Origin: an uncultured Bacilli bacterium
GTDB taxonomy: Bacteria > Bacillota_I > Bacilli_A > RF39 > UBA660
DNA length: 64,000 bases
Assembly (NCBI GenBank): GCA_947625535.1
Contig: CANQOR010000002.1
Coordinates: 9,507 to 73,506 of the forward strand
Direction of reading: 5' to 3'
Shown here: piece after piece, positions 1 to 64,000 of the stretch
Layout of the letters: the number at the start of each line of letters is the position of its first letter
Position numbering within the stretch: the first letter of the stretch is position 1
Program-made: the position numbers and the translations under genes
The notes under the pieces: model-generated
Told to the model about the DNA's origin: nothing
Seen by the model: only the letters and a program-made list of their open reading frames with translations
Databases searched by the model: none

Positions 1-663
1 TTTGACTCCTATCAAAAACAATTTGAACCTATTAAAAGAGAAGATATGAAAAGATTAAAAGAAATTGGATTAGATAAGATAGTTTTTGATTTACAAGGAG
101 CTAGTGAAGAAACAATTAAATTATTAATGGGTAGAAATCATTTTACAATAATTGCTCAATCAATTATTAGAGCTTCTTTAGAAGGTTTAGAAACAGATGT
201 GCATTTTATACCTATGAAAAGCAATTATAAAGAATTGCCTGATTTAATAGAATTACTTAATATTGCAGAAGTTAATAATTTAAGTATCTTAAACTTTGTC
301 CCACAAGGTAGAGGAAAACTAAATGAAGATAAGATAAGATTAAGTATTGGGGAAATGGCTGAGTTTGTAGAGATATTTAAAAGATGTAAAGATCTTTTTA
401 ATGGAAATATAAGAGTAGGTATTCCTTTGATTAAAGATGATAAACATTTATGTACAGCAGGGTTAGATAAAATGGTTATTAAGTATGATGGTACTGTTTT
501 ACCTTGTCCAGCATTTAAAGAATATGATATTGAAAAATTAAATAGATTAGGAATTAAAACACCTAATATTAAAGATGATTTAGAAAGTATAGAAATACAT
601 AATGGTAGAAGAAGAGAACCGTTATGTAAAAGGTTATATAACTTTAATAGTAGTTTAATGTAA
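1..663 (+). CDS. radical SAM-family protein, C-terminal part (5' end lies outside the window)
   Basis: Frame 1 is open from base 1, with no stop before the ATG at 46. The sequence has a barrel-like alternating pattern and a C-terminal Cys cluster (HLCTAGLDK...VLPCPAF), as in radical SAM enzymes with an auxiliary-cluster domain. Confidence 0.5.
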   Translation, partial: FDSYQKQFEPIKREDMKRLKEIGLDKIVFDLQGASEETIKLLMGRNHFTIIAQSIIRASLEGLETDVHFIPMKSNYKELPDLIELLNIAEVNNLSILNFVPQGRGKLNEDKIRLSIGEMAEFVEIFKRCKDLFNGNIRVGIPLIKDDKHLCTAGLDKMVIKYDGTVLPCPAFKEYDIEKLNRLGIKTPNIKDDLESIEIHNGRRREPLCKRLYNFNSSLM

Positions 664-765
664 GTAAAAAAATTTTAAATTTTTTGAAAAAATTTAAAAA
701 TTCGACAAATTCCGACATTCTAATATGGCATAATACTTTTGTGCTAAGCTAAAGGAGGAATAAAA

Positions 766-975
766 ATGGAAAGTAAAGTAAAATGGTTTAATAATGAAAA
801 GGGATATGGTTTTATAGAATATAAGGAGAATGAAGACATATTTGTTCATTATTCGGCTATTCTGCAAGATGGATATAAAACGTTAAATCAAGGAGATAGT
901 GTTTATTTTGATTTAGTTGAAACAGAAAAAGGTTATCAAGCGAGAAACGTTCAACAAATTCATCAAACAATTTAA
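766..975 (+). CDS. csp: cold-shock protein (CspA family)
   Basis: 69 aa with [12 protein letters not shown] (RNP1-like) and DIFVHYSAI (RNP2-like) motifs. An AGGAGG RBS lies just upstream. Confidence 0.95.
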
Positions 976-1197
976 GTACTTAAGTATTATTAAACATTAG
1001 ATAATTGATTTACGTGTATTCAAAAAAATATTTTAATGTTTAGCACAACAAGGAATTTGTAAATCATGTTTGAAGTTTAGTATTAAGTATTGTAAAAATA
1101 ACTACAAAAATGACGTAGTTATGGAATAAAGTGTACATATTTGGGTGTATGCTTTTATTTTTTATTAAAAAAATTGTAAAAAATGCAGTAAAATCTA

Positions 1198-1226
1198 TTG
1201 ACTATGGATTTTAAAACTACTATAAT
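1198..1226 (+). promoter_or_regulatory. sigma-A-type promoter candidate for the sortase-substrate operon
   Basis: TTGACT (1198-1203), 17-nt spacer, TATAAT (1221-1226). It lies inside the tracked ORF 1198, which argues against that upstream start. Confidence 0.45.
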
Positions 1227-1257
1227 AATTATAGAAATTTTGAGGAGGAGAATGGAA

Positions 1258-1776
1258 ATGAAAAAATTATTTTTATCATTACTATTAGTTGTAGGTTTAG
1301 CTGTAACTACTAATGTTAGTGCTATGACTGAAGATGAATTATTAGACAAATTAACTCAATCTTATACAATTAATGGTAGAACTGAAAAATTAGATGAAGG
1401 TGTAGTTGTACAAGTTAAGAGATATTTTGAAGAAAATGAAGTATCTTCAGATGATTGCGATTTTATCGCAGCTCAAATCGACAAAGCGGTTGCTTTAGTT
1501 GAAGATTCTGGTGCTACAAAATGGGACGAATTAACTGGTGCTCAAGTTAAAACTTTAATCGGTTATGTTGAAGAAGTTTCTAACAAAACTTCTGTAAAAG
1601 TTTCATTAAGCAAAGATGGTGTTTTAACAGTTTATGATAAAGCTGGTAAAGTATTTACTAAAGTATCTAAAAACAAAATCCAATACACTGGTTCATCTGC
1701 AGCTATTATGGTAGTTGCTGGTACAATTTCTTTAGTTGGTTTCTTAGTAATCACTAGAAAAATTGTTAAAGCTTAA
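1258..1776 (+). CDS. secreted surface protein with a C-terminal sortase-type sorting signal (non-canonical IQYTG motif)
   Basis: GAGGAGGAG RBS 7 nt before ATG 1258. Sec signal peptide MKKLFLSLLLVVGLAVTTNVSA. The C-terminus is KIQYTG + 21 hydrophobic residues + RKIVKA. Confidence 0.6.
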   Translation: MKKLFLSLLLVVGLAVTTNVSAMTEDELLDKLTQSYTINGRTEKLDEGVVVQVKRYFEENEVSSDDCDFIAAQIDKAVALVEDSGATKWDELTGAQVKTLIGYVEEVSNKTSVKVSLSKDGVLTVYDKAGKVFTKVSKNKIQYTGSSAAIMVVAGTISLVGFLVITRKIVKA

Positions 1777-1782
1777 TAGCTA

Positions 1783-2439
1783 ATGCTTAAAAAGTTAATT
1801 AAAGTTATAATAGCAATTGTTAAGCAATTAGCAATTGCTTTTTTCTTTGCAACATTTATTGTTGTATTTATCAGTGTATTTGCAAAAGATGAAATAGATA
1901 CTTTATCTTCAGTAATTAATATGATTAGTGTCGTTGAAAAAGAAGCCGAAAGAGTTGAAGTAAAATACGACACAATAAAGAAAAAATTAGCTAACTATCC
2001 ATCTTATGGAACAGTATGGGCTAAAATAATTATTCCAGATATAAATATTAACTTAGATGTTAAACATGGGGATGATCTTGCTACTATAAAAGACACAGTG
2101 GGTCATTATGCAGGTAGTTATTTCCCTGGTGAAGGTGGTACTATTATTATTCCAGGACATAATAATCGTTTCCATTTTGGGAAATTACCAAAACTTAAAG
2201 TTGGGGCACTAATAACTATTGAAGCTGATTATGGAACATTTACATATAAAGTATATAAAACCGATATTATAGGAGAATATGATGATGATAAATTACCTAT
2301 TCAAAAAGAAGAGGAAATCTTAATGCTATATACATGTTATCCTGTAAGTGGATTGGGACATAAAGATAAAAGGTTTGTTGTTTATGCTAAATTAGAAAGT
2401 GCAACATATAAAGGTGAGTCAAATGAAAAAGAAAATTAA
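1783..2439 (+). CDS. sortase (transpeptidase) with N-terminal membrane anchor
   Basis: N-terminal TM helix, catalytic His context IIIPGHNNRF, and catalytic Cys in LMLYTCYP (TLxTC-like). It lies directly downstream of the putative substrate gene. Confidence 0.8.
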   Translation: MLKKLIKVIIAIVKQLAIAFFFATFIVVFISVFAKDEIDTLSSVINMISVVEKEAERVEVKYDTIKKKLANYPSYGTVWAKIIIPDININLDVKHGDDLATIKDTVGHYAGSYFPGEGGTIIIPGHNNRFHFGKLPKLKVGALITIEADYGTFTYKVYKTDIIGEYDDDKLPIQKEEEILMLYTCYPVSGLGHKDKRFVVYAKLESATYKGESNEKEN

Positions 2440-3241
2440 AATAATATTTTATTATCTTTTAGAACTCCTTTTATCAGTTGTCTTATTTGGTTTTATAGCT
2501 TTAGTAGTTGTTAAAATAACAATGTATGATTCTAATTATGTAAAACAAAAATTTGAAGAAAATAATTACTATCATAATGTAAGTTTATCTATTCAAGATG
2601 AAATGTCTAAATATATAGTTCAATCTGGATTCCCTGATGATATTTTAAAAGATATTTATACTGAAGAAGAAATAAAAAATAGTATTAATGAAATGATTGA
2701 TGCTATATATGATAAAGATAAGGAAGTAACTATTGATAGTAGTGTAGTTAAAGATAAATTATCAAGCAATATAAATGATTATCTTTTAAGTAATAACTTA
2801 AAAGCAGAAGATCAAGCTGCTATAGATAGATTTATTAAACAAATGACAGATATTTATGAAAATGAAATTAGTATTTCTAATATAGTTAAAACTGTTGATA
2901 AGATTATTGGTAAAACACAAAAATTAGTTGCCATAGGTATAATAGGTTTATTTGTTTTAGGAGCAATATTAATTGTTATTATAAAATTTATCTTTAAACA
3001 AAATGCTTTATCAATACCTTTCTTAGTTATAGGTTTATTATTCTTATTTATAATTCTTTATATTAATGAACATATAAGTGTCGAATATATAAATATATGG
3101 GATAGTAATATGTCTAGTTTAATTAAGAATATATTTAATGATGTAATGCTTAAATTTAAGAATATTTATATTATTTTCTTAATATTAGGTATTGTAGATA
3201 CAATAATATATAAATTGTTTTCAAAAAGGAAAAATATTTAA
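2423..3241 (+). CDS. membrane protein of unknown function
   Basis: Start moved to MKKKIKIIF (ATG 2423). One N-terminal TM helix and three or more C-terminal TM helices. No recognisable motif. Confidence 0.5.
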   Translation: MKKKIKIIFYYLLELLLSVVLFGFIALVVVKITMYDSNYVKQKFEENNYYHNVSLSIQDEMSKYIVQSGFPDDILKDIYTEEEIKNSINEMIDAIYDKDKEVTIDSSVVKDKLSSNINDYLLSNNLKAEDQAAIDRFIKQMTDIYENEISISNIVKTVDKIIGKTQKLVAIGIIGLFVLGAILIVIIKFIFKQNALSIPFLVIGLLFLFIILYINEHISVEYINIWDSNMSSLIKNIFNDVMLKFKNIYIIFLILGIVDTIIYKLFSKRKNI

Positions 3242-3257
3242 TTTTCCTTTTTATTTT
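3225..3257 (+). terminator. intrinsic terminator
   Basis: Stem aaaggaaaa (3225-3233) / ttttccttt (3242-3250), followed by a T-rich tract. It overlaps the stop codon of the upstream gene. Confidence 0.5.
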
Positions 3258-3307
3258 GACAAAATAGTAAATTCGTATTAAGATAACAATATGAAAGGAA
3301 GATTACT

Positions 3308-3367
3308 ATGTTAAAAATATGTAATTTACATGTACATCATCATAATAATCGACACTTGTTTAAATAA
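3308..3367 (+). CDS. candidate His-rich leader peptide MLKICNLHVHHHNNRHLFK
   Basis: AAAGGAAG RBS (3294-3301) 6 nt before ATG 3308. The 19-codon ORF has 5 His codons (4 within a 5-codon stretch) and stops with TAA at 3365-3367. Confidence 0.5.
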   Translation: MLKICNLHVHHHNNRHLFK

Positions 3368-3459
3368 CAATCGTTATGGTAACAAGTGTTATTTGTGATG
3401 CTTGTTACTTGTATAATTTTAATATTTAAGAACTATACAAGGATGTATAGTTCTTTTTT
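3351..3459 (+). promoter_or_regulatory. transcription attenuator candidate upstream of hisS (chain of mutually exclusive helices ending in a terminator)
   Basis: Hand-paired segments: A 3351-3360 with B 3381-3390; B 3379-3389 with C 3398-3408; C 3408-3415 with D 3434-3441; D 3428-3439 with E 3444-3455. The last pair is a 12-bp stem with a 4-nt loop followed by TTTT. Confidence 0.5.
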
Positions 3460-3497
3460 AGTAATAAGCATTAAAAATTATAGAAAGAGGGATTTAT

Positions 3498-4808
3498 ATG
3501 ATAATACAAAATGTAAAAGGTGGTTATGATTTTTTACCTAAACAACAAAAAATTAGAAATTATATTAATGGAGTATTAAAAGAAACTTTTGAAAATTATG
3601 GTTATAAACCAATAGAAACACCAATATTATGCTATTTTGATATGTTAGCTGGTAAATATGATGAAAATAATGATATTTTAAATGAAATATATAAATTAAC
3701 AGATCAAGGTAATAGAAAGTTAGGTTTACGTTATGATTTAACAGTACCATTTGCGAAGTTTATTGCTTTAAATAAGAATGAAATTAAATTACCATTTAAA
3801 AGATATGAAATAAATAAAGTATTTAGAGATGGACCAGTTAAAGTAGGAAGAGATAGAGAATTTACCCAATGTGATGTTGATGTAGTAGGTTTAGAAGACC
3901 AAATGATAGAAGTAGAATTATTATCGCTTTATGTAAAAGCTTTTACTAAATTAAATATTGAAATAATTATTAAATTCAATAGTCGTAATTTAATGAAGGG
4001 TTTAATAAAAGAAGTAAATGTTAAAGAAGAATTAATACCTAGTACGATAACTATTTTAGATAAATTAGATAAATATACTAAAGAAGAACTAACTAATGAA
4101 TTAATGACTTTGGATTTAAATAAAAAACAAATTAAATCATTATTAAACTACTTTACTTTATCTTTAGAAGAATTAAATAATAAATTTAAAGAAACAAGTA
4201 ATGAATATATTATAAAAGGTTTAGAAGAATTAAATAATTTAAATAAATATATTAAATATTTAAAATTAGATGAATATTGTGTATTTACTTCATCTTTAGC
4301 TAGAGGACAAGATTATTATACTGGAAATGTGTTTGAGGTGTATGAAAAAAATGGTAAATTAAAGGGTGCTATTGGTGGAGGTGGTCGTTATGATAAAATG
4401 ATTACAGAATTTATAGATGATGGAACTGTTTATCCAGCTGTAGGGATTAGTTTTGGTTTAACATCAATTTATGAATTATTAAAAGAAGATGAATCTTTAA
4501 ATAAAAATAGTAATATAGATATTTATATTATACCTTTAAATACAAAGTATGAAAGTTTAGAATTAGCAAGTAAGTTAAGAGATTATAATATAAATATTGA
4601 TATAGAAATGGAAGATAAAAAGATTAAGAAAAGTTTAGATTATTGTAATAAAGAAGAAATTCCATATGTCATAATTTTAGGAGAAGATGAAATAAATAAT
4701 AAAGTATTTAAATTAAAAGATATGAATAAAAAAATAGAATATGAAATTAAAATGGATGGCTTAGAAAAGGTCCAAAGGATTATAAAAAACTTAACATTTG
4801 AAAAATAA
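3498..4808 (+). CDS. hisS: histidyl-tRNA synthetase
   Basis: Class II aaRS motifs (FRDGPVKVGRDREFTQCDVDVVG; GGGGRYD motif 3) plus a C-terminal anticodon-binding-type domain, so HisS rather than HisZ. GAGGG RBS. Confidence 0.9.
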   Translation: MIIQNVKGGYDFLPKQQKIRNYINGVLKETFENYGYKPIETPILCYFDMLAGKYDENNDILNEIYKLTDQGNRKLGLRYDLTVPFAKFIALNKNEIKLPFKRYEINKVFRDGPVKVGRDREFTQCDVDVVGLEDQMIEVELLSLYVKAFTKLNIEIIIKFNSRNLMKGLIKEVNVKEELIPSTITILDKLDKYTKEELTNELMTLDLNKKQIKSLLNYFTLSLEELNNKFKETSNEYIIKGLEELNNLNKYIKYLKLDEYCVFTSSLARGQDYYTGNVFEVYEKNGKLKGAIGGGGRYDKMITEFIDDGTVYPAVGISFGLTSIYELLKEDESLNKNSNIDIYIIPLNTKYESLELASKLRDYNINIDIEMEDKKIKKSLDYCNKEEIPYVIILGEDEINNKVFKLKDMNKKIEYEIKMDGLEKVQRIIKNLTFEK

Positions 4809-4838
4809 TTGTTATAATACATTAAAGGTGATTATAAT

Positions 4839-5438
4839 ATGTCTAAGATATCTAATGTAATAACAATGCTTAATTTACTTAGTTCAGGTCGTAAATATAG
4901 TATTAAAGAATTAGCTTCTAAATTAGAAGTAACTGAAAGAATGGTTAGAATATATAAAGAAGAGTTAGATAAAGCAGGAATATTCATAGATACTATTATG
5001 GGACCTTATGGCGGTTATGTATTAAATAAGACGATTAGAATGCCTTTACGTAAGTTTAAAATAAGTGATTATGAAATATTAGATAAATATATAAAAGAGG
5101 AAAATGATTTAAATAAGAAAGAAGAATTAATTTTATTACAAGATAAAATAAAAGGTCTTTATATAGAAAATAAACAAGAAAAGAATGAATTAAGTTTAAA
5201 TAATGAATTACAAAATAAATATAATATTTTAACAAGAGCCATTAAAGAAAGAAGAAAAGTTAAAATAAAATATTATTCATTTACTAAGGGAGAACATGAA
5301 AGAATAATATGTCCTGCTGAAATGTTTTTATTTCAAGATGGTTGGTATTGTGCAGCTTTTTGTTTATTACGTAATGATATTAGACATTTTGAACTTAATA
5401 GAATTATTAATTGTGAATTATTAAAAGAAAAATATTAA
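4839..5438 (+). CDS. HTH + WYL-domain transcriptional regulator
   Basis: N-terminal HTH (KYSIKELASKLEVTERMVRIYKEEL). C-terminal WYL-like segment (FQDGWYCAAFCLLRNDIRHFELNRI). Confidence 0.75.
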   Translation: MSKISNVITMLNLLSSGRKYSIKELASKLEVTERMVRIYKEELDKAGIFIDTIMGPYGGYVLNKTIRMPLRKFKISDYEILDKYIKEENDLNKKEELILLQDKIKGLYIENKQEKNELSLNNELQNKYNILTRAIKERRKVKIKYYSFTKGEHERIICPAEMFLFQDGWYCAAFCLLRNDIRHFELNRIINCELLKEKY

Positions 5439-5445
5439 GTAGACA

Positions 5446-5493
5446 AAATACTTCCTATATAGAACTTATTATTAAGTTATAGGAAGTATTTTT
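5446..5493 (+). terminator. intrinsic terminator (long-loop hairpin)
   Basis: 14-bp stem aaatacttcctata (5446-5459) / tataggaagtattt (5478-5491) with a T-rich 3' end. Confidence 0.45.
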
Positions 5494-5507
5494 AAGGAGA
5501 AAGTAAA

Positions 5508-6113
5508 ATGGAAAATATTGTATATGTAACTAGTAATAAAGGAAAGTATGAATCTGTTAAAAGAAAGTTTAATAGTTTAGATTTACCTATTGATTTTATG
5601 ATGGCTGATTTAGAAGAACCTCTTATAAATGATATTGAATTTATATCAAGAGAAAAAGTTAAAGAAGCTTATGGGATGGTAGGAAGACCTTGTTTTGTAG
5701 CAGATAGTGGTTTTTATATTAAAAATTATCCTGGTAATCCAGGATATCCAGGAGCTTTTGTTAAAAGAAGCGGAATAAGTACTAATATAGATAATTTATT
5801 AATAACTTTAAAAGATGTTGATGATAGAGAAGCTTGCTTTTTAGACTGTTTAACTTTTTATGATGGAAATGAGTATTATACTTTTTTTGGTCGTACTAAT
5901 GGAATAATTACAAAAGAAAAAAGGGGAGAACATATGCAGATAGCTAAATCGAATTTATGGTATGTTTTTGTACCACAAGGTAGTAATAAAACTTTAGCAG
6001 AGATGACTGATGAAGAAAGAGATAAACCATGTTATAAAGCAACATCAGCAACTTTAGAATTTGCTTTATGGTATAAAAATGAATATATGAAACAAATGAA
6101 ATTAAAAAGATAA
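5508..6113 (+). CDS. Ham1/ITPase-family non-canonical NTP pyrophosphatase-like protein (divergent)
   Basis: N-terminal VTSNKGK and central FVADSGFYI...PGYPGAF resemble the Ham1 TGNxxK and DDSGL...PG motifs. The C-terminal half is divergent. Confidence 0.55.
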   Translation: MENIVYVTSNKGKYESVKRKFNSLDLPIDFMMADLEEPLINDIEFISREKVKEAYGMVGRPCFVADSGFYIKNYPGNPGYPGAFVKRSGISTNIDNLLITLKDVDDREACFLDCLTFYDGNEYYTFFGRTNGIITKEKRGEHMQIAKSNLWYVFVPQGSNKTLAEMTDEERDKPCYKATSATLEFALWYKNEYMKQMKLKR

Positions 6114-6123
6114 ATCGATTGAT

Positions 6124-6951
6124 TTATCTTTTTAATAATTTAGAAAGTGCTTGTTTAATTTTTTTACTTAATGTTAATGGTTGTTCCTTTTGTTTAGAAG
6201 TTTTTTCTTTGGCTTCTTTTTCTTCAGGAGTAATAATTCTAAAGGTTGTAATAAAATATTTTTGATCATCACTTAATTTAGTAGTTTTTTCAAAGTCACC
6301 AAAGAATTCATTCTTTTCAAGATTATTAGTAATTAGTAAACTATCAGCAGATTGTAATAAACCTAAAGGAAGTATTTCTGATTTACTTAATATTTCACCG
6401 TCATTACGATATAAAAGCATTTGTAAAGGATTAAGACCTTGAGCAATAGTATAAGGGAAACTATTATTAGTATCACTTTTTAATTTGAAACCATCACTAT
6501 CGGGTACTTCAGGAATAGGCATAGTCATATACCCTTGTTTAAGCCATAGAATAGGTGGTAAAGAATGAAACTTATAATCTAGTAAATCGTGTTTTTCTTT
6601 TAAATCATAGTGATTTTTTCTTTCGCTTTCTGGATAAGCATTAAACTTAGAAGCGATACTATTCATTTCATCAGAAATAGCTTGACCATGAGAAATAAGT
6701 TCTTCTTCAGTCATATGACGATAAAATTTATAATCAACAATCCAATCGGCATTTTTAAAAAAAGCAATTGCAATTGGATCTGTAAAACGAATAAATTCCC
6801 ATCTGTTTTGATCATTTATAATTAATGGTTTAGAAAAAACTTGAGTAAAAATACAGGCTGGTATAGGTAGATCACTTCTAGTAAGCATTCCTAAATCATT
6901 TAACGCAACATATACAACTTCTTTATCGTCTTCTTTATTAAATATTTTCAT
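6124..6951 (-). CDS. hypothetical protein
   Basis: 275-aa ORF with a GGAGA RBS. No motif recognised. Confidence 0.5.
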   Translation of the reverse strand: MKIFNKEDDKEVVYVALNDLGMLTRSDLPIPACIFTQVFSKPLIINDQNRWEFIRFTDPIAIAFFKNADWIVDYKFYRHMTEEELISHGQAISDEMNSIASKFNAYPESERKNHYDLKEKHDLLDYKFHSLPPILWLKQGYMTMPIPEVPDSDGFKLKSDTNNSFPYTIAQGLNPLQMLLYRNDGEILSKSEILPLGLLQSADSLLITNNLEKNEFFGDFEKTTKLSDDQKYFITTFRIITPEEKEAKEKTSKQKEQPLTLSKKIKQALSKLLKR

Positions 6952-7062
6952 ATAAATTTCTCCCTGTTTCTATATAATAACATAAAAATATAATTTTAAA
7001 ATAAATATTTCTTCTTTATCTAAGACTTTTTGTTATAATAAAATATGAATTGGAGGATTAGT

Positions 7063-7638
7063 ATGCAAGAGATTATTAATAAAGTTTATGAAGAGGTTAA
7101 AGGTAGATGTGAAGCAAAGACAAATTTTTATGGTATGGGAGCGTGGGATCATCACATAGAACTTGTTTATAAACTAGCAATTAAGAACTATAAAAAATAT
7201 AATGCTTCTAAAGAAATAGTTGCTCTTGCAGCTTTATTGCATGATGTAGCTTCCGTAACAAATAAAGATTATACAGAAGAACATCATATAATAGGAGCAC
7301 AAATAGCGGAAGAATTATTGAATGAATATGGTTTAGAAAAAGATACAATAGAACTGATAAAAAAATGTATTTTAAATCATCGTGGTAGTCGTTTAGTTAA
7401 GAAAACAACACCGGAAGAAATATGTATTGCTGATTGTGATGCAATGGCTCATTTTTATAGTATTCCATCTCTTTTAGAAATGGTATATGTGGAAAAGAAA
7501 TTAAGTATTGATGAAGGAGCTAAATTTGTCTTAGATAAATTAACTAGAAGTTATAATAAATTAAGTGAGCAAGGTAAAAAATTAGTAGATAAAAGATTTG
7601 AAGCTGCCAAATTATTTTTAGCTAATGAGATAAATTAA
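7063..7638 (+). CDS. HD-domain phosphohydrolase
   Basis: Start set at ATG 7063 after a GGAGGA RBS. Contains H...HD metal-binding residues (DHHIELV, LLHDVAS) and a later HRGSR. Confidence 0.75.
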   Translation: MQEIINKVYEEVKGRCEAKTNFYGMGAWDHHIELVYKLAIKNYKKYNASKEIVALAALLHDVASVTNKDYTEEHHIIGAQIAEELLNEYGLEKDTIELIKKCILNHRGSRLVKKTTPEEICIADCDAMAHFYSIPSLLEMVYVEKKLSIDEGAKFVLDKLTRSYNKLSEQGKKLVDKRFEAAKLFLANEIN

Positions 7639-7699
7639 TAAAATACTCTATGATAAAATTAATAAAAATGATAAAATTATTTAAAGAAGATGATGAATA

Positions 7700-8584
7700 G
7701 TGAAAAGAAAATTTAAAAATATTACAGTACCTTATTTATATTATAATGAAAAAGGAAATTATACTTGTTATATTTTAAATGATAAAGAATATAGGGATTT
7801 AAATAAGTTATTTAATGACTTTGTTGGCTTTTATTTAACTTATCATTTTGAAGTAAAGGAAAAAGAAATAGAAGTACATAATCTTAGTGATGTCTTAGAA
7901 GCTTTAATTAAAAATACAGATACTTTTAAGATAGCTAAAAAGTATCGTGATGAATATAGTAATGAAGAATGGGATTATATTCATGATTTACAAAAAGCTA
8001 TTATAAATAATAAATTAATGATAGCTTATGATAAAGAAAGAGTATTTAGATTAAAAGATTATCCTAATAGAAGAGCTTTTAATTATGCTAAGGAAATATA
8101 TAATAAGTATGCTAAAGTAGTAGTACCTAAAAAGATTCATTCTAAAGAATATAATAACGATTATTTTGTATGTGGGGGAGATTACTATGAATCTATTTAT
8201 CATGCATTAGATGCAGTATATGATAATAATTTATACTATCAATATGGTGGCTCTAGATCAGAAAATAATCGTAATCATTTACATGCTCATTCTTTTGATA
8301 GTTTAATACATATGTTGTTTACGAATAATGATAAATTTAAGATTCATGTTTTTCAAAGACAATATTATAGTGAACAAGAATTAACTTTTTTAACTAAGTT
8401 AGCTGATAAACTAAAAGAAATGAAGTTTCATAGTGTTCCATATGTACCTGATAATGAAGAAGATGAAGAATTTAATTATTTAACGGATAATAAAAAATAT
8501 ATTCAATTATTTATTCATAATTTAAAATGGCGTAAGTTTAATAAAGATTATGAAGATGCTGTTTTAGAAAGTCATAAAATATAA
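7700..8584 (+). CDS. hypothetical protein
   Basis: 294-aa ORF with a GTG start. No motif recognised. Confidence 0.45.
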   Translation: MKRKFKNITVPYLYYNEKGNYTCYILNDKEYRDLNKLFNDFVGFYLTYHFEVKEKEIEVHNLSDVLEALIKNTDTFKIAKKYRDEYSNEEWDYIHDLQKAIINNKLMIAYDKERVFRLKDYPNRRAFNYAKEIYNKYAKVVVPKKIHSKEYNNDYFVCGGDYYESIYHALDAVYDNNLYYQYGGSRSENNRNHLHAHSFDSLIHMLFTNNDKFKIHVFQRQYYSEQELTFLTKLADKLKEMKFHSVPYVPDNEEDEEFNYLTDNKKYIQLFIHNLKWRKFNKDYEDAVLESHKI

Positions 8585-8591
8585 AGAATTA

Positions 8592-8616
8592 ATAAGTACT
8601 TAGTACTTATTTTTTT
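8592..8616 (+). terminator. intrinsic terminator
   Basis: Stem ataagtac / gtacttat with a 3-nt loop, followed by TTTTTT. Confidence 0.6.
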
Positions 8617-8642
8617 GTAAATAAAAAATGGGATAAACCCAT

Positions 8643-8969
8643 TTATTTAATAATGTCTTTAATACATTCTTTTAATTGTTTAGCATCTTTACCAAAGATT
8701 ATTTTTAATTGATTTTCTATTTCAACAATACCTTTAGCACCTAGTTTTTGAATGCCAGCTTTATCGACGATAGATACATCTTTTAAAATAACCTTAAAAC
8801 GAGACATATTACATTCGGCATTTATGATGTTATCTTTACCACCTAAGTATTTAATTAATTTATTTACTTCTGATGAAAAATCTTTATGATTTAATTTTAG
8901 CACTATTAAAGATATAATAATTAGTACTAGTAATATTACAACATATTGAATCCATTCCATTTTTATCAC
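8643..8969 (-). CDS. membrane-anchored PTS EIIB-like domain protein
   Basis: N-terminal TM helix, then YLGGKDNIINAECNMSRFKVILKD, which resembles the glucose-family EIIB signature (LGGxxNI...C.TRLR). Confidence 0.55.
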   Translation of the reverse strand: MIKMEWIQYVVILLVLIIISLIVLKLNHKDFSSEVNKLIKYLGGKDNIINAECNMSRFKVILKDVSIVDKAGIQKLGAKGIVEIENQLKIIFGKDAKQLKECIKDIIK

Positions 8970-9084
8970 CTGTTATTTAATTATACTATATCTTTTAAAA
9001 AAATAAAAGTCTTTACAAAATAGCACTATTTTTTAAAAGAAACATAAATTAATAGTGAGATATATGTATGAAAGGGTGAGATAT

Positions 9085-9525
9085 ATGTGTAATAATGGTA
9101 ATAATGATGGTAACTGTGTAGCTGAAATATTAAGTGTTATTCTTGTCTTACAACAAAATGCTTGTGTTGATAGTTGTTTAGATTCATGTGATAGACCAAT
9201 GTTAGGAGGAGGACCATCTTGCTTAGTATGTAATACTAGACCAGTAATGTTATATACTTGTTGTGGTAATGGAACACCATGGAGTATGCCTGTTTCTAAA
9301 GATTCAACAGCATCTTGTGATGGTTCTGTTACTTCTGCTACTTGTTCAACAGTATTTAGAGTAGAAAAAATAGAAGGAAATTGCTGTACATTTAGAGTAT
9401 TACAAGATAATCCTGATCCAACAAGTTTATATCCATTTGTAACAACTAACTCAGTATTTACAATGAATTTAAGTTGTGTTTGTTGTATAAGATGCTTAAC
9501 AGATACTTATGTAGAATGTGTATAA
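9085..9525 (+). CDS. spore coat / exosporium protein of the CotY/CotZ/ExsY family
   Basis: Cys-rich 146 aa. Family-like segments are NTRPVMLYT, STVFRVEKIEGNCCTFRVL and the C-terminal LSCVCCIRCL. Start chosen at ATG 9085 after an AAAGGGTGAG RBS. Confidence 0.7.
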   Translation: MCNNGNNDGNCVAEILSVILVLQQNACVDSCLDSCDRPMLGGGPSCLVCNTRPVMLYTCCGNGTPWSMPVSKDSTASCDGSVTSATCSTVFRVEKIEGNCCTFRVLQDNPDPTSLYPFVTTNSVFTMNLSCVCCIRCLTDTYVECV

Positions 9526-9534
9526 AAAGAAGTA

Positions 9535-10509
9535 CTAGTTTGTTAGTACTTCTTTATTTTTATATAAACGATAAAAATTAATAGATGGATGATTATTTAA
9601 ACGAGCATTTATTCCAGATGTACCTAGACCATTAGATATATAAAACTCAGTATTATTTAGATGATAATAATCTTTATAATAATTTTTACTATCTTTTGGT
9701 AAGAAAAGAGGTTTTATAAATGGTAATTTGATTAATCCTCCCATAGAATGTCCTGCTAATACTAGATTTGAATTATATAAACTTATTTCATCAATAGCAT
9801 CAGGTTCATGAATTAAAGTAATTTTAAATAAAGTAGATGGATCTAATTCTTCGATAGTATTAGTTAACATAGTATAATTAGGATTATTTATCATAACATC
9901 TAAACCACTTATCATAATAGGGGTAGAACTTTTATAATAAAGTAATGTTGATTTATCTTTTAAAATAGTAAATCCTAAATTAGTCATTGTTTCTTCATAA
10001 GCTTTATAATTAGTATCTTCATCACCGTAGATAGCATATTTATATGATGAAGAGTTTAAATTACTTAAACTATCCTTTATTTCGTTTTCAATATCTTCAT
10101 TAATATTAATACTTTTATCTATTAAATCACCAGTAAAGATTATTATATCTGGCTTTAAATCATTTATTTTATTAACTATTTTATCTAGCTGTTTTTTATT
10201 AATAGTTGTACCATAGTGAATATCAGAAAATTGAACTATCTTCATACCATGAAATGATTCAGGGAGATAGGAAGATTCTACTTTGTATTCTTTAATATCA
10301 ATAATACTTTTACCTAAAGTATTAGCATATATAATAATGGCTAATATAATTAGGAATAAGATGATGATAATTTTTTTGAAAGAAGATAAAGATTTAGGTG
10401 CATCTTTTTCTTCTTTTTCTATTTGGGGAGTTTCTTTTGTATCTTCTAATTCATCTTCTCTAATATATCTAGTCATTCTAGTTGTTGTATTAGAATCATT
10501 TTCGCTCAT
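9535..10509 (-). CDS. membrane-anchored metallophosphoesterase
   Basis: TM helix followed by calcineurin-like motifs QFSDIHYG, FTGDLID and LAGHSMGG. Confidence 0.8.
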   Translation of the reverse strand: MSENDSNTTTRMTRYIREDELEDTKETPQIEKEEKDAPKSLSSFKKIIIILFLIILAIIIYANTLGKSIIDIKEYKVESSYLPESFHGMKIVQFSDIHYGTTINKKQLDKIVNKINDLKPDIIIFTGDLIDKSININEDIENEIKDSLSNLNSSSYKYAIYGDEDTNYKAYEETMTNLGFTILKDKSTLLYYKSSTPIMISGLDVMINNPNYTMLTNTIEELDPSTLFKITLIHEPDAIDEISLYNSNLVLAGHSMGGLIKLPFIKPLFLPKDSKNYYKDYYHLNNTEFYISNGLGTSGINARLNNHPSINFYRLYKNKEVLTN

Positions 10510-11201
10510 ATAATACCTCCAAATAAAATTAAAATTAATATAGCTATAGTATTATGCATTGAATGAATTGCTATAGTTCCAAAAATATTATCAGTTTCAC
10601 TATAAGCTAGACCAAAGCAAGTTCCTAAAGCACCATAAGGTATAATATATAGTAACATAGCTATATCTTTAATACTTTCGATAGATGAAGTAACATGGAT
10701 TAAACCAAAGATAAGACCAGTTACAATAGCATATAAATATTTATTATTAGTTGATTTTTTTAAACCACGACGGAAGACTAATTCTTCTAAGATAGGTGCA
10801 AATATGGAAGCACATAATATTTCTACTAAAGGAGCTTGTCTAAGTAAATCAATATTGGCTGCTTGATTAGTATTTTCTTCTAAATGTAATATATTAATAA
10901 TATTAGATGAAACCATCATTATTAAATAACCAATGAACCAGTAACGGAAGGTTATTTTTAATATTTCTTTATATCTTTTTTTAAAATCTTTAAAGTCTTT
11001 AATAATTGTTTTTATATATATAAGGAAAAAGGTTAGAGTTAGTAATATATATAATATAAGATTAGCAGTATTATAACCGACTATTTTATATTTCATTAAT
11101 AGAATGACAGGAATGCTTAAAATATATTGTAATAAAAAATACAGACATATTATTAATATGCCTTTAAATAGTTCTTTATAATTAATCTGTATTTTTTCCA
11201 T
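10506..11201 (-). CDS. CPBP-family intramembrane glutamic endopeptidase (CAAX protease-like)
   Basis: Polytopic protein with motifs EELVFRRG, FGLIHV and HSMHN. Confidence 0.8.
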   Translation of the reverse strand: MEKIQINYKELFKGILIICLYFLLQYILSIPVILLMKYKIVGYNTANLILYILLTLTFFLIYIKTIIKDFKDFKKRYKEILKITFRYWFIGYLIMMVSSNIINILHLEENTNQAANIDLLRQAPLVEILCASIFAPILEELVFRRGLKKSTNNKYLYAIVTGLIFGLIHVTSSIESIKDIAMLLYIIPYGALGTCFGLAYSETDNIFGTIAIHSMHNTIAILILILFGGII

Positions 11202-11212
11202 AGTATCACCTT

Positions 11213-11665
11213 TTATTTTATATAACCCATTGCTTTTAATCTTGATTCAATTTTAGTTTTTGTTGCTTCACCAACTAAACGATTAGCAGTATTAGCTTCT
11301 TCACCATCGACAATAAAGACTGTTGTAGGTGTACCACTTATGTTAGCAATTAACTTTAATTTGTTATTTTCTTCGTTACTTATTTGATCAGTTTGAATTT
11401 CGTAGGCTGTTATATCATATTTAGCTAAAACTTCTTTAAAACCAGGTTTAAAAGCTAGACAGTGAGCGCAATCACTTTGAGATATAAGAAGAATAAAAGA
11501 TTCTTTATTATTAATTTTAGTTTCTAATTCACTATAATTTATTAAAACTAAATGTTTATCTTCATCAATTTCTTTTCCTTTTAAAACACTACTTGAATAA
11601 ATAACACCAATTAAAGCAGCAGCAATTACTATTATTACTAGAAATGTAATAGCTTTCTTCTTCAT
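11213..11665 (-). CDS. membrane-anchored thioredoxin-fold thiol:disulfide oxidoreductase
   Basis: N-terminal TM anchor, CAHC active site and a GTPT cis-Pro loop. Divergently oriented from the Tad-like cluster. Confidence 0.75.
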   Translation of the reverse strand: MKKKAITFLVIIVIAAALIGVIYSSSVLKGKEIDEDKHLVLINYSELETKINNKESFILLISQSDCAHCLAFKPGFKEVLAKYDITAYEIQTDQISNEENNKLKLIANISGTPTTVFIVDGEEANTANRLVGEATKTKIESRLKAMGYIK

Positions 11666-11773
11666 AAAATCACCATAAATAATATATCACAATAAAAAAA
11701 ATACTTCAATTTAATGTTGTTATTTTCAAATGTTAATGGTAAAATTATATTTAGAAAATAAGGTTGGTGCTTT

Positions 11774-12523
11774 ATGATGAGAAAAAATAAGTTTATTATG
11801 TTAATTATTGTAGTGCTTTTCCTATTTGTAGGTAAAGTAAATGCAGTAGAAGAGGAGGATGTTACTTGTAATACAAGGAAGTTAACTGAATTAAGACAGA
11901 TGGCTTCTAATGTTAAGGTAACATATATTTCTGGTGAGGCGGTAAGACAACTGCCAACTCCAAATCCAGAAGTAGATGGAACGGAGGAAACAATTTATTA
12001 TTTGGACGTTAAGATATTTAACTTGAATAGTAAGTTGGGAGTAAAAGTTTCTACGAAGGGTAATAATATTACTCCAGAAACACATGATGTTGGATTAAGC
12101 GAGATGGGGCCTGATGGAGCAGTTACTTTAAGACAGATGGCTAGTAATTCAAATATCGATTATGAATTTAAAGTTTATGCGATAGAAGGTAACTGTACTG
12201 GTAAAACGTTAAGAACACTTAGACTTACAATACCAAAGTTTAATATGTATTCAGAATTAGATATATGTAAGGATGTTCCTGACTATTACTTATGTCTAAG
12301 ATATACAACTTATGATGTTGATGGAGCGACATTCTATGATAGAGTAGATGAATATAAAGCTAAAATGTTAGTTCAAAATGAAACTGAAAATAATGTTAAC
12401 AATACAGTTAGTAGAACTTTATCTAATCTATCTAAATATAAATATATAATAGTTGGAATAGTAGTTGCGGTTGGTGTTGTGATAACAGTGTTAATTCTTA
12501 GAAGAAAGAAGAGTGAAGTATAA
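11774..12523 (+). CDS. secreted protein with C-terminal membrane anchor; first gene of the Tad-like cluster
   Basis: Signal peptide (…VGKVNA), C-terminal TM helix + RRKKSEV, and an internal duplicated LRQMASN motif. Its stop overlaps the next start (TAATG at 12521-12525). Confidence 0.55.
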   Translation: MMRKNKFIMLIIVVLFLFVGKVNAVEEEDVTCNTRKLTELRQMASNVKVTYISGEAVRQLPTPNPEVDGTEETIYYLDVKIFNLNSKLGVKVSTKGNNITPETHDVGLSEMGPDGAVTLRQMASNSNIDYEFKVYAIEGNCTGKTLRTLRLTIPKFNMYSELDICKDVPDYYLCLRYTTYDVDGATFYDRVDEYKAKMLVQNETENNVNNTVSRTLSNLSKYKYIIVGIVVAVGVVITVLILRRKKSEV

Positions 12524-15500
12524 TGAATATAAGTAATTATAAAAAATATTTACTATTTATAATTTTATCATTTACGTTATTTACTGGTGTCACATTTGCT
12601 GCTAAGGAATTAGTTTTAGTTCCGCCACAATATGGCAAAACAGTAACCTATAGTAATTCAGAATATCGTAATTTACATTGCGAACCTGTAACACTAAATG
12701 TCTTTAAGGTTGAAAATACTTCTAGTGGAGTAAAAATTTCTTGGCCTTCAAGTAATAAACCTAAAGGTGCTGGTTATGATACAGTTACTTGTACATATGA
12801 TTATGAGGTATCAGTAGGTAATACTGTACCATTTACAAGTGATTATCCTTTGGCTTATTCTTCTATAGAAATGCCAACATATTTTGTATCTATTAATGAC
12901 AATGGTACAGGTGGAGGTACGAGTGTTGATTTAAAAGACGTTGTAAGTGGCGAATATAAAAGAATCGTTAAACGTGTTGATCACGAAAATGAAAGTGGCT
13001 TAAACTTTTTAAATCTTGATCAATGCCCATTTGGCAGTTATTGCGTAATTGCACCATCTGATCAATTCTATGAAATTAGTGGTAAAGAATCAGCATTAGT
13101 TTTTTTCGAAGCTGTTGATTATAGCGATAATCATGAAACAATAGCTGTTCATGTTACTCTTGTTCATCAACCTGGAGCTAGAGCATACCCTGGCGCTGGT
13201 ATATGTAGTTTTAATGGTCAATGGACAACTGATGGTGGAGCTTATACAACAAGAGAATCTGGAGCTGTTTTACCAGATTGTAAAGGCCCTTCTACTGGTG
13301 TTCAAATGGAATTCGTAGGTTGGACATATGGTTCAAGAGAAAATCCTGACTCATCAATTCCTGATGATCGTAATGTTCAATTACAACAAGCTAATACATG
13401 TGAGAGTTATCCTCATGTATCAGCAGGAGCTACAACTAATAATCAATATACTTATTTTGCTTGTTTTAAAACAAAACCTGCTGTAACTTTAAATACTACA
13501 GGTGCTGGAGCAGTTATTGATCCAGTTGGAACTTGTAAATTAACAAATGGATATTTCTATTGTGAAGGTACTGGAACAATGAAGTTACCTTCTGTTAGAT
13601 TCGAAGGTGAATTTAATCAAAAAGGTCAAAAAACTTTCTCAGCATGGGTAAGAGATGATGGCAAGAGATTCCAACCTGGAGATGAAGTTCCATATGATAA
13701 CTCTTCTTATAGTGTTGAATTTGAATTTACTACTGTAGAAAGAGAATTATATAAAACTGTTAAAGTTGGTAGAAATGAAGTTTTGGCACTTAGAGATATG
13801 GTAACTACTACAGGTTGTAAGGCTAGTAGCGAAACTTATCTTACAGCTAACCTTTCAGGTGGTGAATGTATTGTTCATGGTGTTAAAGATTCTAGCGGCG
13901 CATATACTGATGTAACAATAACTGGTACAAATAAAGATGGCGCTGTATTTGATACTACATTTAAAGTTTCTGTTGAAGATGATCCTGTATTTGGCGGAGG
14001 ATCTGGAGGTTCAGGTGGCTCTGGTGGTTCCGGAGGTTCTGGAGGCTCAGGTGGCTCTGGTGGCTCTGAAGCTGGCGTTGGTGGAGGATTCATTATTCAA
14101 GTTAATTCTGAAACAATGCCAGGTGATAATACTGTTACTGGATTAAATGAAGCTGGTGGCTTCTGCAAAAATGTAAGAATACGTTGGGTTTCTTATAATA
14201 AGAAAGACGATATTACTTCATCTGGATTAAATATGCTTAACTATGATGCTCGTTCTACTTGTGATGGTAAACGTTACTTATCATTATGTATGGATCCTGG
14301 ACGTCTTGGTCCTGACAATGGTGTTTTTATGGATTATTATGTTGTTGGCGATGGAGCTGGGGGAAAAATTAATGATCATTATAAAAAATTTATTGGTTAT
14401 ATAACTTCTAAATATTTACAAGATACTAGTGCCATTGCTGAGTTAGGTGATTTAAATTCGTTTAGTGATTTTAAAATTGCTGCACAAGTTTCATTACGTG
14501 TTATTGCAATTATGATAGGTGAAGGTGGCGGTGGAAACGCTTATCCAACTCACTATGCTCCTTACCAAACTTTTGCTGATTCTGTTAATGCATGTAATCG
14601 TAATCAATCTTGCATTAGTAGTGCTACTAGTACATTCTTTGGTTCAAATAGTGCTGGTGCACAAGGCATTGTAACCGATATTTTGACAAATTATTCTACA
14701 TATAGTGCTGATGAAGATGAAGGCAAATTTGAATACTCAATTGATGATAAAAAGGTTAATAAAATTAATGGCGATATGGGTTATGATTTAATTTATACTG
14801 GTACTTTAAAATTACCTAAAAACGCTAAATTAATTAGTCCTGCTACAGGTTCTACTGTCACTTATGATAAGGGTGGCGCTAGTGGAACATTTAAAATTAC
14901 AGGTACTGCGGATGGTGCTACTGCAGAAACTCAGGTCTTAAAATATGAAGCAACCGTACATGTTGAAAACATTTTAAATCTTACTAAGATTCCTAAATCT
15001 GATGAGGAAAAAGTTGAATATAGTTTTAAAATTGAATATGAGGGTGCAATAACACCAGCTAATATAGCGATTGCATATCCAACAAATAATAAATCTTATC
15101 AAAGAATGTTCTTATTCGATTTTGAAAACCATTATACATACTTATATTTTGATATTACACCTCCTGATTGTGATTTTGATCCGTTAGATCATAATAAACA
15201 TTGTAACGATAGTGGATGTGATAGTGGATTCAGTGTTCCAATGTTTAAAGCGGCAGGATGCTGTAGATATGTTATGGATGAAACTAGTTATGTTGGAAAG
15301 AATTTATGTTCTGCCGAATGTACTACTTCAACACTTTCTACTGTTTGTGATAAGGATTTAGTTAATCCTGGTTCTACAAAGATTTATGAAATTAAAGAAG
15401 GTGAAAAAGGTACTGGAAGTAGTGCAGAAAAGAAGATTGGTACTTGTATAGTAAAAACTGATGAACCTTATACTACTGGTAGTGAAAGTTATTCTTCTAC

Positions 15501-18378
15501 CGGTAATCCGACTTCTACTGATGATACTTCTACTGAGTATAATAGATTCCAAAAATATGATGCTAATGGTAATTCAATAATGGTTGCTGCTTATCGTAAC
15601 AATCAATATTGCCAAGTTAGTTGCCGTGAGGAATGGCAGATAACCACTGATACATTTGGTAATTTTATTGGAGAAAGAGCTGCATTGGCTGGTCAATTCT
15701 TCCAAAATAGAGAGAATAGTGTATTTATTGGTTCTAAACGTACTTGCTATTCAACTTACGTTGATTATGATAAATATACTAAGGATGTAAAAGATCTTTC
15801 TCAATCTATTGTAAATAATTATAAAACTTATAGTAATGCTTCACACGTTTATGCTGACATAGAAGATCAAACAAAATTACCTGTTAAGAGTACGGCACTT
15901 CAATTTACTTCTACATCATTATGTACGGCTGATCAAGCTTCTGTTACTGAGAATTCTTATAAATGTAAAAAAACGAATCCTTCAACTGGTAAATTAGAAG
16001 ATTCAACGTGTTATACTTATACAATTGAATGGTCATGCACTGATACAATCAATACTCAAGGTAGTTATAGCTTAAATATAAATCATAAATTTAAGGGTCA
16101 ACCATATGGAACAACAACTGGTGGTTCTGCAAACGATTCAGAAGGTAAATTTACTTACTATGATGATAAAGCTGAGCATACAAAAGGATATTGGGAAAAT
16201 TTATTTAATAAACAAATTATTGAAGATTATTCTTATAGTGGTAAAAATACTGGCACTTGTTCTGTTGTAACTCCTAGTTATGAAAGTATTACTTATTATA
16301 ATAAAAATACTAAACAAAATGTTACTGTATCTAGACAGCATAAGAAAACAAAATATGGTACAAATTGTTATAATGATTTTGATACTAATGATACGCATGG
16401 TGGATCTGGTAAAGGTGCCCAAGATGCATTTGATAAATTAAGTAAAGAAATTATGAATGACGCTAAGAGTCAAGTTGAAACTGCTGCTAATGCAATGATT
16501 ACTGCTACTAATGATATTAAAGAAAAAACAGAGGATGTTTTCCAATGTCAACACTATGAACTTAAAAATACTACTGATGATTCAAATGGTAGAAAACAAA
16601 ATACTCAAAATACTCAAAAATTATTTGGTAAAGATACTCCATTTGTTCAAATTGAGACAGCTTATGATCCAGATATTTCGTATATCTATGATGAGGCTGC
16701 ATATATGACAATTTTAGCTGATGATAATGTCATGATTCAACATCTAGGCACAAATGATGCTTACATTCAAAAGGGAATGGATGCAGAAGGAACGCTAGGA
16801 CCTGATTATAATAATACTACCAATGCTTCTGTTAAGGCTTATTTAGGACCTGATGAATACTGCTTAAATGGTGGAGATGCTTCTAAATGTCAAGAAATTA
16901 CTTTAGCTAGAAATAGATTACATTCAATTTATTATAATCCAACCACTAAGTGGGAAGTTGATAGCGATCAATCTAAGAAATATGAAGATACTGCTGGTAA
17001 GATAGATCTTCCTGGTGGTGGCAAACCTGCTAATGATAAATATTATGATGCTCATATGACACTATGCCAAGTTGGTATGGGTAGTGGAAGCTATGCTAAA
17101 AATGCTCGTACACAATTTAGTAATGATATAGTCGCATTAGCCGATGGTAATTATCATTATCGTTATGCTGGTGGACGTTGCTACGATTATACATTAAAAT
17201 TCGTTAAAGCCCATTATTTCCAATCTTCAATAGAAAATGGAAGTTTCTATAGAAATAAGGGTATTTGGTATAAGAGTGGAAATGACATTAGAGAACATGG
17301 TGAAACTTTAGATGAAGCTCTAATGGTTAATTCTCAAAAACGTAGTAATCCCCCTGATTATTCTGGATATGATCCTATGAATTGGTCTGTATTTGTTGGT
17401 ACTAAGACTGGATCAGGAGTAGTTGGTAACTATAACCTATTCCCTGTTAGTATTACTACAAAACGTAATATGTATCAATATACTTATATATTCAAAGATA
17501 TAGGTGTTTACACGAATAATGATTTGGGTCGTCTGATGGGCGATGAGAAATCTATTATTCAAGCTAATACACAGACATGTTACTATGAGGTTGTCGAGGA
17601 TGTTTGCTTATGTTGTGGCGATGACTTGTTAACATATTCAATACCTGGAATTCCGGCAGCATCTGACACTGTTGGTCCACAACTTGGTTACAACTATCAG
17701 TTCTCTTTAGGTGATGATGACATTCCTGAAAATTCAAACGGTGTTTTAGGATTTAGTAATTCAACAGTTGCATTATCTGATTTAAATTCATCTTCAGATA
17801 GAAAGTTAGGTGCTAACTGGAGTGGTAATGCTGCATTCTACTATGGTGGCATTAAACTTGAAACTAATAAAGGTGAAGTTGCTAAGGATAGAATTGAAAA
17901 ACTTGGTGAAACGGTTTACCAAAAAGATCCTGAATATTCATTTGTAATAACTCCAGAAGGAATGCAATATATTAGAAACTACAATGATCAAAATGGATAT
18001 GTAGTTAACTTTAAAAATTTAAATATTTATGGTAGAGCTTCTATTCAACCACTTGGTAGCTGCAGTATTGATAGTAATGATTGTTGGTTTGCTTCTAATT
18101 CAGATGAAGAACAAGAAATGACTGATAAGATTGCTAACTTTGGTCACTACGGAAGTAAATTCTTGGAAGATATTGGTTCTGTAGGTGGTATTACAGATAA
18201 TTCTAACAATTTAAAACTTACTGGTGATTCTTCTGTATGTGCTATTAAAGATGGGGATTCAATTACTGATGAGTTAGCTAAGAAGTGTCGTTGGATTGAC
18301 TATATTGAACAAAGTAGTAATGTTCCAACACTTTGGGGCTCTTCTGGAACACAATATTATAGATTGGCATTTAAATAG
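12523..18378 (+). CDS. giant (1951 aa) secreted Cys-rich protein; candidate pilus-associated adhesin
   Basis: Uninterrupted ORF with a Sec signal (…TGVTFA/AKE), a (GGS)n linker and many Cys residues including CC pairs. No sorting signal or TM anchor, and no family recognised. Confidence 0.8.
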   Translation: MNISNYKKYLLFIILSFTLFTGVTFAAKELVLVPPQYGKTVTYSNSEYRNLHCEPVTLNVFKVENTSSGVKISWPSSNKPKGAGYDTVTCTYDYEVSVGNTVPFTSDYPLAYSSIEMPTYFVSINDNGTGGGTSVDLKDVVSGEYKRIVKRVDHENESGLNFLNLDQCPFGSYCVIAPSDQFYEISGKESALVFFEAVDYSDNHETIAVHVTLVHQPGARAYPGAGICSFNGQWTTDGGAYTTRESGAVLPDCKGPSTGVQMEFVGWTYGSRENPDSSIPDDRNVQLQQANTCESYPHVSAGATTNNQYTYFACFKTKPAVTLNTTGAGAVIDPVGTCKLTNGYFYCEGTGTMKLPSVRFEGEFNQKGQKTFSAWVRDDGKRFQPGDEVPYDNSSYSVEFEFTTVERELYKTVKVGRNEVLALRDMVTTTGCKASSETYLTANLSGGECIVHGVKDSSGAYTDVTITGTNKDGAVFDTTFKVSVEDDPVFGGGSGGSGGSGGSGGSGGSGGSGGSEAGVGGGFIIQVNSETMPGDNTVTGLNEAGGFCKNVRIRWVSYNKKDDITSSGLNMLNYDARSTCDGKRYLSLCMDPGRLGPDNGVFMDYYVVGDGAGGKINDHYKKFIGYITSKYLQDTSAIAELGDLNSFSDFKIAAQVSLRVIAIMIGEGGGGNAYPTHYAPYQTFADSVNACNRNQSCISSATSTFFGSNSAGAQGIVTDILTNYSTYSADEDEGKFEYSIDDKKVNKINGDMGYDLIYTGTLKLPKNAKLISPATGSTVTYDKGGASGTFKITGTADGATAETQVLKYEATVHVENILNLTKIPKSDEEKVEYSFKIEYEGAITPANIAIAYPTNNKSYQRMFLFDFENHYTYLYFDITPPDCDFDPLDHNKHCNDSGCDSGFSVPMFKAAGCCRYVMDETSYVGKNLCSAECTTSTLSTVCDKDLVNPGSTKIYEIKEGEKGTGSSAEKKIGTCIVKTDEPYTTGSESYSSTGNPTSTDDTSTEYNRFQKYDANGNSIMVAAYRNNQYCQVSCREEWQITTDTFGNFIGERAALAGQFFQNRENSVFIGSKRTCYSTYVDYDKYTKDVKDLSQSIVNNYKTYSNASHVYADIEDQTKLPVKSTALQFTSTSLCTADQASVTENSYKCKKTNPSTGKLEDSTCYTYTIEWSCTDTINTQGSYSLNINHKFKGQPYGTTTGGSANDSEGKFTYYDDKAEHTKGYWENLFNKQIIEDYSYSGKNTGTCSVVTPSYESITYYNKNTKQNVTVSRQHKKTKYGTNCYNDFDTNDTHGGSGKGAQDAFDKLSKEIMNDAKSQVETAANAMITATNDIKEKTEDVFQCQHYELKNTTDDSNGRKQNTQNTQKLFGKDTPFVQIETAYDPDISYIYDEAAYMTILADDNVMIQHLGTNDAYIQKGMDAEGTLGPDYNNTTNASVKAYLGPDEYCLNGGDASKCQEITLARNRLHSIYYNPTTKWEVDSDQSKKYEDTAGKIDLPGGGKPANDKYYDAHMTLCQVGMGSGSYAKNARTQFSNDIVALADGNYHYRYAGGRCYDYTLKFVKAHYFQSSIENGSFYRNKGIWYKSGNDIREHGETLDEALMVNSQKRSNPPDYSGYDPMNWSVFVGTKTGSGVVGNYNLFPVSITTKRNMYQYTYIFKDIGVYTNNDLGRLMGDEKSIIQANTQTCYYEVVEDVCLCCGDDLLTYSIPGIPAASDTVGPQLGYNYQFSLGDDDIPENSNGVLGFSNSTVALSDLNSSSDRKLGANWSGNAAFYYGGIKLETNKGEVAKDRIEKLGETVYQKDPEYSFVITPEGMQYIRNYNDQNGYVVNFKNLNIYGRASIQPLGSCSIDSNDCWFASNSDEEQEMTDKIANFGHYGSKFLEDIGSVGGITDNSNNLKLTGDSSVCAIKDGDSITDELAKKCRWIDYIEQSSNVPTLWGSSGTQYYRLAFK
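13993..14067 (+). repeat. tandem 9-nt coding repeat encoding GGGSGGSGGSGGSGGSGGSGGSGGS
   Basis: ggc gga gga tct gga ggt tca ggt ggc tct ... About eight GGS units with shuffled synonymous codons. Confidence 0.9.
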
Positions 18379-18394
18379 AAAGGAGTGAGAACAT

Positions 18395-18907
18395 ATGAAG
18401 GAAAGTTATTGGGGCTATTGGTTTGTAATCTTTGGTGTTTTTATAGCAGTTGTTATGTTACTTACTAATGATGCAACTACATCTAATACTCAAGATTATT
18501 ATCAATTAAAAGAAGTAGCTAATAGTGCCTTATATGATGCAATAGATTACAGTTATTATGCGCAAACTGGTCAAATAAGAATCTTAAAGGAAGTTTTCGT
18601 TGAAAACTTCCTAAGAAGATTCGCTGAAACTGCATCAATTACAGACAGCTACGAAATTCAATTTTATGATTTATATGAATCTCCTCCTAAAGTAAGTGTC
18701 AAAGTTTCAACAAAAACGGCAGGATTTATAATCGGACGTGATGTTGCTGAAGATCCTGGTGACCCTTCATCAGCTATGACTGATTTAGATGTTGTTAACT
18801 CAATAGATTTAATAATTGAATTTGATCCTGTTAATATTACTTGTTCTGGTGATAATTGTAGTAGTGATAAAATGACTAAACAATATTGTGATTATTATCC
18901 TGTTTAG
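18395..18907 (+). CDS. pilin-like (minor pilin / TadE-F-like) protein
   Basis: MKESYWGYW followed by a single N-terminal hydrophobic helix. It shares the M-K-x6-W9 + TM layout with ORFs 26721 and 27250 and sits between the giant gene and cpaB-like. Confidence 0.4.
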   Translation: MKESYWGYWFVIFGVFIAVVMLLTNDATTSNTQDYYQLKEVANSALYDAIDYSYYAQTGQIRILKEVFVENFLRRFAETASITDSYEIQFYDLYESPPKVSVKVSTKTAGFIIGRDVAEDPGDPSSAMTDLDVVNSIDLIIEFDPVNITCSGDNCSSDKMTKQYCDYYPV

Positions 18908-18931
18908 TTTATAGAGGAGGAATAGAATAGA

Positions 18932-19729
18932 ATGGGAAATTTACTTGTACCTTTTAAAAAGTTTTTAAGTAATAAAAATACAATTACAATATTAGGTGTT
19001 TTAGTTGGCTTAGTAGTTTTATATTTAGGTTATACTTGGAGAGTTAATCAATCTATTCAACCAACTTCTATTCCTTATTGTAATAAAACATTATTGCAAA
19101 AGACAAAAATAACTGATGAAGATATTTCTTATGCTGACGTACCAAAAGATTTACTTGATAATATGGATAATGTTATAACAAATGTTGATCAAATAGTAGG
19201 TAAATTAGTATCTTATGATGCTAAAATTCCGCAAAATAGTTTCTTTTATAAAGAAAGTATGATTAAGGAAGAGGAAATGCCTAATTCAATATTTTCTAGT
19301 ATTCCAGATGGTTATACTATTTATGATTTAAACGTTGATAACAAAAAGACTTATGCAAATTCTATAATGCCTGATACTACTATAGACTTATATTTAAAAT
19401 CAGAGTCTGAAGAAGGTCTATTAATGTATGGACGTTTAATTAAAGAAATTAGGGTACTAGCAGCAAGAGATAATAGTGGTAATAATGCTTTTGCAGATAA
19501 GGATAATCCTATAGAAACAACTCACTTATTGTTTGCTGTTCCTGAAAATTTATTCTTATTATTAAAGAAAGCTGAAAATTTAGGTATTACAATTGAGCCT
19601 GTACCTAGAAATGATAATTATACAAATAATGCTACAGCAACTGAATTAACAAATGAAGAATTACAATTACATATTATAAGTCAAACTTACCAATTGTCTA
19701 ATGAGTGTGTAGATTTAACTATTTGTTAA
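18932..19729 (+). CDS. cpaB: CpaB/RcpC-like Flp pilus assembly protein (SAF-domain type)
   Basis: N-terminal TM helix, then a SAF-like segment and IPDGYTIYDLNVDNKKTYANSIMPDTTIDLYL, which matches the CpaB pattern ip.G.ra.s..vd.....g.i.PGd.vDv. Confidence 0.65.
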   Translation: MGNLLVPFKKFLSNKNTITILGVLVGLVVLYLGYTWRVNQSIQPTSIPYCNKTLLQKTKITDEDISYADVPKDLLDNMDNVITNVDQIVGKLVSYDAKIPQNSFFYKESMIKEEEMPNSIFSSIPDGYTIYDLNVDNKKTYANSIMPDTTIDLYLKSESEEGLLMYGRLIKEIRVLAARDNSGNNAFADKDNPIETTHLLFAVPENLFLLLKKAENLGITIEPVPRNDNYTNNATATELTNEELQLHIISQTYQLSNECVDLTIC

Positions 19730-19756
19730 TTTATAAAAGAAAAAGAGGGTGTTTTT

Positions 19757-21244
19757 ATGAACGAGAAGAATATATTCTCTCAGATGGACTTTGGACCATT
19801 GTCTGAGTTTCTTGAAGATGATGACGTTACCGATATTTCTTATAGTAACAGTGGTCAAGTTTGGTTAAAAACATTATCAAGAGGTGTTTATCAAGTTGAA
19901 AGACCTGATATAAACAATCCTTTTATGGAAAAGTTAGCGTTCCAATGTGCGAATGTTATGGGACGTACTTTCAATATGGCACATCCATTTTTGGACTCAG
20001 AAAGTGCCGAATTACGTATGAACTTTGTACACGATTCCATTGCTACCAATGGAATCGCGTGTTTGATACGTAAAACTCCTGCTAAAATTCGTTTAAATAA
20101 AGATAAATTATTAAATGAACAATATATTACTGAACAAATGCATGATTTTTTAATTAAATGTGTTTGGGGACATTGCAATATCTTAATTGCAGGAGAGACT
20201 GGTTCTGGTAAAACAGAACTTGTTAAGTATTTGGCTAGTAATACTAAAGAAGATGAAAAAATCATATCTATTGAGGATACTTTGGAACTTCACTTAGATA
20301 AGATTTTCCCTCATCGTGATATTGTGGCAATGAAAACTAATAATATAGCTTCTTATACAGATGCGTTAGTAGCCTGCATGAGACAGAACCCTATATGGAT
20401 ATTACTTGCCGAGGTTCGTTCAGCAGAAGCAGTTATGGCAGTTCGTAACTCTATTTCTTCTGGACACCATATTATTTCAACTATCCACGCCGATAAAGCA
20501 TCAAGTATCCCAATGCGTATGTACGCGTTACTTGAAGGTAGTCAAGATATTGAACAATATTTATCTTCAATTCATAGATATGTTCAAATTGGAATTTACG
20601 TTAAAGGTTATTATTCAAAAGCCTTAGGAAGATTCCAACGTGAAATTATGGAAGTTTGTGAATTCTATGTTGATGATGAAACTAATAGACCTAAGTCTAA
20701 TATGTTATATTCTAAAACATTAGATGGTAGAGTTACATTACATAATCCTACTAAGAAGTTAATAGATTATTTAGCAATAGGTAATGTTTATTTTGACACC
20801 GATGATATTTTCGGTTTGGGTGATGCTGACTCTAAAGAAGATTTATCTAATTTAAGAGATAGTTCAGCTGATAATTTTGCTAATAAAGAAACAAAAAATA
20901 AATTAATCGATGCACTAAATAACGGAACTCCTGCTTCGGAAGCAACTACTAGTAGTGAAGGAGACATTGAGTCATTGGAGGAAACTCCTGCAGAAGCTTC
21001 TACGCCTGCACAAACTCCAGCAGTAACACCAGCGCCACAACCAGTGGCACAAAGTAGTGTTGCTACTCCAGCTCCTACACAGACAGTTGCACCTGCTGCC
21101 CCTGCACCAGCTACAACTGCTGCTCCTAAAGCGACAGAGACTCCAACACCTAGTATTTTCCCGACTATTTCTGTACCTACACAGCAGGCTGGTGGTCCTA
21201 CAGGTATTCCAACTCAAGTTGCTTCGACGAATGATGTATTATAA
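19757..21244 (+). CDS. tadA: CpaF/TadA-type secretion ATPase (VirB11/T2SSE superfamily) with a Pro/Ala/Thr-rich C-terminal tail
   Basis: Walker A GETGSGKTE, Walker B-like ILLAEVR, and a His box region STIHAD. The tail after about aa 390 is low-complexity P/A/T. Confidence 0.85.
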   Translation: MNEKNIFSQMDFGPLSEFLEDDDVTDISYSNSGQVWLKTLSRGVYQVERPDINNPFMEKLAFQCANVMGRTFNMAHPFLDSESAELRMNFVHDSIATNGIACLIRKTPAKIRLNKDKLLNEQYITEQMHDFLIKCVWGHCNILIAGETGSGKTELVKYLASNTKEDEKIISIEDTLELHLDKIFPHRDIVAMKTNNIASYTDALVACMRQNPIWILLAEVRSAEAVMAVRNSISSGHHIISTIHADKASSIPMRMYALLEGSQDIEQYLSSIHRYVQIGIYVKGYYSKALGRFQREIMEVCEFYVDDETNRPKSNMLYSKTLDGRVTLHNPTKKLIDYLAIGNVYFDTDDIFGLGDADSKEDLSNLRDSSADNFANKETKNKLIDALNNGTPASEATTSSEGDIESLEETPAEASTPAQTPAVTPAPQPVAQSSVATPAPTQTVAPAAPAPATTAAPKATETPTPSIFPTISVPTQQAGGPTGIPTQVASTNDVL

Positions 21245-21259
21245 TAAGAAGGTGATAAT

Positions 21260-22153
21260 GTGGAATTAGTTATATGGTTAGTAATAGCAATCTTTGTTTT
21301 AGCTTATCGATATAATACAGGTGATAATGTTTATAAGTTCTTTGCTGATACTGTTGCTAGTGTTTATAATACATATGCTCCATATAGTTATCGTGAAGTT
21401 AAAGAAAAGACTAAAGAACTTGGATATGAGTATTCCCCAAGGCAGTATGCTATGCAAGTATTATTGATGGGTGGTGCTGCTGCTGGTATTACTTTCTTAT
21501 ATTTTTATAGTATTCCAGTTTCAGTTGTATATACAATTATTGCTGTATGTTTTGTGCCTTATTTAAATTATTTAAGAACACAAAGATTATATAGTGAATA
21601 CTTATTTGAACAAGTACAAGTTTATACAACTAACGTTATTATGGAATTTAATACAACTCAAAGTTTTGTTAAGTCATTAGAAGGTGTTAGAGATTCTGGT
21701 ATCTTACAAGATCCTGTCTTAAGAGATGTAAAAAGAATGATTCAAATGGCTTATGACAATGGTACTATAGATCAATCAATAGAATTCTTTAATCAAGCTT
21801 ATCCATATTATATGGTTAAGAATATGCACCAATTGTTCTTACAAATTACTAAAGAAGGTGCAAGAGATTCAGGAGAAGCTCTTGAACTTATGTCAATGGA
21901 TATAGATGCCTTAGTAGAAGGTGTATACCGTGATAGAATGGATAGACAAACATTCCATAAGAAATTCTTAACATTTGGTATGGCGTTGTTCTTATTAGTT
22001 TTGGTTATGCAACTATTATTTGGTCGTACTGAGTATTTAGCAATGTTAGAAAAAATATATGTAAAATTAATATTACATGCAATTATTATTGTAAATTGCT
22101 TCTTCTTAATTAGTGGTGAAAAATATTATAATGAAGATGTGGGGGTTGAGTAG
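21260..22153 (+). CDS. tadB: TadB-like platform protein (T2SS-F family)
   Basis: GTG start after an AAGGTGA RBS. TM helices flank a helical cytoplasmic domain with the T2SSF-like pattern (…SFVKSLEGVRDSGILQDPVLRDVKRMIQMAYDNG…). Confidence 0.65.
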   Translation: MELVIWLVIAIFVLAYRYNTGDNVYKFFADTVASVYNTYAPYSYREVKEKTKELGYEYSPRQYAMQVLLMGGAAAGITFLYFYSIPVSVVYTIIAVCFVPYLNYLRTQRLYSEYLFEQVQVYTTNVIMEFNTTQSFVKSLEGVRDSGILQDPVLRDVKRMIQMAYDNGTIDQSIEFFNQAYPYYMVKNMHQLFLQITKEGARDSGEALELMSMDIDALVEGVYRDRMDRQTFHKKFLTFGMALFLLVLVMQLLFGRTEYLAMLEKIYVKLILHAIIIVNCFFLISGEKYYNEDVGVE

Positions 22154-22155
22154 TT

Positions 22156-22944
22156 ATGTATTTTGAGGTAATAATTATAGGAATAGTTGCATTTATTGTA
22201 TTAACAGTTAATGGTTATATTAAACCTAATAAATTTATTCAAGATAACCAAGATTTGTTTATGAAACTAAAAGAAGATGATTATGACTTCTTAGTAAGAG
22301 CTAAATATGGTGATGGTCTTGATTCTGATGTTTTATATCAAAAAAGAATTAAAAATGGTTTAATTATTATAATATTAATGATATTTATTATGATATCAAA
22401 TTTAACATTAGTTAAAATAGTATTAGCTTGTGTTGCTGGATATGGAATGTTTAAGTTAGATTATTTAAACTTAAAAAAATTCTATAAAATGCATTTATTA
22501 CAAATAGACTCAATGTTACCTTATTACTTAAAAGGTTTAGAAATATTAATTCAACACTATACTGTTCCAGTTGCTTTAGGTAAATCAATATCTGATGCTC
22601 CTGAAATATTTAGAGAAGGATTAATAGATATGATTAATAAAATAAATGCTGGTGATTCAACTGTTACTCCTTATATGGAATTTGCGCAGATGTATCCAGT
22701 TCGTGATTCAATGCGTATGATGCGTTTGCTTTATCGTTTAAGTTTAGGTCGTCAAGAAAGAAAACAAGAACAATTAATTACTTTCTCTAAGACTATTTCA
22801 AACTTACAACAAAAAGCTCGTGAAACTAGATATAAAGAACGTTTAGACAAGATGGAAAGTAAGACCATGAGTATGCTTGTATGTACAGGTATTGGTGTTA
22901 TGATTCTACTTGTTATAGCAGTTGTTAATATGATAGGTCAATAA
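22156..22944 (+). CDS. tadC: TadC-like platform protein (T2SS-F family)
   Basis: Same architecture as the upstream paralog (…LPYYLKGLEILIQHYTVPVALGKSISDAPEIFREGLIDMINKINAGD…). 2-nt gap after tadB. Confidence 0.65.
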   Translation: MYFEVIIIGIVAFIVLTVNGYIKPNKFIQDNQDLFMKLKEDDYDFLVRAKYGDGLDSDVLYQKRIKNGLIIIILMIFIMISNLTLVKIVLACVAGYGMFKLDYLNLKKFYKMHLLQIDSMLPYYLKGLEILIQHYTVPVALGKSISDAPEIFREGLIDMINKINAGDSTVTPYMEFAQMYPVRDSMRMMRLLYRLSLGRQERKQEQLITFSKTISNLQQKARETRYKERLDKMESKTMSMLVCTGIGVMILLVIAVVNMIGQ

Positions 22945-22947
22945 AAT

Positions 22948-22977
22948 AGGATATTTTTTAAAAAAATATCTTTTTTT
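22948..22977 (+). terminator. AT-rich hairpin + T-run after tadC
   Basis: gatattttt / aaaaatatc stem (22950-22970), followed by TTTTTTT. Confidence 0.45.
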
Positions 22978-23020
22978 ATGTTATAATCATATTAGGACAA
23001 TCCTAGTGGGGGGAAAGTAA

Positions 23021-26000
23021 ATGAAAAAGAAAGTAATTATAATAGGAGCAGGACCAGCCGGTTTAACTGCTGCTTATGAATTATTAAATAAAAATAAAGA
23101 TTATAATGTTACTATTTTAGAAGAAAGTAATTCTATTGGAGGAATTTCTAAAACAGTTAATTATAAAGGAAATAGAATGGATATTGGAGGACATCGCTTT
23201 TTCTCTAAAGAGGCTAGAGTAAATGAGTTTTGGCAGAACATAATGCCAATACAAGGTAAACCTTCTTTTGATGATAAAGAGTTAAAAAGAACGAAAAGTT
23301 TAGTAAAAGGTGGACCTGATCCTGAAAAAGAAGATAATGTCTTTTTAATTAGAAATAGAGTTTCAAGAATTTTTTATTTGAAAAAGTTTTTTGATTATCC
23401 AATTAGTATGAAATTACAAACTTTTAAAAATTTAGGACTTGTAAGAACTATTAAAAGTGGTTTTAGTTACTTAAAAAGTATATTTATAAAAAAGAAGGAA
23501 GATTCGTTAGAAAACTTCTATATAAATCGTTTTGGTAAAGAATTATATTCTACTTTTTTTGAAAAATATACGGAAAAGCTATGGGGAAGACATCCTAAAC
23601 AAATATCTGCTGATTGGGGTGCTCAAAGAGTTAAAGGTTTATCAATAATTGCGGTATTAAAAGATTCATTTGGTAAATTGTTTCATAGAAAAAGTAAAAC
23701 TAAAGAAACATCTTTAATAGAAGAATATATTTATCCTAAATATGGACCTGGTGAATTTTGGGAAATTGTAGCTGATGATGTTACTAAGATGGGTGGAAAA
23801 ATTCTTAAAAATCATCAAGTGGTACATATTAATAATGATAATAATGTTATTAACTCAGTTACGTGTTTAGTTAATGGCAAAGAAAAAGAAATAAAAGGTG
23901 ATATTTTTATTTCTAGTATGCCAATTAAAGACTTAATATGTGATATGAATAAAGTACCTAAAGATATTCATAAAATTGCTAAAGGTTTACCATATCGTGA
24001 TTTTGTTACTATTGGTGTTTTAGTTAAGAAATTAAATTTAAAGAATGAAACGGATATTAAGACTTTAAATAATATAATTCCTGATTGTTGGATATATGTT
24101 CAAGAACCAAATGTTAAGTTAGGTAGAATACAAGTATTTAATAACTGGAGTCCATATATGGTAGAAAAACCTAAAGATACATTATGGATAGGTTTAGAAT
24201 ATTTTTGTAATGAAAATGATAAGTTTTGGAATATGAGTGATAAAGAAGCTAGTGAATTTGCGATAAGCGAATTAGAAAAAATGGGAATTGTTAATAAAGA
24301 TGATGTTATTGACACTCATCGTGAAAAAGTTAAAAAAGCTTATCCAGCTTATTTTGATACTTATACAGAAATAGATAAAGTAATAGAATATTTAAATAAA
24401 TATGATAATTTATATTGTATAGGTCGTAATGGACAACATCGATATAATAATATGGATCATTCAATGATGACAGGAATGAAAGCTGCTGATTGTATTATAA
24501 ATAATGATACAAATAAAGATGAAATTTGGAATGTTAATACTGAACAAGAATTTCATGAAGAAGTTAATAGTGATAAAAAAAGTAAATTTATAGATAAAAT
24601 TAAAAATATTAAAATTAATAAATGGGTTTTAATGTTATTAGTAACTGCTGTTATTATGGTATGGTGGGGCTTATTTAGTTATTGGCATATTGATAACGAT
24701 TCGTGGTTTTTACTATCTCATGGAAGATATGTTTTTGAACATGGACTTCCAACGATAGAACCTCTTACAATGCATGAAAATTTAAATTTTATAATGCAAC
24801 AATGGTTATTCTGTGTATGTCTTTATTGGGCATTTGTTCATCTTGGTAAATTTTTCTTATTTGCTTTTACAATAGGATTTAGTTTTATTTTATTATTTTT
24901 CTTTTATAAAATGTGTATGTTGGTTAGCAATAAGAATTATATTATTTCTTTTGTAATGTCTTTTATAATGTTATTTTTATTAATGACAAATAAATTTATT
25001 GTTACTAGACCACAAACATTTACTTTCTTGTTTTTGTTCTTGGTAGTTTATGTTGTAGAATTATTTAGAAAAAAGGGAAACTTTAAAGTATTATTTTGGT
25101 TACCTGTTTTATCTGTTATTATGATTAATTTTCATGCATCTATGTGGTGGTTTATGTATATTTTTATGTTACCTTTTATAGCAGAAGGAATGTATGAAAA
25201 ATTGATCTTGAAGAAAAAAAATGTATATGATTATAGATGGCTCATTATAATTTGGTTATTTATGTTTTTAGCAGGATTTATTAATCCCTACGGGGTTAAA
25301 GCTATTAATTATTTTGTTTCATCTTATTCTGGATTAGCTACTGATATTATACTTGAAATGAGACCTATACTTATATTTAATAGTATGGGAATAGAAACTA
25401 TTTTATTATTAGCAATTTATGTTATTGTGTGTATGTTACATTATAGTAAATATAAGGAATTTAAAGTTAGTTATTTTACAATGCTATTTGGTTGTGTTGT
25501 TTTATCTTTAATGGCAAGAAAAAGTTTTCCATATTTAGCAATGTTTTCTGTTTATCCATTAGCTTATTATGGTAAAGATTTATTTAGAAATAATTGTATG
25601 GAAAAAGCAAATATTATTCCACCAAAAATAATTGGTAAACTATTAGTTATAGTAGTTTTAGTAAGTTTAATTGGTTTAGATATTTATTGTGGAAAACAAT
25701 TAATTAAAAATACATCACATTATTATATTGAGGAAGGTGTAGATAAACTTTTAGAAAAATATGATCCTAAGACAATGAAAGTTTATTGTAATTATGATAG
25801 TGGTGGATATCTTGAATGGAGAGGTATTAAACCATTTATTGATACGAGGGCAGAAGTATTTTATCCTCAAATGAATGGTGGTTATAATATTTTTGAAAAT
25901 TATTGGACTGTTCAAATAGGAACGGGAAATGTAAATGAATTTTTAAAATTATATGATTTTACTCATTTGGTAGTTTTATACTATGATAAATTATATGCTT

Positions 26001-26086
26001 ATGATGAATTTGATGGTTATGAACTCTTTTATGAAAAAGAGGGAGGGTATAAAATATACGTTAAGAGTGATTTAAATAGTGAGTAA
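23021..26086 (+). CDS. fusion protein: N-terminal FAD/NAD(P)-binding oxidoreductase domain + C-terminal polytopic membrane domain (GT-C-like glycosyltransferase candidate)
   Basis: Dinucleotide-binding motif [17 protein letters not shown] and GGHRFF. From about aa 535 there are ten or more TM helices with an acidic first-loop motif (HIDNDSW), then a roughly 150-aa soluble C-terminal domain. Confidence 0.6.
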
Positions 26087-26171
26087 AATTGTATGTAAAA
26101 GGTATTGAATAACAAAAAAATAAGTGATATACTTTTTATATAATATGAAAATAGAAAGGATGATTTAATAA

Positions 26172-26441
26172 ATGAAGGAAGCTACAGGTGAATTAAACTT
26201 AACTGTTATTACAGTTGTTGCTATTGCAGCAATTGCAGCGTTAGTTACAATATTTATTTACCCTCAAATCCAAGCTAACATTATGATTTCTACAGCTTGT
26301 ACTAACCTTGATGCAAAAGGTAATTATACATCATTAGATGATAATGGTACTGCTTCTAATAATAATGTTTCTTGTACTAATTTCAATTGTACTGCAAAAT
26401 ATAATGGTCATACATATACTAGAACATGTTCTGGTGCATAG
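26172..26441 (+). CDS. small pilin-like protein (major pilin candidate 1)
   Basis: 89 aa. MKEATGEL + 22-residue hydrophobic helix + Cys-rich globular tail. AAAGGA RBS. Confidence 0.55.
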   Translation: MKEATGELNLTVITVVAIAAIAALVTIFIYPQIQANIMISTACTNLDAKGNYTSLDDNGTASNNNVSCTNFNCTAKYNGHTYTRTCSGA

Positions 26442-26466
26442 AAATAAATTTTGAGGTGATTAATTA

Positions 26467-26712
26467 ATGAAAGAAGCTACAGGTGAATTAACAGGATCTG
26501 TAATTGTTGTATCAGTCGTTGCTTTGCTTACGGCTTTTTTCTTTATGTTCGTTTGGCCAAATGTAAAAGACAATATGAATGATAGGGCACGATGTGCAGA
26601 TGCTCTTTGTGATAATGGTTACAATAGCAATGGCATGGCATATTGTAAGGTACCAGATGATTCTGATAATCCTGATGATACCCCAATATTTGAATGCCCT
26701 TTTAGAGGGTAG
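26467..26712 (+). CDS. small pilin-like protein (major pilin candidate 2)
   Basis: 81 aa with an identical MKEATGEL N-terminus, a hydrophobic helix and 4 Cys in the tail. GAGGTG RBS. Confidence 0.55.
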   Translation: MKEATGELTGSVIVVSVVALLTAFFFMFVWPNVKDNMNDRARCADALCDNGYNSNGMAYCKVPDDSDNPDDTPIFECPFRG

Positions 26713-26720
26713 GTGTTATT

Positions 26721-27239
26721 GTGAAAGAAGCAATAGGTGGTACTTGGATTATGGGTGTTGTTATAGCGTTTTTAGCGCTATTTACAACATTTGTTAGTGT
26801 TACAACTAATTATTCAAGATGTTATAAAATTAAAGATGAAGTTTTACTAACTATTGAAAGGAATCATGGTTTAAATAAAGATTCTATTGAAGCAATAAAC
26901 TCTTATTTAAGTAGTTTAGGATATTCTGCTACAGGAAAATGTCCTGATGATGGATGTTGGTATAGGTTCTCTACTAGTTCTAGTACAGCAGTAAATTCTT
27001 CTAATAAAGTAAATTATTGCGTACAAAAACATACTGTAACAGAGAGATATCGTGCTGGAGATGAAGTCTATGTTACGGGACCTATAGGTCATCCTGAGTC
27101 TGCTTATTATGAAGCAGTTATATTCTTTAGATTAGAATGGCCTATTTTAAATACTTTATTTAACATAAAAATAAGTGGTGAAACACCGATTATCTTTATG
27201 CTTAAGGATGATGCTATTGAGCATGCTAATTGTAAGTAG
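26721..27239 (+). CDS. pilin-like (minor pilin / TadE-F-like) protein
   Basis: GTG start. MKEAIGGTW + TM helix. Shares YSR(C/S)(Y/F)KIK(D/N)EVL with the next ORF. Confidence 0.45.
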   Translation: MKEAIGGTWIMGVVIAFLALFTTFVSVTTNYSRCYKIKDEVLLTIERNHGLNKDSIEAINSYLSSLGYSATGKCPDDGCWYRFSTSSSTAVNSSNKVNYCVQKHTVTERYRAGDEVYVTGPIGHPESAYYEAVIFFRLEWPILNTLFNIKISGETPIIFMLKDDAIEHANCK

Positions 27240-27249
27240 GTGATAAAGA

Positions 27250-27861
27250 ATGAAAAATGGGATAGTAAATGTCTGGTTATGGGGACTTATTATTGTATTT
27301 ATCGGTTTTTTCTCTGCTTATATAATTATTACTCTAGAATATTCTAGGTCTTTTAAAATAAAAAATGAAGTCTTAACGATTATTGAGAAAAATAAAGGGG
27401 TTACTAGAACTGATAAAAGAAATAGAAGTGGTGTCTCAAAAATTTCAACGGGAGCCACAATAACTACTAATGTTAATACTATACAAACTATTAATCTATA
27501 TTTATTAGGTAGCGGTTATACTGCTAAAGGACAATGTCCACTAGATGAATATGGTGGTATTTGGTATGGTGTTAAAGATTTAGGTAAGTATAATGATCCA
27601 GCAAATGATATAGTAAAAATTACTTCTAGTACGGTTAAAGATAAATATTATTACTGCTTTTCAAAATATAATGCTAATTTAAAGGGCGGTATGTATAAAG
27701 CTGTTTATTATAGAGTTGTTTTATTCTATAAGTTTGAAGTTCCAGCTTTATCTGAGTTCTTATCTGTTCGTGTTGATGGATTAACTGATGAAGTATATGA
27801 TCCACAAGATGAAAGTCAAATTGAAGAAAGTACAGCAAAGGTATATAAAAAGATTCCATAA
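27250..27861 (+). CDS. pilin-like (minor pilin / TadE-F-like) protein, paralog of 26721
   Basis: MKNGIVNVW + TM helix + EYSRSFKIKNEVL. Confidence 0.45.
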   Translation: MKNGIVNVWLWGLIIVFIGFFSAYIIITLEYSRSFKIKNEVLTIIEKNKGVTRTDKRNRSGVSKISTGATITTNVNTIQTINLYLLGSGYTAKGQCPLDEYGGIWYGVKDLGKYNDPANDIVKITSSTVKDKYYYCFSKYNANLKGGMYKAVYYRVVLFYKFEVPALSEFLSVRVDGLTDEVYDPQDESQIEESTAKVYKKIP

Positions 27862-27879
27862 AAAGGGAGATAGTGTTTT

Positions 27880-28977
27880 ATGAATGTTATAGTGGCAAAT
27901 AAATATTCTGCTATGTTGTCTAGCTTGAGTAATAAAATTGATTTAATTAAAACAGTTGATGGTGAATTTCAAGTAGATGACTTGGTAGCACAGTTTGATA
28001 ATTTTTTCTTTAATAAAATGATATTAGATATTACTGCTATAGCAGGATATCAAGATATTTCACAAATCCAAAGATTATCTTTTGGAATGGATATGTCTAA
28101 AATAATATTATTATTAGATGATTCTCCAGTTGTAAATTCACCACAATATTTATCTGAATTGGTATCTATGGGAATTTATAACTTTACAAGAAATATTGAT
28201 GCTATTACATACTTAATAGATAATCCAAATACATATAAAGATGTAGCACAATTCCATATGATAGGAGGTTCTGCTCCTATGATGGGTGGAGGTGCACCAC
28301 AGCAATATGCTGGAGGTAATAACTCTGGTGGTATGTTTGGTGGTAATAGAGCTGCTCAAAATGAAAAAAATTTTATTAATTCAAGTATTGCTATGCCTGG
28401 TATAACAGGTACTAGAATAATTGGAATTAAAGATTTAACTGATCATGCAGGAGCTACTACATTAGTTTATATGTTAAAAAAACAATTATCTGAGAATTAT
28501 TCGGTATTAGGATTAGAATTAGATAAAAATGATTTCTTATACTTTAATGATCCTGACTTAAAGAGTGTTAGCAGTAAAGAATTAAATTCTATTATTAAAA
28601 ATCCTATTAATAATTATAATGTAATATTAATAGACGTTAATGATAGTTCAGAAGGTGCTAATTGTACAGAAATGTTATATTTAATAGAACCTTCAACATT
28701 AATGTTAAATAAAATGATAAGAAGAGATAGAAATATCCTTGATAAAATAAAGGGTATGAAAGTTGTTTTAAATAAAAGTTTATTAGATCCAAATGATGTA
28801 AGAGAATTTGAAGCTGAAGCAAGATGCAGTGTATTCCATAATATTTCACCATTGGATGACAAAAAAGATAAACATAGAGTATTAGATGAGCTTTTAAATA
28901 AGCTTGGTTTTGATAAAAACAGACCTGCTAGCGAAGGTAATAAATCAGCTAGATTATTTGGAATTGTAAAAGAATAA
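27880..28977 (+). CDS. tadZ: TadZ/CpaE-like protein: receiver-like N-domain + ParA/MinD-fold domain with a degenerate P-loop
   Basis: The N-terminus has an alternating receiver-like pattern. A G/M/Q-rich linker follows. The C-domain has IIGIKDLTDHAGATT where KGGxGK[ST]T is expected, then VILIDVN and VVLNKS strands. Confidence 0.45.
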   Translation: MNVIVANKYSAMLSSLSNKIDLIKTVDGEFQVDDLVAQFDNFFFNKMILDITAIAGYQDISQIQRLSFGMDMSKIILLLDDSPVVNSPQYLSELVSMGIYNFTRNIDAITYLIDNPNTYKDVAQFHMIGGSAPMMGGGAPQQYAGGNNSGGMFGGNRAAQNEKNFINSSIAMPGITGTRIIGIKDLTDHAGATTLVYMLKKQLSENYSVLGLELDKNDFLYFNDPDLKSVSSKELNSIIKNPINNYNVILIDVNDSSEGANCTEMLYLIEPSTLMLNKMIRRDRNILDKIKGMKVVLNKSLLDPNDVREFEAEARCSVFHNISPLDDKKDKHRVLDELLNKLGFDKNRPASEGNKSARLFGIVKE

Positions 28978-28986
28978 AAGAAAAAC

Positions 28987-29015
28987 TTGACATATTTTAC
29001 AAATTTAAATACAAT
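28987..29015 (+). promoter_or_regulatory. sigma-A-type promoter candidate for the T4SS module
   Basis: TTGACA (28987-28992), 17-nt spacer, TACAAT (29010-29015). An AAGGAG RBS follows before ATG 29045. Confidence 0.5.
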
Positions 29016-29044
29016 TATATTATGAATGAAGGAGATGTTTTTAT

Positions 29045-29362
29045 ATGTATTTACTAGTTAACTTTTGCGCAGATACTAAAGATATATGGCAAATAGTAGG
29101 TAGAATTTTAGGTGTATTTAAAATCGTTATTCCACTATTAATTATTATATTTGGATGTATTGATTTAGGAAAAGCAGTTGTTGCTTCTGATGATAAGGAA
29201 ATTAAAAAAGCATTAAAGCAATTAGCTATGAGAGCTGTTGCTGGTATTGCAATTTGGTTCGTACCTACATTAGTTAGTTTAGTATTCAGCTTAGTTGAAG
29301 TAAGTTCAAATGGTGACTACGAGGTATGTAAAACTTGTATTACTAGTCCAGATGGATGCTAA
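29045..29362 (+). CDS. VirB2-like T4SS pilin-type small membrane protein (paralog 1)
   Basis: 105 aa, two TM helices joined by a charged loop. Aligns with the next ORF (VFKxxxPLL...F...D..KA...K..R.V..I...F.P.L). Cys-rich C-terminus CKTCITSPDGC. Confidence 0.45.
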   Translation: MYLLVNFCADTKDIWQIVGRILGVFKIVIPLLIIIFGCIDLGKAVVASDDKEIKKALKQLAMRAVAGIAIWFVPTLVSLVFSLVEVSSNGDYEVCKTCITSPDGC

Positions 29363-29389
29363 TAATTGAATTTTATATTTAAAATAAAG

Positions 29390-29417
29390 TGATATTTGTT
29401 TAAATATCATTTTTTTT
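29390..29417 (+). terminator. intrinsic terminator after the first VirB2-like gene
   Basis: Stem tgatattt / aaatatca with a 4-nt loop and an 8-T run. Confidence 0.55.
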
Positions 29418-29450
29418 ATGATATAATTTCAATGATATGAGGTGTTTTCT

Positions 29451-29846
29451 ATGTATAGAAAATTGTTATTAATTATGACTATAATTTTAGGGGGATTCTT
29501 TTTAGTTAGTAATAATGTTATGGCTATAGATAATTCTTATGATGTTCACTATTCTTTAGCTGGTAGAACTGCTGATGAATGTGGTGGGGTTTTTGATGAA
29601 GAAGTTATAGAGTTTTTACAACAAGTTTTTAATGTGTTTAAATATGCTGCTCCTTTATTGTGTTTAGCTTTTTCAATTATGGACTTTTTAAAAGCTACTG
29701 CTAGTCAAGAGAAAGAAGCTTTGTCTAAGGCAGCTAAAACAACAGGTAAAAGAGTTGTATATGCTATAATTTTGTTTTTTATTCCTAATTTAATTAATTT
29801 CTTATTTAATTTATTAGGTTGGTATGGTACGTGTGGTATTAGTTAG
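29451..29846 (+). CDS. VirB2-like T4SS pilin-type small membrane protein (paralog 2, with signal peptide)
   Basis: Start set at ATG 29451 after a GAGGTG RBS. Signal peptide (…SNNVMA/ID), then a two-TM hairpin homologous to ORF 29045. Confidence 0.5.
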   Translation: MYRKLLLIMTIILGGFFLVSNNVMAIDNSYDVHYSLAGRTADECGGVFDEEVIEFLQQVFNVFKYAAPLLCLAFSIMDFLKATASQEKEALSKAAKTTGKRVVYAIILFFIPNLINFLFNLLGWYGTCGIS

Positions 29847-29858
29847 GAGTGAAATTAT

Positions 29859-32759
29859 ATGCTAGTATTATTTAGTCTAGGTGATACTATTAAATCTGGT
29901 ATAATTGGTATTTTATTAACTTTAGATACTTTTATTTATGGTTTAATTGGTTCTGCATTTAGAATATTTATGGCTATTGCTAGTGCAAGATTATTATCTT
30001 CTGATGCTTATTATGAAGTTGCAAATAGAGTTTATGTAATTATAGGTGTTTTAATGCTATTTGTTCTTTCATATGCAATTTTAAGAGGTATTATTGATCC
30101 TGATCAATCTATGAAGGGTGATTTAGGACCTAAAATGGTTAAGAATGTTGTAATTGCGGTAGTAGGTCTTGCTATTACACCTGTTATTTTTAATTTATTA
30201 TATCAAGCACAAAATTTATTTTTAGAACATGATGTTTTAGCTAAAATATTCTTTAGAAGTAATAGTGATTTAAGTGTTAATTTAGGTTCTTCTTCGGTAA
30301 CTGTTGGAGATCAGTCAACTTCTGTTGATCCAAACGTAAGTGTAGATGATAAGATTAAAGAAATTGGTGGTTCTGTTACAGCAACCAATTTATGGGAAGC
30401 ATTTTTTCATCCAGCAGAAGATAGTGGAAAAACATCAGATGAAATTGAAGCTGACCCAAGTGATTACTTCTTAGCTGGTGGTGGATACTTACTGGCTTGT
30501 GCAGGTCTCGCTGTAGCAGCGGCTTTAGTTCCAGTCGGTGGTTGGATTTTAGGTGGAGCCGCGGTTGTAGCATGTTTGGCAGGTGTCTCGAATATTAATA
30601 GTGGTATAGAGGGATCGAAGATTACTGATGGAGATAAAATAACTTTATCGGAAGCGTATGCTTTAACTTCTGGTGGAGGTTCTTTTGGTATATATACTGT
30701 TTTCTTAAATAACTATATTGAAGATGGTGAAATTGAATACTTCTGGGGCTTATCAACAATAGCTGGTATTTTCGTTTTATATGCCTTTGTATCATTTAGT
30801 ATAGATATGGGTGTTCGTGCTGCTAAGATGGCTTATTATCAAATAATAGCGCCTGTACCACTTATTATGCAGGTTTTACCGTCTTTTAAAGATAATTTTA
30901 GACAATATACAAAATCTGTTGTATCAACTTTTATGGAAGTATTTATTCGTATTTCTGTTGTATACATAGTTGTTTATATTATTTGTCACTTATATGATTT
31001 GTTTTCTACAACTTCTGCCTTGTGGGCTAATGATGATTTGAATTCAATAGAAACTTTATTAGCGTTAGCACTACTTATTTTAGGACTTGTAGCATTTGCA
31101 AGACAAGCACCAAAGTTTATCTCTGAATCATTAAAATTAAATACAGGAAATATGAGTTTAGGTATTGGTAAGAAGTTCGCTGAGGGTGGTGGATTTGCTG
31201 CTAAAGCAATTGCTACTTCAGGTGTTAGAACTGCTGCTCAAAACTGGAATCGTAATAAAGATCAGAACTTTGGTCGAAGACTTGGTTCCGCTTTAGCAGG
31301 ATTTGGTTCGGCAACAGCAAGAAGTGCTTATGCTCAATTTGGTCCTGGAGCTAATCATAAGATGGCAATGGATAATGAATCATCTAAACGTGTTAGTGCA
31401 AATGCAACTAACGCGGCATATGATGCTGGTGTAAATAGAAAAGAACGTCAAGATAGACATGGAGCTGACGTTACAAACTTACAAAATGCACAAGCTGAGT
31501 TAGAAGCAGCTGAAGCTGCATATGATGCAGCTGTAGCTAGTGGTAATGCAGCTGATATTGAAAGAACTAGAGCTGCTCGTGATGCAGCAATTGAGAAAAC
31601 TAGAAAAGCAAGAGTTGCTTGGGTTGAATCTTCTGGAGCACTTGGAGCTGCAGCTACGGATGCTTATAAGAGAGCAACAGCTTGGGCTACTGGTACGATT
31701 GATTTATCTAAAGAAGAAGCAGATATCAAATTCGGTGCTGCTTTGGATGATATGAAATCTAAAACTCGTGAAGAAGCTTATAAGAAAGATGCTGTTTCTA
31801 AAGCATGGAAACAACAAATGGAAACATTACAAGCAACTAAGATTAGTGAATATCGTGAAGGTTGGGATGAAAATTCGTATAATGCTGAAATTCAACGTTT
31901 AACAGCAACTCAATTTGCTGATTTAAGAACTAAACAAAATGCTCGTGTGGCTGCTCAAAATGCTTTAGATGCGGCAGTAGCTGCTGGAGCACCAGCTGCA
32001 GATATTGCTACTTATACTGCAGCATTAACTGCTGCCCAAGCTGATGAGACGGCATCTAGATCAGCATTTGAATCAGCAAGAACAGCAGCTATTAGTAGCT
32101 TGGAAGGTGTGGCCAAGAGAAGTGATCTTGAAATGTCACAAGCTCGTACTGAATTACAATCTAAGATAGAAGCAACAAGAAGAACTATGGAAGCAGCTGC
32201 CGATGCTTGGGTAGCAGCAAATATCACTTCAAATCAAAATCTTCAAAATACAGTTCAAGGTGTTATTTCTCAGTATTCAGATTATATTTCACAAAATCAA
32301 ACACGTATGGTTACAACTTTGGATGCAGATGGTAATCAAGTTCAAGTTCAATTATCTGATTTACTAGCACCATTTGGAGCTAATGCTGCTACTAGTGCTC
32401 AAGTTGATTTTAGTAATATTAAACATCAAAATACTTTTGTTTTAGATGAAGTTGCTCCTGATGGTACTGTATCAAGTAAAACTTATAAGCGTAAATATAG
32501 GACTAATCCTGATGGAACTGAAACAGATCTTGGTTATGAGGATGAAAGTGGTGCAATGCTTTCTGCTAAAGAATTATTTGATAGAGCTTATAATAGTATG
32601 TCTAGAGATAATTCAAGAAAAATTACAACTCAGACTGCTGTTGGAAAAGTTGCTGATGATGGTAAAGGTGTTAAGAATGCTACACCACTTACTAGAGATT
32701 ACATTGATAAAGTTACTCGTAAGCGTCAAGCTGAAGAAAATAAAAATGGTCGAAGGTAA
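29859..32759 (+). CDS. virB6: VirB6/TrbL-like polytopic T4SS channel protein with a long Ala-rich coiled-coil C-terminal extension
   Basis: About 8 TM helices in the first roughly 420 aa, placed before VirB3/VirB4 as in Gram-positive T4SS loci. The C-terminal roughly 450 aa is A/E/K/R-rich heptad-like sequence. Confidence 0.6.
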   Translation: MLVLFSLGDTIKSGIIGILLTLDTFIYGLIGSAFRIFMAIASARLLSSDAYYEVANRVYVIIGVLMLFVLSYAILRGIIDPDQSMKGDLGPKMVKNVVIAVVGLAITPVIFNLLYQAQNLFLEHDVLAKIFFRSNSDLSVNLGSSSVTVGDQSTSVDPNVSVDDKIKEIGGSVTATNLWEAFFHPAEDSGKTSDEIEADPSDYFLAGGGYLLACAGLAVAAALVPVGGWILGGAAVVACLAGVSNINSGIEGSKITDGDKITLSEAYALTSGGGSFGIYTVFLNNYIEDGEIEYFWGLSTIAGIFVLYAFVSFSIDMGVRAAKMAYYQIIAPVPLIMQVLPSFKDNFRQYTKSVVSTFMEVFIRISVVYIVVYIICHLYDLFSTTSALWANDDLNSIETLLALALLILGLVAFARQAPKFISESLKLNTGNMSLGIGKKFAEGGGFAAKAIATSGVRTAAQNWNRNKDQNFGRRLGSALAGFGSATARSAYAQFGPGANHKMAMDNESSKRVSANATNAAYDAGVNRKERQDRHGADVTNLQNAQAELEAAEAAYDAAVASGNAADIERTRAARDAAIEKTRKARVAWVESSGALGAAATDAYKRATAWATGTIDLSKEEADIKFGAALDDMKSKTREEAYKKDAVSKAWKQQMETLQATKISEYREGWDENSYNAEIQRLTATQFADLRTKQNARVAAQNALDAAVAAGAPAADIATYTAALTAAQADETASRSAFESARTAAISSLEGVAKRSDLEMSQARTELQSKIEATRRTMEAAADAWVAANITSNQNLQNTVQGVISQYSDYISQNQTRMVTTLDADGNQVQVQLSDLLAPFGANAATSAQVDFSNIKHQNTFVLDEVAPDGTVSSKTYKRKYRTNPDGTETDLGYEDESGAMLSAKELFDRAYNSMSRDNSRKITTQTAVGKVADDGKGVKNATPLTRDYIDKVTRKRQAEENKNGRR

Positions 32760-32782
32760 TAAAATGAAGGGTTGTGTGATAT

Positions 32783-33124
32783 ATGGATAATAACAATTTT
32801 CTAATTCCGGCGAACTCTAAAAAATCGCAAATGATTTTGAGTTTCTTTCGTCCAATTGATTTAGCAATATTTATAACAGGAGTTAGTATTACAATTTTAC
32901 TATTAGTAATAATTGATTCAAACGATATGAAAGTAATGTTTATGTTACTAGCTCCTGCATTAATTGCAACTTTCTTAGTTGCTCCTGTTCCTTATTATCA
33001 TAATGTTATGACATTAATGGGTAATATATATACATTTTATACAGGAAGAAAAAAATATTATTGGAGAGGTTGGTGTGCAAGATATGCCGATGATAGAGAA
33101 AGCAAACAACAACAACGTAACTAA
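32783..33124 (+). CDS. PrgI/VirB3-like small two-TM protein
   Basis: 113 aa with two adjacent TM helices, immediately upstream of VirB4. Confidence 0.5.
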   Translation: MDNNNFLIPANSKKSQMILSFFRPIDLAIFITGVSITILLLVIIDSNDMKVMFMLLAPALIATFLVAPVPYYHNVMTLMGNIYTFYTGRKKYYWRGWCARYADDRESKQQQRN

Positions 33125-33677
33125 TGTTGCTGTAGAACAATCTAGTAAATATAGTGAAGATTGGGTTCCTATAAAAAATATAATGAATGGAATGATTCGT
33201 CTAGATAATGGATATTATGTTACAGGAGTTAAAGTAGCTCCTAAAAACATCTTTATTCTAGATTCTGAAGATCGTGAAAGAGTTATATTTGAATTACAAA
33301 ACTTTTATAATATGATAGATTATGAATTTTGGTTAGTTGTAGCTGATAGACCGGTTGATATAAATTTATATTTATCACAATTACAACTTTTATATCAAAA
33401 AAGTGTAGATAGTGCAGTTAGAAAATTAATTATTCAAGATATTAATAAAGCTAATGCATTTATGGGTGCTGAATATAATGTAGTTGATACTGAGTATTTT
33501 ATCTTATTTAAAGAAAAAAGAATGGAAACTATTCAAAAGAGAATACATAATTTAATAGCTGGACTTGCTAATGCTTCAATAAATTCTACTCAAGTTTCAA
33601 ATGCTGATTTAAGAATGATACTTGATAACTTCTTAAATGGTGGTATGACTACTACTTTTGGGACGGTGAGAGCATAA
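33075..33677 (+). CDS. VirB4 N-terminal domain encoded as a separate polypeptide
   Basis: GGAGAGG RBS 5 nt before GTG 33075. The segment WVPIKNIMNGMIRLDNGYYVTGVKVAPKNIFILDSEDRERVI matches the conserved N-terminus of Gram-positive VirB4/TraE/PrgJ-type ATPases. Stop and next start overlap as TAATG. Confidence 0.55.
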   Translation: MQDMPMIEKANNNNVTNVAVEQSSKYSEDWVPIKNIMNGMIRLDNGYYVTGVKVAPKNIFILDSEDRERVIFELQNFYNMIDYEFWLVVADRPVDINLYLSQLQLLYQKSVDSAVRKLIIQDINKANAFMGAEYNVVDTEYFILFKEKRMETIQKRIHNLIAGLANASINSTQVSNADLRMILDNFLNGGMTTTFGTVRA

Positions 33678-35461
33678 TGAATATAAAAAGTGAAATAGCT
33701 CCAAAAGGTTTATTATTTAAACCTACGGAATTTATTATTAGTGGTAAATATGCAACTATATTAACAGTTATTAGTTATCCTAAATTTATTAATCCTGGTT
33801 TCTTATCAAATTTAACTAATATATCTGGAGTTAAATTAGTTGCTAAGCATATTCCTATTGAATTTTCAACATTACAAAGTATGTTAAATAAGGAAATAGC
33901 TGATTTAAAAGTACGTTATCAATCTGAACGTGATCAAACTATTCAAGAGCGAATTAGACAAGATTATGAATCATTAGAAAGTTTTATTTCAATGTTAGCA
34001 GCAACACAAGCTAGAATATATGATTTTCAATTACATATTATGGTTACTGCTGATAGTCCTGAAGAACTTGAAATGAAAAAGATGCAAGTTCGTAGTTATA
34101 TAGATGCTTTAGGAATGAAAGCAATATCATTGATGTTTGAACAAGAAAAAGTTCTTAAATCAATTATTCCTATATTCCCTAAACAAGATCTTGAAAATAG
34201 AATTGGTACACCAATTCCTTCAATTACAATTGCAGCTATGTATCCATTTGTTTTTGATAGTATAAAAGATCCTGGAGATTCAACTTTATTAGGTGTTGAT
34301 TTCTCTGGAGGTGTTATCTTATTTAATCAATTCTTATTTAAGATAAAGAAAGAACATAATAGAAATAATGCTAATATGATTATTTTAGGTACTTCTGGTA
34401 GTGGTAAATCTACAGCTGCTAAATTATTAATAAGAAGTCATATTAGAAATGGTTATAAAGTTATTTGTGTTGACCCTGAAGGTGAACTTGAAGAAATGTG
34501 CCGTAACGTTAATGGTAGTTACCTAGATTTAGGTAAAGGTGGCGATTATGGTATGATAAATCCTTTAGAGGTTGTACCAGATGCTGATCAAGAAGAGTTA
34601 GAACAAGGTTTAGGTTATACAGTTTTAACTAGAGCATTACAATCATTAAAAGCTTTTATGAAATATTATTCTCCTAGTATTGAAGAAGATGTATTAACAA
34701 TGTTTAGTGAAGTTGTACAAGATACTTATAAACGTTATAAAATAGATTTTGAAACTGATTTTTCAACATTAAGATCTGAAGATTTTCCTACTTTTGATGA
34801 TGTTTATGCAACAATTAAAGGTCGTTTATTATCAATGCCTGAAAAAACTCGTGAAAGAGATGTAATGGAAAGACTTGAGCTTAAAGTTAGACCTTTAACG
34901 AAAGAACTAAGATATTATTTCTGTGGACATACGACATTAAAAATTGATAGTAATATTATTGTTTTCAATATTAAAGAATTAATGAATAGTGATGAAAATA
35001 TTCGTAATGCTTTATTCTTTAATATCTTAAAGTTTGCTTGGGGTTTATGCTTAGATAAAGAAATGACAACATTATTATGTGTTGATGAAGCCCATGTTTT
35101 ATTATCTACAAGAAATGAACTTGGTGCTGAATTCTTAGCTCAAATGCAAAGACGTGCAAGAAAATATAACACAGGTACAATTATTATTACGCAACAACCA
35201 ACAGATTTTGCAGCACCTAACTTAATTGTTCATGGTAAAGCAATATTTGATAATGCATCTTATTATTTAGTAATGGGCTTGAAAAAACAAGCTGTTGAAG
35301 ATTTAGCTTTATTAATTGATTTAAATGAAAGTGAAATGAATAGTATTAAGAGTTATAATCAAGGAGATGCCTTATTTGTTTGTGGTAGTAGACGTATGAG
35401 AGTTCGTATTTTATGTACGCAAGAAGAACTAGATTCATTTGGATCTGGTGGAGGATTATAG
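33677..35461 (+). CDS. virB4: VirB4-type T4SS ATPase (middle + ATPase domains)
   Basis: IAPKGLLFKP...YPKFINPGFL segment typical of the VirB4 middle region. Walker A GTSGSGKST, Walker B LLCVDEAH. Confidence 0.85.
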   Translation: MNIKSEIAPKGLLFKPTEFIISGKYATILTVISYPKFINPGFLSNLTNISGVKLVAKHIPIEFSTLQSMLNKEIADLKVRYQSERDQTIQERIRQDYESLESFISMLAATQARIYDFQLHIMVTADSPEELEMKKMQVRSYIDALGMKAISLMFEQEKVLKSIIPIFPKQDLENRIGTPIPSITIAAMYPFVFDSIKDPGDSTLLGVDFSGGVILFNQFLFKIKKEHNRNNANMIILGTSGSGKSTAAKLLIRSHIRNGYKVICVDPEGELEEMCRNVNGSYLDLGKGGDYGMINPLEVVPDADQEELEQGLGYTVLTRALQSLKAFMKYYSPSIEEDVLTMFSEVVQDTYKRYKIDFETDFSTLRSEDFPTFDDVYATIKGRLLSMPEKTRERDVMERLELKVRPLTKELRYYFCGHTTLKIDSNIIVFNIKELMNSDENIRNALFFNILKFAWGLCLDKEMTTLLCVDEAHVLLSTRNELGAEFLAQMQRRARKYNTGTIIITQQPTDFAAPNLIVHGKAIFDNASYYLVMGLKKQAVEDLALLIDLNESEMNSIKSYNQGDALFVCGSRRMRVRILCTQEELDSFGSGGGL

Positions 35462-35469
35462 AATTTAAT

Positions 35470-35491
35470 AAAAAGCCGATATCGGCTTTTT
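35470..35491 (+). terminator. intrinsic terminator after virB4
   Basis: Perfect palindrome aaaagccgat/atcggctttt followed by T. Confidence 0.65.
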
Positions 35492-35538
35492 AATTTTGTT
35501 TCTTTATGTTATACTTTTGATAGTGTGGAAGTGGTAAA

Positions 35539-38007
35539 ATGGCACAAGATTCTGATAAAAAAATAAAAGTAGGATTAGAAATTCCTATTGAAGATGAAGA
35601 TGAGTTTAGAGAAGAAGATAAAAGGTTAGATAAAGCACAAGAAGATGCTAAAAGAGTAGCTGATGCTCCTAAACAAACGCCATCTTTAGAACGAGATACT
35701 TCAACAGGTTATAATCCTAATAGATATCAAAATACTGGAACTGAACCTGCTCGTAGAACAAGTTCTTTAAATAGAGATAATGAATTAAGTAGAAAGCCAG
35801 CTAGTGGTGATGCTTCTAAACCAGCTCTACCAACTAAGCAAACGCCAGCAGAAGCTAAACCACAGGATAGGAAGGAAACAGCTCCTGATGTTGGTAAAGA
35901 TTATGGTGAAGGGACTCCTCCTAGTTATCCTAAATATGGAGAGATGCCTAGTCAAGGAACACAAGAATCACCAGTAGGGGAACAATCACCTATGGTTGCA
36001 TCACCTAAATATAATCCTGAAGATTTTGAATCTGGACATGGTGGTTTAGAGAAAAAAGATGAAGATAAATTAGATGCACCAGATGAAAAAGAAAAAGAAC
36101 CAAAAGAAGAACCAAAGGGAGAAGACGGAGAAAGAAAAACAGCAGGTGATGAAGTTGAACAAAATCCGATGGCTTCTAAAAAAGTTAATCCTCAAGATGA
36201 AGTAGCCAAAGAAGCTCCTTCAGAAACTTCTCCTGGTAATGGATATGGAGCTTTAAAAAATAGAAGTAAGAGTAATCCAGAACAAACACAAGATACAGAG
36301 AATGCACGTAAAAATTTAAGATTTTCACAACGTGTTTCACAAAATCAAGCTCAAGAAAATGGAACTAATCCAGCTGGAAGAAGTTCTTCGGGAAGTATAA
36401 ATGAACCAGCTCAAGAATCTCTTGGTTCAAGATTAAGAAATAGATTAAGTGGTATTTTTAATGGTAATACACAAAGAGATGTTTCAAATGGACATGGTCG
36501 TAATAGTGGGGATGGAAATAATCCATTTAATGCGGCTTTTAGTCAATTAAAAAAGTCAATAATAGAGTTTTTAAAAACACATCCTCATGTAGCAGTTATT
36601 ATTGCAGCGATTATTTTATTAGTTTTAATACTATTTATTTGGTTAGTAAATGAAACATATAATAATAATGGGCATGGAGCAGGAGCTCGTTGTACTTATT
36701 CATTAAGTGGTGTTTTATCAACAGGAACTGTTAATTTAGAGGGACTTCAAGTAGAAGTAGTTAATTGTGATGCTAGTGCTAATAATTATACAGTATTAGA
36801 AACTGTTGATTTTGAAAAGTATGTTGTTGGGGTTGCTTTAGCTGAAACTGGTTATTCAGATTCTACTGTTGAAGCATTTAAAACACAAATTGTAGCAGCT
36901 AGAGGATTTGCTTTAACACGTAATAGTTCAATGTGTCCAAGTAATCCAGATGATTGTTTTTATGGATATAATCCTAATACAGGTAAGATAAGACTTAGAG
37001 CTTGTACGAATGATCAAGTTTATTGTGATTATGATAGAGATTGTTATCGTATGACTAGAGGATCTAGCCCAGCTTTATTTAGTCCAGAAATAGATGAAAA
37101 TACATCAGGAGCTTATGTATGGAAAGGTCAACTAAGTGAAGAGTTAAAAGCTAAAGTATTAGCAGCTGCTGATGAAGTAAAAGGAAAAGTTTTATTAGAT
37201 GAATCAGGTAATGTTGCTCATACTAATTATGTTAATACGGATCAACAACATTGGGTTGAACTAGCTAATCAAGGAAAGACATATGATGAAATATTAATTG
37301 AACACTATGGCGGTGGCAATGTATCTGGAGCAACTTGTACAAGTGGTGTTATTGATTATGGTGATTATGTATTATCATCAGAAGGACATACAATATTACA
37401 TGAACCTTTAGATGGTTTCTTAGAAAAAAATGGAACTAGTTTAGAAGCATTTAATGGTTTAATAGCGGAAAACGTTGATAAAGCTGGATATGGAACAAGA
37501 GCTGGTGTAGTTGCAGCAGCAGTTACATTAATAGCTGAACTTGGTAATAATTATGGTGTTAAAGTACCTTACTATTGGGGTGGTGGACACTATGATGGTG
37601 TTGTAGATGGAGCACTAGGTTATTGGGGAAGTACACAATGTCATACTTATGCTAATAATCAATCATATGATTATTGTGGTTTCGATTGTTCAGGATTCGT
37701 TCCTTGGGCGATTAAAAATGGTGGATTTAATATTTCCCAAATGTTAGCTGGTAATTTCCAAAATCTACCTGGAGTAAGAAGAGTTAATTTATCAAATAGT
37801 GCTGTTTTACAACCTGGAGATTTACTAGAATCTAGTGGTCATATAGTATTAGTTGTTGGTATAGAAGAATCTTCTGGTAATTATATATGTGCTGAAGCAA
37901 GTGGAAATGCAGCAGGAGTATTATTTACACGTCGACCATTCAATAGTAGCGGTTACTGGGGAGTTGAAATGGATGGTTTCTATGAAACTCATCAAAGGAG
38001 CAAGTAA
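35539..38007 (+). CDS. T4SS-associated cell-wall hydrolase: disordered N-terminal region + TM + SpoIID-like domain + NlpC/P60 endopeptidase domain
   Basis: SpoIID-like signature EKYVVGVALAETGYSDSTVEAFKTQIVAARGFALTRN. NlpC/P60 region YYWGGGHYDG...GFDCSGFVPWA (Cys) ...SGHIVLVVG (His). One TM helix near aa 350. Confidence 0.8.
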   Translation: MAQDSDKKIKVGLEIPIEDEDEFREEDKRLDKAQEDAKRVADAPKQTPSLERDTSTGYNPNRYQNTGTEPARRTSSLNRDNELSRKPASGDASKPALPTKQTPAEAKPQDRKETAPDVGKDYGEGTPPSYPKYGEMPSQGTQESPVGEQSPMVASPKYNPEDFESGHGGLEKKDEDKLDAPDEKEKEPKEEPKGEDGERKTAGDEVEQNPMASKKVNPQDEVAKEAPSETSPGNGYGALKNRSKSNPEQTQDTENARKNLRFSQRVSQNQAQENGTNPAGRSSSGSINEPAQESLGSRLRNRLSGIFNGNTQRDVSNGHGRNSGDGNNPFNAAFSQLKKSIIEFLKTHPHVAVIIAAIILLVLILFIWLVNETYNNNGHGAGARCTYSLSGVLSTGTVNLEGLQVEVVNCDASANNYTVLETVDFEKYVVGVALAETGYSDSTVEAFKTQIVAARGFALTRNSSMCPSNPDDCFYGYNPNTGKIRLRACTNDQVYCDYDRDCYRMTRGSSPALFSPEIDENTSGAYVWKGQLSEELKAKVLAAADEVKGKVLLDESGNVAHTNYVNTDQQHWVELANQGKTYDEILIEHYGGGNVSGATCTSGVIDYGDYVLSSEGHTILHEPLDGFLEKNGTSLEAFNGLIAENVDKAGYGTRAGVVAAAVTLIAELGNNYGVKVPYYWGGGHYDGVVDGALGYWGSTQCHTYANNQSYDYCGFDCSGFVPWAIKNGGFNISQMLAGNFQNLPGVRRVNLSNSAVLQPGDLLESSGHIVLVVGIEESSGNYICAEASGNAAGVLFTRRPFNSSGYWGVEMDGFYETHQRSK

Positions 38008-38009
38008 TT

Positions 38010-38762
38010 ATGAAAAAAAGATTGATATTATTAATTAGTTTTCTATTTTTGTTATGTGGTTGTACAGCTAATGTTAATATAGAAGTTAAAGAAAATGGAA
38101 TAAATGAAGAAGTTTTAATAACAGATACTTTTACTGATGCAACAATTAAAGAACAAGTTAAGAATCGTTATATAGAATTTGTTCCGGCTTTTGCTGAAGA
38201 TGTAATAGTAGATACAATGCCAGAAAAAATGCCTGGTGTTAAGTATTATGATCGAGAAATTAGTGAAATTAATAATGGATATAATGTAAAATATGAATAT
38301 TTCTTTGGAACTGCTAATTATTTAAAAGCAAGAACTGTTAAGAATGGTTTTAAATCTTCTGCTTTACAAAAAGATACTAAAGAAGAAACATTAACATTAT
38401 CTACTGATAGTGGAGGTTTATTATACTTTAAAGATTATCCTGAGTTAGCTCAAGTAAGAGTTAATATTACTTCTGTGTATAAAGTATTAGAAAGTAATGC
38501 TGATAGTGTAAATGGTAATGTTTATAGTTGGGTATTTACACCAACTACTAAGAAAAGTATTTATATATTGTATGATACTAAGAAAGAAGATACTGTAGGT
38601 GATCCAGAAAAGGAAGATACTAAAGAAGAAAATGAATCTTCTAAAAATGAGAAGACAGGTATTGAAAAATTTATGAATGATCATCCAATATTAATTGCAT
38701 CTTGTTTACTTGTATTATTTTTGATTTTTGTTATAATATCAACTAAGATTTTTAAGAAATAA
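38010..38762 (+). CDS. lipoprotein with C-terminal TM helix (T4SS accessory, function unknown)
   Basis: Lipobox-like FLLCGC after a signal peptide, and a C-terminal hydrophobic helix + KIFKK. 2-nt gap after the hydrolase gene. Confidence 0.5.
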   Translation: MKKRLILLISFLFLLCGCTANVNIEVKENGINEEVLITDTFTDATIKEQVKNRYIEFVPAFAEDVIVDTMPEKMPGVKYYDREISEINNGYNVKYEYFFGTANYLKARTVKNGFKSSALQKDTKEETLTLSTDSGGLLYFKDYPELAQVRVNITSVYKVLESNADSVNGNVYSWVFTPTTKKSIYILYDTKKEDTVGDPEKEDTKEENESSKNEKTGIEKFMNDHPILIASCLLVLFLIFVIISTKIFKK

Positions 38763-38836
38763 ATAAAAGGAATTACTCCTTTTATTTTTGACTTGTTATG
38801 TAGTATAATATTAATAGATTTGGGGTGTATAGTCTC

Positions 38837-41545
38837 ATGAAATTTCGTATTTCTAGTAAAGATTTAGTAATGTTTATTGTTTTTGCTTGTTTTTTACTTT
38901 ATTTATGTGCAATAGCAACAACAAATATTAGTTATTTTGGTTCAACTGGTTCATTTTATGGATTGAATCCAATCCCAGGTTTTACCGAATATTTAGGAGC
39001 AACAGTAGTATTGTTTCTAATTTTGGTTGTTTTAATTTTTACCAGTGTATCTTCTTTAGTTTTTGAAAGAAAAGATGGTATTGGTTTTGAAATAGGGGAA
39101 AAAGATAATAAAGGTTATTCTAGATGGTCAAAAGATCGTGAAATAAAAAATGATAAAGGAGTAGAAATAGTTGATCCTTTATCACAAGAGACTACAGTAG
39201 CTGGTATTCCTTTAGTTAATGATGGAAAAAGATTATGGGTTGATAATGGTGAATATCATAACTTAGTAATAGGTTCAACTGGTTCAGGTAAATCTCAAAC
39301 AATAGTTGAACCTATGGTTGAATTATTAATTAAAAAAGGCGAAAGTATGATTATTACTGACCCTAAAGGTGAATTATATAAAGCATCAAGTGATTATATG
39401 CGTCAAAGAGGATATAACGTTGTTATTCTTAACTTCCGTGAACCACAAAATGGTAATGCTTGGAACCCTCTTACTTTACCTTACCAATATTATAAAGATG
39501 GAAATGTAGATAAAGCTACAGAATTATTGGATGACGTTGCTTTAAATATTTTGTATGATCCTAATAATAAGGGTGAACCTTTCTGGGAAAAGTCAGCTGC
39601 TGACTACTTCTCAGGTTTAGCATTAGGATTATTTGAAGATGCTAAAATTGAAGAAATAAATCTTAACTCTATTAATTTAATGAGTACAGTTGGTGAAGAA
39701 AAGTTTGCTGCTAGTAATTATATTAAAGAGTATTTTACTTTAAAAGGTGAAGATTCAAATGCTTATGTATTTGCTTCTAATACAATTAATGCTCCTTCAG
39801 ATACTAAAGGTGGTATTTTATCTGTATTTAGACAAAAGATAAGATTATTTGCTTCACGTGATAATTTATCAGAGATGCTTGCTTATAGTGATTTTGATAT
39901 GCGTAATATCGGAAAAGAAAAAACAGCAGTATTTATAGTTATTCATGATGAAAAAACAACATATCATGGATTAGCAACAATTTTTATTAAACAAGTTTAT
40001 GAAACGTTAATTGATGTTGCTCAAGCTAATGGTGGTAAATTACCATATCGTACTAATTTTATCTTAGATGAGTTCGCTAATATGCCACCTCTTAAAGATG
40101 TTACAACAATGGTTACAGCAGCACGTTCTCGTGCCATTAGATTTACATTTATTATTCAAAACTTTGCTCAATTAAAAAGTGTTTATGGTAATGAAGATGC
40201 TGAAACAATTAAGGGTAACTGTGGTAATTTAGTTTACTTAATTAGTACAGAATTAGCAGCCTTAGAAGAAATTAGTAAAATGTGTGGAGAAGTAAAATCA
40301 AGTGATAAAGATAAAACAGCTTCTACACCATTAGTTACAGTTACTGATTTACAAAAATTAAAATTATTTGAAGCTATTATTATTAGATGGCGTTTAGCTC
40401 CATTTAAGACAAAATATACACCAAACTTTAAAATGGATTGGGGACATCCAAAATCTGAGGCAGTGTATCCAACGAGAGAGAAAAAACCAGTACAGAAGTT
40501 TGATGTAAAAGAATTTACTAAGAAGAAAAAGAGTGAAAAAATTAAAAATTCTTTAAATGAAAGTACTAATTCTATGCCAAGTAATGGTAATCCTTTTAGA
40601 AGCCCTGGTGATAATCCATTTGGAGCTGGTCCATTTGGTGGTGCTAGTCCATTTGCTAATCCAGAATCTAAGGGTGATAATGGATTATTTGGTGGCTTAG
40701 GTGGTGGATTAGATCTTGATGCGATGATGAGAGATATCGACAGAAAAATTGCTGAATTAGATGCTGAAGAAGCTCGTCAGAAAGAGGAACAATCTAAATT
40801 AAAAGCTAGTGAAAAAGATAAAGAAGATAATCAATTACCAATGCCTAGTATTGATGATGATATAAATAATCAAATTGAGGATATGATAATTGGTCAAGAA
40901 GAGAGTAAAATAAAAGATGTTACTCCTGAAGAGATTAGCGAACCTAAAATAGAACCTAGTAAACCAGTTGTTGATTCATTTAATATCTTTAATTCTAAAT
41001 CAACTAATAATGAAGAAAACATAGATTTATTAAGGGATGAAAAGAATAATGAAGTTACTATAGGTAATGAAAAAGCAAGTATTGCTGTAGCTACTAGTAG
41101 TCCTTTAGAAGATGTTGATACTTATGAAACTCTACCAAAAGTAGAAAATGCTTCAATAATCCAACCTAGTTATAATAGTGGTACAGTAGTTAAAACAAAT
41201 AGTGAAGATTATAATATTTATAATAGTGTTCCTAATATAATGGATACTGTAAAAGATGATGTTAAATCTGAAGAAACTATAAAAGAAGAACTTAAAGAAT
41301 TTAAAAAACCAGTAACAACATATAGTGTAGAACCTAAAGTAAAAGAAGAACCAAAAACTAATGAATATAATATCTTTAATACACCAGTTACTAAAGAAGA
41401 TGAAGTAACAGAAAATATTAAAAAGATGGAAAATACAGTAGAAGAAAAAGCTAATGTAAATATTGATCCTGATAAAGTAGTAATTAAAGATAATAATGTT
41501 ATTACAGATGATGAATTCTTTGATGACTTTTTTGGCGATGACTAA
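38837..41545 (+). CDS. virD4: VirD4/TraG-type type IV coupling protein with a roughly 350-aa acidic low-complexity C-terminal tail
   Basis: Start set at ATG 38837 after GGGGTG. Two N-terminal TM helices, Walker A GSTGSGKSQT, Walker B FILDEFANMP. Confidence 0.85.
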   Translation: MKFRISSKDLVMFIVFACFLLYLCAIATTNISYFGSTGSFYGLNPIPGFTEYLGATVVLFLILVVLIFTSVSSLVFERKDGIGFEIGEKDNKGYSRWSKDREIKNDKGVEIVDPLSQETTVAGIPLVNDGKRLWVDNGEYHNLVIGSTGSGKSQTIVEPMVELLIKKGESMIITDPKGELYKASSDYMRQRGYNVVILNFREPQNGNAWNPLTLPYQYYKDGNVDKATELLDDVALNILYDPNNKGEPFWEKSAADYFSGLALGLFEDAKIEEINLNSINLMSTVGEEKFAASNYIKEYFTLKGEDSNAYVFASNTINAPSDTKGGILSVFRQKIRLFASRDNLSEMLAYSDFDMRNIGKEKTAVFIVIHDEKTTYHGLATIFIKQVYETLIDVAQANGGKLPYRTNFILDEFANMPPLKDVTTMVTAARSRAIRFTFIIQNFAQLKSVYGNEDAETIKGNCGNLVYLISTELAALEEISKMCGEVKSSDKDKTASTPLVTVTDLQKLKLFEAIIIRWRLAPFKTKYTPNFKMDWGHPKSEAVYPTREKKPVQKFDVKEFTKKKKSEKIKNSLNESTNSMPSNGNPFRSPGDNPFGAGPFGGASPFANPESKGDNGLFGGLGGGLDLDAMMRDIDRKIAELDAEEARQKEEQSKLKASEKDKEDNQLPMPSIDDDINNQIEDMIIGQEESKIKDVTPEEISEPKIEPSKPVVDSFNIFNSKSTNNEENIDLLRDEKNNEVTIGNEKASIAVATSSPLEDVDTYETLPKVENASIIQPSYNSGTVVKTNSEDYNIYNSVPNIMDTVKDDVKSEETIKEELKEFKKPVTTYSVEPKVKEEPKTNEYNIFNTPVTKEDEVTENIKKMENTVEEKANVNIDPDKVVIKDNNVITDDEFFDDFFGDD

Positions 41546-41569
41546 TTAATTAAGTCATCTCTTTTTTTT
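41537..41569 (+). terminator. intrinsic terminator closing the accessory locus
   Basis: Stem gatgact (41537-41543) / agtcatc (41553-41559), followed by TCTTTTTTTT. It overlaps the stop codon. Confidence 0.55.
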
Positions 41570-41594
41570 ATCATAAAATATATAGGGGGATTTA

Positions 41595-41843
41595 ATGAAA
41601 AAGATATTACTAAGTGAATATAAAGATAATATGGGAATCTTTATAGATGTTAATAATAATGATAGTCAAATAGTAAAAAATAGTATTCATATTCCGTATG
41701 AAAAACTATTAATTAATCATAAAGAATTATTAGATAAAAATAAAAAATATTATATATATTGTAATGGAGGAATAAAATCTAAAAAAGCAGTTAATATTTT
41801 AGACTTTTATGGTTATGATGTTACTTATATTGTAAAAGATTAG
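41595..41843 (+). CDS. single-domain rhodanese-like protein
   Basis: 82 aa with active-site-like loop YCNGGIKSKKA. Confidence 0.55.
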   Translation: MKKILLSEYKDNMGIFIDVNNNDSQIVKNSIHIPYEKLLINHKELLDKNKKYYIYCNGGIKSKKAVNILDFYGYDVTYIVKD

Positions 41844-41908
41844 ACATTGTAAAGAGGTGTTCGATTGTCTTTTAATCTTTATTAAACTATAATAATATTG
41901 TGATGTTT

Positions 41909-42499
41909 ATGGAGTCTTTAGTTAGTTTAAATGAATGGTTAAATGATTTTTTATTGAATTTAGGATTAATAGCTCCATTATTTTGTTGTATATTAATTTT
42001 TTTAGAAGGTACTTTAGCTTTTTTACCTTTATTTGTATTTATAACAATTAATGTTTTAACATTAGGTCCTATATTAGGATGTTTAATTTCATGGATATTT
42101 ACGGTAGCTGGTTCTTTTGTGAATTTTATGCTATCGAGAAAATTATTTAGTGGTTTTGTTCAAAGAAGAGTAAAAAAGAAAAAGAAGTTAGCAAAAATAA
42201 TGAATGCAATAAATAAGTTAAAGTTTTCACAATTAGTTTTAATAATAGCTATTCCTTTTACACCATCTTTTTTTATAAATTTGGGAGCTGGAATATCTAA
42301 AATACCTAAAGTAAAATACTTTTATGCTTTATTAATTGCTAAAATATTTATTGTAGTATTTTGGGGGTATATAGGAAGTAATTTAATAGAATGTTTAATT
42401 AATCCAATTGAAATAATTAAAGTAATAGTATTAGTAATAATAGCTTATATGTTTAGTAAGTTTGTTAATAAAAAATTTAATATAGATGAGAGGTATTAG
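41909..42499 (+). CDS. TVP38/TMEM64 (DedA-related, SNARE-associated) membrane protein
   Basis: Polytopic membrane protein with family-like segments FLEGTLAFLPLFVF and PFTPSFFINLGAGISKIP. Confidence 0.65.
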   Translation: MESLVSLNEWLNDFLLNLGLIAPLFCCILIFLEGTLAFLPLFVFITINVLTLGPILGCLISWIFTVAGSFVNFMLSRKLFSGFVQRRVKKKKKLAKIMNAINKLKFSQLVLIIAIPFTPSFFINLGAGISKIPKVKYFYALLIAKIFIVVFWGYIGSNLIECLINPIEIIKVIVLVIIAYMFSKFVNKKFNIDERY

Positions 42500-42501
42500 A
42501 A

Positions 42502-43578
42502 ATGGAATATGTAATAATAGTTTTATTAATTATATTAATAGTATTAGTAATTATTAATTTACTTAAAAAAGATGATGATAAAGATATTGTTGAAAGATTA
42601 GGTAAATTAGAGAAAAATGTTAGTGGTGATTTAGCAGATTTTAAGTTTGATATTAATAAATATTTAACAGAAGATTTTAATAAATTAAATGAAAAAATAG
42701 AACAGAAATTAATGTTAATAAATGATAAAGTAAATGAAAGAATAGATCAAAATTTTGAAAAAACTAATAAAACATTTAATAATATATTAGAAAGATTAAC
42801 TAAGATAGATGAAGCACAAAAGAAGATAGATAGTTTATCTAGTGAAATAGTTGGGTTACAAAGTGTTTTAACTGATAAAAAAACTAGAGGTATATTTGGG
42901 GAAGTTAATTTAAATTATATTTTATCGAGTGTCTTTGGTGAAAAAACAGGAACTATTTATGATATTCAATATACTATGAGTAATGGCTCAATAGCTGATT
43001 CTATTTTATATGCTCCAGAACCATTAGGTACAATTTGTATAGATAGTAAATTTCCATTAGAAAATTATGAACGAATGACTGATAAATCTTTATCTAATAG
43101 TGAAAGAGAAGCAGCAACTAAGTTATTTAAAAGTGATGTTAAAAAACATATAGATGCTATTGCTAATAAATATATTATACCTGGAGAGACAGCTGATGAA
43201 GCAATTATGTTCTTACCAGCAGAAGCTATCTTTGCAGAGATTAATGCTTATCATCCTGAATTACTTCGTTATTCTTATGAAAAGAAAGTATGGATTACTA
43301 GTCCAACTACTTTAATGAGTACTTTAACTATAATTCAAATGATAATTAAGAATATGGAAAGAGATAAGTATGCTAAAATTATTCATGTTGAATTAAATAA
43401 ATTAAGTAGCGAATTTGCTAAGTATCGTGAAAGATGGGATAAGTTATCTAGAAGTATAGATACTGTAACTAAAGATATTAAAGATATTAATATTACGACT
43501 GAAAAAATAACTAAAAGATTTGATTCTATAAATAGTGTAGATGTTGGTTTAATAGAGAATAAACAAGAAGATGAATAA
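42502..43578 (+). CDS. rmuC: DNA recombination protein RmuC
   Basis: N-terminal TM helix, coiled coil, and a C-terminal nuclease-like region (RGIFGEVNL...DSKFPLENY...MFLPAEAIF). Confidence 0.8.
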   Translation: MEYVIIVLLIILIVLVIINLLKKDDDKDIVERLGKLEKNVSGDLADFKFDINKYLTEDFNKLNEKIEQKLMLINDKVNERIDQNFEKTNKTFNNILERLTKIDEAQKKIDSLSSEIVGLQSVLTDKKTRGIFGEVNLNYILSSVFGEKTGTIYDIQYTMSNGSIADSILYAPEPLGTICIDSKFPLENYERMTDKSLSNSEREAATKLFKSDVKKHIDAIANKYIIPGETADEAIMFLPAEAIFAEINAYHPELLRYSYEKKVWITSPTTLMSTLTIIQMIIKNMERDKYAKIIHVELNKLSSEFAKYRERWDKLSRSIDTVTKDIKDINITTEKITKRFDSINSVDVGLIENKQEDE

Positions 43579-43590
43579 TCTTCTTGTTTT

Positions 43591-44325
43591 TTAACGAAAC
43601 CAATACATTGTAAAAAGAGATAGTATTATTAAGTAAATAGATATTTTATATAATTGATTATTTTTTATTAAACGTTTTAAATATTTTAATAATGATAAAG
43701 ATACTATAATACCAATAATTAAACTTATTAATAGATAAATAAGATCTGTAGAAGTTAGTAAGTAGTTAAAACTATTAAAGGAATGAATAAATAAAGATGG
43801 TAAAGTAATAAATAAGGATAATTTATATGAAGTATTTTTATTTAGTTTTATAATATAACAAGCTAGTAAGTTAATTAAAAGTAAAGGAAGACCATTTATA
43901 ATAGATAGTAAATTAAAGATAATTAAAAATAGATAGTTTTTAATTGTAAGATTAGATAGTTTTTTAGGATTAGTTTTATTAGAAGTAATTAGTAATAATA
44001 AGGAGATAATTAAAAATAAGTAAGGGATTTTTTTAATAGTTAGGATTTGTTTTGAAGTAATAAAGATATTAAGTAAATTTATAATAGTAGTAAGAATAAG
44101 TATCTTAATGAATGTTTTAATGGGTATGTGATGATAATTTTTTAAAAGATATAAAGTAATAGCAAAAAAAGGAGATAAAATAAATAAAGAGTTTAAGTAA
44201 GGATAGTTAAATATTTTGGTATTAAATAAATTTTGAAATAAAATGATATGAGAGGGATATGAAAGGGGTAAGATATTAGTAATACTTGATAAGAGAGAAA
44301 GTATTAAATATGTAATAAATTGCAT
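43591..44325 (-). CDS. polytopic membrane protein, weakly UppP/BacA-like
   Basis: ITNILPLSYPSHIILFQ resembles the UppP LTEFLPVSSSGHLIL motif, but the rest is very degenerate. Confidence 0.35.
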   Translation of the reverse strand: MQFITYLILSLLSSITNILPLSYPSHIILFQNLFNTKIFNYPYLNSLFILSPFFAITLYLLKNYHHIPIKTFIKILILTTIINLLNIFITSKQILTIKKIPYLFLIISLLLLITSNKTNPKKLSNLTIKNYLFLIIFNLLSIINGLPLLLINLLACYIIKLNKNTSYKLSLFITLPSLFIHSFNSFNYLLTSTDLIYLLISLIIGIIVSLSLLKYLKRLIKNNQLYKISIYLIILSLFTMYWFR

Positions 44326-44374
44326 TGAATCACCTAATTAATTATATTTTTTATTTATTAAAATATAATTAATT

Positions 44375-44557
44375 ATGAATAAATTAATTAAGTATTTAGT
44401 AGGAATATTTTGTATAGGGTTTTCATTAAGTATTGTTATTATATATTCTAATTTATTAATATATGGTTTAGGTATTAAAGATTTTTTATTATATATAGTT
44501 AAGACTTGGGAATTTTATTTATTACCTTTAGGTATTTATCTTATTATAAAAAGATAG
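44375..44557 (+). CDS. small two-TM membrane protein
   Basis: 60-aa hydrophobic ORF. Coding status uncertain. Confidence 0.3.
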   Translation: MNKLIKYLVGIFCIGFSLSIVIIYSNLLIYGLGIKDFLLYIVKTWEFYLLPLGIYLIIKR

Positions 44558-44561
44558 ATTA

Positions 44562-45566
44562 TTAGTAATCTATCTTCATTGCTTTTTTAACTTTAAGCAT
44601 TTGTTCTTTAGCTTTTTCACGAGCTTTTTGAGTACCTTCTTTAAGTATTTTATCTACTAATTCAGGATTATCTTCATATACTTTACGACGTTCTTTTATA
44701 GGTTTTAAGAATTCATTCATTTTAGTAATTAATTCTTTTTTACATTGAACACAACCACGTGTTCCTTTTTTGCATTCAGAACATATTGTTTCAATATTTT
44801 CTTTTGTATTAACTAATTTATGATAGTAGTAAACCATACATACATCTGGATTAGCTGGATTGTCTTTTTTAATCTTGTTAGGATCAGTAACAGCACCCAT
44901 TATTTTTTTATTTATAGTTTCTTCGTCATCTACTAAGTAAATGGCATTACCTAATGATTTGCCCATTTTATCATTACCATCTAAACCTTTAATACGTTTA
45001 GTTTCGGAAAGATATGAATCAGGTTCTTTTAATGTTTCACCATAGATAGTATTAAATTTACGAACTATTTCACGACATTGTTCAATTAATGGCAATTGAT
45101 CTTCACCAACTGGAACTAATTCACCATCAAAAGCAGTAATATCTGCAGCTTGAGAAACAGGGTAACCTAGAAAACCATATGTAATTGATTCACCTTCATT
45201 ACCAAATAATTCCTTTTTTTGAGCAATTTCAGCTTTAACAGTTGGATTACGGTGTAAACGAGCAATTGTTACTAAATTAGAGTAATAAACAGTTAATTCT
45301 GCTATCTCAGGTATTTGAGATTGAATAAACATATTTACTTTAGTTGGATCAATACCGATAGCTAGTAAATCCATAGATATTTCTTTGACATTCTTACGAA
45401 CTTTTTCTGGATTATCAAAGTTATCTGTTAAAGCTTGAACATCAGCTATTTCTAAGTAAAAGTTATAATTATCTTGTAATTTAACCCAGTTTTGACCAGC
45501 TCCAAATAAATGACCTAAATGTAAATTACCGGTAGGTCTTAAACCAGTTAAAATTGTTTTTTTCAT
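44562..45566 (-). CDS. trpS: tryptophanyl-tRNA synthetase
   Basis: HIGH-type motif TGNLHLGH and KMSKS-type motif KMGKS. Start set at the ATG (MKKTIL) after a GGAAGTG RBS. Confidence 0.95.
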   Translation of the reverse strand: MKKTILTGLRPTGNLHLGHLFGAGQNWVKLQDNYNFYLEIADVQALTDNFDNPEKVRKNVKEISMDLLAIGIDPTKVNMFIQSQIPEIAELTVYYSNLVTIARLHRNPTVKAEIAQKKELFGNEGESITYGFLGYPVSQAADITAFDGELVPVGEDQLPLIEQCREIVRKFNTIYGETLKEPDSYLSETKRIKGLDGNDKMGKSLGNAIYLVDDEETINKKIMGAVTDPNKIKKDNPANPDVCMVYYYHKLVNTKENIETICSECKKGTRGCVQCKKELITKMNEFLKPIKERRKVYEDNPELVDKILKEGTQKAREKAKEQMLKVKKAMKIDY

Positions 45567-45648
45567 AATTATCACTTCCTGTTAATTATTTTAACATAAG
45601 ATGTATAAAAAGTTAATTATAAAGAATAATAAAAAAGAGGAGAATATA

Positions 45649-46197
45649 ATGAAAAAGATTATTTTTAGTATTTTACTAATTATATGTAATTTAATAATAA
45701 TTGGTTGTGGAAAAGAACAGACTGCTAAAGAAGTAGTTGCTCAGTATTTAGATAATTATATAACTTTAGATAGTAATGTTATTTTACAGATGGATGAATT
45801 TGTTGATAATGAAAATTTAACTAATGAACAAAAAGAAGTATATAAAGAAGTATTAAAAAAAGAATATAGTAGTTTAACTTATGATATACAAGGGGAAAGA
45901 TATGAAAATGATAATGCTTATGTTAAAACTAAAATAAATGTTATAGATTTATATAAAGTACAAAGAGAAGCTTTAAATTATTATAATAGTCATATAGAAG
46001 AATTTAATAATGATTATGGTGTATATGATAAAAATTTATTTATTAATTATAAATTAAATGAAATGAAAAAAGCTAAAGAGACGATTAATTATGAAATAGA
46101 ATTTAAATTAGAAAAAGAAAATGATAAATGGAAAGTAGTTCAATTAAGTAATGATGATTTAGAAAAAATACATGGGATATACAGTTATGAGGAATAA
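45649..46197 (+). CDS. lipoprotein of unknown function
   Basis: GAGGAG RBS. Signal + lipobox LIIIGC. Confidence 0.6.
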   Translation: MKKIIFSILLIICNLIIIGCGKEQTAKEVVAQYLDNYITLDSNVILQMDEFVDNENLTNEQKEVYKEVLKKEYSSLTYDIQGERYENDNAYVKTKINVIDLYKVQREALNYYNSHIEEFNNDYGVYDKNLFINYKLNEMKKAKETINYEIEFKLEKENDKWKVVQLSNDDLEKIHGIYSYEE

Positions 46198-46247
46198 TTA
46201 CTATAATTATTCTTTTTAATTTGTTATAATTTTTTTAGGTGTTAGGT

Positions 46248-47087
46248 ATGCAGTATTCATTACTTGATAAATATCGTAATTTTGCCATTCAACACAAAAA
46301 AATTATTGTGTCATTTTTTTGTGTACTTATTTTAGGTTTATTTGTTTACTTATTTCAAGTTGGATATGCTAAGAGAATGGAAAATATTCCATTTAGTGAA
46401 ATACAAGAATTGTTAGATGAATTAAAAGAAAAAGATAAAGATATATATAATAAAGTTGAAGTTAAAAAAGTTAATAAAATAGTTAAAGGAATAGATGTAT
46501 CTTCTTGGCAAGGAGATATAGATTGGTCAAAAGTTGCTAAAAGTAATATAGATTTTGTTATGGTAAGATGTGGTTATAGAAATTTAACTAATGATGAACT
46601 TGGAATAGATAAAAGATTTGAATATAATATTACGGAAGCTAATAAATATAATATACCTGTAGGAGTTTATTTTTATTCAACTGCTATCAATCAAAAAGAA
46701 GCATTAGAAGAAGCTACTTTTGTTCTTAATTTAATTAAAGATTATGAAATAACTTATCCAGTAGTTTATGACTTTGAATTATTTGATGAAAAAAGGACAA
46801 AGAATGTTAAAGATGTAATTATAAATGATAATGCAGTACATTTTTTAAGTTATATTGAAAGTCATGGTTATGAAGTAATGCTTTATACTAATTTAAGGGG
46901 AATAGAAAAGCATTGGAATTTAGATTTATTTAAAAATTATAATATATGGTATGCTCAATATATAGATAAATCTTCATATGATGGAAAATATACAATGTGG
47001 CAGTATGCTGATAATGGTAAAATAGATGGAGTAAAGGGTAGAGTTGATCTAAATGAAAGTTATATTGCTTATGAAAAGATAAATTAA
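46248..47087 (+). CDS. membrane-anchored GH25 muramidase (lysozyme)
   Basis: TM helix followed by GIDVSSWQGDIDWSKV...DFVMVRCGY, the GH25 signature. Confidence 0.85.
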   Translation: MQYSLLDKYRNFAIQHKKIIVSFFCVLILGLFVYLFQVGYAKRMENIPFSEIQELLDELKEKDKDIYNKVEVKKVNKIVKGIDVSSWQGDIDWSKVAKSNIDFVMVRCGYRNLTNDELGIDKRFEYNITEANKYNIPVGVYFYSTAINQKEALEEATFVLNLIKDYEITYPVVYDFELFDEKRTKNVKDVIINDNAVHFLSYIESHGYEVMLYTNLRGIEKHWNLDLFKNYNIWYAQYIDKSSYDGKYTMWQYADNGKIDGVKGRVDLNESYIAYEKIN

Positions 47088-47133
47088 AGGACTTATTTAG
47101 TCCTTTTTTTCATATATTTATTTAGGTGAAACT

Positions 47134-48183
47134 ATGAAGAGATTACTATGGTTATTTTTGTTATTAATTCCTTTTAAAATAGCAGCAATTAGTGCTAGTT
47201 CATATATTGTAATGGATATGGATAGTGGGAGAGTCTTAGAAGGTAGTAATATTAATAAAGAGAGTTTAATAGCTAGTACTACTAAAATATTAACAGCAAT
47301 AACTGCTATTGAATATGGTAATTTAAATGATGTAGTAAGAGTTAATCAAGATATATTATCAGCTTATGGAAGTGGGATATATATTCAAATAGGGGAAGAA
47401 CTTACTTTAGATGATTTATTATATGGTTTAATGCTTAGAAGTGGGAATGATGCTGCTTTAGCTATTGCATCTCATGTAGGAGGATCTAAAGATAATTTTG
47501 TTTTTATAATGAATGAAAAAGCTAAAAGTATAGGAATGAAAAATTCTTTATTTGTAAATCCTTCTGGTTTAGAAGAAAATGATGGAAGTGCAAATAAATC
47601 AACAGTCTATGATATGGCTTTATTAACGAGATATGCTATGAAAAATGATAATTATAGAAGAATAACAGGAACTAAAGAAATAACTATTAAATCTAGTATG
47701 AAAACATATAAATGGTTTAATAAAAATAAATTACTTAGAATATATGATTATTGTACTGGAGGTAAAACAGGATTTACTAAAAAAGCTCATCGTACTTTAG
47801 TAACAACTGCTAGTAAAGATGGAATGAATTTAATAGTAGTAACTTTTAATGATGGAAATGATTTTAATGATCATAAAGAGTTATATGAAAAATATTTTAA
47901 TAATTATAAAGTAATTAAAGTAATAGATAAAAATACTAATTATGGAGAGAATATTAAGTTAAAAAATGATTTTTATTTAGTATTAGGTAAAGATGAAAAA
48001 TATGAAACTAATTTAGTTATGGAAAATAGTGATAATGCAGTTAATGGAAGTATTGTAGGTAAAGTAGAAGTTATATTAAATGGAGAAGTTTTAGGTTATA
48101 GAAATTTATATTATGAAAAAGTAAGTGTTACAGAGAATAAAAGTTTTATTAGTAAGTTATTAGATTTTTTAAAATTTTGGTGA
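47134..48183 (+). CDS. dacB: D-alanyl-D-alanine carboxypeptidase (sporulation-type DacB-like)
   Basis: SxxK (ASTTK), SGN (RSGND) and KTG (KTGFT) motifs. Followed by spmA-spmB, as in Bacillus. Confidence 0.85.
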   Translation: MKRLLWLFLLLIPFKIAAISASSYIVMDMDSGRVLEGSNINKESLIASTTKILTAITAIEYGNLNDVVRVNQDILSAYGSGIYIQIGEELTLDDLLYGLMLRSGNDAALAIASHVGGSKDNFVFIMNEKAKSIGMKNSLFVNPSGLEENDGSANKSTVYDMALLTRYAMKNDNYRRITGTKEITIKSSMKTYKWFNKNKLLRIYDYCTGGKTGFTKKAHRTLVTTASKDGMNLIVVTFNDGNDFNDHKELYEKYFNNYKVIKVIDKNTNYGENIKLKNDFYLVLGKDEKYETNLVMENSDNAVNGSIVGKVEVILNGEVLGYRNLYYEKVSVTENKSFISKLLDFLKFW

Positions 48184-48186
48184 TAT

Positions 48187-48762
48187 ATGATAAATAAAAT
48201 ATGGTTAATATTAATAAGTGTGGGAATAGGTTATTCGTTTTTTAATAATAGTATAAATATGGGAGATGTAATACTTAATAGTGCTAATTCAGCTTATGAA
48301 CTTATTATATCTATAGGACCTTTAATTGTTTTATGGTCAGGGATTATTAATATAGCTAGTAATAGTGGTTTATTATATAAGTTTAGTAAGTTTTTAAGAC
48401 CATTTTTAAAAAGAATAATGCCTTCTGTTAAAGGAGAAAAAGCTTTAGAATATATTTCTTCGAATATAGCTGCTAATATGTTAGGATTAGGTTCTGTTGC
48501 AACACCAGCAGGTCTTAAAGCAATGAAAGAATTAAATGAAGAAAATGAAAAACCAGGAGTAGCTAGTGAAGGAATGATAACTTTTTTAATTTTAAATACT
48601 AGTGGAGTAACTATAATTCCTATGACTGTTATTGCTCTTAGAATGGCTTATCGAAGTATTAATCCTTCAGCTATAATAATTCCAAGTATTATAGCGACAT
48701 TAGTTAGTTCTATTTGTGGACTTGGATTAGATTATTTTATTAGGAGGAGAAATGCTAAGTAA
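48187..48762 (+). CDS. spmA: spore maturation protein A (nucleoside-recognition/Gate domain)
   Basis: Polytopic membrane protein in the conserved dacB-spmA-spmB order. Confidence 0.75.
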   Translation: MINKIWLILISVGIGYSFFNNSINMGDVILNSANSAYELIISIGPLIVLWSGIINIASNSGLLYKFSKFLRPFLKRIMPSVKGEKALEYISSNIAANMLGLGSVATPAGLKAMKELNEENEKPGVASEGMITFLILNTSGVTIIPMTVIALRMAYRSINPSAIIIPSIIATLVSSICGLGLDYFIRRRNAK

Positions 48763-49234
48763 ATATATAATTCCTATAATAGTAATTATAATAGTTATTT
48801 ATGGTTTTATAAAAAAAGTAGATATATATGAAACTTTTTTAGAGGGTAGTGTTGATGGTCTTAAAACAGTAGTAAATATTATTCCAATTATATTAGCAAT
48901 GATATTTGCTGTTAATATTTTTGTAGAGAGTGGAGTTTTAAATTTAATAGGAGGTAAATTCAAAGATATAGTACCAATGATTGTTTTAAGACCAATTAGT
49001 GGGAATGCAACTTTAGTTTATATGAGTAAAATATTTCAAAAATATGGGGTAGATTCTTATATAGGTAATTTAGCTAGTGTTATACAAGGGGCGACAGATA
49101 CAACGATATATGTTTTAGCTTTATATTTTGGTAGTGTTGGTATTAAAAAAACTAGATATGCTTTAATAGGTGGTTTGTTTGCTGATATTTGTGGGATTAT
49201 AGCAGCTTTTGTTGTAGTTAATTGGTTTTTTTGA
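48752..49234 (+). CDS. spmB: spore maturation protein B
   Basis: Polytopic membrane protein. Overlaps the spmA end by 11 nt. Confidence 0.75.
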   Translation: MLSKYIIPIIVIIIVIYGFIKKVDIYETFLEGSVDGLKTVVNIIPIILAMIFAVNIFVESGVLNLIGGKFKDIVPMIVLRPISGNATLVYMSKIFQKYGVDSYIGNLASVIQGATDTTIYVLALYFGSVGIKKTRYALIGGLFADICGIIAAFVVVNWFF

Positions 49235-49262
49235 TATGATATTAGTATAAGAAAGTGATAGT

Positions 49263-49769
49263 ATGGAAGAAGAAACAATAGAAAAAATAAAATGTCCTAA
49301 ATGTGGTTTTGAAAACGTTAAAGGAACTAGAAAATGCATTAAATGTAAAGCAGAAATAAGATTAACTAAGAGTTGTCCTAAGTGTGCTAAAAGAAATAAA
49401 TTAGATGCTATAAAATGTGTTAATTGTGGTTATAATTTTAATAAAAAAAGTAATCTTAAAAATTTAATTTTTAATTTAATTATTTCTTTAATATTAATTG
49501 TTATATTAAGTTTATTAGTTTATTTTGAACATAAAGGAGTAGTTAATAATATTAGTAATATTTTTAAAATAGTAGCAGTATTATTTATCTTTCTTTTATT
49601 ATATAGAACTGTTAATTATGGTAGTAAAGATATAAATAAATTTAGTGCTGAGGAAGAAATATTAGATGATTCTAAATTTGTTTTACTAAGAAAGATTAGT
49701 AATATTGCTATTGTAATTGGAACAATTGGTGTAACGGCTTTCTTAATATATTATTATTTTATTAGATAA
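49263..49769 (+). CDS. zinc-ribbon membrane protein
   Basis: Two CPxCG/CxxC pairs at the N-terminus, followed by three TM helices. Confidence 0.55.
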   Translation: MEEETIEKIKCPKCGFENVKGTRKCIKCKAEIRLTKSCPKCAKRNKLDAIKCVNCGYNFNKKSNLKNLIFNLIISLILIVILSLLVYFEHKGVVNNISNIFKIVAVLFIFLLLYRTVNYGSKDINKFSAEEEILDDSKFVLLRKISNIAIVIGTIGVTAFLIYYYFIR

Positions 49770-49826
49770 GAGAAAAATTTCTCTTTTTTTTGTTTTTCTT
49801 GTATAATTAAAAAGCAGGTGATGTAT

Positions 49827-50549
49827 ATGGAACGTTTACAAAAAGTTATTGCTAATAGCGGTTATTGTTCTAGAAGAAAAGCTGAAGAATTAATAACTAA
49901 AGGAAAAGTTTATGTTAATGGTGAATTAGTAAAAGAATTAGGAACTAAAGTAAGTGATAAAGATATAATAGTTGTTGATGGAGTAACAATAAATAAGGAA
50001 ATAAGAAAAGAATATTATTTACTTAATAAACCACGTGGTTATATATGTAGTGTTAGTGATGATAAAGGAAGAAAAGTTGTTACTGATTTAATAGAAACGA
50101 CAGAAAGAATATATCCAGTAGGAAGATTAGATTATGATACAACAGGATTACTTATTTTAACTAATGATGGAGATTTTGCTAATATTTTAATGCATCCATC
50201 TAATGAAGTAGAAAAAACTTATTTAGCAGTTATCGAAGGAATATTAACTACAGAAGAAATATATGCTTTAAAAGAAGGAATAGTTATAGATGGAGTTAAA
50301 GTTATTCCTAAAAGAATTAAAATAAAAAGTAAAGATATTAATAAAAATAGAGAAAAAGTTATTATTACAATTGTTGAAGGACGTAATCATATTGTTAAAA
50401 AAATCTTTGAAAGTATAGGTCATCCTGTTAATAAATTACATAGAGAAAAGTATGCTTTTTTAGATGTTAAGGGATTACAATCAGGAGATTATAGATATTT
50501 AACTAATGAAGAAGTAAGTAAGTTAAAAGCATTAAAAAAAAGGAAATAA
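49827..50549 (+). CDS. rluB: pseudouridine synthase (RluB/RsuA family, S4 domain)
   Basis: S4-like N-terminus (RLQKVIANSGYCSRRKAEELI) and catalytic GRLDYDTTGLLILTNDG. Confidence 0.85.
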   Translation: MERLQKVIANSGYCSRRKAEELITKGKVYVNGELVKELGTKVSDKDIIVVDGVTINKEIRKEYYLLNKPRGYICSVSDDKGRKVVTDLIETTERIYPVGRLDYDTTGLLILTNDGDFANILMHPSNEVEKTYLAVIEGILTTEEIYALKEGIVIDGVKVIPKRIKIKSKDINKNREKVIITIVEGRNHIVKKIFESIGHPVNKLHREKYAFLDVKGLQSGDYRYLTNEEVSKLKALKKRK

Positions 50550-50575
50550 TGAAGTAATTCATAATTTCCTTTTTA

Positions 50576-50788
50576 TTATTCAGCATTTTCTTCGCTATTT
50601 TCATTATTATTAGTTGTTTCTTCAACTTTAATAGCACCAACTGGACAAGCATCAGCAGCTTCTTTAACAGAATCTGTTACTTCTTGAGAAATTGGAGTAG
50701 ATAAACCTCTTTCATCAAATTCAAAGTGTTCACCATCAATTGCTACGCAAGCGCCACAACCAATACATGTATCATCAACTTTTATCAT
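50576..50788 (-). CDS. ferredoxin (single Fe-S cluster type)
   Basis: CIGCGACVAI...ACPVGAI. Start set at MIKVDD after an AGGAGG RBS. Confidence 0.85.
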   Translation of the reverse strand: MIKVDDTCIGCGACVAIDGEHFEFDERGLSTPISQEVTDSVKEAADACPVGAIKVEETTNNNENSEENAE

Positions 50789-50901
50789 ATACATTCCTCC
50801 TTTGATAATCATAGCAATTATAATGTAAAAAAGCAAATAAAATATTTATAAAGGTTTTAGAATATGATATTATTATAATATATAGTAAGGAGTGTTTTTA
50901 C

Positions 50902-52047
50902 ATGCAGTCAAGAATGAAAAAATACTATGATAATATAGATGAAATGGAAGAAGTAGTACCTTCTAGATCACAAAGAAATAAAGATTTATATAAGGAAGTT
51001 ACTAATTTAGAAATAGAAGAATTTGATTTAAATAGTAATGCTTCTGTAATAGGTGATAATCCAGATAATATTAATCTTGATGATATAAAAGAAATTCTAA
51101 CTGAAAAATATCCTGAAAATAAAAAGAAAAAGAGCTTTGGTGATAGTGATGATATTAATTTACCAGAGATTCATTTAGATGAAACAAGAGAATATGATAT
51201 TACGACAGTGTTAGAAAAAGCTAAAGAAGATAAAGAAATAAATTATGAAAAAGATCGTTTAAAGAAATTACGTGATACACAATATGATATATTTAATGAT
51301 ATAGAAAAATATCATAAAGATGAAGATACTGATGATGATAGTAAACGTAAGAATTCTAAGAGTAAGCAAGATAGTGAAGAATTAATGGAACTTATTAATA
51401 CTATTACAGCTAAAGAATTGGTAAAAGATACTGATAGTAGTGATGATTTAGATCCTCTAGATATTTTAACTGATTTAAGAGGAGATAATGAAAATACTAA
51501 AGTATTAGGAGCTTTAGTTACTGAAGAAGAACCTGAAAAGAAAGAAGATACTTTAGAAGTTATTCTAAAAGAAATAGATGTTACACAAAATGATATTAAT
51601 ACAAAAGAAGAAAAGAAAGAACCTAAAGTATATGTAGATGAAGATGAAGAATTCTTTAATGCTAATAGAGATGAAGAAAGTGATGATTCTGAAGAAGCTG
51701 AAGAAGCTTTAGCAGAAAAGAACATTGCTTTAGCAGAAAATTATCTTTCAGAGGAAAAAGAAAAAGAAGAAACTGGTAAGGTAGTTTACTATGATACTAA
51801 TGAACTTGGTAATGTAATGAGTACTAAGACTTTAGAAATAGCTAAAGATGATCCAAAAGAGTTAGAAAAAACACTTAATGATGCATCTAAATTTACTCAA
51901 AGTGATTTTGATGACTTTAATGATTTAAAAGAAGATATGCATGCGACAAAGATAATAGTTAAAATATTAATAGCACTTATTATAATTGTCTTTATAGTTG
52001 GATGTGTAATATTACTAAATAAATATTTAGGATTAGGACTATTTTAA
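50902..52047 (+). CDS. highly acidic protein with C-terminal TM anchor
   Basis: 381 aa, D/E/K-rich, single C-terminal TM helix. No family recognised. Confidence 0.5.
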   Translation: MQSRMKKYYDNIDEMEEVVPSRSQRNKDLYKEVTNLEIEEFDLNSNASVIGDNPDNINLDDIKEILTEKYPENKKKKSFGDSDDINLPEIHLDETREYDITTVLEKAKEDKEINYEKDRLKKLRDTQYDIFNDIEKYHKDEDTDDDSKRKNSKSKQDSEELMELINTITAKELVKDTDSSDDLDPLDILTDLRGDNENTKVLGALVTEEEPEKKEDTLEVILKEIDVTQNDINTKEEKKEPKVYVDEDEEFFNANRDEESDDSEEAEEALAEKNIALAENYLSEEKEKEETGKVVYYDTNELGNVMSTKTLEIAKDDPKELEKTLNDASKFTQSDFDDFNDLKEDMHATKIIVKILIALIIIVFIVGCVILLNKYLGLGLF

Positions 52048-52079
52048 ATAGTTCTTTTTTTTTTGACATATAATTTATT

Positions 52080-52760
52080 ATGAAATTAAGGAAAAGAAAA
52101 AAGACTAATTTATTTTTAACAATAATTTTAATTATATTAAATATTTTTATAATATTAAGTTTTATTGGTATAAAAATAACTCCTAAAATAGAAGATTTAA
52201 TTAAAAAGAATATTAGTAAAAATATATATAGTTATGTTTTTAAGACAATAAATACTAATATGTTAGATAATGAAGAATTATTAGATGTAATATCATTAAA
52301 TTTAAATAATAAGGGAGAACTTATAGCTGTAGATTATAAGTTTAATATAGCTTATGAATATTTGAGTGATGGATTAAATTTTTTATATGAAAAGATTAAT
52401 AATTTAGAACCAAGTATGGCTTATTATACGGGAGAAAAAGGAATATACTTTGTACCAGTTGGTTTAATTAATCATAATGTTTTAACAGAGAATTTGGGTT
52501 TTAAAATACCAATAAAAATAAATTTTATTAGTGATATAGAAATGGGATTTAAAACAAAAGTTTCTGATTATGGAATGAATAATTTATTAGTAGAACTATA
52601 TTTGGAAATAGAAGTAGAAAATGACTTAATAACACCTAATACTAAGGATAGCTTTAGTGAAAAATATGAAATTATTATAGCTTCTAAAGTTATAATAGGA
52701 AGTATTCCTAATATATATGGTGGAGTTATTGAAAAAGATAGTGCAATTGTATCTAGTTAA
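52080..52760 (+). CDS. yunB: sporulation protein YunB
   Basis: N-terminal TM helix. Family-like segments FVPVGLINHNVL, GFKIPIKINFISDIEMGFKTKVSDYGMNN and IIGSIPNIY. Confidence 0.65.
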   Translation: MKLRKRKKTNLFLTIILIILNIFIILSFIGIKITPKIEDLIKKNISKNIYSYVFKTINTNMLDNEELLDVISLNLNNKGELIAVDYKFNIAYEYLSDGLNFLYEKINNLEPSMAYYTGEKGIYFVPVGLINHNVLTENLGFKIPIKINFISDIEMGFKTKVSDYGMNNLLVELYLEIEVENDLITPNTKDSFSEKYEIIIASKVIIGSIPNIYGGVIEKDSAIVSS

Positions 52761-52800
52761 ATTACTTAATTTGTGGTACTATTATATAGTAGGTGGTACT

Positions 52801-53322
52801 ATGGATGATAAAGTATTTATTAATAAAGCATTTAATGATGGAATTAAATTATATTTAGATAATAAAGATAAATTAGAATCTTTAGAATATAATAGTTTTT
52901 TATGCTGTGTAATAAGAATATTAGTTTTAATATATGATGAAAGTTCAATTATTAATTATTATAATACTTTAGATGAAGATCATTTTAATACATTAATGAT
53001 TAAATATGGATTTAGTGTTAGTGATTATAGTGAATTTGTTAATAATTTTGGTAAATATTATCATTTTTTAAAGAAACAAGAAAATAAAGCTATTAAAAAG
53101 AAAAATAAATATTTTAATTTAGTTCAAAAAAGTTTAATAGATATGTTAGTAAAAAGAAATAGTACTGAAAAATTAAATGAAACAGTGATAAATGAGATAT
53201 ATGATTTATTATTTACAGCGAATAGTAAGGATTTTTATCGTAAGAGTGTTGCTTTAGTACAAGCTTATAATCCTTATGAAATAGATGATTATTTTAAAAA
53301 ACAAAATTTGTTAGTGGGGTAA
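52801..53322 (+). CDS. hypothetical protein
   Basis: Start set at ATG 52801 after an AGGTGG RBS. The longer tracked ORF overlaps yunB. Confidence 0.45.
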   Translation: MDDKVFINKAFNDGIKLYLDNKDKLESLEYNSFLCCVIRILVLIYDESSIINYYNTLDEDHFNTLMIKYGFSVSDYSEFVNNFGKYYHFLKKQENKAIKKKNKYFNLVQKSLIDMLVKRNSTEKLNETVINEIYDLLFTANSKDFYRKSVALVQAYNPYEIDDYFKKQNLLVG

Positions 53323-53327
53323 GGTAA

Positions 53328-53609
53328 ATGAAAAAGATAACAATTAATGATAAGAAATATGAAGTTATTGAAGAGGTAGGAGAAGCTATTGATAAAGAAT
53401 TGTTAGCTGAAAAAATAACTGATTATTTTGATGATTTTGACTATATTGTAGGGGATTGGGCTTACGGAAAAGTAAGACTTAAGGGGTTTTATGATACTAA
53501 GAATAAAAAGTGTAGCAAGATAAATGATATAGCTAATTTAAAGAATTATATAGAGAATGATTGTGCTTATGGGTGCAAGTGGTTCCAAATTAAGAAAATA
53601 AATGATTGA
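53328..53609 (+). CDS. yutD: YutD-like protein (DUF1027)
   Basis: DYIVGDWAYGKVRLKGFYD signature. Confidence 0.6.
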   Translation: MKKITINDKKYEVIEEVGEAIDKELLAEKITDYFDDFDYIVGDWAYGKVRLKGFYDTKNKKCSKINDIANLKNYIENDCAYGCKWFQIKKIND

Positions 53610-53660
53610 AAACGATAATATTATTTGCTATAATAAGTAATAGAATAGAGAGGGATTGCA

Positions 53661-55037
53661 ATGCCAGAGAAGATATCTATCTTGAAGGAATCTGGTGAAG
53701 TGTTAACTTCGAATATTGTTTCTGTTTTCACGATTCCTGATACTGAAAAGAGATATATTATTACAACTGAAAATGCTGTGGATCCTCATGGACTCACTGT
53801 TTTGCATGTTAGTGAAATTGTTGATAATACTTTGCAAAAGATTGCAACTGATGATGAATGGTCTTCTATAAAGACAATCATGAGAGCAATTATTTCTGGC
53901 AATGTAGGTTCTTATAAATATTTACCAATAATTGAAAAAGCTAGTGCTAATGGGCAGTATTCACGTGACATATCTGTTAGTGCATCTGCTTCTAAGCAAA
54001 TGATAGATAATTATAATTTAGGAGATAAAGGTAATGGTAATGGCGGAGCAGCTCCTGCTTTAGATGCTCCAGTAGCACCAACTCCAGCTGCACCAGTTCA
54101 ACCTAGTACGATATTCCCAACTGATGGTGGGGTTGTATCTAATGATGATGAAGTAGCACCTGGAATTGCTGAGTTAAATGAAAGTGCTCCTGAGGCGCCG
54201 GTAACACAACCAGCTACTCCTGAAGTTCAACCAGTTACGCCAGAGCCAGTTGCACCAGTAGTAGCAGTAGAACCTGTAGCTCCTCAAGTTACACCAACAC
54301 CTGGTGGACAAGTTACTGTTGCTAGTGTAGCAGTTCCTCAACCTGTAACACCAGCACCTTTAGAACCAGCTCCTGCGCCAGTTGTACCAACGGCTCCAGT
54401 AGAGCCAGTTACTCCAACTGTTGCTCCAGTAGTTACAGAAGAACCAGTTGTAGCTACAGAAGCTGTAGTTACTGATATTAGTTCAACTCCTGAAACAGAA
54501 GTTCCTGCTGCTGTTTCAATGTTAAATACAGAAGCTGCTTTAGATGTGGCTCAAAATGTAACACCAGAACCTGTAGCACCAATTGTTCCTGATGCTTTAG
54601 GACCTGTTACTCCTCCAGCAGAACCTGCTGAAGTACAGGTGGCAATGCCAACAGCGATGGTTCCTGATGCTCAAATTGTTCAAGGAGTTCAAACACCAGC
54701 GAATGATACAACGGCTAGTTTTGCTCCTGATGCAACATTAGATGAAGTCGTCTTAGGTGCTCAACAAATGTTTATGGAAGGTGTTAAAAATTTAGTTCAA
54801 ACAATTCAAGAAAAAGTATATAGAGATTTATATGCTAAAGAAGCTGAATTAAAGAGTAGAGAAGCCTTAATTGAAGAAAAAGAAAAGAATTTAAATAATC
54901 CCGTAACTCCTGCTAGTCAACCAGTGGCACCAGTTAGTGTTGAACCAGTTGTTCCAGCACCTGTTACTCCTCTTGCTCCAACAACTCCAGTTGTTCCTCA
55001 ACCTACAGTTGTTGAAACACCACCTAGTGCAATATAA
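53661..55037 (+). CDS. protein with a conserved-looking N-domain and a very long Pro/Val/Ala/Thr-rich low-complexity region
   Basis: 458 aa. About aa 130-345 and 420-458 are PVAT-rich. A short coiled-coil segment lies near the C-terminus. Confidence 0.5.
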   Translation: MPEKISILKESGEVLTSNIVSVFTIPDTEKRYIITTENAVDPHGLTVLHVSEIVDNTLQKIATDDEWSSIKTIMRAIISGNVGSYKYLPIIEKASANGQYSRDISVSASASKQMIDNYNLGDKGNGNGGAAPALDAPVAPTPAAPVQPSTIFPTDGGVVSNDDEVAPGIAELNESAPEAPVTQPATPEVQPVTPEPVAPVVAVEPVAPQVTPTPGGQVTVASVAVPQPVTPAPLEPAPAPVVPTAPVEPVTPTVAPVVTEEPVVATEAVVTDISSTPETEVPAAVSMLNTEAALDVAQNVTPEPVAPIVPDALGPVTPPAEPAEVQVAMPTAMVPDAQIVQGVQTPANDTTASFAPDATLDEVVLGAQQMFMEGVKNLVQTIQEKVYRDLYAKEAELKSREALIEEKEKNLNNPVTPASQPVAPVSVEPVVPAPVTPLAPTTPVVPQPTVVETPPSAI

Positions 55038-55064
55038 AACTTCAGAATTATCTGAAGTTTTTTT
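55036..55064 (+). terminator. intrinsic terminator
   Basis: 11-bp stem aaaacttcaga / tctgaagtttt with a 4-nt loop and a T-run. Confidence 0.7.
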
Positions 55065-55077
55065 CATATTATTTAAT

Positions 55078-55926
55078 ATGAAAGATATATTAAATAAATA
55101 TTATGGAATTGATATTGATTATTATAAAGAATTAGATAATGGTTTATTATTTCAAATAGATGGAATAAATTATTTACTATGTAAAACTAATTATGATGAA
55201 ACATATATTAATGAATTATATAAAGTATGTTTAGATTTAAAGAAAGATAAAACATTATTACATGATTTTGTCTTTAATAAAAATGGTTTATTATTAACTG
55301 AAGGATATATATTATTTAAAATAAATGTTTTATTAGATGATATAACAATAAATGATATTTATAAATTTAATCAAATAGATTGTAATAAGTATAAAGAACA
55401 ATATATTACAATGGAAAAATTTTGGGAAGAAAAAATAGATTATTTAGAAATACAAATAAGTGAATTATCTGATAAGCAATTAATTAATTATAGTTTTGAT
55501 TATTTTATAGGGATTGCAGAGATAATAATTATGTTTTTAAAAAAGAATAATACTAATATTGATTTATGTCTTTCTCATAAGTCTTTAAATAGTTTAAAAA
55601 CAATAGATTTTTATAATCCTTTAAATATTACTTTTGATTTAAAATTAAAAGATATAGCTAGTTATATAAGGTTAAGTAATAATATTAGTTTATTAGAAGA
55701 TATATTAGATAAACAAGATGAATCTTTTAATAAAGCTTATTTATTTGCAAGATTAGTTTTTCCATTTAAATATTTTGATATTATAGGGGATATGGTTGTA
55801 GATCAAAAGGAAGAAAAAGATCTAGTTATTATTTTAAATCAAATTGATATGTATGAAGATTATCTTTATAAAATAGAGCAGATGTTTGGAATATATTTAT
55901 TTTCGTGGTTAAAAAAAAGTAATTAA
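55078..55926 (+). CDS. CotS/YutH-like (kinase-fold spore coat protein family) candidate
   Basis: Start set at ATG 55078, downstream of the terminator. The N-terminus MKDILNKYYGI and gene neighbourhood (yutD, yunB) suggest YutH-like, but sequence evidence is weak. Confidence 0.4.
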   Translation: MKDILNKYYGIDIDYYKELDNGLLFQIDGINYLLCKTNYDETYINELYKVCLDLKKDKTLLHDFVFNKNGLLLTEGYILFKINVLLDDITINDIYKFNQIDCNKYKEQYITMEKFWEEKIDYLEIQISELSDKQLINYSFDYFIGIAEIIIMFLKKNNTNIDLCLSHKSLNSLKTIDFYNPLNITFDLKLKDIASYIRLSNNISLLEDILDKQDESFNKAYLFARLVFPFKYFDIIGDMVVDQKEEKDLVIILNQIDMYEDYLYKIEQMFGIYLFSWLKKSN

Positions 55927-56189
55927 ATTGTTACATTAATTACTCCTTCTATTTCTGGTATATCCATTTTTAAGGTTTCATATAAACCATTTTTTATTGT
56001 ATCATCTGAGAATAAGCAAGCTTGGCAAGCTCCAGTTAATTTAACGTAGACGATTTTATCTTTATAATCAATAAATTCAACATCGCCACCATCCATATTT
56101 AAATAAGGGCGTAAATTATCTAGAATTTCTTTTATTTTAGTTATGGTATCTTGTTTATTTTCTTCTTTTTGAACTATTTCTTTGGCCAT
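55923..56189 (-). CDS. NifU-like (Nfu) Fe-S cluster scaffold domain protein
   Basis: MDGGDVEFIDY...VKLTGACQAC signature. Confidence 0.8.
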   Translation of the reverse strand: MAKEIVQKEENKQDTITKIKEILDNLRPYLNMDGGDVEFIDYKDKIVYVKLTGACQACLFSDDTIKNGLYETLKMDIPEIEGVINVTI

Positions 56190-56271
56190 AAATATCACCG
56201 TAATTAATTATAACTTATAATTTATTTGGTGTAAATAATTAGTTGTGGTATAATACTTTCGAGGTGGAAGA

Positions 56272-56607
56272 ATGCCAAAATATAAAGTTGGTGACACAGT
56301 AAAAGGAAAAGTTACTGGAATTGAGAATTATGGTATTTTTCTTTTAATGGATGATGGCTATTCCGGATTGATTCATATTTCTGAAATCTCTGATAAGTTT
56401 GTAAGAAGCGTTTTTGATTATGTACAACTAGGAGAAATTATTAAAGCTAAAGTTTTGGAAGTTGATGAAGTTAATAAAAAGATTAAATTAACTATTAAAA
56501 ATTTTGATTATCGTATAGAAGATAAAAAGGAATTAGAGGATAAAAATGGTTTTTCACCATTAAGAGAAATGTTGCCAAAGTGGATTGAAGAATTTAAGGA
56601 AAAATAA
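56272..56607 (+). CDS. S1 RNA-binding domain protein (YugI/GSP13-like)
   Basis: GDTVKGKVTGIENYGIFLLMDDGYSGLIHISE S1 motif. Confidence 0.85.
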   Translation: MPKYKVGDTVKGKVTGIENYGIFLLMDDGYSGLIHISEISDKFVRSVFDYVQLGEIIKAKVLEVDEVNKKIKLTIKNFDYRIEDKKELEDKNGFSPLREMLPKWIEEFKEK

Positions 56608-56630
56608 AGAGTTAATCTTTATTTTTTTTG

Positions 56631-56656
56631 AAAAAAAAACAAGGTTTAAACCTTGT
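56631..56656 (-). terminator. terminator of the minus-strand tRNA-Leu
   Basis: On the minus strand: acaagg-tttaaa-ccttgt followed by a 9-T run. Confidence 0.5.
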
Positions 56657-56666
56657 AATTAACAAT

Positions 56667-56755
56667 TGGTGCCCAAGGCCGGACTTGAACCGGCACGAGG
56701 GTTAAATCTCGCAGGATTTTAAGTCCTGTGCGTCTACCTATTCCGCCACTTGGGC
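56667..56755 (-). tRNA. tRNA-Leu (anticodon UAA)
   Basis: Hand-folded. Reverse complement reads GCCCAAG...CTTGGGCACCA, with anticodon loop CTTAAAA, a long variable arm and an encoded CCA. Confidence 0.9.
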
Positions 56756-56784
56756 AGGCACCGTCTTTTTCATAAGACTATTTG

Positions 56785-56813
56785 AGTATATCGCATTTTA
56801 TGGGCTTTTGCAA
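56785..56813 (-). promoter_or_regulatory. promoter candidate for tRNA-Leu (minus strand)
   Basis: On the minus strand: TTGCAA (56813-56808), 17-nt spacer, TATACT (56790-56785). Confidence 0.4.
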
Positions 56814-56906
56814 TACTTTTTTCAAAAAAAATTGATATAAAGTTGTTTCTTTTGAGAAATTAGTATTTTAAAAGGTGGCATTTAAGCAATTTAGGATGGT
56901 TTTTTG

Positions 56907-56936
56907 TTGACATCTATTTTTATAGTGTGCTATAAT
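56907..56936 (+). promoter_or_regulatory. promoter candidate for the tRNA Ser-fMet-Asp-Phe unit
   Basis: TTGACA (56907-56912), 18-nt spacer, TATAAT (56931-56936). Confidence 0.5.
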
Positions 56937-56965
56937 CAATTTGTCGCTGAAGGAAAAAGCGAGAT

Positions 56966-57058
56966 GGAGGAATACCCAAGTCTGGTTGAAGGGACCGGTC
57001 TTGAAAACCGGAAGGTCGTGTGAGCGGCGCAGGGGTTCGAATCCCTTTTCCTCCGCCA
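56966..57058 (+). tRNA. tRNA-Ser (anticodon UGA)
   Basis: Acceptor stem GGAGGAA/TTCCTCC, anticodon loop CTTGAAA, long variable arm, encoded CCA. Confidence 0.9.
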
Positions 57059-57071
57059 TTTGTTTGTTTAT

Positions 57072-57148
57072 CGCGGGATGGAGCAGTCTGGTAGCTCGCC
57101 GGGCTCATAACCCGGAGGTCGTTGGTCCAAATCCAGCTCCCGCAACCA
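57072..57148 (+). tRNA. initiator tRNA-fMet (anticodon CAU)
   Basis: CGCGGGA...TCCCGCAACCA with a C1xA72 mismatch, GGG/CCC in the anticodon stem, and loop CTCATAA. Confidence 0.9.
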
Positions 57149-57152
57149 TTAT

Positions 57153-57229
57153 GGTCCGTTAGTCTAGAGGCCTATGACGTCTGCCTGTCACGCAGAAGAT
57201 CACGGGTTCGAATCCCGTACGGACCGCCA
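57153..57229 (+). tRNA. tRNA-Asp (anticodon GUC)
   Basis: GGTCCGT...ACGGACCGCCA, anticodon loop CTGTCAC. Confidence 0.9.
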
Positions 57230-57233
57230 TGTT

Positions 57234-57309
<76 letters not shown>

Positions 57310-57319
57310 TTTGAATATT

Positions 57320-57353
57320 AAACTCGAATTTTTTAATTCGAGTTTTCTTTTTT
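57320..57353 (+). terminator. intrinsic terminator after the tRNA unit
   Basis: 11-bp stem aaactcgaatt / aattcgagttt with a TTTT loop and a T-rich tail. Confidence 0.7.
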
Positions 57354-57390
57354 GTTATATAATAGTTAATTATTAGAAAGGAGTGTTCTT

Positions 57391-57786
57391 GTGAATATTT
57401 CTGAATTAAATGAATTAATACAATTTGAAAAAAATAAAAAGAATATAAGTGTTAAAGAAATTAGTGATGGTCATCATTCATTTGATGAATTATATAGAAA
57501 TAGAATGATTTTATTTTGTACGTTATGTAATTGTTTTCCTGATATTTCATGGAAATCAAAAAAGCATTATAATGAAGAAACTGATCCGATGTTTAATGGT
57601 GATTTTATCGCAGGTATTAATACACCAAAAGGAGTTGCTACTTATCATTTTAAGATGAAATATTGGGATTTATTTAAGGTAAAAGAACTGGATAGAGCTT
57701 TACCATATGATGATTATAGTAATGATGAAGTGATGGTAAGAATTATGTCTTTAGGACCTAATAATACTAAAAAAAGGTATAAATAG
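57391..57786 (+). CDS. hypothetical protein (GTG start)
   Basis: 131-aa ORF with a GGAG RBS, lying between two tRNA units. The DGHHSFDELY motif was noted but no family is assigned. Confidence 0.45.
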   Translation: MNISELNELIQFEKNKKNISVKEISDGHHSFDELYRNRMILFCTLCNCFPDISWKSKKHYNEETDPMFNGDFIAGINTPKGVATYHFKMKYWDLFKVKELDRALPYDDYSNDEVMVRIMSLGPNNTKKRYK

Positions 57787-57848
57787 GTATTAACAAGGCG
57801 TTTTTGACATTTAAATCCAGAAAAAAAGTCGAAATTTTTAAAAATTTT

Positions 57849-57877
57849 ATTGACATTCAATTTGTTAATTGGTATAC
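57849..57877 (+). promoter_or_regulatory. promoter candidate for the tRNA Val-Thr-Tyr-Gln-Lys unit
   Basis: TTGACA (57849-57854), 17-nt spacer, TATACT (57872-57877). Confidence 0.5.
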
Positions 57878-57900
57878 TTAGTCTTGTCCAGAGCAAGTTT

Positions 57901-57977
57901 GGGCGATTAGCTCAGTTGGTTAGAGCACCTGCCTTACAAGCAGGGGGTCATAGGTTCGAGTCCTATATCGCCCACCA
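57901..57977 (+). tRNA. tRNA-Val (anticodon UAC)
   Basis: GGGCGAT...ATCGCCCACCA, anticodon loop CTTACAA. Confidence 0.9.
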
Positions 57978-57985
57978 TTTTTTTT

Positions 57986-58061
57986 GCCGACATAGCGTAA
58001 CTGGCAGCGCAACTGACTTGTAATCAGTAGGTTGGGGGTTCGACTCCCTCTGTCGGCACCA
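57986..58061 (+). tRNA. tRNA-Thr (anticodon UGU)
   Basis: GCCGACA...TGTCGGCACCA, anticodon loop CTTGTAA. Confidence 0.9.
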
Positions 58062-58067
58062 GATTAT

Positions 58068-58151
58068 GGGAGGATAGCGAAGTGGTCAAACGCGGCAGAC
58101 TGTAAATCTGTTCCTTCGGGTTCCATGGTTCAAATCCATGTCCTCCCACCA
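58068..58151 (+). tRNA. tRNA-Tyr (anticodon GUA)
   Basis: GGGAGGA...TCCTCCCACCA, anticodon loop CTGTAAA, long variable arm. Confidence 0.9.
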
Positions 58152-58160
58152 TTTCTGTAT

Positions 58161-58236
58161 TGCCTTGTAGCCAAGTGGTAAGGCATCAGACTTTGACTCT
58201 GACATTTCGATGGTTCGAGTCCATCCAAGGCAGCCA
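58161..58236 (+). tRNA. tRNA-Gln (anticodon UUG)
   Basis: TGCCTTG...CAAGGCAGCCA, anticodon loop CTTTGAC. Confidence 0.9.
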
Positions 58237-58243
58237 TTCTTTT

Positions 58244-58319
58244 GTTCCGCTAGCTCAGTAGGTAGAGCATTTGACTTTTAATCAAAGGGTCTGGGGTTCG
58301 AATCCCCAGCGGGACACCA
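58244..58319 (+). tRNA. tRNA-Lys (anticodon UUU)
   Basis: GTTCCGC...GCGGGACACCA, anticodon loop CTTTTAA. Confidence 0.9.
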
Positions 58320-58330
58320 TTCTGATTATG

Positions 58331-58353
58331 AACAAGGTTTATCCTTGTTTTTT
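58331..58353 (+). terminator. intrinsic terminator
   Basis: Stem aacaagg / ccttgtt with a 5-nt loop, followed by TTTT. Confidence 0.6.
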
Positions 58354-58373
58354 AAATATAATGTAAAAAAAAC

Positions 58374-58402
58374 TTGCATTTTACATAAAATAAAGATATA
58401 AT
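58374..58402 (+). promoter_or_regulatory. promoter candidate for the tRNA Arg-Pro unit
   Basis: TTGCAT (58374-58379), 17-nt spacer, TATAAT (58397-58402). Confidence 0.5.
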
Positions 58403-58426
58403 GTATTTGCGTTTACAAAAAGAAAT

Positions 58427-58503
58427 GCGCTCTTAGCTCAATTGGATAGAGCGTTTGACTACGGATCAAAAGGTTAGGGGTTCGACTCCCTTAGGGCGCA
58501 CCA
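58427..58503 (+). tRNA. tRNA-Arg (anticodon ACG)
   Basis: GCGCTCT...AGGGCGCACCA, anticodon loop CTACGGA. Confidence 0.9.
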
Positions 58504-58511
58504 TTATTTAT

Positions 58512-58588
58512 CGAGAAGTAGCACAGCTTGGTAGTGCACTAGTTTTGGGAACTAGGGGTCGCAGGTTCGAATCCTGTCTTCTCGACCA
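58512..58588 (+). tRNA. tRNA-Pro (anticodon UGG)
   Basis: CGAGAAG...CTTCTCGACCA, anticodon loop TTTGGGA. Confidence 0.9.
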
Positions 58589-58598
58589 GTTAATAAAT

Positions 58599-58621
58599 AA
58601 ACCTCTATTAAGAGGTTTTTT
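58599..58621 (+). terminator. intrinsic terminator
   Basis: Stem aaacctct / agaggttt with a 4-nt loop and a T-run. Confidence 0.65.
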
Positions 58622-58654
58622 ATATGTTATAATTTAAATAACGTTGGTGATAAT

Positions 58655-58876
58655 ATGAAGAAAATTTTAGTTAAATTAATAGATTTATATCAAGCAGCAC
58701 CTCTACATTGTCATTCGATGTGTCGATTTCAACCTACTTGTTCACAATATATGAAAGAAGCTATTATAATGTATGGTTCTTTTAAGGGAGTATGGCTTGG
58801 AATAAAAAGAATTTTAAGATGTAATCCTTTTGGGGGATACGGATATGACCCAGTACCACAAAAAGGAAATAAATGA
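58655..58876 (+). CDS. yidD: membrane protein insertion efficiency factor YidD
   Basis: [15 protein letters not shown]...[17 protein letters not shown] signature. Confidence 0.9.
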
Positions 58877-58897
58877 TATAATAGAATAGGTGATAGT

Positions 58898-59533
58898 ATG
58901 AAAAAAGAAACAATTTTAGATACACTATCTTTTATAGTTGGATTAGTAACGATTCTTTTAGTAGTATTTTTTAAAGATAAAATGAATTATTTATTATTTA
59001 GTTTAGCAATAGGTGGTTCTTTATTTGGAATAATACTAATTATGAAAAAAAGTAATTATGGATACTTAATTACTAGTTTAGGAATTAGTTTATTAGGTTC
59101 AGTTTTATTATATAGATTTAATATATTAGATCGACCTGATGCTGTTACTTTTATGATAACTGGTAGTGTGTTTTCTTTAATGGTTATATCAATGATATTT
59201 AGTGTTATTAATGATAAAGTAAATAAAAAAGAATGCAGTTTGTTAATATATGGTGAAGTTGTTGATTTAGTTAAAAATCCCAATACTAAAGATGAATATT
59301 TTCAACCTATATATGAATATGTAGTAGATGATAAACCATATCAAGTAGCACATCCTAAGTTTTTGAATAAGAAGATACCTGATATAGGAAGTAAACATAA
59401 AATATATGTTAATCCTAAGAAACATGAAGATGTTTATTTTGAAAAAGAACCAATAGATAAGTTATATGATTATGGAATTAGTTTGTTATTAGCGATAGTA
59501 TCTTTAATAATAATTATTACTTTATTTGTGTAG
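58898..59533 (+). CDS. membrane protein with DUF3592-like extracytoplasmic domain
   Basis: Four N-terminal TM helices, a beta-rich domain (YGEVVDLV...YEYVVDDKPYQV) and a C-terminal TM helix. Confidence 0.5.
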   Translation: MKKETILDTLSFIVGLVTILLVVFFKDKMNYLLFSLAIGGSLFGIILIMKKSNYGYLITSLGISLLGSVLLYRFNILDRPDAVTFMITGSVFSLMVISMIFSVINDKVNKKECSLLIYGEVVDLVKNPNTKDEYFQPIYEYVVDDKPYQVAHPKFLNKKIPDIGSKHKIYVNPKKHEDVYFEKEPIDKLYDYGISLLLAIVSLIIIITLFV

Positions 59534-59539
59534 GTTTAT

Positions 59540-59833
59540 ATGAATGAAAATGAACTTATGGAAGTTTTAAGAAAAGAATTTAAATTCTTGGAACTTAAAA
59601 GATTTGAAATAGTTAGTAATTATGTAACTGGAATGGTTAGAGTTAGTGATATAGAAGATTTTAAAGAAAAGTTATTTGGTTTTAGAGATAAGTTATATGC
59701 TATATCAATTAGTGATGACAATTTAATAGAGATTGCTAAAATGAAAAGTGTTGTACAGCACCTAAATACCGAGGTTTTAGAGGATGAAGATATCTTAGCA
59801 ATAGCTTATCAAAATGAAAATAGTGGTATATAG
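59540..59833 (+). CDS. hypothetical protein
   Basis: 97-aa ORF. No motif recognised. Confidence 0.4.
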   Translation: MNENELMEVLRKEFKFLELKRFEIVSNYVTGMVRVSDIEDFKEKLFGFRDKLYAISISDDNLIEIAKMKSVVQHLNTEVLEDEDILAIAYQNENSGI

Positions 59834-59924
59834 AAAAGTTATATCTGAATAATTTTTCTTTTATTTTGCCATAATAGTGATATAATTAAATCATTCCCTT
59901 TTTAAGAAAGTAGTGAAATATTTT

Positions 59925-61187
59925 ATGAAAAAGAGATATTTAGCATTTGCTTTAATACTTATGCTTCTTAGTATAGTAAATACTAAGGCTTTAGTAGTAG
60001 GTGATTGCAAGGTATTAGTTTCATATAAACTATATTCTAGTTTAGATGAAGAAAAATTTATTTGTAAAGGTAAAGAATTTGGTAATAGTAGTGATGCTAT
60101 TTATTATTCAGGAACTGGTAATACAGTTAAGATTAATAATGTAGACATTTATTATTTAACTAGTTGGGATACTTATGATGTAGTATTAGATATTACAGGT
60201 AAAAATAATATTGCAATGTTACATCTTGGTGATACTAAGTTTAAAGTAACAGGTAATGGTTCTTTAAAGTTTAAACAAAATTCTTATGTAAAAAAAGTTG
60301 TTAATGGGGAAGCTATTTATAGTTATAAATATAATGATAAACAAATAGTTACTGATGACAATAAAATTTATGAGGGAAGTACATTAGAATTTGAAGAAGA
60401 TTACTCTACTTTAAAAGTAAATAATAAATTACCAGAAGAATACAACATAGATGATTATTCATTAGTTCAAGTAGTAGATTACACTAAAATGACTTCTGTA
60501 ATAGTTACAGAGTCTTGGATTAAAGATCATATTGATACGGAACTTAATACATCTTTAGAAAATGGAATTGGTGTTATTAAGTATATTGCACCTAAGAAAG
60601 AAGAAACAAAGAAAGAAGTTAAACCTGATAATCAATTAGAAAATGATAAAGTAGTTTTAATTTCAGAAAAGAAAGTTAATACAAAGTATAAATTAGGTGT
60701 TGATGATTTAAAAGAAGAAGAGATTGCTAAGAAAGTATCTGATTCAATAGATAAGTTATTAATTGGTTTATATGATGTAAATGTTTATAATGGTAAAAAA
60801 GTAGTTTCAATGAAAAATGGGACTTATACTATTAAAATTAAGTTAGATGAAGAACCTTCTAAATATGAAAATTATCAAATAATTTATGTTAATGATGAAG
60901 GTGAAATAGAAGAATATATTGATGCTAAAATAGAAAATGGATATGTTGTTTTCAAAACATCACATTTAAGTCAATATGGAATTATTGCTACACCAGTAGT
61001 TACGGAAGTAGAAGCTACTCCTTTAGTGGCACCTAAAAAGAATGTTATAATAGGTAATATTTTAAAAATATCTATTTTAGTAGGTTTTTCTATTATAGCA
61101 TTAGGTTTAATAGGATTTTTAATATTTAAGAGTAATTTATTACAAAAGAAAAAGAAGAAAAGAAAAAGGGCACTTGCTAAAGCATAG
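59925..61187 (+). CDS. secreted protein with C-terminal TM anchor and poly-Lys tail
   Basis: Signal peptide (…VNTKA), C-terminal TM helix + KKKKKRKR. No LPXTG motif. Confidence 0.5.
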   Translation: MKKRYLAFALILMLLSIVNTKALVVGDCKVLVSYKLYSSLDEEKFICKGKEFGNSSDAIYYSGTGNTVKINNVDIYYLTSWDTYDVVLDITGKNNIAMLHLGDTKFKVTGNGSLKFKQNSYVKKVVNGEAIYSYKYNDKQIVTDDNKIYEGSTLEFEEDYSTLKVNNKLPEEYNIDDYSLVQVVDYTKMTSVIVTESWIKDHIDTELNTSLENGIGVIKYIAPKKEETKKEVKPDNQLENDKVVLISEKKVNTKYKLGVDDLKEEEIAKKVSDSIDKLLIGLYDVNVYNGKKVVSMKNGTYTIKIKLDEEPSKYENYQIIYVNDEGEIEEYIDAKIENGYVVFKTSHLSQYGIIATPVVTEVEATPLVAPKKNVIIGNILKISILVGFSIIALGLIGFLIFKSNLLQKKKKKRKRALAKA

Positions 61188-61226
61188 TTGCTCTTTTTTT
61201 GATATAATAATAAAGGTGAATTAATA

Positions 61227-61508
61227 ATGAAGTATTTTTTAATATATTTAATAATTATTAATTTAGTTAGTTTTATTTTATATGGCTTAGATAAAAGTTT
61301 TTCTAAATTAAAGAAATGGCGAATTAGTGAAAGAGGACTTTTTTTATTAAGTTTATTTGGAGGAGGAGTTGGTTCTTTAATAGGAATGATTTTATTTAGA
61401 CATAAAACTAAGAAGATAAAATTTTATATATGGAATATAATTATGATAGGAATATGGTTTTATTTATGTTATAAGTATTTAGAAGTAGGTGGATATTTAT
61501 GGAAATGA
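61227..61508 (+). CDS. DUF1294-family membrane protein
   Basis: YGLDKSFSKLKKWRISE...FGGGVGSLIGMILFRHKTKK signature. Confidence 0.7.
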   Translation: MKYFLIYLIIINLVSFILYGLDKSFSKLKKWRISERGLFLLSLFGGGVGSLIGMILFRHKTKKIKFYIWNIIMIGIWFYLCYKYLEVGGYLWK

Positions 61509-61840
61509 TAGTACATTTAGATAATGATGTGTTTGAAATAGTTAAAAATGGTAGTAAAGATATTGAAGTAAGACTTAATGATGAAAAAAGAAGACAATTA
61601 AGTGTTGGGGATACTTTAGTATTTTTAAAAAGGCCATTAGATGATGAAGAGATAAAAGCTTTAGTAACAGGTTTAGATTATTATGATAGTTTTAATGAAT
61701 TAGTTAAACATTATGAAATGAAAAGATTATATTTAGAAAGTTATACTAAAGAGATGTGGCTTAAGGAAATGGAAAGATTTTATACAGAAGAAGATCAAGC
61801 TAAGTATGGGGTAGTAGCTATTAAATTTAAGAAGGTATAA
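61499..61840 (+). CDS. ASCH-domain protein
   Basis: About 113 aa. N-terminal pattern (…FEIVKNGSKDIEVRLNDEKRRQLSVGDTLVF) is typical of ASCH/PUA-like folds. Confidence 0.55.
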   Translation: MEMIVHLDNDVFEIVKNGSKDIEVRLNDEKRRQLSVGDTLVFLKRPLDDEEIKALVTGLDYYDSFNELVKHYEMKRLYLESYTKEMWLKEMERFYTEEDQAKYGVVAIKFKKV

Positions 61841-61842
61841 AG

Positions 61843-62310
61843 ATGAAAAGAAGTGCTGGTATTTTACCTTATAGAGTAATTAATAATAAAGTACAAGTTT
61901 ATTTAGAACATCCAGGGGGTCCTTTTTGGGAAGGTATAGATAAATGGAGTATTTGTAAAGGGGAATATAAATATGAGAAAGCTAAAGATGCTGCTATAAG
62001 GGAATTTAAGGAAGAAACAGGTTTTAAAATAGATAAAGAGGAATTAATATTTATTGGTTCTCATAAAGTTTTAGCTTCAAATAAGTTAATTACTATTTTT
62101 GCTATTAAGAAAGATTTAGATCCTAGTAAAATGAAAAGTAATACTTTTATAAAAGAATGGCCGAAGGGTTCTGGAATAATAAAAGAGTTTCCTGAAATGG
62201 ATAAAGGGCAATGGTTTGATATAGATGAAGCTAAAGATAAGATATTTGATAGCCAGGTAGAGATTTTAAGAAAGTTTGTAGATAAATATAATAATGGTTA
62301 TTTATCTTAA
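61843..62310 (+). CDS. NUDIX hydrolase
   Basis: NUDIX box GEYKYEKAKDAAIREFKEETGF. Confidence 0.8.
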   Translation: MKRSAGILPYRVINNKVQVYLEHPGGPFWEGIDKWSICKGEYKYEKAKDAAIREFKEETGFKIDKEELIFIGSHKVLASNKLITIFAIKKDLDPSKMKSNTFIKEWPKGSGIIKEFPEMDKGQWFDIDEAKDKIFDSQVEILRKFVDKYNNGYLS

Positions 62311-62343
62311 ATTATGGTATGATTTTATCAAGTAGGAGGGCTT

Positions 62344-63183
62344 ATGATGATAGATAAATTAGCTTTTTATTTCGTACTATTTATAATATATGCTTTTCTT
62401 GGTTGGTGTATGGAAATGGTATTTTGTTATTTTAATACTAAGAAATGGGTAGATAGAGGTTTTTTAATTGGGCCTATATGTCCAATATATGGGTATGGTT
62501 GTTTAGGAATTATTTTATTACTTAAGAAGTATTATGATGATCCGATAGTTTTATTTACAATGGCTGTTTTAATTTGTTCTATATTAGAATATTTTACTAG
62601 TTATGCAATGGAAAAGTTATTTAAAGCAAGATGGTGGGATTATTCTGATAAGAAGTTTAATATTAATGGACGTATTTGTTTAGAACTTATATTTGCTTTT
62701 GGTTTATTAGGTTTATTAGTTATGTATGGTATTAATCCTTTAATATCAGGACTTTTAAGTAAAGTTAATATAACTGTTTTAAAAGTAGTAGCTTTAATAT
62801 TATTAGTTTTATATTTAGTAGATAATATTATTTCATTTAAGATAATTAGTGGATTTAAAAATGTTGCTAAATCAGTTAAAAAAGATAATACAGAAGAAAT
62901 AACTAAGAAAGTTAAAGAGTTATTAATTAAAAAGGGTGGTTTATACAAAAGACTTGTTACAGCATTTAACTTTGAAGCTTCAGAAAAATTATTAAAAGAT
63001 TTTAAAGCTCATATTAAAAATACAGCTAAGAAAGCTAAGAATAAGATAATGGCGGAAAAAGAAAAGAATAATTTAAAAAGAGAAGAAATAATTTTAGAAT
63101 ATGAAACTAAAGTTAAAGAATTTAAAGAAAAGATTAAAGAAGAAAAAATTAAGAAGAAAAATAGATTAAAGAAAATAAAGTAG
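62344..63183 (+). CDS. polytopic membrane protein (putative ABC-transporter type IV / DUF1113-like) with a Lys-rich coiled-coil tail
   Basis: IYAFLGWCMEMVF...GPICPIYGYG signature. Confidence 0.55.
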   Translation: MMIDKLAFYFVLFIIYAFLGWCMEMVFCYFNTKKWVDRGFLIGPICPIYGYGCLGIILLLKKYYDDPIVLFTMAVLICSILEYFTSYAMEKLFKARWWDYSDKKFNINGRICLELIFAFGLLGLLVMYGINPLISGLLSKVNITVLKVVALILLVLYLVDNIISFKIISGFKNVAKSVKKDNTEEITKKVKELLIKKGGLYKRLVTAFNFEASEKLLKDFKAHIKNTAKKAKNKIMAEKEKNNLKREEIILEYETKVKEFKEKIKEEKIKKKNRLKKIK

Positions 63184-63193
63184 ATGATGAATA

Positions 63194-64000
63194 ATGTTTA
63201 AAAATGATACTAGTGTTTTTGATAAGATAAATAAGTATTTAGCTAAAAAGGGACACGAAATGTTTCTTTCAATTTATTTAAAAGATTATAATGGGAATAA
63301 TATTTATGTAAGATTTGATTTTGTTTCTAAGTTATCAGTTTATAAAATTGTTTGGGTAGATTTAAATTTCTTTGATGAAAAACATATTGAAGATTATGTT
63401 AATATTCAAATGGTAACAAAGTATTTGTCAATGAAGATAGTTGAAAAGTTAACAGAAGAAGAATATGAAAATAAGTATGCCTTAGATGATGAAATATTAG
63501 GCGATAGAGTAGAAGTATTAACTTATTTTAAAGGAACACATGAATATATTTTTGATAGGTTTTTGCCTTTAGATTGGGAATTTTTAGTTGATCCTTTAGC
63601 AATGATATTTTCTTATTTACCACGTAGTATGGAAGTGTTTTTAAATGAGATATTTGCTAAGTATGATCATTTAGAAGATAGTTATAATTATATGAAACCA
63701 GTTAAGTTTGATTTATTAAAGGGAGATGCTAAGAAAGTATTTAAACCTCAAATAATAGAACGTGGTAAAAAATATTATGAAGCTGGTAAAGTATCTTTCT
63801 TAGAAAAGTTAGATAATAGATATATAGCTATTGTTGATGGAACAGAACCATATTTAGTTATTATTGAAGAAGTAGATGATGAACATGTTTTAATGTGGTG
63901 TAATTGTAAATATAGTACTTTTTGTAAACATTTATATGCTGTTATTTTAGCTATAAGAAATGAAAAGTTTAATAATTTTTATAAAGTTAAATATATTGGT
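63194..64000 (+). CDS. SWIM zinc-finger protein (3' end outside the window; absent from the supplied ORF track)
   Basis: ATG 63194 opens a frame with no stop through base 64000 (269 codons). SWIM signature CNCKYSTFCKHLYAV (CxC...CxH) lies near the window end. Confidence 0.55.
   Translation, partial: MFKNDTSVFDKINKYLAKKGHEMFLSIYLKDYNGNNIYVRFDFVSKLSVYKIVWVDLNFFDEKHIEDYVNIQMVTKYLSMKIVEKLTEEEYENKYALDDEILGDRVEVLTYFKGTHEYIFDRFLPLDWEFLVDPLAMIFSYLPRSMEVFLNEIFAKYDHLEDSYNYMKPVKFDLLKGDAKKVFKPQIIERGKKYYEAGKVSFLEKLDNRYIAIVDGTEPYLVIIEEVDDEHVLMWCNCKYSTFCKHLYAVILAIRNEKFNNFYKVKYIG

What the first reader, a model, noticed from the sequence alone, without database searches (positions are those of the whole stretch)
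11774..41569. About 30 kb chromosomal locus joining a Tad-like pilus module to a Gram-positive type IV secretion system
**Layout.** All genes from 11774 to 41545 are on one strand with tiny or overlapping junctions. They fall into a few promoter/terminator-delimited blocks.

**Block 1 (11774-22944).** Secreted anchor protein, 1951-aa giant protein, pilin-like protein, CpaB-like, CpaF/TadA ATPase, TadB, TadC.

**Block 2 (23021-26086).** FAD-oxidoreductase::membrane fusion gene.

**Block 3 (26172-28977).** Two small pilins, two larger pilin-like proteins, and a TadZ-like protein.

**Block 4 (29045-41545).** VirB2-like x2, VirB6-like, VirB3-like, split VirB4, SpoIID+NlpC/P60 hydrolase, lipoprotein, and VirD4.

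**Context.** Tad pili and Gram-positive T4SSs are each well known. A single contiguous locus holding a complete set of both, embedded between housekeeping and sporulation genes, is not an arrangement I recognise as described.

**Possible analogies (inference only).**
- The thin type IVb pilus that assists IncI plasmid mating.
- The Myxococcus Kil Tad-like apparatus used for contact-dependent killing.
- A DNA-uptake role, as with the Helicobacter ComB T4SS.
Basis: partly seen in the sequence, partly recalled or inferred. Interest (0 to 1): 0.9.

Follow-up and report, generated by a model that had tools for sequence, protein, structure and literature searches.

The report
Chromosomal conjugation-type machine with Tad-like pilus module
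An uncultured, spore-forming gut bacterium carries in its chromosome a DNA/protein-transfer machine of the plasmid-conjugation type joined to a thin-pilus assembly kit; the same combination sits on Bacillus conjugative plasmids such as pXO2, but here it has no relaxase nearby, and its pilus-assembly ATPase is found in hundreds of related uncultured species, so it looks like a domesticated cell-contact organelle.

Summary
Most family calls hold: VirD4, a split VirB4, T4SS_pilin, a SpoIID/NlpC-P60 hydrolase, a T2SSE ATPase, CpaB-like and one T2SSF-like platform protein. TadB-like, TadZ-like and VirB6-like are weakly supported. The pilins are a family-specific type, not Flp.

The pairing is not chance. 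The same two modules lie together, in similar order, on relaxase-bearing Bacillus plasmids (pBMB68, pXO2; pAW63 in the literature). They also recur in permuted, compact and dispersed layouts in related chromosomes. So the arrangement is not undescribed: pAW63's "VirB11" dates from 2005. Its Tad-like nature is overlooked, though, and a 2025 review still says Gram-positive T4SSs lack VirB11.

Three things look new:
- It is chromosomal and was inherited vertically (Mantel r 0.81–0.92 with flank genes).
- No relaxase or integrase was detected in the 64-kb window, and no MobP-type relaxase in 135 related chromosomal loci.
- The ATPase occurs in at least 580 species-level genomes of uncultured gut Bacilli.

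Core genes are far more conserved than their neighbours, and surface proteins are hypervariable. Block 2 is variable glycosylation cargo, not core.

Best reading: a domesticated contact-dependent transfer apparatus, a T4SS assisted by a Tad-like filament. Substrate unknown.

The parts
11213..11665 (-). Membrane-anchored thioredoxin (PedC-like, with a weak TraF hit). Probably an accessory oxidoreductase for the Cys-rich secreted components.
   Evidence: Pfam Thioredoxin 34 bits. It is divergently adjacent to the system in type A loci and also in the distant compact loci L090/L091. It is absent where the g249-giant-DUF5411 sub-block is absent. The role is inferred.
11774..12523 (+). 249-aa secreted protein with a signal peptide and a C-terminal TM anchor (g249).
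   Evidence: No Pfam hit. It is conserved immediately upstream of the giant protein in 41 loci, 22-51% identical to the window protein by tblastn.
12523..18378 (+). 1951-aa Cys-rich, Gly/Ser/Thr-rich secreted giant protein. Candidate adhesin or filament-associated surface protein.
   Evidence: No Pfam hit. It is hypervariable (26-43% identity; length 936-2289 aa) but positionally conserved. The positional analogs are the 1416-aa surface protein of pAW63 and the 851-aa protein of pBMB68. The role is inferred.
18395..18907 (+). DUF5411 protein with an MKESYWGYW leader and a TM helix. A pseudopilin-like component.
   Evidence: PF17424, 171 bits. Homologs lie at the same position on pBMB68 (annotated DUF5411; HMM E 1e-7) and on pXO2 (E 2e-5). 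DUF5411 has been reported next to CpaF and PilC-like genes in gut Clostridia (PMC9523054).
18932..19729 (+). CpaB/RcpC-like bitopic protein.
   Evidence: hhalign against canonical CpaB: probability 95.7%, E 1e-8. The pBMB68 homolog hits SAF and RcpC. The L004 homolog has a weak RcpC hit.
19757..21244 (+). Secretion-superfamily hexameric ATPase (the VirB11/CpaF/FlaI branch) with a variable Pro/Ala/Thr-rich tail.
   Evidence: PF00437. Its best NCBIfam hits are VirB11, conjugal-transfer-associated TadA and TrbB, all below their cut-offs. PDB scores: CpaF 59, VirB11 57, FlaI 57 bits. It is 74-95% identical in the best 80 of at least 580 species genomes.
21260..22153 (+). TadB-like polytopic membrane protein (putative platform subunit).
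   Evidence: No Pfam or PDB sequence hit. hhalign against T2SSF gives E 0.15, and against its neighbour TadC-like E 0.013. The AF2 model is all-helical with pLDDT 59. It matches the 316-aa protein of pBMB68 at E 1e-12. The assignment is inconclusive.
22156..22944 (+). TadC-like T2SSF-family platform protein.
   Evidence: hhalign against canonical TadB/TadC: probability 80.5%, E 1.3e-5 over 143 columns; controls gave E of 0.28 or higher. It matches the 297-aa protein of pBMB68 at E 5e-9.
23021..26086 (+). Block 2: an FAD-dependent oxidoreductase (PRK07208 type) fused to a ~500-aa polytopic membrane domain. Variable cargo, probably a surface or pilin glycosylation enzyme; not a core part.
   Evidence: NCBIfam NF005546, 793 bits. 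Its GC is 0.24-0.26, like the host. It is absent from most relatives. The same junction holds YfhO (GT-C-type) and GT2 genes in L007, L012 and L075, and comparable ~790/~835-aa ORFs in L014 that were not scanned. The role is inferred.
26172..26712 (+). Two small pilins (89 and 81 aa) with an invariant MKEATGELN leader, a hydrophobic helix and a 4-Cys C-terminal part.
   Evidence: The N-terminus is conserved across about 30 loci. No Pfam hit, and no Flp or T4P motif. Processing has not been shown.
26721..27861 (+). Two pseudopilin-like proteins (172 and 203 aa) with related leaders (MKEAIGGTW and MKNGIVNVW).
   Evidence: Conserved in about 30 loci. The pil172 family weakly matches the DUF4320 protein of pBMB68 (E 0.0075) and a 120-aa protein of pXO2 (E 3e-5). 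There is no similarity to TadE.
27880..28977 (+). TadZ-like protein: a receiver-like N-domain plus a degenerate ParA/MinD-like domain.
   Evidence: No Pfam hit. hhalign against TadZ gives E 0.014. It matches the AAA_31 protein of pBMB68 at E 2e-4. It is strongly conserved, down to the compact loci L090/L091 (E 1e-98), where it sits between the ATPase and T4SS_pilin.
29045..29846 (+). Two VirB2-like T4SS_pilin paralogs (105 and 134 aa).
   Evidence: PF18895: 32.4 bits (passes) and 18.4 bits (below the cut-off). B2a follows TadZ-like in most layouts that include it, even where VirB4 is not adjacent.
29859..32759 (+). Extended VirB6-like polytopic protein with an Ala/Glu/Gln-rich coiled-coil C-terminal half.
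   Evidence: Weak NCBIfam hit to the Mbov_0396 ICE TM protein (20 bits). Its position matches TrbL on pBMB68 and the 953-aa pLS20_p028-family protein on pXO2. Membership is weak.
32783..35461 (+). VirB3-like protein (32783-33124), VirB4 N-domain ORF (33075-33677) and VirB4 ATPase ORF (33677-35461). A genuine three-ORF split.
   Evidence: NCBIfam VirB4_plasma positions 98-276 (E 1e-13) and 294-889 (E 7e-105). The split is conserved in relatives and on pBMB68 as 227-aa and 632-aa ORFs.
35539..38007 (+). Cell-wall hydrolase: a disordered N-part, a TM helix, a SpoIID domain and an NlpC/P60 domain (VirB1 analog).
   Evidence: PF08486, 35 bits; PF00877, 18 bits. The homolog in L058 has NlpC/P60 at 40 bits, L092 has NlpC_P60, and L094 has SpoIID plus M23.
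38010..38762 (+). 250-aa lipoprotein (lipobox LLCGC) with a C-terminal TM helix.
   Evidence: Sequence features. No family hit. Positional counterparts of 257-264 aa lie between the hydrolase and VirD4 in L058 and L092. A VirB8-like role was not tested.
38825..41545 (+). VirD4 coupling protein with a ~400-aa acidic, disordered C-terminal extension.
   Evidence: PF02534, 187 bits; TraG-D_C; NCBIfam CD1115 family 295 bits, above the 250 cut-off. It is 62% identical to the VirD4 of L058.
41595..41843 (+). 82-aa single-domain rhodanese. A possible accessory gene.
   Evidence: PF00581, 28 bits. It follows VirD4 in the window, L092/L093 and L094/L095, which have different downstream genes, and it precedes B2a in L057. 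The role is unknown.

Best explanation
The locus encodes one contact-dependent envelope-spanning transfer apparatus of the Firmicutes conjugation type. It is fixed in the chromosome of an uncultured, spore-forming, very low-GC gut member of the Bacilli.

It has three functional layers.

1. A monoderm T4SS channel and motor:
- VirB3-like protein;
- VirB4 made from an N-domain ORF plus an ATPase ORF;
- an extended VirB6-like protein;
- VirB2-like T4SS_pilins;
- a SpoIID+NlpC/P60 wall hydrolase and a lipoprotein;
- a VirD4 coupling protein that selects the exported substrate.

2. A type-IV-filament (Tad-like) assembly module:
- a VirB11/CpaF-branch hexameric ATPase;
- two platform-type polytopic proteins;
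- a CpaB-like protein and a TadZ-like positioning protein;
- two small Cys-containing pilins with an invariant MKEATGELN leader;
- three pseudopilin-like proteins.
This module builds a thin filament through the wall.

3. Hypervariable surface proteins (g249 and the 1951-aa giant) act as adhesins. A membrane thioredoxin probably forms their disulfides. Swappable glycosylation genes (block 2 in this window) probably decorate them.

The filament and adhesins make and stabilise cell contact, and the T4SS then moves the substrate, as the type IV thin pilus does for IncI plasmid mating.

Shown:
- gene content;
- homology to plasmid tra regions;
- linkage of the two modules in several independent layouts;
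- vertical inheritance;
- strong constraint on the core genes;
- no relaxase or integrase detected in the window, and no MobP-type relaxase in the related loci.

Inferred:
- that a filament is made;
- that the pilins are processed;
- the adhesin role;
- the direction of transfer (export) and the substrate. The substrate could be DNA handled by a relaxase encoded elsewhere or of an unrecognised type, or protein effectors.
For: The same two modules lie together on plasmids.
- pBMB68 carries a MobP3 relaxase and counterparts of each component. Family HMM E-values: VirD4 1e-79, VirB4-C 9e-44, VirB4-N 7e-22, PrgI/VirB3 1e-5, CpaB 7e-39, ATPase 3e-37, TadB-like 1e-12, TadC-like 5e-9, DUF5411 1e-7, TadZ-like 2e-4.
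- pXO2 has a similar family content and order.
- The pAW63 tra region is described in PMC1196294.

Linkage recurs in independent chromosomal layouts.
- Contiguous: 24 of 62 informative species loci.
- Permuted: B2a upstream of the Tad-like genes and hydrolase-lipoprotein-VirD4 downstream, in L058.
- Compact: Trx | ATPase, TadZ-like, T4SS_pilin, a ~395-aa protein, VirB6, VirB3, VirB4, in L090/L091.
- Dispersed: the VirD4 block of the L052 species keeps the same rhodanese-RmuC junction.

Inheritance is vertical. Mantel r is 0.81-0.92 (p <= 0.001) between the Tad-like genes, VirB4-N and the flank genes in 9 species.

The core genes are strongly constrained. Mean pairwise identity is 0.74-0.84 for the core against 0.39-0.48 for the flank genes, and the surface proteins are only 26-51% identical to the window's.

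The ATPase is widespread. At least 580 species genomes and more than 7600 protein clusters hold a relative.

No mobility genes were detected.
- No relaxase, integrase or Rep among the ORFs scanned in the 64-kb window.
- No MobP-type relaxase in 2.17 Mb of 135 chromosomal loci.

The Tad-like nature of the module is supported by hhalign for CpaB (96%), T2SSF (80%) and CpaF (99.7%), with clean negative controls.
Against: - No filament, transfer or expression data exist.
- TadB-like, TadZ-like and VirB6-like are weakly supported.
- No prepilin peptidase is in the locus, and the pilin leader matches no characterised class-III signal.
- In 31 of 62 informative species loci the Tad-like core is followed directly by housekeeping genes. 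In several metagenome loci the Tad-like set ends at B2a with no VirB4 or VirB6 nearby. The two modules are therefore separable, and some lineages may have only one of them. Genome-wide co-occurrence could be checked for only one species.
- Relaxase families other than MobP were not searched by profile across all the loci.
- The Mantel test rests on only 9 species.
Confidence: 0.68

Rival explanations
1. Two independent systems, an adhesive Tad-like pilus and a separate T4SS, happen to be neighbours in this genome and do not work together.
For: The modules are separable at the locus level. In 31 of 62 species loci the Tad-like core is followed by housekeeping genes. In the L121-L132 loci a complete Tad-like set ends at B2a and is followed by UvrA, Lgt and TrxB-like genes. 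In the L052 species VirD4 lies elsewhere in the genome.
Against: The same pairing occurs on distantly related conjugative plasmids at about 30% identity. It also occurs in permuted and compact chromosomal layouts, where the ATPase and TadZ-like protein sit directly inside the T4SS operon. T4SS_pilin follows TadZ-like in most layouts. Divergence of the two halves is tightly correlated.
Confidence: 0.12
2. An active or recently immobilised integrative conjugative element whose relaxase, oriT and integrase lie outside the window or belong to unrecognised families.
For: Every identifiable relative outside this lineage is a conjugation system. VirD4 passes the cut-off of a conjugal-transfer family. 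The locus GC (0.28-0.37) exceeds that of the flanks (0.22-0.25).
Against: The same chromosomal neighbours occur across species: Metallophos-Rce1(-Trx) on the left and rhodanese-RmuC on the right. Divergence tracks the flank genes. There is no integrase, Rep or relaxase among the ORFs scanned in 64 kb, and no MobP homolog in 135 loci. In some genomes the components are dispersed over several chromosomal sites. The higher GC is at least partly compositional, because these proteins are rich in Ala, Gly, Pro and Thr.
Confidence: 0.07
3. A DNA-uptake (competence) machine, analogous to Helicobacter ComB or the archaeal Ced/Ted systems, with the Tad-like filament capturing DNA.
For: The system is chromosomal and appears relaxase-less, and it has VirB2-, VirB3-, VirB4- and VirB6-like parts. 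RmuC, and in L092 RecG and a TfoX_N gene, lie downstream of VirD4. Type-IV-filament systems commonly mediate DNA uptake (established knowledge).
Against: ComB-type import systems lack the VirD4 export receptor (PMC12857230). VirD4 is present here and is conserved at 62% across lineages. A canonical ComGC-type pilin (KGFTLVE motif) exists elsewhere in a related genome, so a standard competence pseudopilus is probably available (L052:18697-19110). The downstream recombination genes are ordinary chromosomal neighbours.
Confidence: 0.08
4. A decaying remnant of an old conjugative element with no present function.
For: VirB4 is spread over three ORFs. No relaxase was found. Some related loci lack parts of the system.
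Against: The three-ORF VirB4 is conserved in relatives and on a plasmid. All genes are intact. The core proteins are 74-95% identical across species whose flank proteins are 40-60% identical. One truly degraded copy (L136, fragmented ORFs) shows what decay looks like.
Confidence: 0.03

Closest known systems
tra regions of Bacillus cereus-group conjugative plasmids (pAW63 / pXO2 / pBT9727 family; pBMB68)
   Same: They share the same component families in similar order: a large surface protein, DUF5411, (CpaB/SAF), (a TadZ-like AAA protein), a T2SSE 'VirB11' ATPase, two ~250-316-aa membrane proteins, small pilin-like proteins, VirB2, an extended VirB6-like protein, VirB3/PrgI, a separate VirB4 N-domain ORF, VirB4, a wall hydrolase and a CD1115-family VirD4 (PMC1196294).
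   Different: The plasmids carry a MobP2 or MobP3 relaxase and replication genes, and pAW63 transfers itself. The window locus is chromosomal and vertically inherited, and no relaxase was found nearby. Identity to the plasmid proteins is only about 19-30%. The giant protein, g249 and the MKEATGELN pilins have no detectable plasmid homologs.
IncI (R64) conjugation: a Dot/Icm-like T4SS plus a type IVb thin pilus; also PAPI-1 (T4P plus VirB4/VirD4)
   Same: A type-IV-filament machine and a T4SS are encoded together and cooperate in mating. The filament makes contact and the T4SS transfers (PMC12857230). This is the best functional analogy.
   Different: Those are Gram-negative systems with canonical T4P parts (PilQ/PilR/PilS/PilV and a prepilin peptidase) on mobile elements. 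Here the cell is a monoderm, the parts are Tad-like or VirB11-like, the pilin leader is non-canonical, and the system is a chromosomal fixture.
Chromosomal MPF_FATA-type T4SS of Patescibacteria
   Same: It is a monoderm conjugation-type T4SS with VirB2-like pilins. It is chromosomal and broadly conserved in a reduced-genome uncultured lineage, it mostly lacks a relaxase, and it is inferred to be co-opted for a non-conjugative role (PMC12102498). In one species both the T4SS and the T4P are essential for epibiotic growth (PMC12857230).
   Different: It is in a different phylum. T4P and T4SS are separate loci there, and no VirB11/CpaF-branch ATPase, CpaB or TadZ-like genes are reported inside the T4SS cluster. 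Essentiality and lifestyle are unknown for the present lineage.
Mycoplasma ICE conjugation genes (Mbov_0397 VirB4, Mbov_0396 TM protein)
   Same: This is the best-scoring curated family for the VirB4 (352 bits, against 169 for CD1110) and the only hit for the VirB6-like protein. The host lineages belong to the same Bacilli radiation, judging from the record titles.
   Different: The scores are below the family cut-offs (590 and 70). Mycoplasma ICEs are mobile (DDE transposase) and are not known to carry a T2SSE ATPase or a Tad-like module (own knowledge, not tested here).
Canonical Tad/Flp pilus (Aggregatibacter, Caulobacter Cpa)
   Same: Both have a CpaF-branch ATPase, a pair of platform proteins, CpaB, a ParA/MinD-like TadZ analog, and small pilins plus larger pseudopilin-like proteins with related leaders.
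   Different: There is no Flp motif (G/XXXXEY), no TadV/CpaA peptidase in the locus and no TadE similarity. The ATPase is no closer to CpaF than to VirB11 or FlaI. The module is embedded in a T4SS.

Membership tests
Tad/Flp type IVc pilus system | CpaF/TadA-family assembly ATPase | tested here: inconclusive
   The T2SSE domain is present (PF00437, 91 bits). PDB scores are CpaF 59, VirB11 57 and FlaI 57 bits. All NCBIfam scores are far below their cut-offs, and the best hit is VirB11. hhalign against two CpaF sequences gives 99.7%, but that shows superfamily membership only.
Tad/Flp type IVc pilus system | Two T2SSF-family platform proteins (TadB, TadC) | tested here: inconclusive
   TadC-like against canonical TadB/TadC: probability 80.5%, E 1.3e-5. 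TadB-like: E 0.15. Neither has a Pfam T2SSF hit. The AF2 model has pLDDT 59 and Foldseek found nothing.
Tad/Flp type IVc pilus system | Flp-type pilin with a G/XXXXEY processing motif | tested here: not met
   The small pilins start with MKEATGELN(M)TV, invariant across about 30 loci. There is no EY motif and no Flp Pfam hit.
Tad/Flp type IVc pilus system | Dedicated prepilin peptidase (TadV/CpaA, A24 family) | tested here: not met
   None is in the locus or in any related locus examined. Presence elsewhere in the genome cannot be tested here.
Tad/Flp type IVc pilus system | CpaB/RcpC and TadZ accessory proteins | tested here: met
   CpaB-like against CpaB: probability 95.7%, E 1e-8. The plasmid homolog hits SAF and RcpC. 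TadZ-like support is weak: hhalign E 0.014, and the plasmid homolog hits AAA_31 at 29 bits.
Gram-positive (monoderm, MPF_FATA-like) type IV secretion system | VirB4-family ATPase | tested here: met
   P-loop_TraG 59 bits and AAA_10 50 bits. NCBIfam VirB4_plasma E 7e-105, below the equivalog cut-off.
Gram-positive (monoderm, MPF_FATA-like) type IV secretion system | VirD4-type coupling protein | tested here: met
   T4SS-DNA_transf 187 bits. NCBIfam CD1115 family 295 bits, above the 250 cut-off.
Gram-positive (monoderm, MPF_FATA-like) type IV secretion system | VirB6-like polytopic channel protein and a VirB3/PrgI-like protein | tested here: inconclusive
   VirB6-like: only Mbov_0396 at 20 bits. 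VirB3-like: the family HMM matches the annotated PrgI of pBMB68 at E 1e-5. The topology and position fit.
Gram-positive (monoderm, MPF_FATA-like) type IV secretion system | Peptidoglycan hydrolase (VirB1 analog) | tested here: met
   SpoIID 35 bits (passes). NlpC/P60 is 18 bits in the window and 40 bits in the L058 homolog.
Gram-positive (monoderm, MPF_FATA-like) type IV secretion system | VirB8-like (NTF2-fold) wall-spanning subunit | not tested
   No profile hit. The 250-aa lipoprotein is a candidate by position only. No MSA permitted by the tools was available for a reliable model.
Self-transmissible conjugative element (ICE or plasmid) | Relaxase (and oriT) linked to the T4SS | tested here: not met
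   No relaxase family appears among the locus ORFs or the flank ORFs scanned in the window. No MobP2 or MobP3 homolog occurs in 135 chromosomal loci. None appears in the precomputed Pfam lists of L001, L004 or L090-L095. Other MOB families were not profile-searched in all loci, and oriT was not searched.
Self-transmissible conjugative element (ICE or plasmid) | Integrase/excisionase or a replication module, with variable insertion sites | tested here: not met
   None was found in the scanned ORFs of the 64-kb window. The flanks are conserved across species, and divergence correlates with the flank genes.

The most novel reading that the evidence does not exclude
A hybrid T4SS/type-IV-filament machine descended from the Firmicutes conjugation apparatus has become a core, vertically inherited organelle of a large radiation of uncultured, small-genome gut Bacilli. 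It is no longer used to move a mobile element. Instead it serves an obligate cell-to-cell interaction with partner bacteria, kin or host cells, such as delivery or exchange of proteins or chromosomal DNA. This would parallel the essential T4SS and T4P of epibiotic Saccharibacteria. The hypervariable adhesins and swappable glycosylation cassettes would set partner specificity.
Probability: 0.3. Interest if true: 0.8.

Novelty: new variant of a known kind. Interest (0 to 1): 0.62.

Why it matters
**1. It corrects the field's summary.** A 2025 review states that Gram-positive T4SSs universally lack VirB11 homologs and lists no Gram-positive T4SS/type-IV-filament hybrid. Yet a whole family of Firmicutes systems, on plasmids and in chromosomes, carries a VirB11/CpaF-branch ATPase. 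It comes with platform-like, CpaB-like and TadZ-like proteins and pilins next to VirB4 and VirD4. Recognising this module gives a concrete candidate for how thick-walled donors reach and hold recipients.

**2. It points to a prominent conserved structure in a barely known group.** The chromosomal version appears to lack a relaxase. Its ATPase is present in at least 580 species-level genomes of gut and rumen Bacilli, and its core genes are among the most conserved in their neighbourhood. It would be an obvious target for understanding how these organisms live, and possibly for cultivating or manipulating them.

**3. It offers a natural series for dissecting the machine.** The layouts found here (contiguous, permuted, compact and dispersed) show which parts of the two machines stay linked and which can be separated.

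Tried and rejected
- **PDB sequence profiles.** Profiles of the TadB-like, TadZ-like and CpaB-like families against PDB sequences gave no hits.
- **Structure of TadB-like.** It was repeated with permitted homologs, but the MSA was shallow (64-93% identity) and the model had pLDDT 59. Foldseek against PDB returned nothing meaningful. The second structure job was not used, because no permitted MSA existed for the remaining unknowns.
- **pBMB68 platform counterparts.** Pfam on these proteins, tried as a transitive route to T2SSF, gave no hit.
- **H41 as a Tad reference.** It proved to be a VirB11 inside a Gram-negative T4SS, mis-named TadA, so it was dropped in favour of two genuine Cpa/Tad loci.
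- **Pseudopilins and TadE.** DUF5411, pil172 and pil203 show no similarity to TadE.
- **Pseudogene reading of VirB4.** Rejected, because the three-ORF layout is conserved in relatives and on pBMB68.
- **Block 2 as a core component.** Rejected: it is absent in most relatives and replaced by YfhO/GT2 genes in others.
- **Promoter- and terminator-delimited blocks.** Promoter-like hits are not above the shuffle expectation.
- **Matching longest-contig lengths across hit lists.** This was meant to test genome-level co-occurrence. It worked for only one species (the L052 contig of 1,256,952 bp).
- **SpoIIIA 'feeding-tube' relationship.** Considered because of the T2SSE ATPase and the SpoIID domain in a spore-former, and rejected: no SpoIIIA family appears among the NCBIfam hits, and VirB4, VirD4 and T4SS_pilin are present.
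- **Literature searches.** Searches for RF39/RFN20 with secretion or pili, and for DUF5411, found no description of this system.

Full report
**1. What is in the window.** The flanks have about 22-25% GC and the locus 28-37%, except block 2 at about 25%. From 11774 to 41545 there are 24 ORFs, all on the + strand with short or overlapping junctions.

Curated profiles support these genes:
- a T2SSE ATPase (19757);
- DUF5411 (18395);
- T4SS_pilin (29045 passes; 29442 is below the cut-off);
- the VirB4 ATPase (33677);
- SpoIID, with a sub-threshold NlpC/P60 (35539);
- VirD4 (38825), which passes the NCBIfam CD1115-family cut-off.

VirB4 is spread over three ORFs in frames 2, 0 and 2: a VirB3-like TM protein, an N-domain ORF matching VirB4_plasma positions 98-276, and the ATPase matching positions 294-889. 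The flanks hold housekeeping and sporulation genes: HisRS, a class-I aaRS, CotZ, a dacB-spmA/B-like trio, YunB, BacA, RmuC and DedA. A tRNA cluster lies at 56.7-58.6 kb. None of the ORFs I scanned in the 64 kb is a relaxase, integrase or replication protein.

**2. How good the Tad labels are.** The ATPase scores equally against CpaF, VirB11 and FlaI structures (57-59 bits). Its best NCBIfam hits are VirB11, conjugal-transfer-associated TadA and TrbB, all far below their cut-offs. It belongs to that branch of the superfamily, but not demonstrably to CpaF.

Sequence profiles of the TadB-like, TadZ-like and CpaB-like families find nothing in PDB. The AF2 model of TadB-like was poor (pLDDT 59) and Foldseek was uninformative.

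I then ran profile-profile comparison against two genuine Tad loci fetched from plasmids. Cross-family controls all gave E of 0.095 or higher.

| Family | Reference | Result |
|---|---|---|
| CpaB-like | CpaB | probability 96%, E 1e-8 |
| TadC-like | T2SSF | probability 80%, E 1.3e-5, 143 columns |
| TadB-like | T2SSF | E 0.15 |
| TadZ-like | TadZ | E 0.014 |
| DUF5411, pil172, pil203 | TadE | nothing |

The two small pilins share an almost invariant MKEATGELN(M)TV N-terminus followed by a hydrophobic helix and a part with 4-6 Cys. The three larger proteins (DUF5411, pil172, pil203) have related MKEAxxG-type leaders. This looks like a family-specific class-III-like signal, but it is neither the Flp nor the T4P motif, and no A24 peptidase is nearby. 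Independent literature places DUF5411 next to CpaF and PilC-like genes in gut Clostridia (PMC9523054). 'Tad-like type-IV-filament module' is therefore a fair description. 'A Tad pilus' is not established.

**3. Distribution.** The ATPase has more than 7600 hits among 90%-identity clusters, and the top 120 are 91-95% identical. At least 580 species-representative genomes encode a relative. The best 80 (74-95% identity) are uncultured gut, rumen or caecal MAGs. Their titles name Bacilli, Tenericutes, Candidatus Coprovivens, Mycoplasma sp. CAG:956, Firmicutes CAG:582 or Erysipelotrichaceae. At 50% clustering the family is a tight clade, followed by a gap down to 47% identity or less. I infer, from the record titles only, that the host belongs to the RF39/RFN20/ML615J-28 radiation of Bacilli. 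That radiation is reported to include sporulating, walled members (PMC10868615).

**4. Gene order in relatives.** I labelled all ORFs of 84 related loci with iteratively built family HMMs and 30 metagenome loci with the same models. Several layouts exist.

- **A, as in the window (24 loci reach T4SS genes, 4 more reach TadZ-like).** Metallophos(-), Rce1(-), Trx(-) | g249, giant, DUF5411, CpaB, ATPase, TadB, TadC, pilins, TadZ, B2a, B2b, B6, B3, B4N, B4C.
- **B (31 of 62 informative loci).** The Tad-like core is followed at once by housekeeping genes such as Suf or thioredoxin reductase.
- **D (3 loci).** ftsA, ftsZ, B2a, g249, giant, DUF5411, CpaB x2, ATPase, TadB, TadC. In L058 this is followed directly by the hydrolase, a 264-aa protein and VirD4 (62% identical to the window's).
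- **Compact, in distant relatives (ATPase 40-47% identical; L090/L091).** Trx(-) | ATPase, TadZ-like (E 1e-98), T4SS_pilin, a ~395-aa protein, VirB6, VirB3, VirB4-N, VirB4-C. No CpaB, TadB/C-like genes or pilins lie in between.
- **Mini-blocks.** [pilins, TadZ, B2a], or [giant ... TadZ, B2a, B2a], stand alone between core genes.
- **Dispersed.** In the species of L052, the block [hydrolase, 257-aa protein, VirD4] lies between dnaJ and rhodanese-RmuC, the same right-hand junction as in the window, and is not next to the Tad-like block.

The three-ORF VirB4 is conserved throughout, so it is not a pseudogene.

**5. Block 2 is cargo.** The FAD-oxidoreductase::membrane gene is present only in the window, L005, L012 and L062. 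In L007, L012 and L075 the same TadC|pilin junction holds YfhO-family genes (E down to 1e-145) and a GT2 gene. L014 has comparable unscanned ORFs there, and L021 has a second giant gene. From my own knowledge, YfhO proteins are GT-C-type extracytoplasmic glycosyltransferases. Given the host-like GC of block 2 as well, I read this junction as a hot-spot for surface or pilin glycosylation genes. That is an inference.

**6. The decisive comparison.** The nearest plasmid VirB4 (29% identity) is on B. thuringiensis pBMB68. Its annotated neighbourhood holds:
- a MobP3 relaxase, VirD4 (CD1115 family), TrbL, PrgI, a 227-aa ORF, VirB4 and NlpC/P60;
- then an 851-aa protein, DUF5411, a SAF protein, an AAA ATPase, a T2SS/T4P/T4SS ATPase, 316-aa and 297-aa hypotheticals, and small proteins including DUF4320.

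My family HMMs match these proteins one by one, with E-values from 1e-79 to 2e-4. B. anthracis pXO2 has a similar family content and order, plus a MobP2 relaxase. The 2005 description of conjugative pAW63 lists VirB11 (444 aa) flanked by a 1416-aa surface protein, 278-aa and 250-aa conserved hypotheticals and small CDSs, together with VirB4 and VirD4 (PMC1196294).

The composite is therefore the normal tra architecture of a known plasmid family, so the arrangement itself is not new. Its filament-like nature does seem unrecognised. The B. cereus conjugation review never mentions Tad or a pilus (PMC9673590). [quoted passage not shown]

**7. Chromosomal, vertical, constrained.** No MobP2 or MobP3 homolog occurs in 2.17 Mb of 135 chromosomal loci, and the positive control worked. 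No relaxase family appears in the precomputed Pfam lists of L001, L004 or L090-L095. Across nine non-redundant species, pairwise identities of the ATPase, TadB, TadC, TadZ, VirB4-N and the flank genes are strongly correlated (Mantel r 0.81-0.92, p <= 0.001). Both halves share one history with the chromosome.

Mean pairwise identity:

| Gene | Identity |
|---|---|
| ATPase | 0.84 |
| TadB-like | 0.77 |
| TadC-like | 0.74 |
| VirB4-N | 0.74 |
| Metallophos (flank) | 0.48 |
| Rce1-like (flank) | 0.39 |

The giant protein, g249, VirB6 and the pilins are only 22-81% identical to the window's versions. Constrained motors with fast-evolving exposed parts are what I would expect of a working surface machine under diversifying selection. 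That is an inference.

**8. Mechanism (best reading, confidence about 0.68).** This is one contact-dependent apparatus. A Tad-like filament, the adhesins, the Trx-assisted disulfides and the variable glycosylation make and hold contact. The monoderm T4SS, with VirD4 as substrate receptor, exports the substrate. VirD4 argues for export and against ComB-like uptake.

The substrate is unknown. Because no relaxase was found and the system is lineage-wide, the closest conceptual precedent is the chromosomal, mostly relaxase-less T4SS of Patescibacteria (PMC12102498). The closest functional analogy is the IncI thin pilus. The separability of the modules in about half of the species loci keeps a 'two cooperating or independent machines' reading alive. 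I could test genome-level co-occurrence for only one species.

**9. Verdict.** The linkage is real and the locus is chromosomal, but the arrangement already exists on known plasmids. I rate it a new variant of a known kind, of moderate to high interest. Most of that interest lies in the overlooked VirB11/Tad-like module of Gram-positive T4SSs and in its apparent domestication in a large uncultured gut lineage.

Noticed in passing
window 41595-41843; L092:12370-12639; L094:12579-12833; L057:2016-2285: A small single-domain rhodanese gene stays next to VirD4 in three layouts with different downstream genes, and precedes the T4SS_pilin gene in a fourth. It may be an accessory component and not a flank gene. 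Its role is unknown.
   Followed up: partly
window 11213-11665 (-); L090:2703-3119; L091:4086-4499: A membrane-anchored thioredoxin (PedC-like, with a weak TraF hit) is divergently adjacent to the system, even in the distant compact loci. It is missing where the Cys-rich g249/giant/DUF5411 sub-block is missing.
   Followed up: partly
window 9535-11201 (-): A metallophosphoesterase and an Rce1-like CPBP intramembrane protease are conserved immediately upstream of the Tad-like core in about 50 loci of several layout types, including loci where only the pilins and TadZ-like follow (L113-L119). I did not test whether the protease processes the MKEATG-leader proteins.
   Followed up: no
window 23021-26086; L007:13305-18253; L075:13289-16731; L012:13872-19318: The junction between the TadC-like gene and the pilins is a hot-spot for swappable surface-glycosylation genes: an FAD enzyme fused to or followed by a membrane domain, YfhO-family genes, and GT2. 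The FAD and membrane parts are separate ORFs in L012 and L062 but fused in the window.
   Followed up: partly
window 53661-55037: A 458-aa ORF with a long Pro/Val/Ala/Thr-rich low-complexity core explains a local GC peak (0.35) in otherwise 23% GC DNA. It has no Pfam match. The ATPase tail (window 20900-21244) has a similar composition.
   Followed up: no
L052:18697-19110: A canonical ComGC-type competence pilin (MKNKGFTLVEVIAV...) occurs in a related genome, so these bacteria probably also have a standard competence pseudopilus.
   Followed up: no
L136 (whole locus): One metagenome copy of the system is fragmented into many short ORFs across all the Tad-like genes. It is either a truly decayed copy or a low-quality assembly, and it contrasts with the intact copies elsewhere.
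   Followed up: no
L086:19902-22530 (pXO2): The VirD4 homolog of B. anthracis pXO2 is split into 611-aa and 283-aa ORFs, and the large surface protein is split as well (909 + 497 aa). This fits the reported inability of pXO2 to transfer itself.
   Followed up: no
L052:13164-15437: In one permuted locus the gene after the TadC-like gene encodes a DUF285 (Mycoplasma-type) plus leucine-rich-repeat surface protein. This is another example of variable surface cargo beside the system.
   Followed up: no
window 35469-35492: A clean terminator-like hairpin (10-bp stem followed by a T-run) lies between VirB4 and the hydrolase gene. It suggests the hydrolase-lipoprotein-VirD4 sub-block is a separate transcription unit, which matches its independent location in other genomes.
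   Followed up: partly

Follow-up and report, generated by a model that had tools for sequence, protein, structure and literature searches.

Five proteins encoded in one locus of an uncultured Bacilli bacterium begin with closely similar short tags followed by a hydrophobic stretch, which raises the question of whether they are the subunits of a type IV filament and, if so, of which kind and how the tag would be handled. The window (the whole stretch of 64,000 nucleotides that was analysed) contains all five ORFs as they had been given in a preliminary description (Table 1).

Five proteins with a common N-terminal module

Each of the five genes has a Shine-Dalgarno sequence 5' of it and, because ORFs of the window begin at the first start codon after a stop, longer N-termini with a standard start codon are impossible. 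The pattern ^M[KR][EDNQ][ASG] matches 5 of the 182 window ORFs of at least 40 aa, precisely these five, and in every one an uncharged run of 20-25 residues follows the tag. A small residue occurs early in all of them: M-[KR]-x-[ASG]-x-G is found in pil1, pil2 and min1, Gly7 in the DUF5411 protein and Gly4 in min2 of the window. The Gly that had been placed within the first four to seven residues is thus present in the five window proteins, but in the min2 family it is often replaced by Ser or Ala. The leader had also been called very short, a wording that has to be dropped: classical type IVa leaders, for example MKAQKG/F in P. aeruginosa PilA, also have six residues.

Table 1. Genes of the conserved block and the adjoining T4SS, in window coordinates
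Feature	Position	Strand	Remarks
First gene of the conserved block	11774-12523	+	249 aa; Sec-type signal peptide, C-terminal TM anchor; no Pfam match
Giant secreted protein, putative adhesin	12523-18378	+	1951 aa; signal peptide, (SGG)n linker
DUF5411 protein	18395-18907	+	MKESYWGYW..., 170 aa, then TM helix; proposed minor pilin-like subunit
CpaB-like protein	18932-19729	+	N-terminal TM; SAF/RcpC-type domains
Secretion ATPase, CpaF/TadA-VirB11-FlaI clade	19757-21244	+	Pfam T2SSE E 7.6e-26; proposed assembly motor
TadB-like polytopic platform protein	21260-22153	+	linked via Priestia T2SS F-family protein
TadC-like polytopic platform protein	22156-22944	+	identically placed in all related loci
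FAD-dependent oxidoreductase (PRK07208 family)	23021-26086	+	polytopic C-terminal half of ~500 aa; accessory, variable
pil1	26172-26441	+	MKEATGELNL..., 89 aa; proposed major subunit
pil2	26467-26712	+	MKEATGELTG..., 81 aa; small paralogue of pil1
min1	26721-27239	+	GTG start; MKEAIGGTW..., 172 aa; larger pilin-like subunit
min2	27250-27861	+	MKNGIVNVW..., 203 aa; paralogue of min1
Conserved cytoplasmic protein	27880-28977	+	365 aa; at expected TadZ-like position; in 78 loci
VirB2-like T4SS pilin	29045-29362	+	T4SS_pilin PF18895 E 9.6e-8
VirB2-like T4SS pilin	29442-29846	+	T4SS_pilin PF18895 E 0.0023
Monoderm-type T4SS	29859-41545	+	Pfam and NCBIfam matches
VirB6-like	29859-32759	+	T4SS part
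VirB3-like	32783-33124	+	T4SS part
TraC-like	33075-33677	+	T4SS part
VirB4	33677-35461	+	T4SS part
SpoIID+NlpC/P60 cell-wall hydrolase	35539-38007	+	T4SS part
Lipoprotein-like gene	38010-38762	+	T4SS part
Coupling protein	38825-41545	+	T4SS part

The two small proteins are paralogous (35% identity, E 6e-12), as had been proposed. In pil1 the sequence MKEATG/ELN... leads into a hydrophobic helix of 21 residues, Pro31 is invariant, and the heads of pil1 and pil2 have four Cys each. MKEATGEL is invariant in all 26 aligned homologues and is the start of 114 of 150 cluster representatives (clusters at 50% identity); because it is conserved while codons 4-6 differ synonymously (102 distinct gene starts), the motif is evidently under selection at the protein level. 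Among 139 cluster representatives of the pil1 family, residues 1-8, Thr11 and Pro31 are near-invariant, and pairwise identity is 88% over residues 1-32 versus 48% in the head, which is Cys-rich, hypervariable and has an even number of Cys in 126 of the 139. No relatives with longer leaders were found: every true family member among the 150 representatives begins at profile residue 1; the four exceptions are head domains joined behind other anchors. A pil2-type N-terminus, M[KR][EQ]A[TI][GS]EL, was found in 63 ORFs across related loci. RNA-seq contigs match the locus exactly, one of them being identical to 26239-26519 and crossing the pil1-pil2 junction, and pil2 is co-transcribed with pil1. 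The family marked by the tag is wholly 'hypothetical' in databases, and the start codon is mis-called in at least one member.

Kinship between min1 and min2 is likewise borne out (27% identity, E 3e-27), with YSR(C/S)(Y/F)KIK(D/N)EVL common to both. The 18395 protein resembles them solely in its N-terminal ~40 residues (hhalign E 0.002 against the min1 family). It belongs to Pfam DUF5411 (PF17424; 170.6 bits against a cut-off of 30, E 2e-50, profile positions 1-132 of 134), a family that none of the other four subunit proteins matches. In Clostridia, DUF5411 has been reported from a predicted secretion operon that also encodes CpaF and PilC/GspF (PMC9523054). The N-terminus of the 18395 protein, MKE[SA]YWGYW, is conserved in 53 homologues; a tblastn search with DUF5411 against plasmids gave no match. 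For min1 there are 94 homologues, with weak DUF4320 matches in 4 of 43 relatives, and the min2 family begins MK[NQDE][GS]I[AVS]N[IV]W. Between subunit families, hhalign similarity is restricted to residues 1-30/40 and the heads are unrelated. With a conserved N-terminal module common to unrelated heads, the five proteins conform to a single set of major and minor subunits, which agrees with the earlier reading of them as pilin-like.

Known pilin families do not account for this set. We confirmed that the Flp motif G/xxxxEY and the type IVa motif G/FxxxE are absent and that Pfam Flp and TadE give no match; no pilin family of Pfam or NCBIfam reaches threshold for the subunits. Specifically, the window proteins have no Flp_Fap match at E up to 1, and 121 relatives have none at E up to 0.1. 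The commonest weak Pfam match of pil1 relatives is archaeal Pilin_N (16 of 121, best E 0.0014), which we rejected as the pil1 family as the 16 matches are below threshold and ten more divergent members have none. The TadE-like profiles PF07811 and PF13400 do not match 26721, 27250 or 18395, and the single hit to PF13400 among 43 min1 relatives (E 0.092) is at noise level. None of the five matches the VirB2-type pilin profiles PF18895 and PF04956, and direct reading found an LPXTG motif or C-terminal anchor, as in sortase-assembled pilins, in none of them; a sortase gene is located at 1783-2439, far outside the block.

The structure prediction proposed earlier was made for one small and one large subunit. 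The AlphaFold model of pil1 (pLDDT 78.9) has a helix at 5-44 and then four short strands, and that of min1 (pLDDT 86.6) has helices at 4-47 and 53-65, a short strand at 81-83 and then a β-sheet with four long strands (99-112, 115-119, 127-140 and 145-154). Each model thus starts with a long helix of 40-44 residues that leads into a β-sheet, but Foldseek against the PDB returned nothing at E < 0.001 for either, and no solved pilin appeared in the lists. As in type IV filaments, a short basic leader ending in a small residue precedes the hydrophobic segment, a hydrophobic N-terminal helix of ~20 residues is conserved across the proposed major and minor subunits, and an assembly ATPase is co-encoded with a platform protein, the latter identified by a transitive link.

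Putative assembly genes and the adjoining T4SS

The conserved block encodes the putative adhesin, the DUF5411 protein, the CpaB-like protein, the ATPase of the CpaF/VirB11 family, two polytopic proteins and the pilin-like proteins, and uncultured gut Bacilli keep its gene order in 80 related genomes. A CpaF-family ATPase, a TadB/TadC-like platform and a CpaB-like protein thus adjoin the five proteins. Homologues of the first gene, 11774, are similarly placed in about 21-25 related loci. The giant 12523 protein matches no Pfam or NCBIfam family; large surface proteins likewise lie upstream of DUF5411 elsewhere (pLS20 has the TIE thioester adhesin there and Priestia an Ig-like protein), and by analogy the giant protein is possibly an adhesin displayed by, or working with, the filament.

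The ATPase scores about equally in NCBIfam as VirB11 (3e-32) and as TadA family (4e-31), and in the PDB as CpaF (6e-15), VirB11 (2e-14) and FlaI (4e-14); because these scores do not separate CpaF from VirB11, it could serve the T4SS. For the CpaB-like protein the direct Pfam RcpC match is weak (E 0.03), and its family profile aligns with a Priestia SAF+RcpC protein (hhalign 99.7%, E 7e-27) which has Pfam matches to SAF (4e-6) and RcpC (1.7e-4, RcpC/CpaB being below the Pfam cut-off) and is annotated by NCBI as SAF domain-containing. Neither 21260 nor 22156 is matched by Pfam, T2SSF included, or by NCBIfam; PDB profile searches gave nothing meaningful, and hhalign of the TadB-like against the TadC-like family found no match. 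For 21260 the link is to a plasmid-encoded Priestia protein that bears the annotation T2SS F family (tblastn E 3e-5; hhalign 93.8%, E 1.7e-7, 236 columns) and is itself a Pfam T2SSF match (E 3.4e-5), and for 22156 it is to the Priestia gene that follows it (hhalign 96.9%, E 1.5e-10, 200 columns). The TadB/TadC assignment is accordingly a transitive one made through profile alignments with the Priestia locus. The 21260 family is strongly conserved, with at least 7998 clusters, of which the best 120 are 82-93% identical, and an alignment 89% identical per column.

Two further genes are of less certain role. The 23021 protein (Pfam Amino_oxidase and NAD_binding_8; NCBIfam PRK07208, E 1e-238) is encoded in no more than about 5 of the 80 related loci, and locus L001 lacks it; that it modifies pilins is possible, if speculative. 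The 27880 protein was considered as TadZ and rejected, with no match in Pfam, NCBIfam or the PDB and E 0.22 against the Priestia ParA-like protein.

A monoderm T4SS, opened by the two VirB2-like genes, directly follows the pilin-like block, and the same order is seen in related loci; in essentially all of them the Tad-like genes and the T4SS are fused in one operon. We rejected an integrative conjugative element, as no relaxase or integrase was seen and at least 11 other species share synteny with the upstream flank; for these reasons we did not take the higher GC of the block as evidence of recent transfer. Judged by the CotZ and SpmA/B-like genes in the window, the host is a thick-walled monoderm that forms spores. 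Where that side of the locus is visible, in about 19 loci, a gene for a CPBP (Rce1-like) intramembrane protease lies beside it in 11.

Described systems and the handling of the tag

The locus is like Tad/Flp (type IVc) systems in its CpaF-family ATPase, two adjacent single-domain platform proteins and CpaB-like SAF/RcpC protein, and in combining, within one operon, tandem small major subunits of 80-90 aa with larger minor ones that have a common N-terminal module. Unlike those systems, it has subunits without G/xxxxEY or a Flp/TadE Pfam match, no TadV in or near it, no recognisable TadZ, and platform proteins too divergent for Pfam T2SSF, and its module is fused to a T4SS.

The closest studied relative is found on the Bacillus subtilis plasmid pLS20, whose conjugation operon (genes 34-54) has the same overall order: an adhesin, p36, the ATPase p37, polytopic p38 and p39, the N-terminally anchored p40 of 120 aa, the tiny hydrophobic p41 and p42, a T4SS_pilin-like protein, VirD4, VirB6, a VirB3-like protein and VirB4. 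The two ATPases are 31% identical (E about 1e-28 to 1e-31), and p36 matches Pfam DUF5411 (E 1.4e-5) and the window DUF5411 family (hhalign 80%, E 1.5e-5); the links of p38, p39 and p40 are weak (E 0.03, 0.002 and 0.002). In contrast to the window block, which is chromosomal and in which no relaxase was seen, pLS20 is a plasmid with a relaxase; in the stretch examined its p36 gene is followed directly by that of the ATPase, with nothing at the place of the CpaB-like gene, and the MKEATGEL start is absent from its small proteins. The counterpart genes (36-41) have been listed as 'unknown' and the ATPase as VirB11 (PMC8557374), and work on the TIE adhesin holds that Gram-positive T4SSs apparently develop no pili (PMC8092201).

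A plasmid of Priestia koreensis (NZ_CP061869) and a predicted secretion operon of Roseburia, Ruminococcus and Eubacterium (PMC9523054) share DUF5411, SAF/RcpC, CpaF and T2SS-F-like genes with the window, in the same order; another polytopic protein and a small one anchored at its N-terminus come next, and a large surface protein precedes. The Priestia locus differs in having no T4SS gene annotated in the 18.7-kb stretch examined, and for this reason the module appears able to stand alone. Its subunits begin MSEG... or ...MG..., as against MKE[AS]xG in the window, and it has a ParA-like gene and, nearby, a 172-aa polytopic protein with an Asp ... GDxK pattern.

Likeness to type IVa and ComGC-type subunits, the substrates of PilD/ComC, lies in a Lys-containing six-residue leader ending in Gly, ~20 hydrophobic residues and a helix-kinking Pro (MKEATG/ELNMTVITVVAIAAVG...P in the window, MKAQKG/FTLIELMIVVAIIG...P in PilA), and in the αβ 'lollipop' architecture predicted by the models. 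The small subunits have Glu at +1 and Thr at +5, whereas type IVa subunits have Phe or Met at +1 and Glu at +5; the window subunits moreover have no N_methyl match and no Foldseek similarity, and the ATPase is of CpaF/VirB11 type, not PilB. Substrates of the archaeal peptidase PibD tolerate very short leaders, can dispense with Glu at +5 and accept small residues at -1. To archaeal type IV pilins (PibD, FlaK and EppA substrates) the small subunits are related by sub-threshold Pilin_N matches that are not reproducible, and they differ in lacking Lys or Arg at -2 and in their bacterial host.

As reported earlier, no A24 prepilin peptidase is encoded in the window: G.GD.K and looser A24-type motifs are absent from every ORF, Pfam matches of the polytopic ORFs were to BacA, CmpB, VTT, Rce1-like and similar families and never to Peptidase_A24, and none was found within 10 kb in 82 related loci. 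If the tag is cut after Gly6, as we infer, +1 is Glu in 136 and +5 is Thr11 in 133 of 139 representatives, so that the Glu at +5 of type IV filament subunits is lacking. A cut after Lys2 would place Glu7 at +5, a site without any support. The Priestia 172-aa protein (Asp18 ... SPGD74TK) was rejected as an A24 peptidase, having no match in Pfam or NCBIfam and no homologue in the window or the 82 loci; as a divergent peptidase, which it may be, it is kept as a lead.

A proposed Tad-like filament and its alternatives

We consider it probable that the five proteins form the set of subunits for a Tad-like type IV filament integral to a pLS20-type monoderm T4SS locus, with pil1 and pil2 as small, abundant-type subunits and the larger min1, min2 and DUF5411 protein as minor or tip subunits. 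The motif with its conservation, the surrounding genes, the homology links and the predicted order of helix and sheet are observed; how the subunits would lie in the membrane, be processed, form a filament and serve mating we infer as follows. The subunits would be inserted N-in/C-out by their single N-terminal hydrophobic helix, with the M-K-E-[A/S]-x-G tag at the cytoplasmic face. This tag may act as a class-III-like signal, most likely cut after Gly6 by an A24 peptidase whose gene lies elsewhere in the genome, so that the small subunits would begin with Glu at +1; its use without cleavage is a real alternative. The CpaF-family ATPase and the 21260/22156 platform would lift subunits out of the membrane into a polymer joined through the N-terminal helices, and the CpaB-like protein would support passage through the envelope. 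Variable disulfide-bonded heads would be exposed on the filament surface, and the minor subunits would prime or cap the filament and may present the giant protein for cell-cell contact serving the adjacent T4SS.

A bolder reading, which we find rather doubtful, makes the proteins a new class of filament subunit, in which MKE[A/S]xG is not handled by an A24 peptidase and the filament is the missing mating pilus of pLS20-type systems. The tag may then stay uncleaved or be cut by an unrelated enzyme, for example the syntenic CPBP intramembrane protease. If true, this would contradict the view of Gram-positive T4SSs as being without VirB11-type ATPases or pili.

The union with the T4SS in one operon in essentially all related loci also fits a case in which the five are unprocessed bitopic membrane components of a T4SS or adhesion complex, with the ATPase as its VirB11, as its pLS20 counterpart is named (PMC8557374) and its equal scores allow, and the tag as a cytoplasmic docking peptide for this ATPase or some other part of the channel. 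The absence of a nearby A24 peptidase and of any pilin in the Foldseek results points the same way. We nevertheless think this unlikely, as VirB11-containing T4SSs are not known to use T2SS-F-type platform proteins or CpaB, both of which are profile-linked here. Priestia, moreover, carries DUF5411, CpaB, ATPase, TadB, TadC and DUF4320 with no T4SS gene annotated in the 18.7-kb stretch examined, and exposed polymer subunits typically combine an invariant N-terminal helix with a head that is hypervariable and Cys-paired. Such exposure, indicated also by the diversification of pil1, and the co-encoded giant putative adhesin speak as well against a short pseudopilus that, like the pistons of ComG or T2SS, would span the wall and open or scaffold the passage of the T4SS channel, with no long adhesive pilus being made. 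This too is improbable in our judgement, even though the module is tightly coupled to the T4SS and a cell-wall hydrolase, the host is a thick-walled monoderm by its sporulation genes, and one small major subunit with three larger minor ones is the composition of pseudopilus systems. Exported bacteriocin-like or signalling peptides, their N-terminal region being a Sec or leader-type signal removed by signal peptidase or the neighbouring CPBP protease, would account for the small, Cys-rich, hypervariable C-terminal parts of the small proteins and for that protease gene beside the locus; this is highly improbable, as, in contrast to a disposable signal peptide, the 20-25-residue hydrophobic stretch is the most conserved part and lacks an AxA-type site, the same N-terminus occurs on three larger proteins with folded α/β domains, and the operon partners are filament-assembly genes.

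Gram-positive T4SSs have been said to "universally lack VirB11 homologs" (PMC12857230, a 2025 review) and to be missing VirB2-type pilin genes (PMC12102498, a 2025 study of Patescibacteria). The locus challenges the former statement, as it has a CpaF/VirB11-family ATPase inside a Gram-positive T4SS operon, and one operon unites that ATPase with TadB/TadC- and CpaB-like proteins, five pilin-like proteins and VirB2-like genes. Uncultured gut Bacilli carry such a locus in hundreds of their species-level genomes. The same logic would explain the 'unknown' genes 36-41 of pLS20, a genetically tractable plasmid, and suggests how the TIE adhesin, which is not sortase-anchored, could be presented. The MKE[A/S]xG tag is near-invariant and differs from every described prepilin motif, and it may be used for annotating the family and for tracing a processing enzyme, if one exists.

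The shared N-terminal module

All five of the pilin-like ORFs picked out in the preliminary description are present in the window (see table). A Shine-Dalgarno sequence precedes each of them, and no standard start codon is available for a longer N-terminus. A start of the form M[KR][EDNQ][ASG] occurs in exactly five of the 182 window ORFs of at least 40 aa, namely these five, and in each it is followed by an uncharged run of 20-25 residues; the N-terminal pattern is thus real and specific. The two small proposed subunits, pil1 and pil2, are paralogous to each other (35% identity, E 6e-12), as are the larger min1 and min2 (27%, E 3e-27), and the latter pair share the stretch YSR(C/S)(Y/F)KIK(D/N)EVL, as had been described. 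The region is transcribed: RNA-seq contigs are identical to the window over 18679-18891, 21077-21320 and 26239-26519, the last of them spanning the pil1-pil2 junction. In the public gene call for min1 (P0121, 162 aa) an internal ATG was taken as the start (window 26721-26750); as the conserved start is the GTG at 26721, this call lacks the conserved MKEAIGGTWI.

Features in and around the T4SS/Tad block, with positions in the window
Feature	Position	Product	N-terminus	Family N-terminal consensus
Sortase gene	1783-2439
CotZ, metallophosphoesterase, CPBP flank	9055-11665
CPBP/Rce1-like intramembrane protease	10506-11201 (- strand)
T4SS/Tad block (single-strand)	11774-41545
Giant secreted protein	12523-18378	1951 aa
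DUF5411 protein	18395-18907	170 aa	MKESYWGYW	MKE[SA]YWGYW
CpaB-like protein	18932-19729
ATPase	19757-21244
TadB-like polytopic protein	21260-22153
TadC-like polytopic protein	22156-22944
FAD oxidoreductase fusion	23021-26086	1021 aa
pil1	26172-26441	89 aa	MKEATGELNL
pil2	26467-26712	81 aa	MKEATGELTG
min1	26721-27239	172 aa, GTG start	MKEAIGGTW	M[KR]E[AS][IM]GG[TI]W
min2	27250-27861	203 aa	MKNGIVNVW	MK[NQDE][GS]I[AVS]N[IV]W
365-aa protein	27880 (start)	365 aa
VirB2-like T4SS pilin	29045-29362
VirB2-like T4SS pilin	29442-29846
T4SS protein with NCBIfam affinity	29859-32759
T4SS protein with NCBIfam affinity	33075-33677
Lipoprotein-like gene	38010 (start)
Coupling protein	38825-41545

The small-subunit family comprises 954 members (E ≤ 0.01) in a 90%-clustered protein collection, and 623 representatives (E ≤ 0.001) among 1.84 billion clusters at 50% identity. 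Most of the 120 members listed, out of the 954, come from uncultured Bacilli, and none of these 120 carries a functional name. All 26 aligned sequences have MKEATGEL unchanged, and it opens 114 of the 150 best representatives of the 50%-identity clusters, the remaining starts among these 150 being mostly conservative variants (MKDATGEL, MKEASGEL, MREATGEL). Family members always align from residue 1, so that no relative with a longer leader was found among the best 150 of the 623 representatives. In 102 distinct gene starts, each of codons 4, 5 and 6 occurs in three or four synonymous forms while the amino acids are fixed, which means that the protein, and not the DNA or RNA, is under selection. 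Pairwise identity is 88% over residues 1-32, with Thr11 and Pro31 almost invariant, as against 48% in the head, where the number of cysteines is 2, 4 or 6 in 126 of 139 cases. Judged from these alignments, a conserved helix bearing a variable head with an even number of cysteines is what would be expected of an exposed, disulfide-bonded domain on a polymerisation helix. The Cys-rich head of pil1 is also found apart from the MKEATGEL helix (proteins P0356, P0408, P0363 and P0448), either in two or three tandem copies that follow an ordinary N-terminal TM anchor, or attached C-terminally to a different membrane domain.

Between families, similarity is confined to the N-terminal 26-38 residues (profile comparison, E 7.7e-5 and 0.002). 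All five families have a small residue at position 4; the early glycine that had been noted in the window proteins is there, but is not conserved across the min2 family. We found no published description of these pilin-like proteins or of their tag in the literature.

Predicted architecture and processing

The AlphaFold model of min1, built with 43 diverse homologues, is confident (pLDDT 86.6, pTM 0.77) and has a continuous helix at 4-47, a second helix at 53-65 and then a β-sheet in which four long strands come after a short one; that of pil1 (121 sequences, pLDDT 78.9) has a helix at 5-44 and four short strands. In both models the elements follow one another as in a type IV pilin. When the two models were compared with the PDB by Foldseek, nothing matched at E < 0.001 and neither list contained a pilin; the architecture is compatible with a pilin-like helix and head, but gains no support from structural homology. 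Two matches below threshold serve as hints only: 16 of 121 pil1 relatives match archaeal Pilin_N (best E 0.0014), and 4 of 43 min1 relatives match DUF4320.

The window holds no A24 prepilin peptidase, as had been claimed: neither G.GD.K nor a looser A24-type motif occurs in any of its ORFs, and Pfam scans of its polytopic ORFs never returned Peptidase_A24. When every ORF of 82 related loci was scanned for the same motifs, only a T4SS_pilin-like protein was returned. The Priestia koreensis plasmid NZ_CP061869 encodes a 172-aa polytopic 'hypothetical protein' (L084 172-690), about 4.5 kb upstream of a DUF5411 gene and separated from it by two surface-protein genes, in which Asp18 and SPGD74TK are similar to the pair of catalytic Asp motifs known from TadV-type A24 peptidases; neither Pfam nor NCBIfam gives a match for it, and it has no homologue in the window or related loci. 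A divergently encoded CPBP/Rce1-like intramembrane protease adjoins the first gene of the block, both in the window and in 11 of the approximately 19 related loci in which that side is visible, and could be a candidate for processing the MKE[AS]xG tag, or could reflect mere synteny.

If an A24 enzyme acts, the natural cleavage site in pil1 would be after Gly6, MKEATG/ELNMTVITVVAIAAVG...P, to be compared with MKAQKG/FTLIELMIVVAIIG...P in PilA. A leader cut at Gly6 would have the ordinary type IVa length, and the "very short leader" of the preliminary description was therefore an overstatement; cleaved pil1 would differ from type IVa pilins in having Glu at +1 and Thr at +5. A fusion of a PRK07208-family FAD oxidoreductase to a polytopic domain of about 500 aa without family match is encoded after the TadC-like gene and ahead of the pilin genes; only about 5 of 80 related loci have it, and it may be an optional pilin-modifying enzyme, acting for example in glycosylation.

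The probable filament-machine genes and their chromosomal setting

The ATPase is a T2SSE-family protein (E 7.6e-26) that scores alike against CpaF, VirB11 and FlaI. Neither polytopic protein has a direct family match; with the TadB-like one, tblastn gave a match (E 3e-5) to a gene on a Priestia koreensis plasmid that bears the annotation "type II secretion system F family protein". That locus runs Ig-like surface protein, DUF5411, SAF-domain protein, ParA-like, CpaF/VirB11, T2SS-F, second polytopic protein and DUF4320, and no T4SS gene is annotated in the 18.7-kb stretch examined. Profile comparison links to it the TadB-like (93.8%, E 1.7e-7 over 236 columns), TadC-like (96.9%, E 1.5e-10 over 200 columns), CpaB-like (99.7%, E 7e-27) and DUF5411 (71.5%) families, and on the strength of these links the module is most likely a Tad-like type IV filament machine, and not merely a T4SS that has one more ATPase. 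For the 365-aa protein an assignment as TadZ was considered and rejected, as no link could be established.

In species-representative genomes, at least 481 stretches encoding a relative were found, the best 80 of which belong to MAGs of uncultured gut Bacilli, "Tenericutes" or Candidatus Coprovivens. In these 80 the conserved order is secreted protein, giant protein, DUF5411, CpaB-like, ATPase, polytopic proteins 1 and 2, pil1 (+pil2), min1 (+min2), the 365-aa protein, one to three T4SS_pilin genes, VirB6-like, VirB3-like, TraC-like, VirB4 and hydrolase. In the window the hydrolase is followed by the lipoprotein-like and coupling-protein genes, homologues of which are both seen in locus L054; in most related loci the 10-kb flank does not reach this far. 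The T4SS part opens with the two VirB2-like pilin genes (PF18895, E 9.6e-8 and 0.0023). The sole NCBIfam affinities of the T4SS proteins at 33075-33677 and 29859-32759 are to Mycoplasma ICE families (Mbov_0397 VirB4-like, E 1.4e-13; Mbov_0396 TM protein, E 3e-4), which fits a Mollicutes-related host lineage. The giant secreted protein contains many cysteines and, close to residue 500, an (SGG)n linker; it has no Pfam or NCBIfam match and lacks LPXTG, despite the sortase gene in the window.

The window background is a low-GC chromosome segment (24-26% GC) with housekeeping and sporulation genes (HisRS, TrpRS, SpmA/B-like, CotZ), and the block itself has 30-36% GC. No relaxase or integrase was seen in the block, though VirB4, VirB6-like and coupling proteins are present. 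Its upstream flank is syntenic in at least 11 other species at 32-46% protein identity, and because of this conserved flank the block looks like an old chromosomal system, not a recently inserted conjugative element.

The pLS20 operon and alternative readings

Among plasmids, those of the pLS20 family of Bacillus match the ATPase best (approximately 31% identity, E 1e-24 to 3e-33). The pLS20 conjugation operon runs parallel to the window: TIE adhesin, p36 (126 aa), p37 "VirB11", the polytopic p38 and p39, p40 (120 aa, N-terminally anchored), p41/42 (two copies, 47 aa each), a T4SS_pilin-like 78-aa protein, VirD4, VirB6, a VirB3-like protein and VirB4. p36 resembles the DUF5411 family (Pfam 1.4e-5; hhalign 80%, E 1.5e-5), and p38, p39 and p40 show weak links to window families (E 0.03, 0.002 and 0.002), p40 also having a weak DUF4320 match. 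VirB2 and pilus-component homologues are said to be absent from pLS20, in which genes 36 and 38-47 are given as "unknown" and the VirB11 homologue is stressed as unusual for Gram-positive T4SSs (PMC8557374); the pLS20-family 78-aa protein (L083 17969-18205), in the same relative position as the VirB2-like genes, matches PF18895 above cut-off (E 1.3e-6). The TIE adhesin is reported to be without sortase anchoring (PMC8092201). In Clostridia, DUF5411 has been reported alongside CpaF and PilC/GspF as part of a "postulated secretion-related system" whose other genes were unrecognised (PMC9523054), and we found no other mention of DUF5411 in the literature.

Support for the pilin interpretation comes from context, the pattern of conservation and predicted architecture, and not from structural homology or evidence of processing. 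On balance, the five proteins are probably subunits of a Tad-like type IV filament integral to a pLS20-type monoderm T4SS locus. That they are instead non-filament membrane components of the T4SS, with the ATPase as VirB11, would suit the ambiguous ATPase assignment and the fusion of these genes with the T4SS; we think it unlikely, given the links found for the platform and CpaB-like proteins and the occurrence of the module in Priestia, where no T4SS gene is annotated in the 18.7 kb examined. We are equally doubtful of a short ComG-like pseudopilus crossing the wall for the T4SS, which agrees with everything else observed and is weakly opposed by the strong diversification of the heads. Far less credible is that the small proteins are exported Cys-rich peptides, since no part of them is more conserved than the supposed signal, which also forms the N-terminus of three folded α/β proteins.

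As a filament, the system would have its subunits inserted N-in/C-out, with the tag recognised on the cytoplasmic side; pil1 (+pil2) would be polymerised through the conserved helices by the ATPase together with the TadB/TadC-like platform. Min1, min2 and the DUF5411 protein would prime or cap the filament and might hold the giant secreted protein, and the filament would bring cells together for the adjoining T4SS.

Pili reportedly do not seem to be formed by Gram-positive T4SSs (PMC8092201); the present system bears on whether they are, a question for T4SS and pilus researchers that the link to pLS20 makes directly testable. If our reading is true, what is new here is an undescribed subunit signal on a Tad-like filament hard-wired to a pLS20-type T4SS.

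Follow-up and report, generated by a model that had tools for sequence, protein, structure and literature searches.

The window analysed here (64 kb of chromosome from an RF39-order gut bacterium, uncultured and with a small genome) carries a conserved T4SS-containing unit of about 30 kb, 11774-41545, which starts with the gene of a 249-aa protein. In the earlier note, the T4SS unit was taken to start at 29045. The gene content given for 29045-41545 was recovered, comprising two VirB2-like pilins, VirB6-like and VirB3-like proteins, a two-gene VirB4, a hydrolase, a lipoprotein and VirD4, but the conserved block already opens at 11774. The following features precede the T4SS genes.

11774..12523, + strand: 249-aa protein, first gene of the block, signal peptide and C-terminal TM anchor (TM at both ends); conserved promoter-like leader upstream
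12523..18378, + strand: giant 1951-aa secreted or surface protein, putative adhesin, (GSG)n linker; N-terminal TM or signal only
18395..18907, + strand: DUF5411 protein (PF17424, E 2e-50), N-terminal TM helix, pseudopilin-like by position
18932..19729, + strand: SAF/CpaB-like membrane-anchored protein, N-terminal TM; tblastn match to the annotated SAF-domain protein of the related plasmid (E 1.6e-17)
19757..21244, + strand: secretion ATPase, T2SSE superfamily (VirB11/TadA/TrbB-like; PF00437, E 7.6e-26), P/A/T-rich tail
21260..22944, + strand: two polytopic membrane proteins (297 and 262 aa) in TadB/TadC position, homologous to two post-ATPase membrane ORFs of the plasmid (E 8e-9, 1e-6)
23021..26086, + strand: inserted gene, 1021 aa, FAD-oxidoreductase domain (Amino_oxidase and NAD_binding_8 matches) and large membrane domain
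26172..27861, + strand: four genes for small pilin-like proteins of 89, 81, 172 and 203 aa; in each protein, MKEA(T/I)G precedes a single N-terminal hydrophobic helix
27880..28977, + strand: cytoplasmic two-domain protein, TadZ/CpaE-like, C-terminal MinD/ParA-type fold with degenerate P-loop (AF2 and Foldseek)

No family match in Pfam or NCBIfam was obtained for the 249-aa product, the giant protein or the four pilin-like proteins. The membrane proteins at 21260-22944 gave no Pfam, NCBIfam or PDB profile match, and the 27880-28977 protein no Pfam, NCBIfam or PDB sequence match. For the latter, which has at least 5211 homologues, the AF2 model (pLDDT 68) was matched by Foldseek to MinD, ParA, FlhG and HypB (E 1e-5 to 1e-3). 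The first gene follows a thioredoxin-like gene in relatives too, and the order of the four pilin-like genes is likewise kept. The giant protein shares only about 29% identity with its orthologues (dN/dS ~0.8), and a 9-nt tandem repeat lies within its gene at 13986-14075; the dN/dS of the membrane proteins was 0.06-0.16. The ATPase carries the Walker A sequence GETGSGKT and matched VirB11 (3e-32), TadA-type (4e-31) and TrbB (5e-28) models, all below their equivalog cut-offs.

The gene order of this module parallels that of Tad/Flp (type IVc) systems, with a MinD-like TadZ-type protein, a TadA-type ATPase, two membrane proteins, small pilin-like genes and a SAF/CpaB-like protein. Unlike in those systems, however, the membrane proteins gave no T2SSF match, the pilin-like N-termini lack the Flp G/XXXXEY motif, and VirB11 or TrbB models fit the ATPase just as well. 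No prepilin peptidase was found in the window. The T4SS genes and associated elements are as follows.

28987..29015, + strand: sigma-70-type promoter-like site TTGACA-17-TACAAT (11/12 match), ahead of the T4SS genes
29045..29362, + strand: VirB2-like T4SS pilin, two-TM hairpin (TM 14-32 and 60-78; PF18895, E 9.6e-8, 32.4 bits, cut-off 26.6)
29442..29846, + strand: second VirB2-like pilin paralogue, signal peptide and two TM (PF18895, E 0.0023, 18.4 bits, under the cut-off of 26.6)
29859..32759, + strand: VirB6-like channel protein, 966 aa, ~9 TM, ~500-aa Ala-rich C-terminal extension (by TM count, position and a weak match)
32783..33124, + strand: VirB3/PrgI-like small membrane protein, 113 aa, two adjacent TM (hairpin), directly before VirB4 like the plasmid PrgI-family gene
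33075..33677, + strand: VirB4 N-terminal domain as its own gene (NF045975 profile positions 98-276, E 1.4e-13)
33677..35461, + strand: VirB4 ATPase domain (NF045975, VirB4_plasma, positions 294-889, E 6.8e-105; P-loop_TraG)
35469..35492, + strand: terminator-like hairpin, then an extended -10 element and leader ahead of the hydrolase gene
35539..38007, + strand: bifunctional cell-wall hydrolase in the VirB1 role (SpoIID-like PF08486, E 2.2e-8; NlpC/P60-like PF00877, E 0.0024, under cut-off)
38010..38762, + strand: lipoprotein (lipobox LLCGC; G17 and C18 invariant), C-terminal TM anchor, beta-rich ectodomain
38825..41545, + strand: VirD4 coupling protein, two TM, ATPase domain, ~390-aa variable acidic tail (NF045973, CD1115 family, 295 bits, cut-off 250)
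41453..41542, + strand: VirD4 C-terminal motif NVNIDPDKVVIKDNNVITDDEFFDDFFGDD, conserved among homologues

The Gram-positive T4SS core described earlier (VirB1-, VirB2-, VirB3- and VirB6-like proteins and VirD4) was thus present; only VirB4, counted there as one gene, proved to be two overlapping genes. All 43 loci checked keep this split; in most of them the two genes overlap by ATGA or TAATG, and in the others a few bases separate them. Identity of the VirB4 ATPase gene among relatives was 77-94%, and one orthologue of the N-terminal gene gave a weak TraC-like match. The VirB6-like protein showed a weak match to the Mbov_0396 ICE TM model (20 bits against a cut-off of 70), and its gene precedes VirB3/VirB4 like the plasmid TrbL gene. 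The VirB3/PrgI-like protein had no family match in Pfam or NCBIfam; both identities are supported by nothing more than topology, gene position and very weak matches.

The hydrolase consists of a disordered N-terminal region, one TM (341-359), the SpoIID-like domain and the NlpC/P60-like domain. The lipoprotein was modelled by AF2 with a pLDDT of 82.6, its top PDB fold match being M. tuberculosis LppM (E 1e-6). It is not VirB8-like, and no VirB8-like protein was found.

VirD4 matched Pfam T4SS-DNA_transf (E 1e-54) as well as the TrwB_AAD_bind and TraG-D_C domains. The record of the window's own product (P0001) has 902 aa, and translation probably starts at the ATG at 38837 rather than at the called 38825. 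All 120 homologues compared keep the Walker A and B motifs, and catalytic motifs are kept in all three ATPases of the block. Although the linker varies, DDxF(F/L)DDFF occurs within the last 25 residues in 119 of the 120, so that a near-invariant ...DDEFFDDFFGDD closes the long variable tail. The motif has a single occurrence in the window. It is probably a docking site, with no substrate, effector or adaptor identified.

Predicted promoters of the modules were shown to be kept across species. CTTGACA...TAnAAT stands at the equivalent place in 16 of 18 related loci, the hairpin and TGnTATACT before the hydrolase gene are kept in most related loci shown, and the promoter-like leader ahead of 11774 is conserved.

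The block is bracketed by metallophosphoesterase-CPBP-thioredoxin genes upstream and rhodanese-DedA-RmuC-UppP genes downstream; family scans of the flanking ORFs agreed with the flanking groups named in the earlier note. Many relatives at the species level, with VirD4 identities as low as about 55%, have the whole block in this same housekeeping bracket; the arrangement is found in many RF39-order gut MAGs. VirD4 relatives were found at no fewer than several hundred places. Among the listed stretches from a one-genome-per-species collection, at least 557 of at least 599 matched by pattern encode one. By taxonomic assignment, Ca. Coprovivens belongs to RF39, family CAG-1000. The gene at 23021-26086 (GC 0.25) is missing at that position in every relative; it is a lineage-specific insertion within the block and does not belong to the system.

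No relaxase, tyrosine or serine recombinase, DDE transposase or Rep protein was detected by Pfam and/or NCBIfam among 79 ORFs of the 64-kb window, in agreement with the earlier note, which had read the locus and about 10 kb on either side. The scan took ORFs of 82 aa and longer and left out 25 shorter ones (60-137 aa), almost all of which overlap longer genes or run antisense to them. The absence of flanking direct repeats and of a tRNA border also held: no direct repeats bracketing the block were found, and tRNA genes in the window occur only at 56.6-58.6 kb. A check for oriT-like inverted repeats returned nothing convincing. The MobP3 relaxase, which adjoins VirD4 in the closest plasmid relatives, was matched neither in the window nor across 2 Mb of related loci; with searches of this extent, a relaxase elsewhere in the genome remains possible.

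The closest mobile relatives are the pBMB67-type plasmids of Bacillus thuringiensis (NC_009841, NZ_CP116331), related to the pAW63/pXO2 tra regions with VirB4, VirB11 and VirD4 homologues. They share with RF39 a CD1115-family VirD4, a VirB4 split into a ~200-aa gene and a ~600-aa ATPase gene, an NlpC/P60 hydrolase, and the module of DUF5411, SAF protein, MinD-like ATPase, T2SSE ATPase and two membrane proteins, the DUF5411-like ORF lying at an equivalent relative position. TrbL/VirB6-like and PrgI/VirB3-like genes stand in corresponding places, an assignment that rests on annotation and gene order alone (tblastn E ~0.09). Identity is only about 29-30%, however, and the module order differs. 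Unlike RF39, the plasmids carry a MobP3 relaxase directly upstream of VirD4 together with replication, partition and recombinase genes; their small ORF before VirB6 has no T4SS_pilin match, and their VirD4 lacks both the long tail and the FFDDFF motif. The comparison showed the RF39 locus to go back to an architecture shared with these transfer regions, minus the relaxase and every other mobility function.

The GC content of the block (0.31-0.32, against 0.23-0.24 in the flanks) would suit an ICE or integrated plasmid that is still active or lost its mobility recently, with relaxase, integrase and attachment sites outside the window. The excess is, however, confined to codon positions 1-2 and seen in all relatives, while synonymous GC (GC3) is like that of the host; the 11.7 kb upstream and 22 kb downstream hold housekeeping genes syntenic in other species, and neither bracketing repeats nor a tRNA border exist. 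This reading is very improbable and already largely refuted. A decaying, non-functional mobile-element remnant, to which the lost relaxase and the foreign gene at 23021-26086 might point, is likewise hard to credit: block genes are intact in all relatives examined (VirB4 in 43 loci), promoters are conserved, and the insertion is intergenic and disrupts no gene. Values of dN/dS were 0.04-0.08 for VirB4 and 0.15-0.23 for VirD4, compared to 0.06-0.12 for RmuC and 0.10-0.15 for an aminoacyl-tRNA synthetase; dS was alike inside and outside the block, close enough to saturation that the ratios are approximate. The core genes are under strong purifying selection, and decay is already contradicted by the conservation data. 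The fixed site, core ATPases evolving as slowly as neighbouring essential genes, and host-like GC3 indicate an old, vertically inherited and functional block, not an ICE. Since mobility genes are lost and the chromosomal site is identical in many related species, the system probably serves the cell, not a mobile element.

The reading given slightly better than even chances is that a conjugation-type machine was domesticated long ago and has become a fixed part of the chromosome in RF39-order gut Bacilli, passed on vertically, with protein as its most likely substrate. A domesticated rather than self-transferring system, as previously suggested, gains support from the fixed site, purifying selection, host-like GC3 and lack of MobP3. 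Protein is favoured over DNA by analogy, because every characterised relaxase-less T4SS keeping VirD4 moves proteins, to our knowledge; no substrate, effector or adaptor has been identified. Movement of DNA, whether by a conjugation-like exchange of chromosomal DNA among RF39 cells or by release or uptake of DNA, with a relaxase elsewhere, an unrecognised nickase or none, is a possibility to be taken seriously, if a doubtful one. VirD4 exceeds the cut-off of an equivalog for conjugal transfer and contains the TrwB_AAD_bind and TraG-D_C domains, VirB4 is nearest to the mycoplasma ICE model, the mobile relatives are all conjugative, and RmuC, a DNA recombination protein, is encoded three genes downstream with no terminator-like site between. 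Relaxase-free transfer has been proposed for mycoplasma chromosomal transfer and for pXO16, whose relaxase and oriT are likewise unidentified. However, neither a relaxase (window and 2 Mb of related loci) nor a convincing oriT-like inverted repeat was found, order-wide conservation under strong constraint would be unusual for a purely sexual function, and known T4SS-based DNA-uptake systems lack VirD4. The two VirB2-like pilins, four further pilin-like genes, secretion ATPase module and giant fast-evolving surface protein could also mean that the main products of the block are surface filaments and adhesins with which the cell attaches to mucus, host cells or other bacteria, and that the T4SS ATPases serve pilus biogenesis and not transfer. 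This is improbable: characterised systems can build pili without VirD4, which here is highly conserved, with intact Walker motifs and a specialised tail.

In the proposed domesticated machine, the ATPase/pilin-like module, the VirB2-like pilins and the giant surface protein would make contact with a neighbouring cell, and the hydrolase would open the wall. VirB4, VirB6 and VirB3 may form the channel, to which VirD4 would recruit the substrate via its long tail, the invariant acidic-aromatic end (DDEFFDDFFGDD) docking an adaptor or the substrate itself. Counting against this reading, the VirD4 family is annotated for DNA transfer and the TrwB-type all-alpha domain is kept. The missing VirB8-like part and the weak VirB6 and VirB3 calls also speak against it.

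Mycoplasma ICEs (CDS5 = VirD4, CDS17 = VirB4, CDS16 = VirB6-like) provided the best NCBIfam model for the RF39 VirB4 (351.6 bits, under the equivalog cut-off of 590) and the weak VirB6-like match to Mbov_0396. They resemble the locus in their minimal apparatus, surface lipoprotein and lack of a VirB8-like part; the RF39 locus differs in having no DDE recombinase, in not being mobile, and in its cell-wall hydrolase and split VirB4.

The closest concept, by analogy, is the relaxase-less chromosomal T4SS of Patescibacteria, a different phylum. Chromosomal T4SSs are widely conserved in Patescibacteria/Saccharibacteria, mostly as clusters without a relaxase (Wang et al. 2023; PMC12102498; review PMC12857230). 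Both are monoderm MPF-FATA-derived chromosomal systems in reduced-genome bacteria, and the RF39 locus differs by its VirB1-type hydrolase, split VirB4 and linked ATPase/pilin-like module. For RF39, neither essentiality nor an epibiotic way of life has been established. As in Patescibacteria, the system probably matters for how these auxotrophic bacteria with reduced genomes live, with essentiality and expression untested. The VirB2-like pilins (PF18895) of the Patescibacteria T4SS are said to be absent from other Gram-positive T4SSs (PMC12102498; PMC12857230), and pilins detected by the same family are also present in the RF39 locus.

The conserved unit was found to be larger than first described: it begins at window position 11774 and extends as a block of about 30 kb to position 41545, with all long ORFs on the plus strand and with short or overlapping junctions. 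The block is a conserved, non-mobile, conjugation-type apparatus without a linked relaxase, and it is apparently expressed, expression data being absent.

Features of the block and its downstream border (window positions)
11774–28977, plus strand: upstream half, with a small anchored protein, a 1951-aa surface protein and a DUF5411 protein at its low-numbered end, and with a homologue of a SAF-domain protein, a secretion ATPase, two polytopic membrane proteins, four small proteins with one N-terminal hydrophobic helix each, and a 365-aa cytoplasmic protein
18932–19729, plus strand: SAF-like protein
19757–21244, plus strand: secretion ATPase
23021–26086, plus strand: 1021-aa gene
27880–28977, plus strand: 365-aa protein (MinD-like)
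29045–41545, plus strand: T4SS part
29859–32759, plus strand: VirB6-like protein, 966 aa
33075–33677, plus strand: VirB4 N-terminal gene
33677–35461, plus strand: VirB4 ATPase gene
35539–38007, plus strand: membrane-anchored hydrolase (VirB1 role), 822 aa
38010–38762, plus strand: lipoprotein, 250 aa
41595–41843: single-domain rhodanese, 82 aa

The T4SS gene set with a coupling protein, proposed in the earlier note, was borne out by profile for VirB4, VirD4 and the hydrolase; VirB6 and VirB3 had weak matches only. The VirB4 ATPase gene matched NF045975 (VirB4_plasma) over positions 294–889 (E 6.8e-105) as well as P-loop_TraG, and the VirB4 N-terminal gene covered positions 98–276 of the NCBIfam VirB4_plasma profile. 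VirD4 scored 295 bits against NF045973, the CD1115 conjugal coupling-protein family (cut-off 250), and matched PF02534 (E 1e-54); its ORF spans 906 aa, while the gene call on record (P0001, 902 aa) starts at an ATG four codons downstream. Walker A and B motifs were present in 120/120 VirD4 homologues and were also visible in the VirB4 and secretion ATPase sequences. The hydrolase carries a SpoIID domain above cut-off and an NlpC/P60 domain below it. Of the features of a monoderm conjugation-type T4SS (VirB1/3/4/6/8 + VirD4 set), a VirB4-family ATPase, a VirD4-type coupling protein and a hydrolase in the VirB1 role are present. The VirB2-like pilin matched PF18895 above cut-off, with a weaker paralogue next to it. 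The VirB6-like protein, with about nine TM segments, gave a weak match to the mycoplasma ICE VirB6-like family, and the VirB3-like candidate is a 113-aa TM-hairpin protein; topology and position agree with both labels, which remain positional, as do the TadB/TadC labels of the two membrane proteins. No VirB8-like (NTF2-fold) part was detected in the locus; the only candidate, the lipoprotein, was rejected on its model (pLDDT 82.6), whose predicted fold resembles that of M. tuberculosis LppM. A C-terminal Ala-rich region of about 500 aa on the VirB6-like protein, an N-terminal disordered region of about 340 aa on the hydrolase, and a long low-complexity P/A/T-rich tail on the secretion ATPase were also observed.

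In the upstream half, the secretion ATPase belongs to the T2SSE superfamily, with VirB11, TadA-type and TrbB models scoring about equally. The 365-aa protein had no sequence-family match and, as the sole uncharacterised cytoplasmic protein, was the only place for a hidden novel relaxase. That possibility was rejected on its model (pLDDT 68; built, like that of the lipoprotein, from database homologues), in which the C-terminal domain resembles the MinD, ParA, FlhG and HypB folds; with a degenerate P-loop, the protein is predicted to be a TadZ/CpaE-like organiser rather than a nuclease. Profile searches against PDB sequences with the MinD-like protein, the lipoprotein and the two membrane proteins returned nothing useful. 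Paralogy between the two membrane proteins was not detected by hhalign, so the TadB/TadC label rests only on position and on homology to plasmid ORFs.

Two further observations concern this half of the block. The 1951-aa surface protein shares only some 29% identity with its orthologues, compared with 60–90% for neighbouring genes, and contains a (GSG)n linker encoded by a 9-nt tandem repeat at 13986–14075. The 1021-aa gene (GC 0.25) combines an FAD amine-oxidase/NAD_binding_8 domain with a large polytopic membrane domain. Its neighbours are the second membrane protein and the first pilin-like gene, and it is missing from this position in all relatives examined; at its left junction there is an AT-rich imperfect palindrome (22926–22994).

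Mobility genes were sought by Pfam and/or NCBIfam scans of 79 ORFs from across the 64 kb, each of at least 82 aa; this left unscanned 25 shorter ORFs (60–137 aa), almost every one of which overlaps a longer gene or runs antisense to one. No relaxase, recombinase, integrase, DDE transposase or Rep/partition protein was detected among the 79 ORFs, the whole genome being outside the scope, and the only ParA/MinD-fold protein of the window is the TadZ-like gene within the pilus-like module. Nor did tblastn with MobP3 yield a match (E up to 0.1), whether in the window or across 2 Mb of related loci. The block is not bracketed by direct repeats, and the tRNA genes lie 15 kb downstream, leaving no tRNA border. 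Taken together, the scans, the tRNA position and the lack of bracketing repeats confirm the earlier observation that the locus has neither mobility genes nor flanking repeats nor a tRNA boundary. The suggested search for oriT-like inverted repeats, applied to intergenic regions, yielded imperfect, AT-rich repeats and no convincing oriT. None of the marks of a self-transmissible element (ICE or conjugative plasmid), such as a relaxase with oriT, an integrase or Rep protein, and attachment repeats or a variable site, was found in the window and loci examined.

To assess chromosomal fixation, the proteins of the window were mapped to loci from genomes (79) and metagenomes (59). VirD4 homologues occurred in MAGs of uncultured Bacilli, uncultured Tenericutes, Candidatus Coprovivens, Candidatus Caccenecus and Mycoplasma sp. 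CAG:776; Ca. Coprovivens is placed in GTDB order RF39, family CAG-1000 (PMC8035907), and the placement of the window itself in this lineage is an inference from its closest homologues. In a one-genome-per-species collection, a VirD4 relative was present in at least 557 stretches (557/599 pattern-matched, among the matches listed). The upstream flank reads metallophosphoesterase, CPBP protease, thioredoxin-like, followed by the block from a 249-aa gene to VirD4; downstream follow rhodanese, DedA, RmuC, UppP, tRNA synthetase, GH25 and PBP5. Relatives with VirD4 identity as low as about 55% repeat the downstream half of this order, and loci centred on the secretion ATPase repeat the upstream half; the whole series from flank to flank is not covered by any one locus. 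Independent gene calls on a 343-kb contig gave the same order. In distant members VirD4 has moved, yet it remains amid housekeeping genes (ValRS, PriA, sigma factor, UppS), adjoining the rhodanese gene, and no relaxase was found near it. The block is not mobile, and the question of whether it occupies one chromosomal site was answered positively for many species, conspecific strains being outside the scope.

The modules can be rearranged between RF39 genomes while remaining chromosomal: in two related loci (L064, L068) the ATPase/pilin-like module and the MinD-like gene are followed directly by VirD4, with the VirB4 block elsewhere. The rhodanese gene lies 3' of VirD4 in most of the loci L001–L079, including cases in which VirD4 stands apart from the other T4SS genes (L058, L063). 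Between VirD4 and rhodanese, DedA and RmuC, no terminator-like site was found.

All genes were intact in the relatives examined. NG86 dN/dS values were 0.04–0.08 for the VirB4 ATPase gene, 0.07–0.22 for the VirB4 N-terminal gene, 0.15–0.23 for VirD4, 0.06–0.16 for the two membrane proteins and about 0.14 for the secretion ATPase; the flanking genes gave 0.06–0.12 (RmuC), 0.10–0.15 (tRNA synthetase) and 0.20–0.29 (PBP5). Values of dS were alike inside and outside the block, and near saturation. The fast-evolving parts were the exposed ones: the giant protein, the VirB6-like protein, the hydrolase, the lipoprotein and the pilins. The GC content of the block was 0.31–0.32, compared with about 0.23–0.25 outside it, and the excess resided in codon positions 1 and 2. 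Since GC3 (0.09–0.24) equals that of host genes (0.08–0.13) and the same offset occurs in all relatives, recent transfer was rejected as the cause and the raised GC is attributed to amino-acid composition. Putative regulatory elements were likewise retained. A TTGACA-17-TAnAAT promoter-like site precedes the first T4SS pilin gene in 16/18 loci, and both a hairpin with an extended -10 element 3' of VirB4 and a promoter-like leader upstream of the first block gene are kept between species.

To trace the origin of the apparatus, 72,556 plasmids were searched by tblastn with the VirB4 ATPase. None matched above 60% identity; the best matches (29% identity, E 6e-78) were B. thuringiensis plasmids of 56–73 kb, including pBMB67 (NC_009841). 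In one such plasmid, NZ_CP116331, the order is MobP3 relaxase, CD1115-family VirD4, small ORF, TrbL-family, PrgI-family, a 227-aa "hypothetical" and DUF87 ATPase; further on follow a DUF5411-like ORF, a SAF-domain protein, an AAA_31 (MinD-like) ATPase, a T2SS/T4P/T4SS ATPase, two "hypothetical" membrane proteins and small DUF4320-type ORFs. The VirB4 N-terminal gene of the window resembled the 227-aa ORF (E 1.5e-16), and plasmid matches were also obtained for the SAF-like protein, the secretion ATPase and VirD4, as well as for both membrane proteins via RF39 orthologues. The block therefore shares with pBMB67/pAW63-type transfer regions the split VirB4, the CD1115 VirD4 and the module of DUF5411, SAF, MinD-like, T2SSE ATPase and two membrane proteins, but lacks their plasmid backbone and the MobP3 relaxase beside VirD4. 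pBMB67 is considered putatively conjugative, and pAW63 has VirB4, VirB11 and VirD4 homologues (PMC9673590, a review of B. cereus-group conjugation).

The two-gene split of VirB4 was present in 43/43 RF39 loci, mostly with an ATGA or TAATG overlap and otherwise with a gap of a few bases. The shared features make the composite layout, together with the division of VirB4 into two genes, ancestral to a conjugative plasmid family; both this division and the linked VirB11/TadA-type module would then count as ancestral traits of the source plasmid family. VirB4 of the B. thuringiensis plasmids is likewise two genes, the N-terminal one annotated only as hypothetical; the two-gene entries are 33075–35461 in the window and 13245–15824 in locus L139. 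Among 1.84 billion representatives searched, the RF39 VirB4 clade formed one cluster, followed by two clusters at 44–45% identity and further ones at 31–36%, including Thomasclavelia ramosa/Coprobacillus and Solobacterium; these Erysipelotrichales (Thomasclavelia, Solobacterium; 31–32%) were the nearest named outgroup found.

Of the systems known, the Patescibacteria chromosomal T4SS comes closest in concept; it is MPF-FATA-derived, mostly without relaxases, with VirB2-like pilins recognised via PF18895, and in Saccharibacteria it is essential for epibiotic growth (PMC12102498, PMC12857230). As defined in PMC12102498, this type shares with the RF39 locus its chromosomal location, lineage-wide occurrence, lack of an associated relaxase and PF18895 pilins. 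VirB2 subunits are stated to be otherwise absent from Gram-positive T4SSs (PMC12857230), and the RF39 locus would be a second exception. The mycoplasma ICE T4SS differs: VirB4 reached 351.6 bits against Mbov_0397 (cut-off 590) and the VirB6-like protein 20.4 against Mbov_0396 (cut-off 70), and its DDE recombinase CDS22 has no counterpart in the window scans. With Tad/Flp type IVc pili, the window ATPase agrees at superfamily level only, and no T2SSF match (TadB/TadC), Flp prepilin motif or prepilin peptidase was found in the window. The RF39 genome is described as highly reduced, with numerous auxotrophies (PMC12306168), and nothing relevant was found in the literature linking RF39 with T4SS, VirB4, VirD4 or pili. 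The parts and the idea of domestication are already known; new are the lineage, a 30-kb composite fixed in place, the conserved motif on the VirD4 tail and the clear descent from plasmids.

The tail of RF39 VirD4 comprises about 390 aa, is rich in K/E/N/D and varies in sequence and length. At its end, the motif NVN(I/V)DPDK...I(S/T)DD(E/A/Q)FFDDFFGD(D/E) was present in 119/120 VirD4 homologues; it is missing from plasmid VirD4 and has no second copy in the window. C-terminal tails of coupling proteins are docking platforms: that of F TraD, acidic and Phe-ending, binds TraM, and that of DotL binds the IcmSW/LvgA adaptors. By analogy with TraD and DotL, the motif may be inferred to be a docking site for an adaptor or substrate.

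In the proposed mechanism, contact with another cell would be made by the giant surface protein, by the VirB2-like pilins and by the pilin-like module, the last powered by the VirB11/TadA-type ATPase. Local opening of the wall would fall to the hydrolase, and translocation of the substrate to VirB4, VirB6 and VirB3, while VirD4 would act as the gate. The statement as a whole, a contact-acting, VirD4-gated apparatus moving protein, is favoured with modest confidence. The characterised relaxase-less T4SSs with VirD4 are protein translocators, and T4SS-based DNA-uptake systems are not known to include VirD4; together with the order-wide constraint, which suggests a housekeeping-like role, this is the ground for preferring a protein substrate. 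The main rival, DNA transfer with a relaxase that is distant, unrecognised or dispensed with, is doubtful, though a serious possibility: VirD4 belongs to a conjugal coupling-protein family, VirB4 is near that of mycoplasma ICEs, and the relaxase and oriT of pXO16 are likewise unidentified.

A pure adhesion or pilus role matches the data poorly and is very unlikely; an active ICE and a decaying remnant are also poor matches, and hardly any credence is given to either. A further reading is put forward only as an unlikely speculation: RF39, a prevalent gut lineage, may depend on the apparatus for an episymbiotic or parasitic, contact-dependent relation to other cells, injecting or extracting macromolecules, with the FFDDFF tail as substrate or adaptor gate. 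If true, this would be a second independent case, with Patescibacteria, of a conjugation machine turned into a lifestyle-essential organelle.

RF39 bacteria are common in human and animal guts, uncultured and auxotrophic in many respects, and the conserved 30-kb machine offers a handle on their lifestyle. Being intact and strongly constrained across the order, it predicts cell-to-cell contact and suggests that isolation may require partners in co-culture. In the search for substrates, the invariant C-terminal motif of VirD4 provides a defined bait. Relaxase loss and fixation of a monoderm T4SS, so far known from Patescibacteria, would have occurred independently in Bacilli.

Outside the block, sporulation-type genes (CotZ-like, YunB and a weak YutH-like) were observed at 9055–9525, 52080–52760 and 54937–55926, in a lineage described as genome-reduced. 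The protein encoded at 53661–55037 (458 aa) has no family match; its long low-complexity core, rich in Pro/Val/Ala/Thr, raises the GC there to 0.35. Twelve tRNA genes occupy 56667–58588, with a WDGH-domain ORF (57391–57786) between tRNA-Phe and tRNA-Val.
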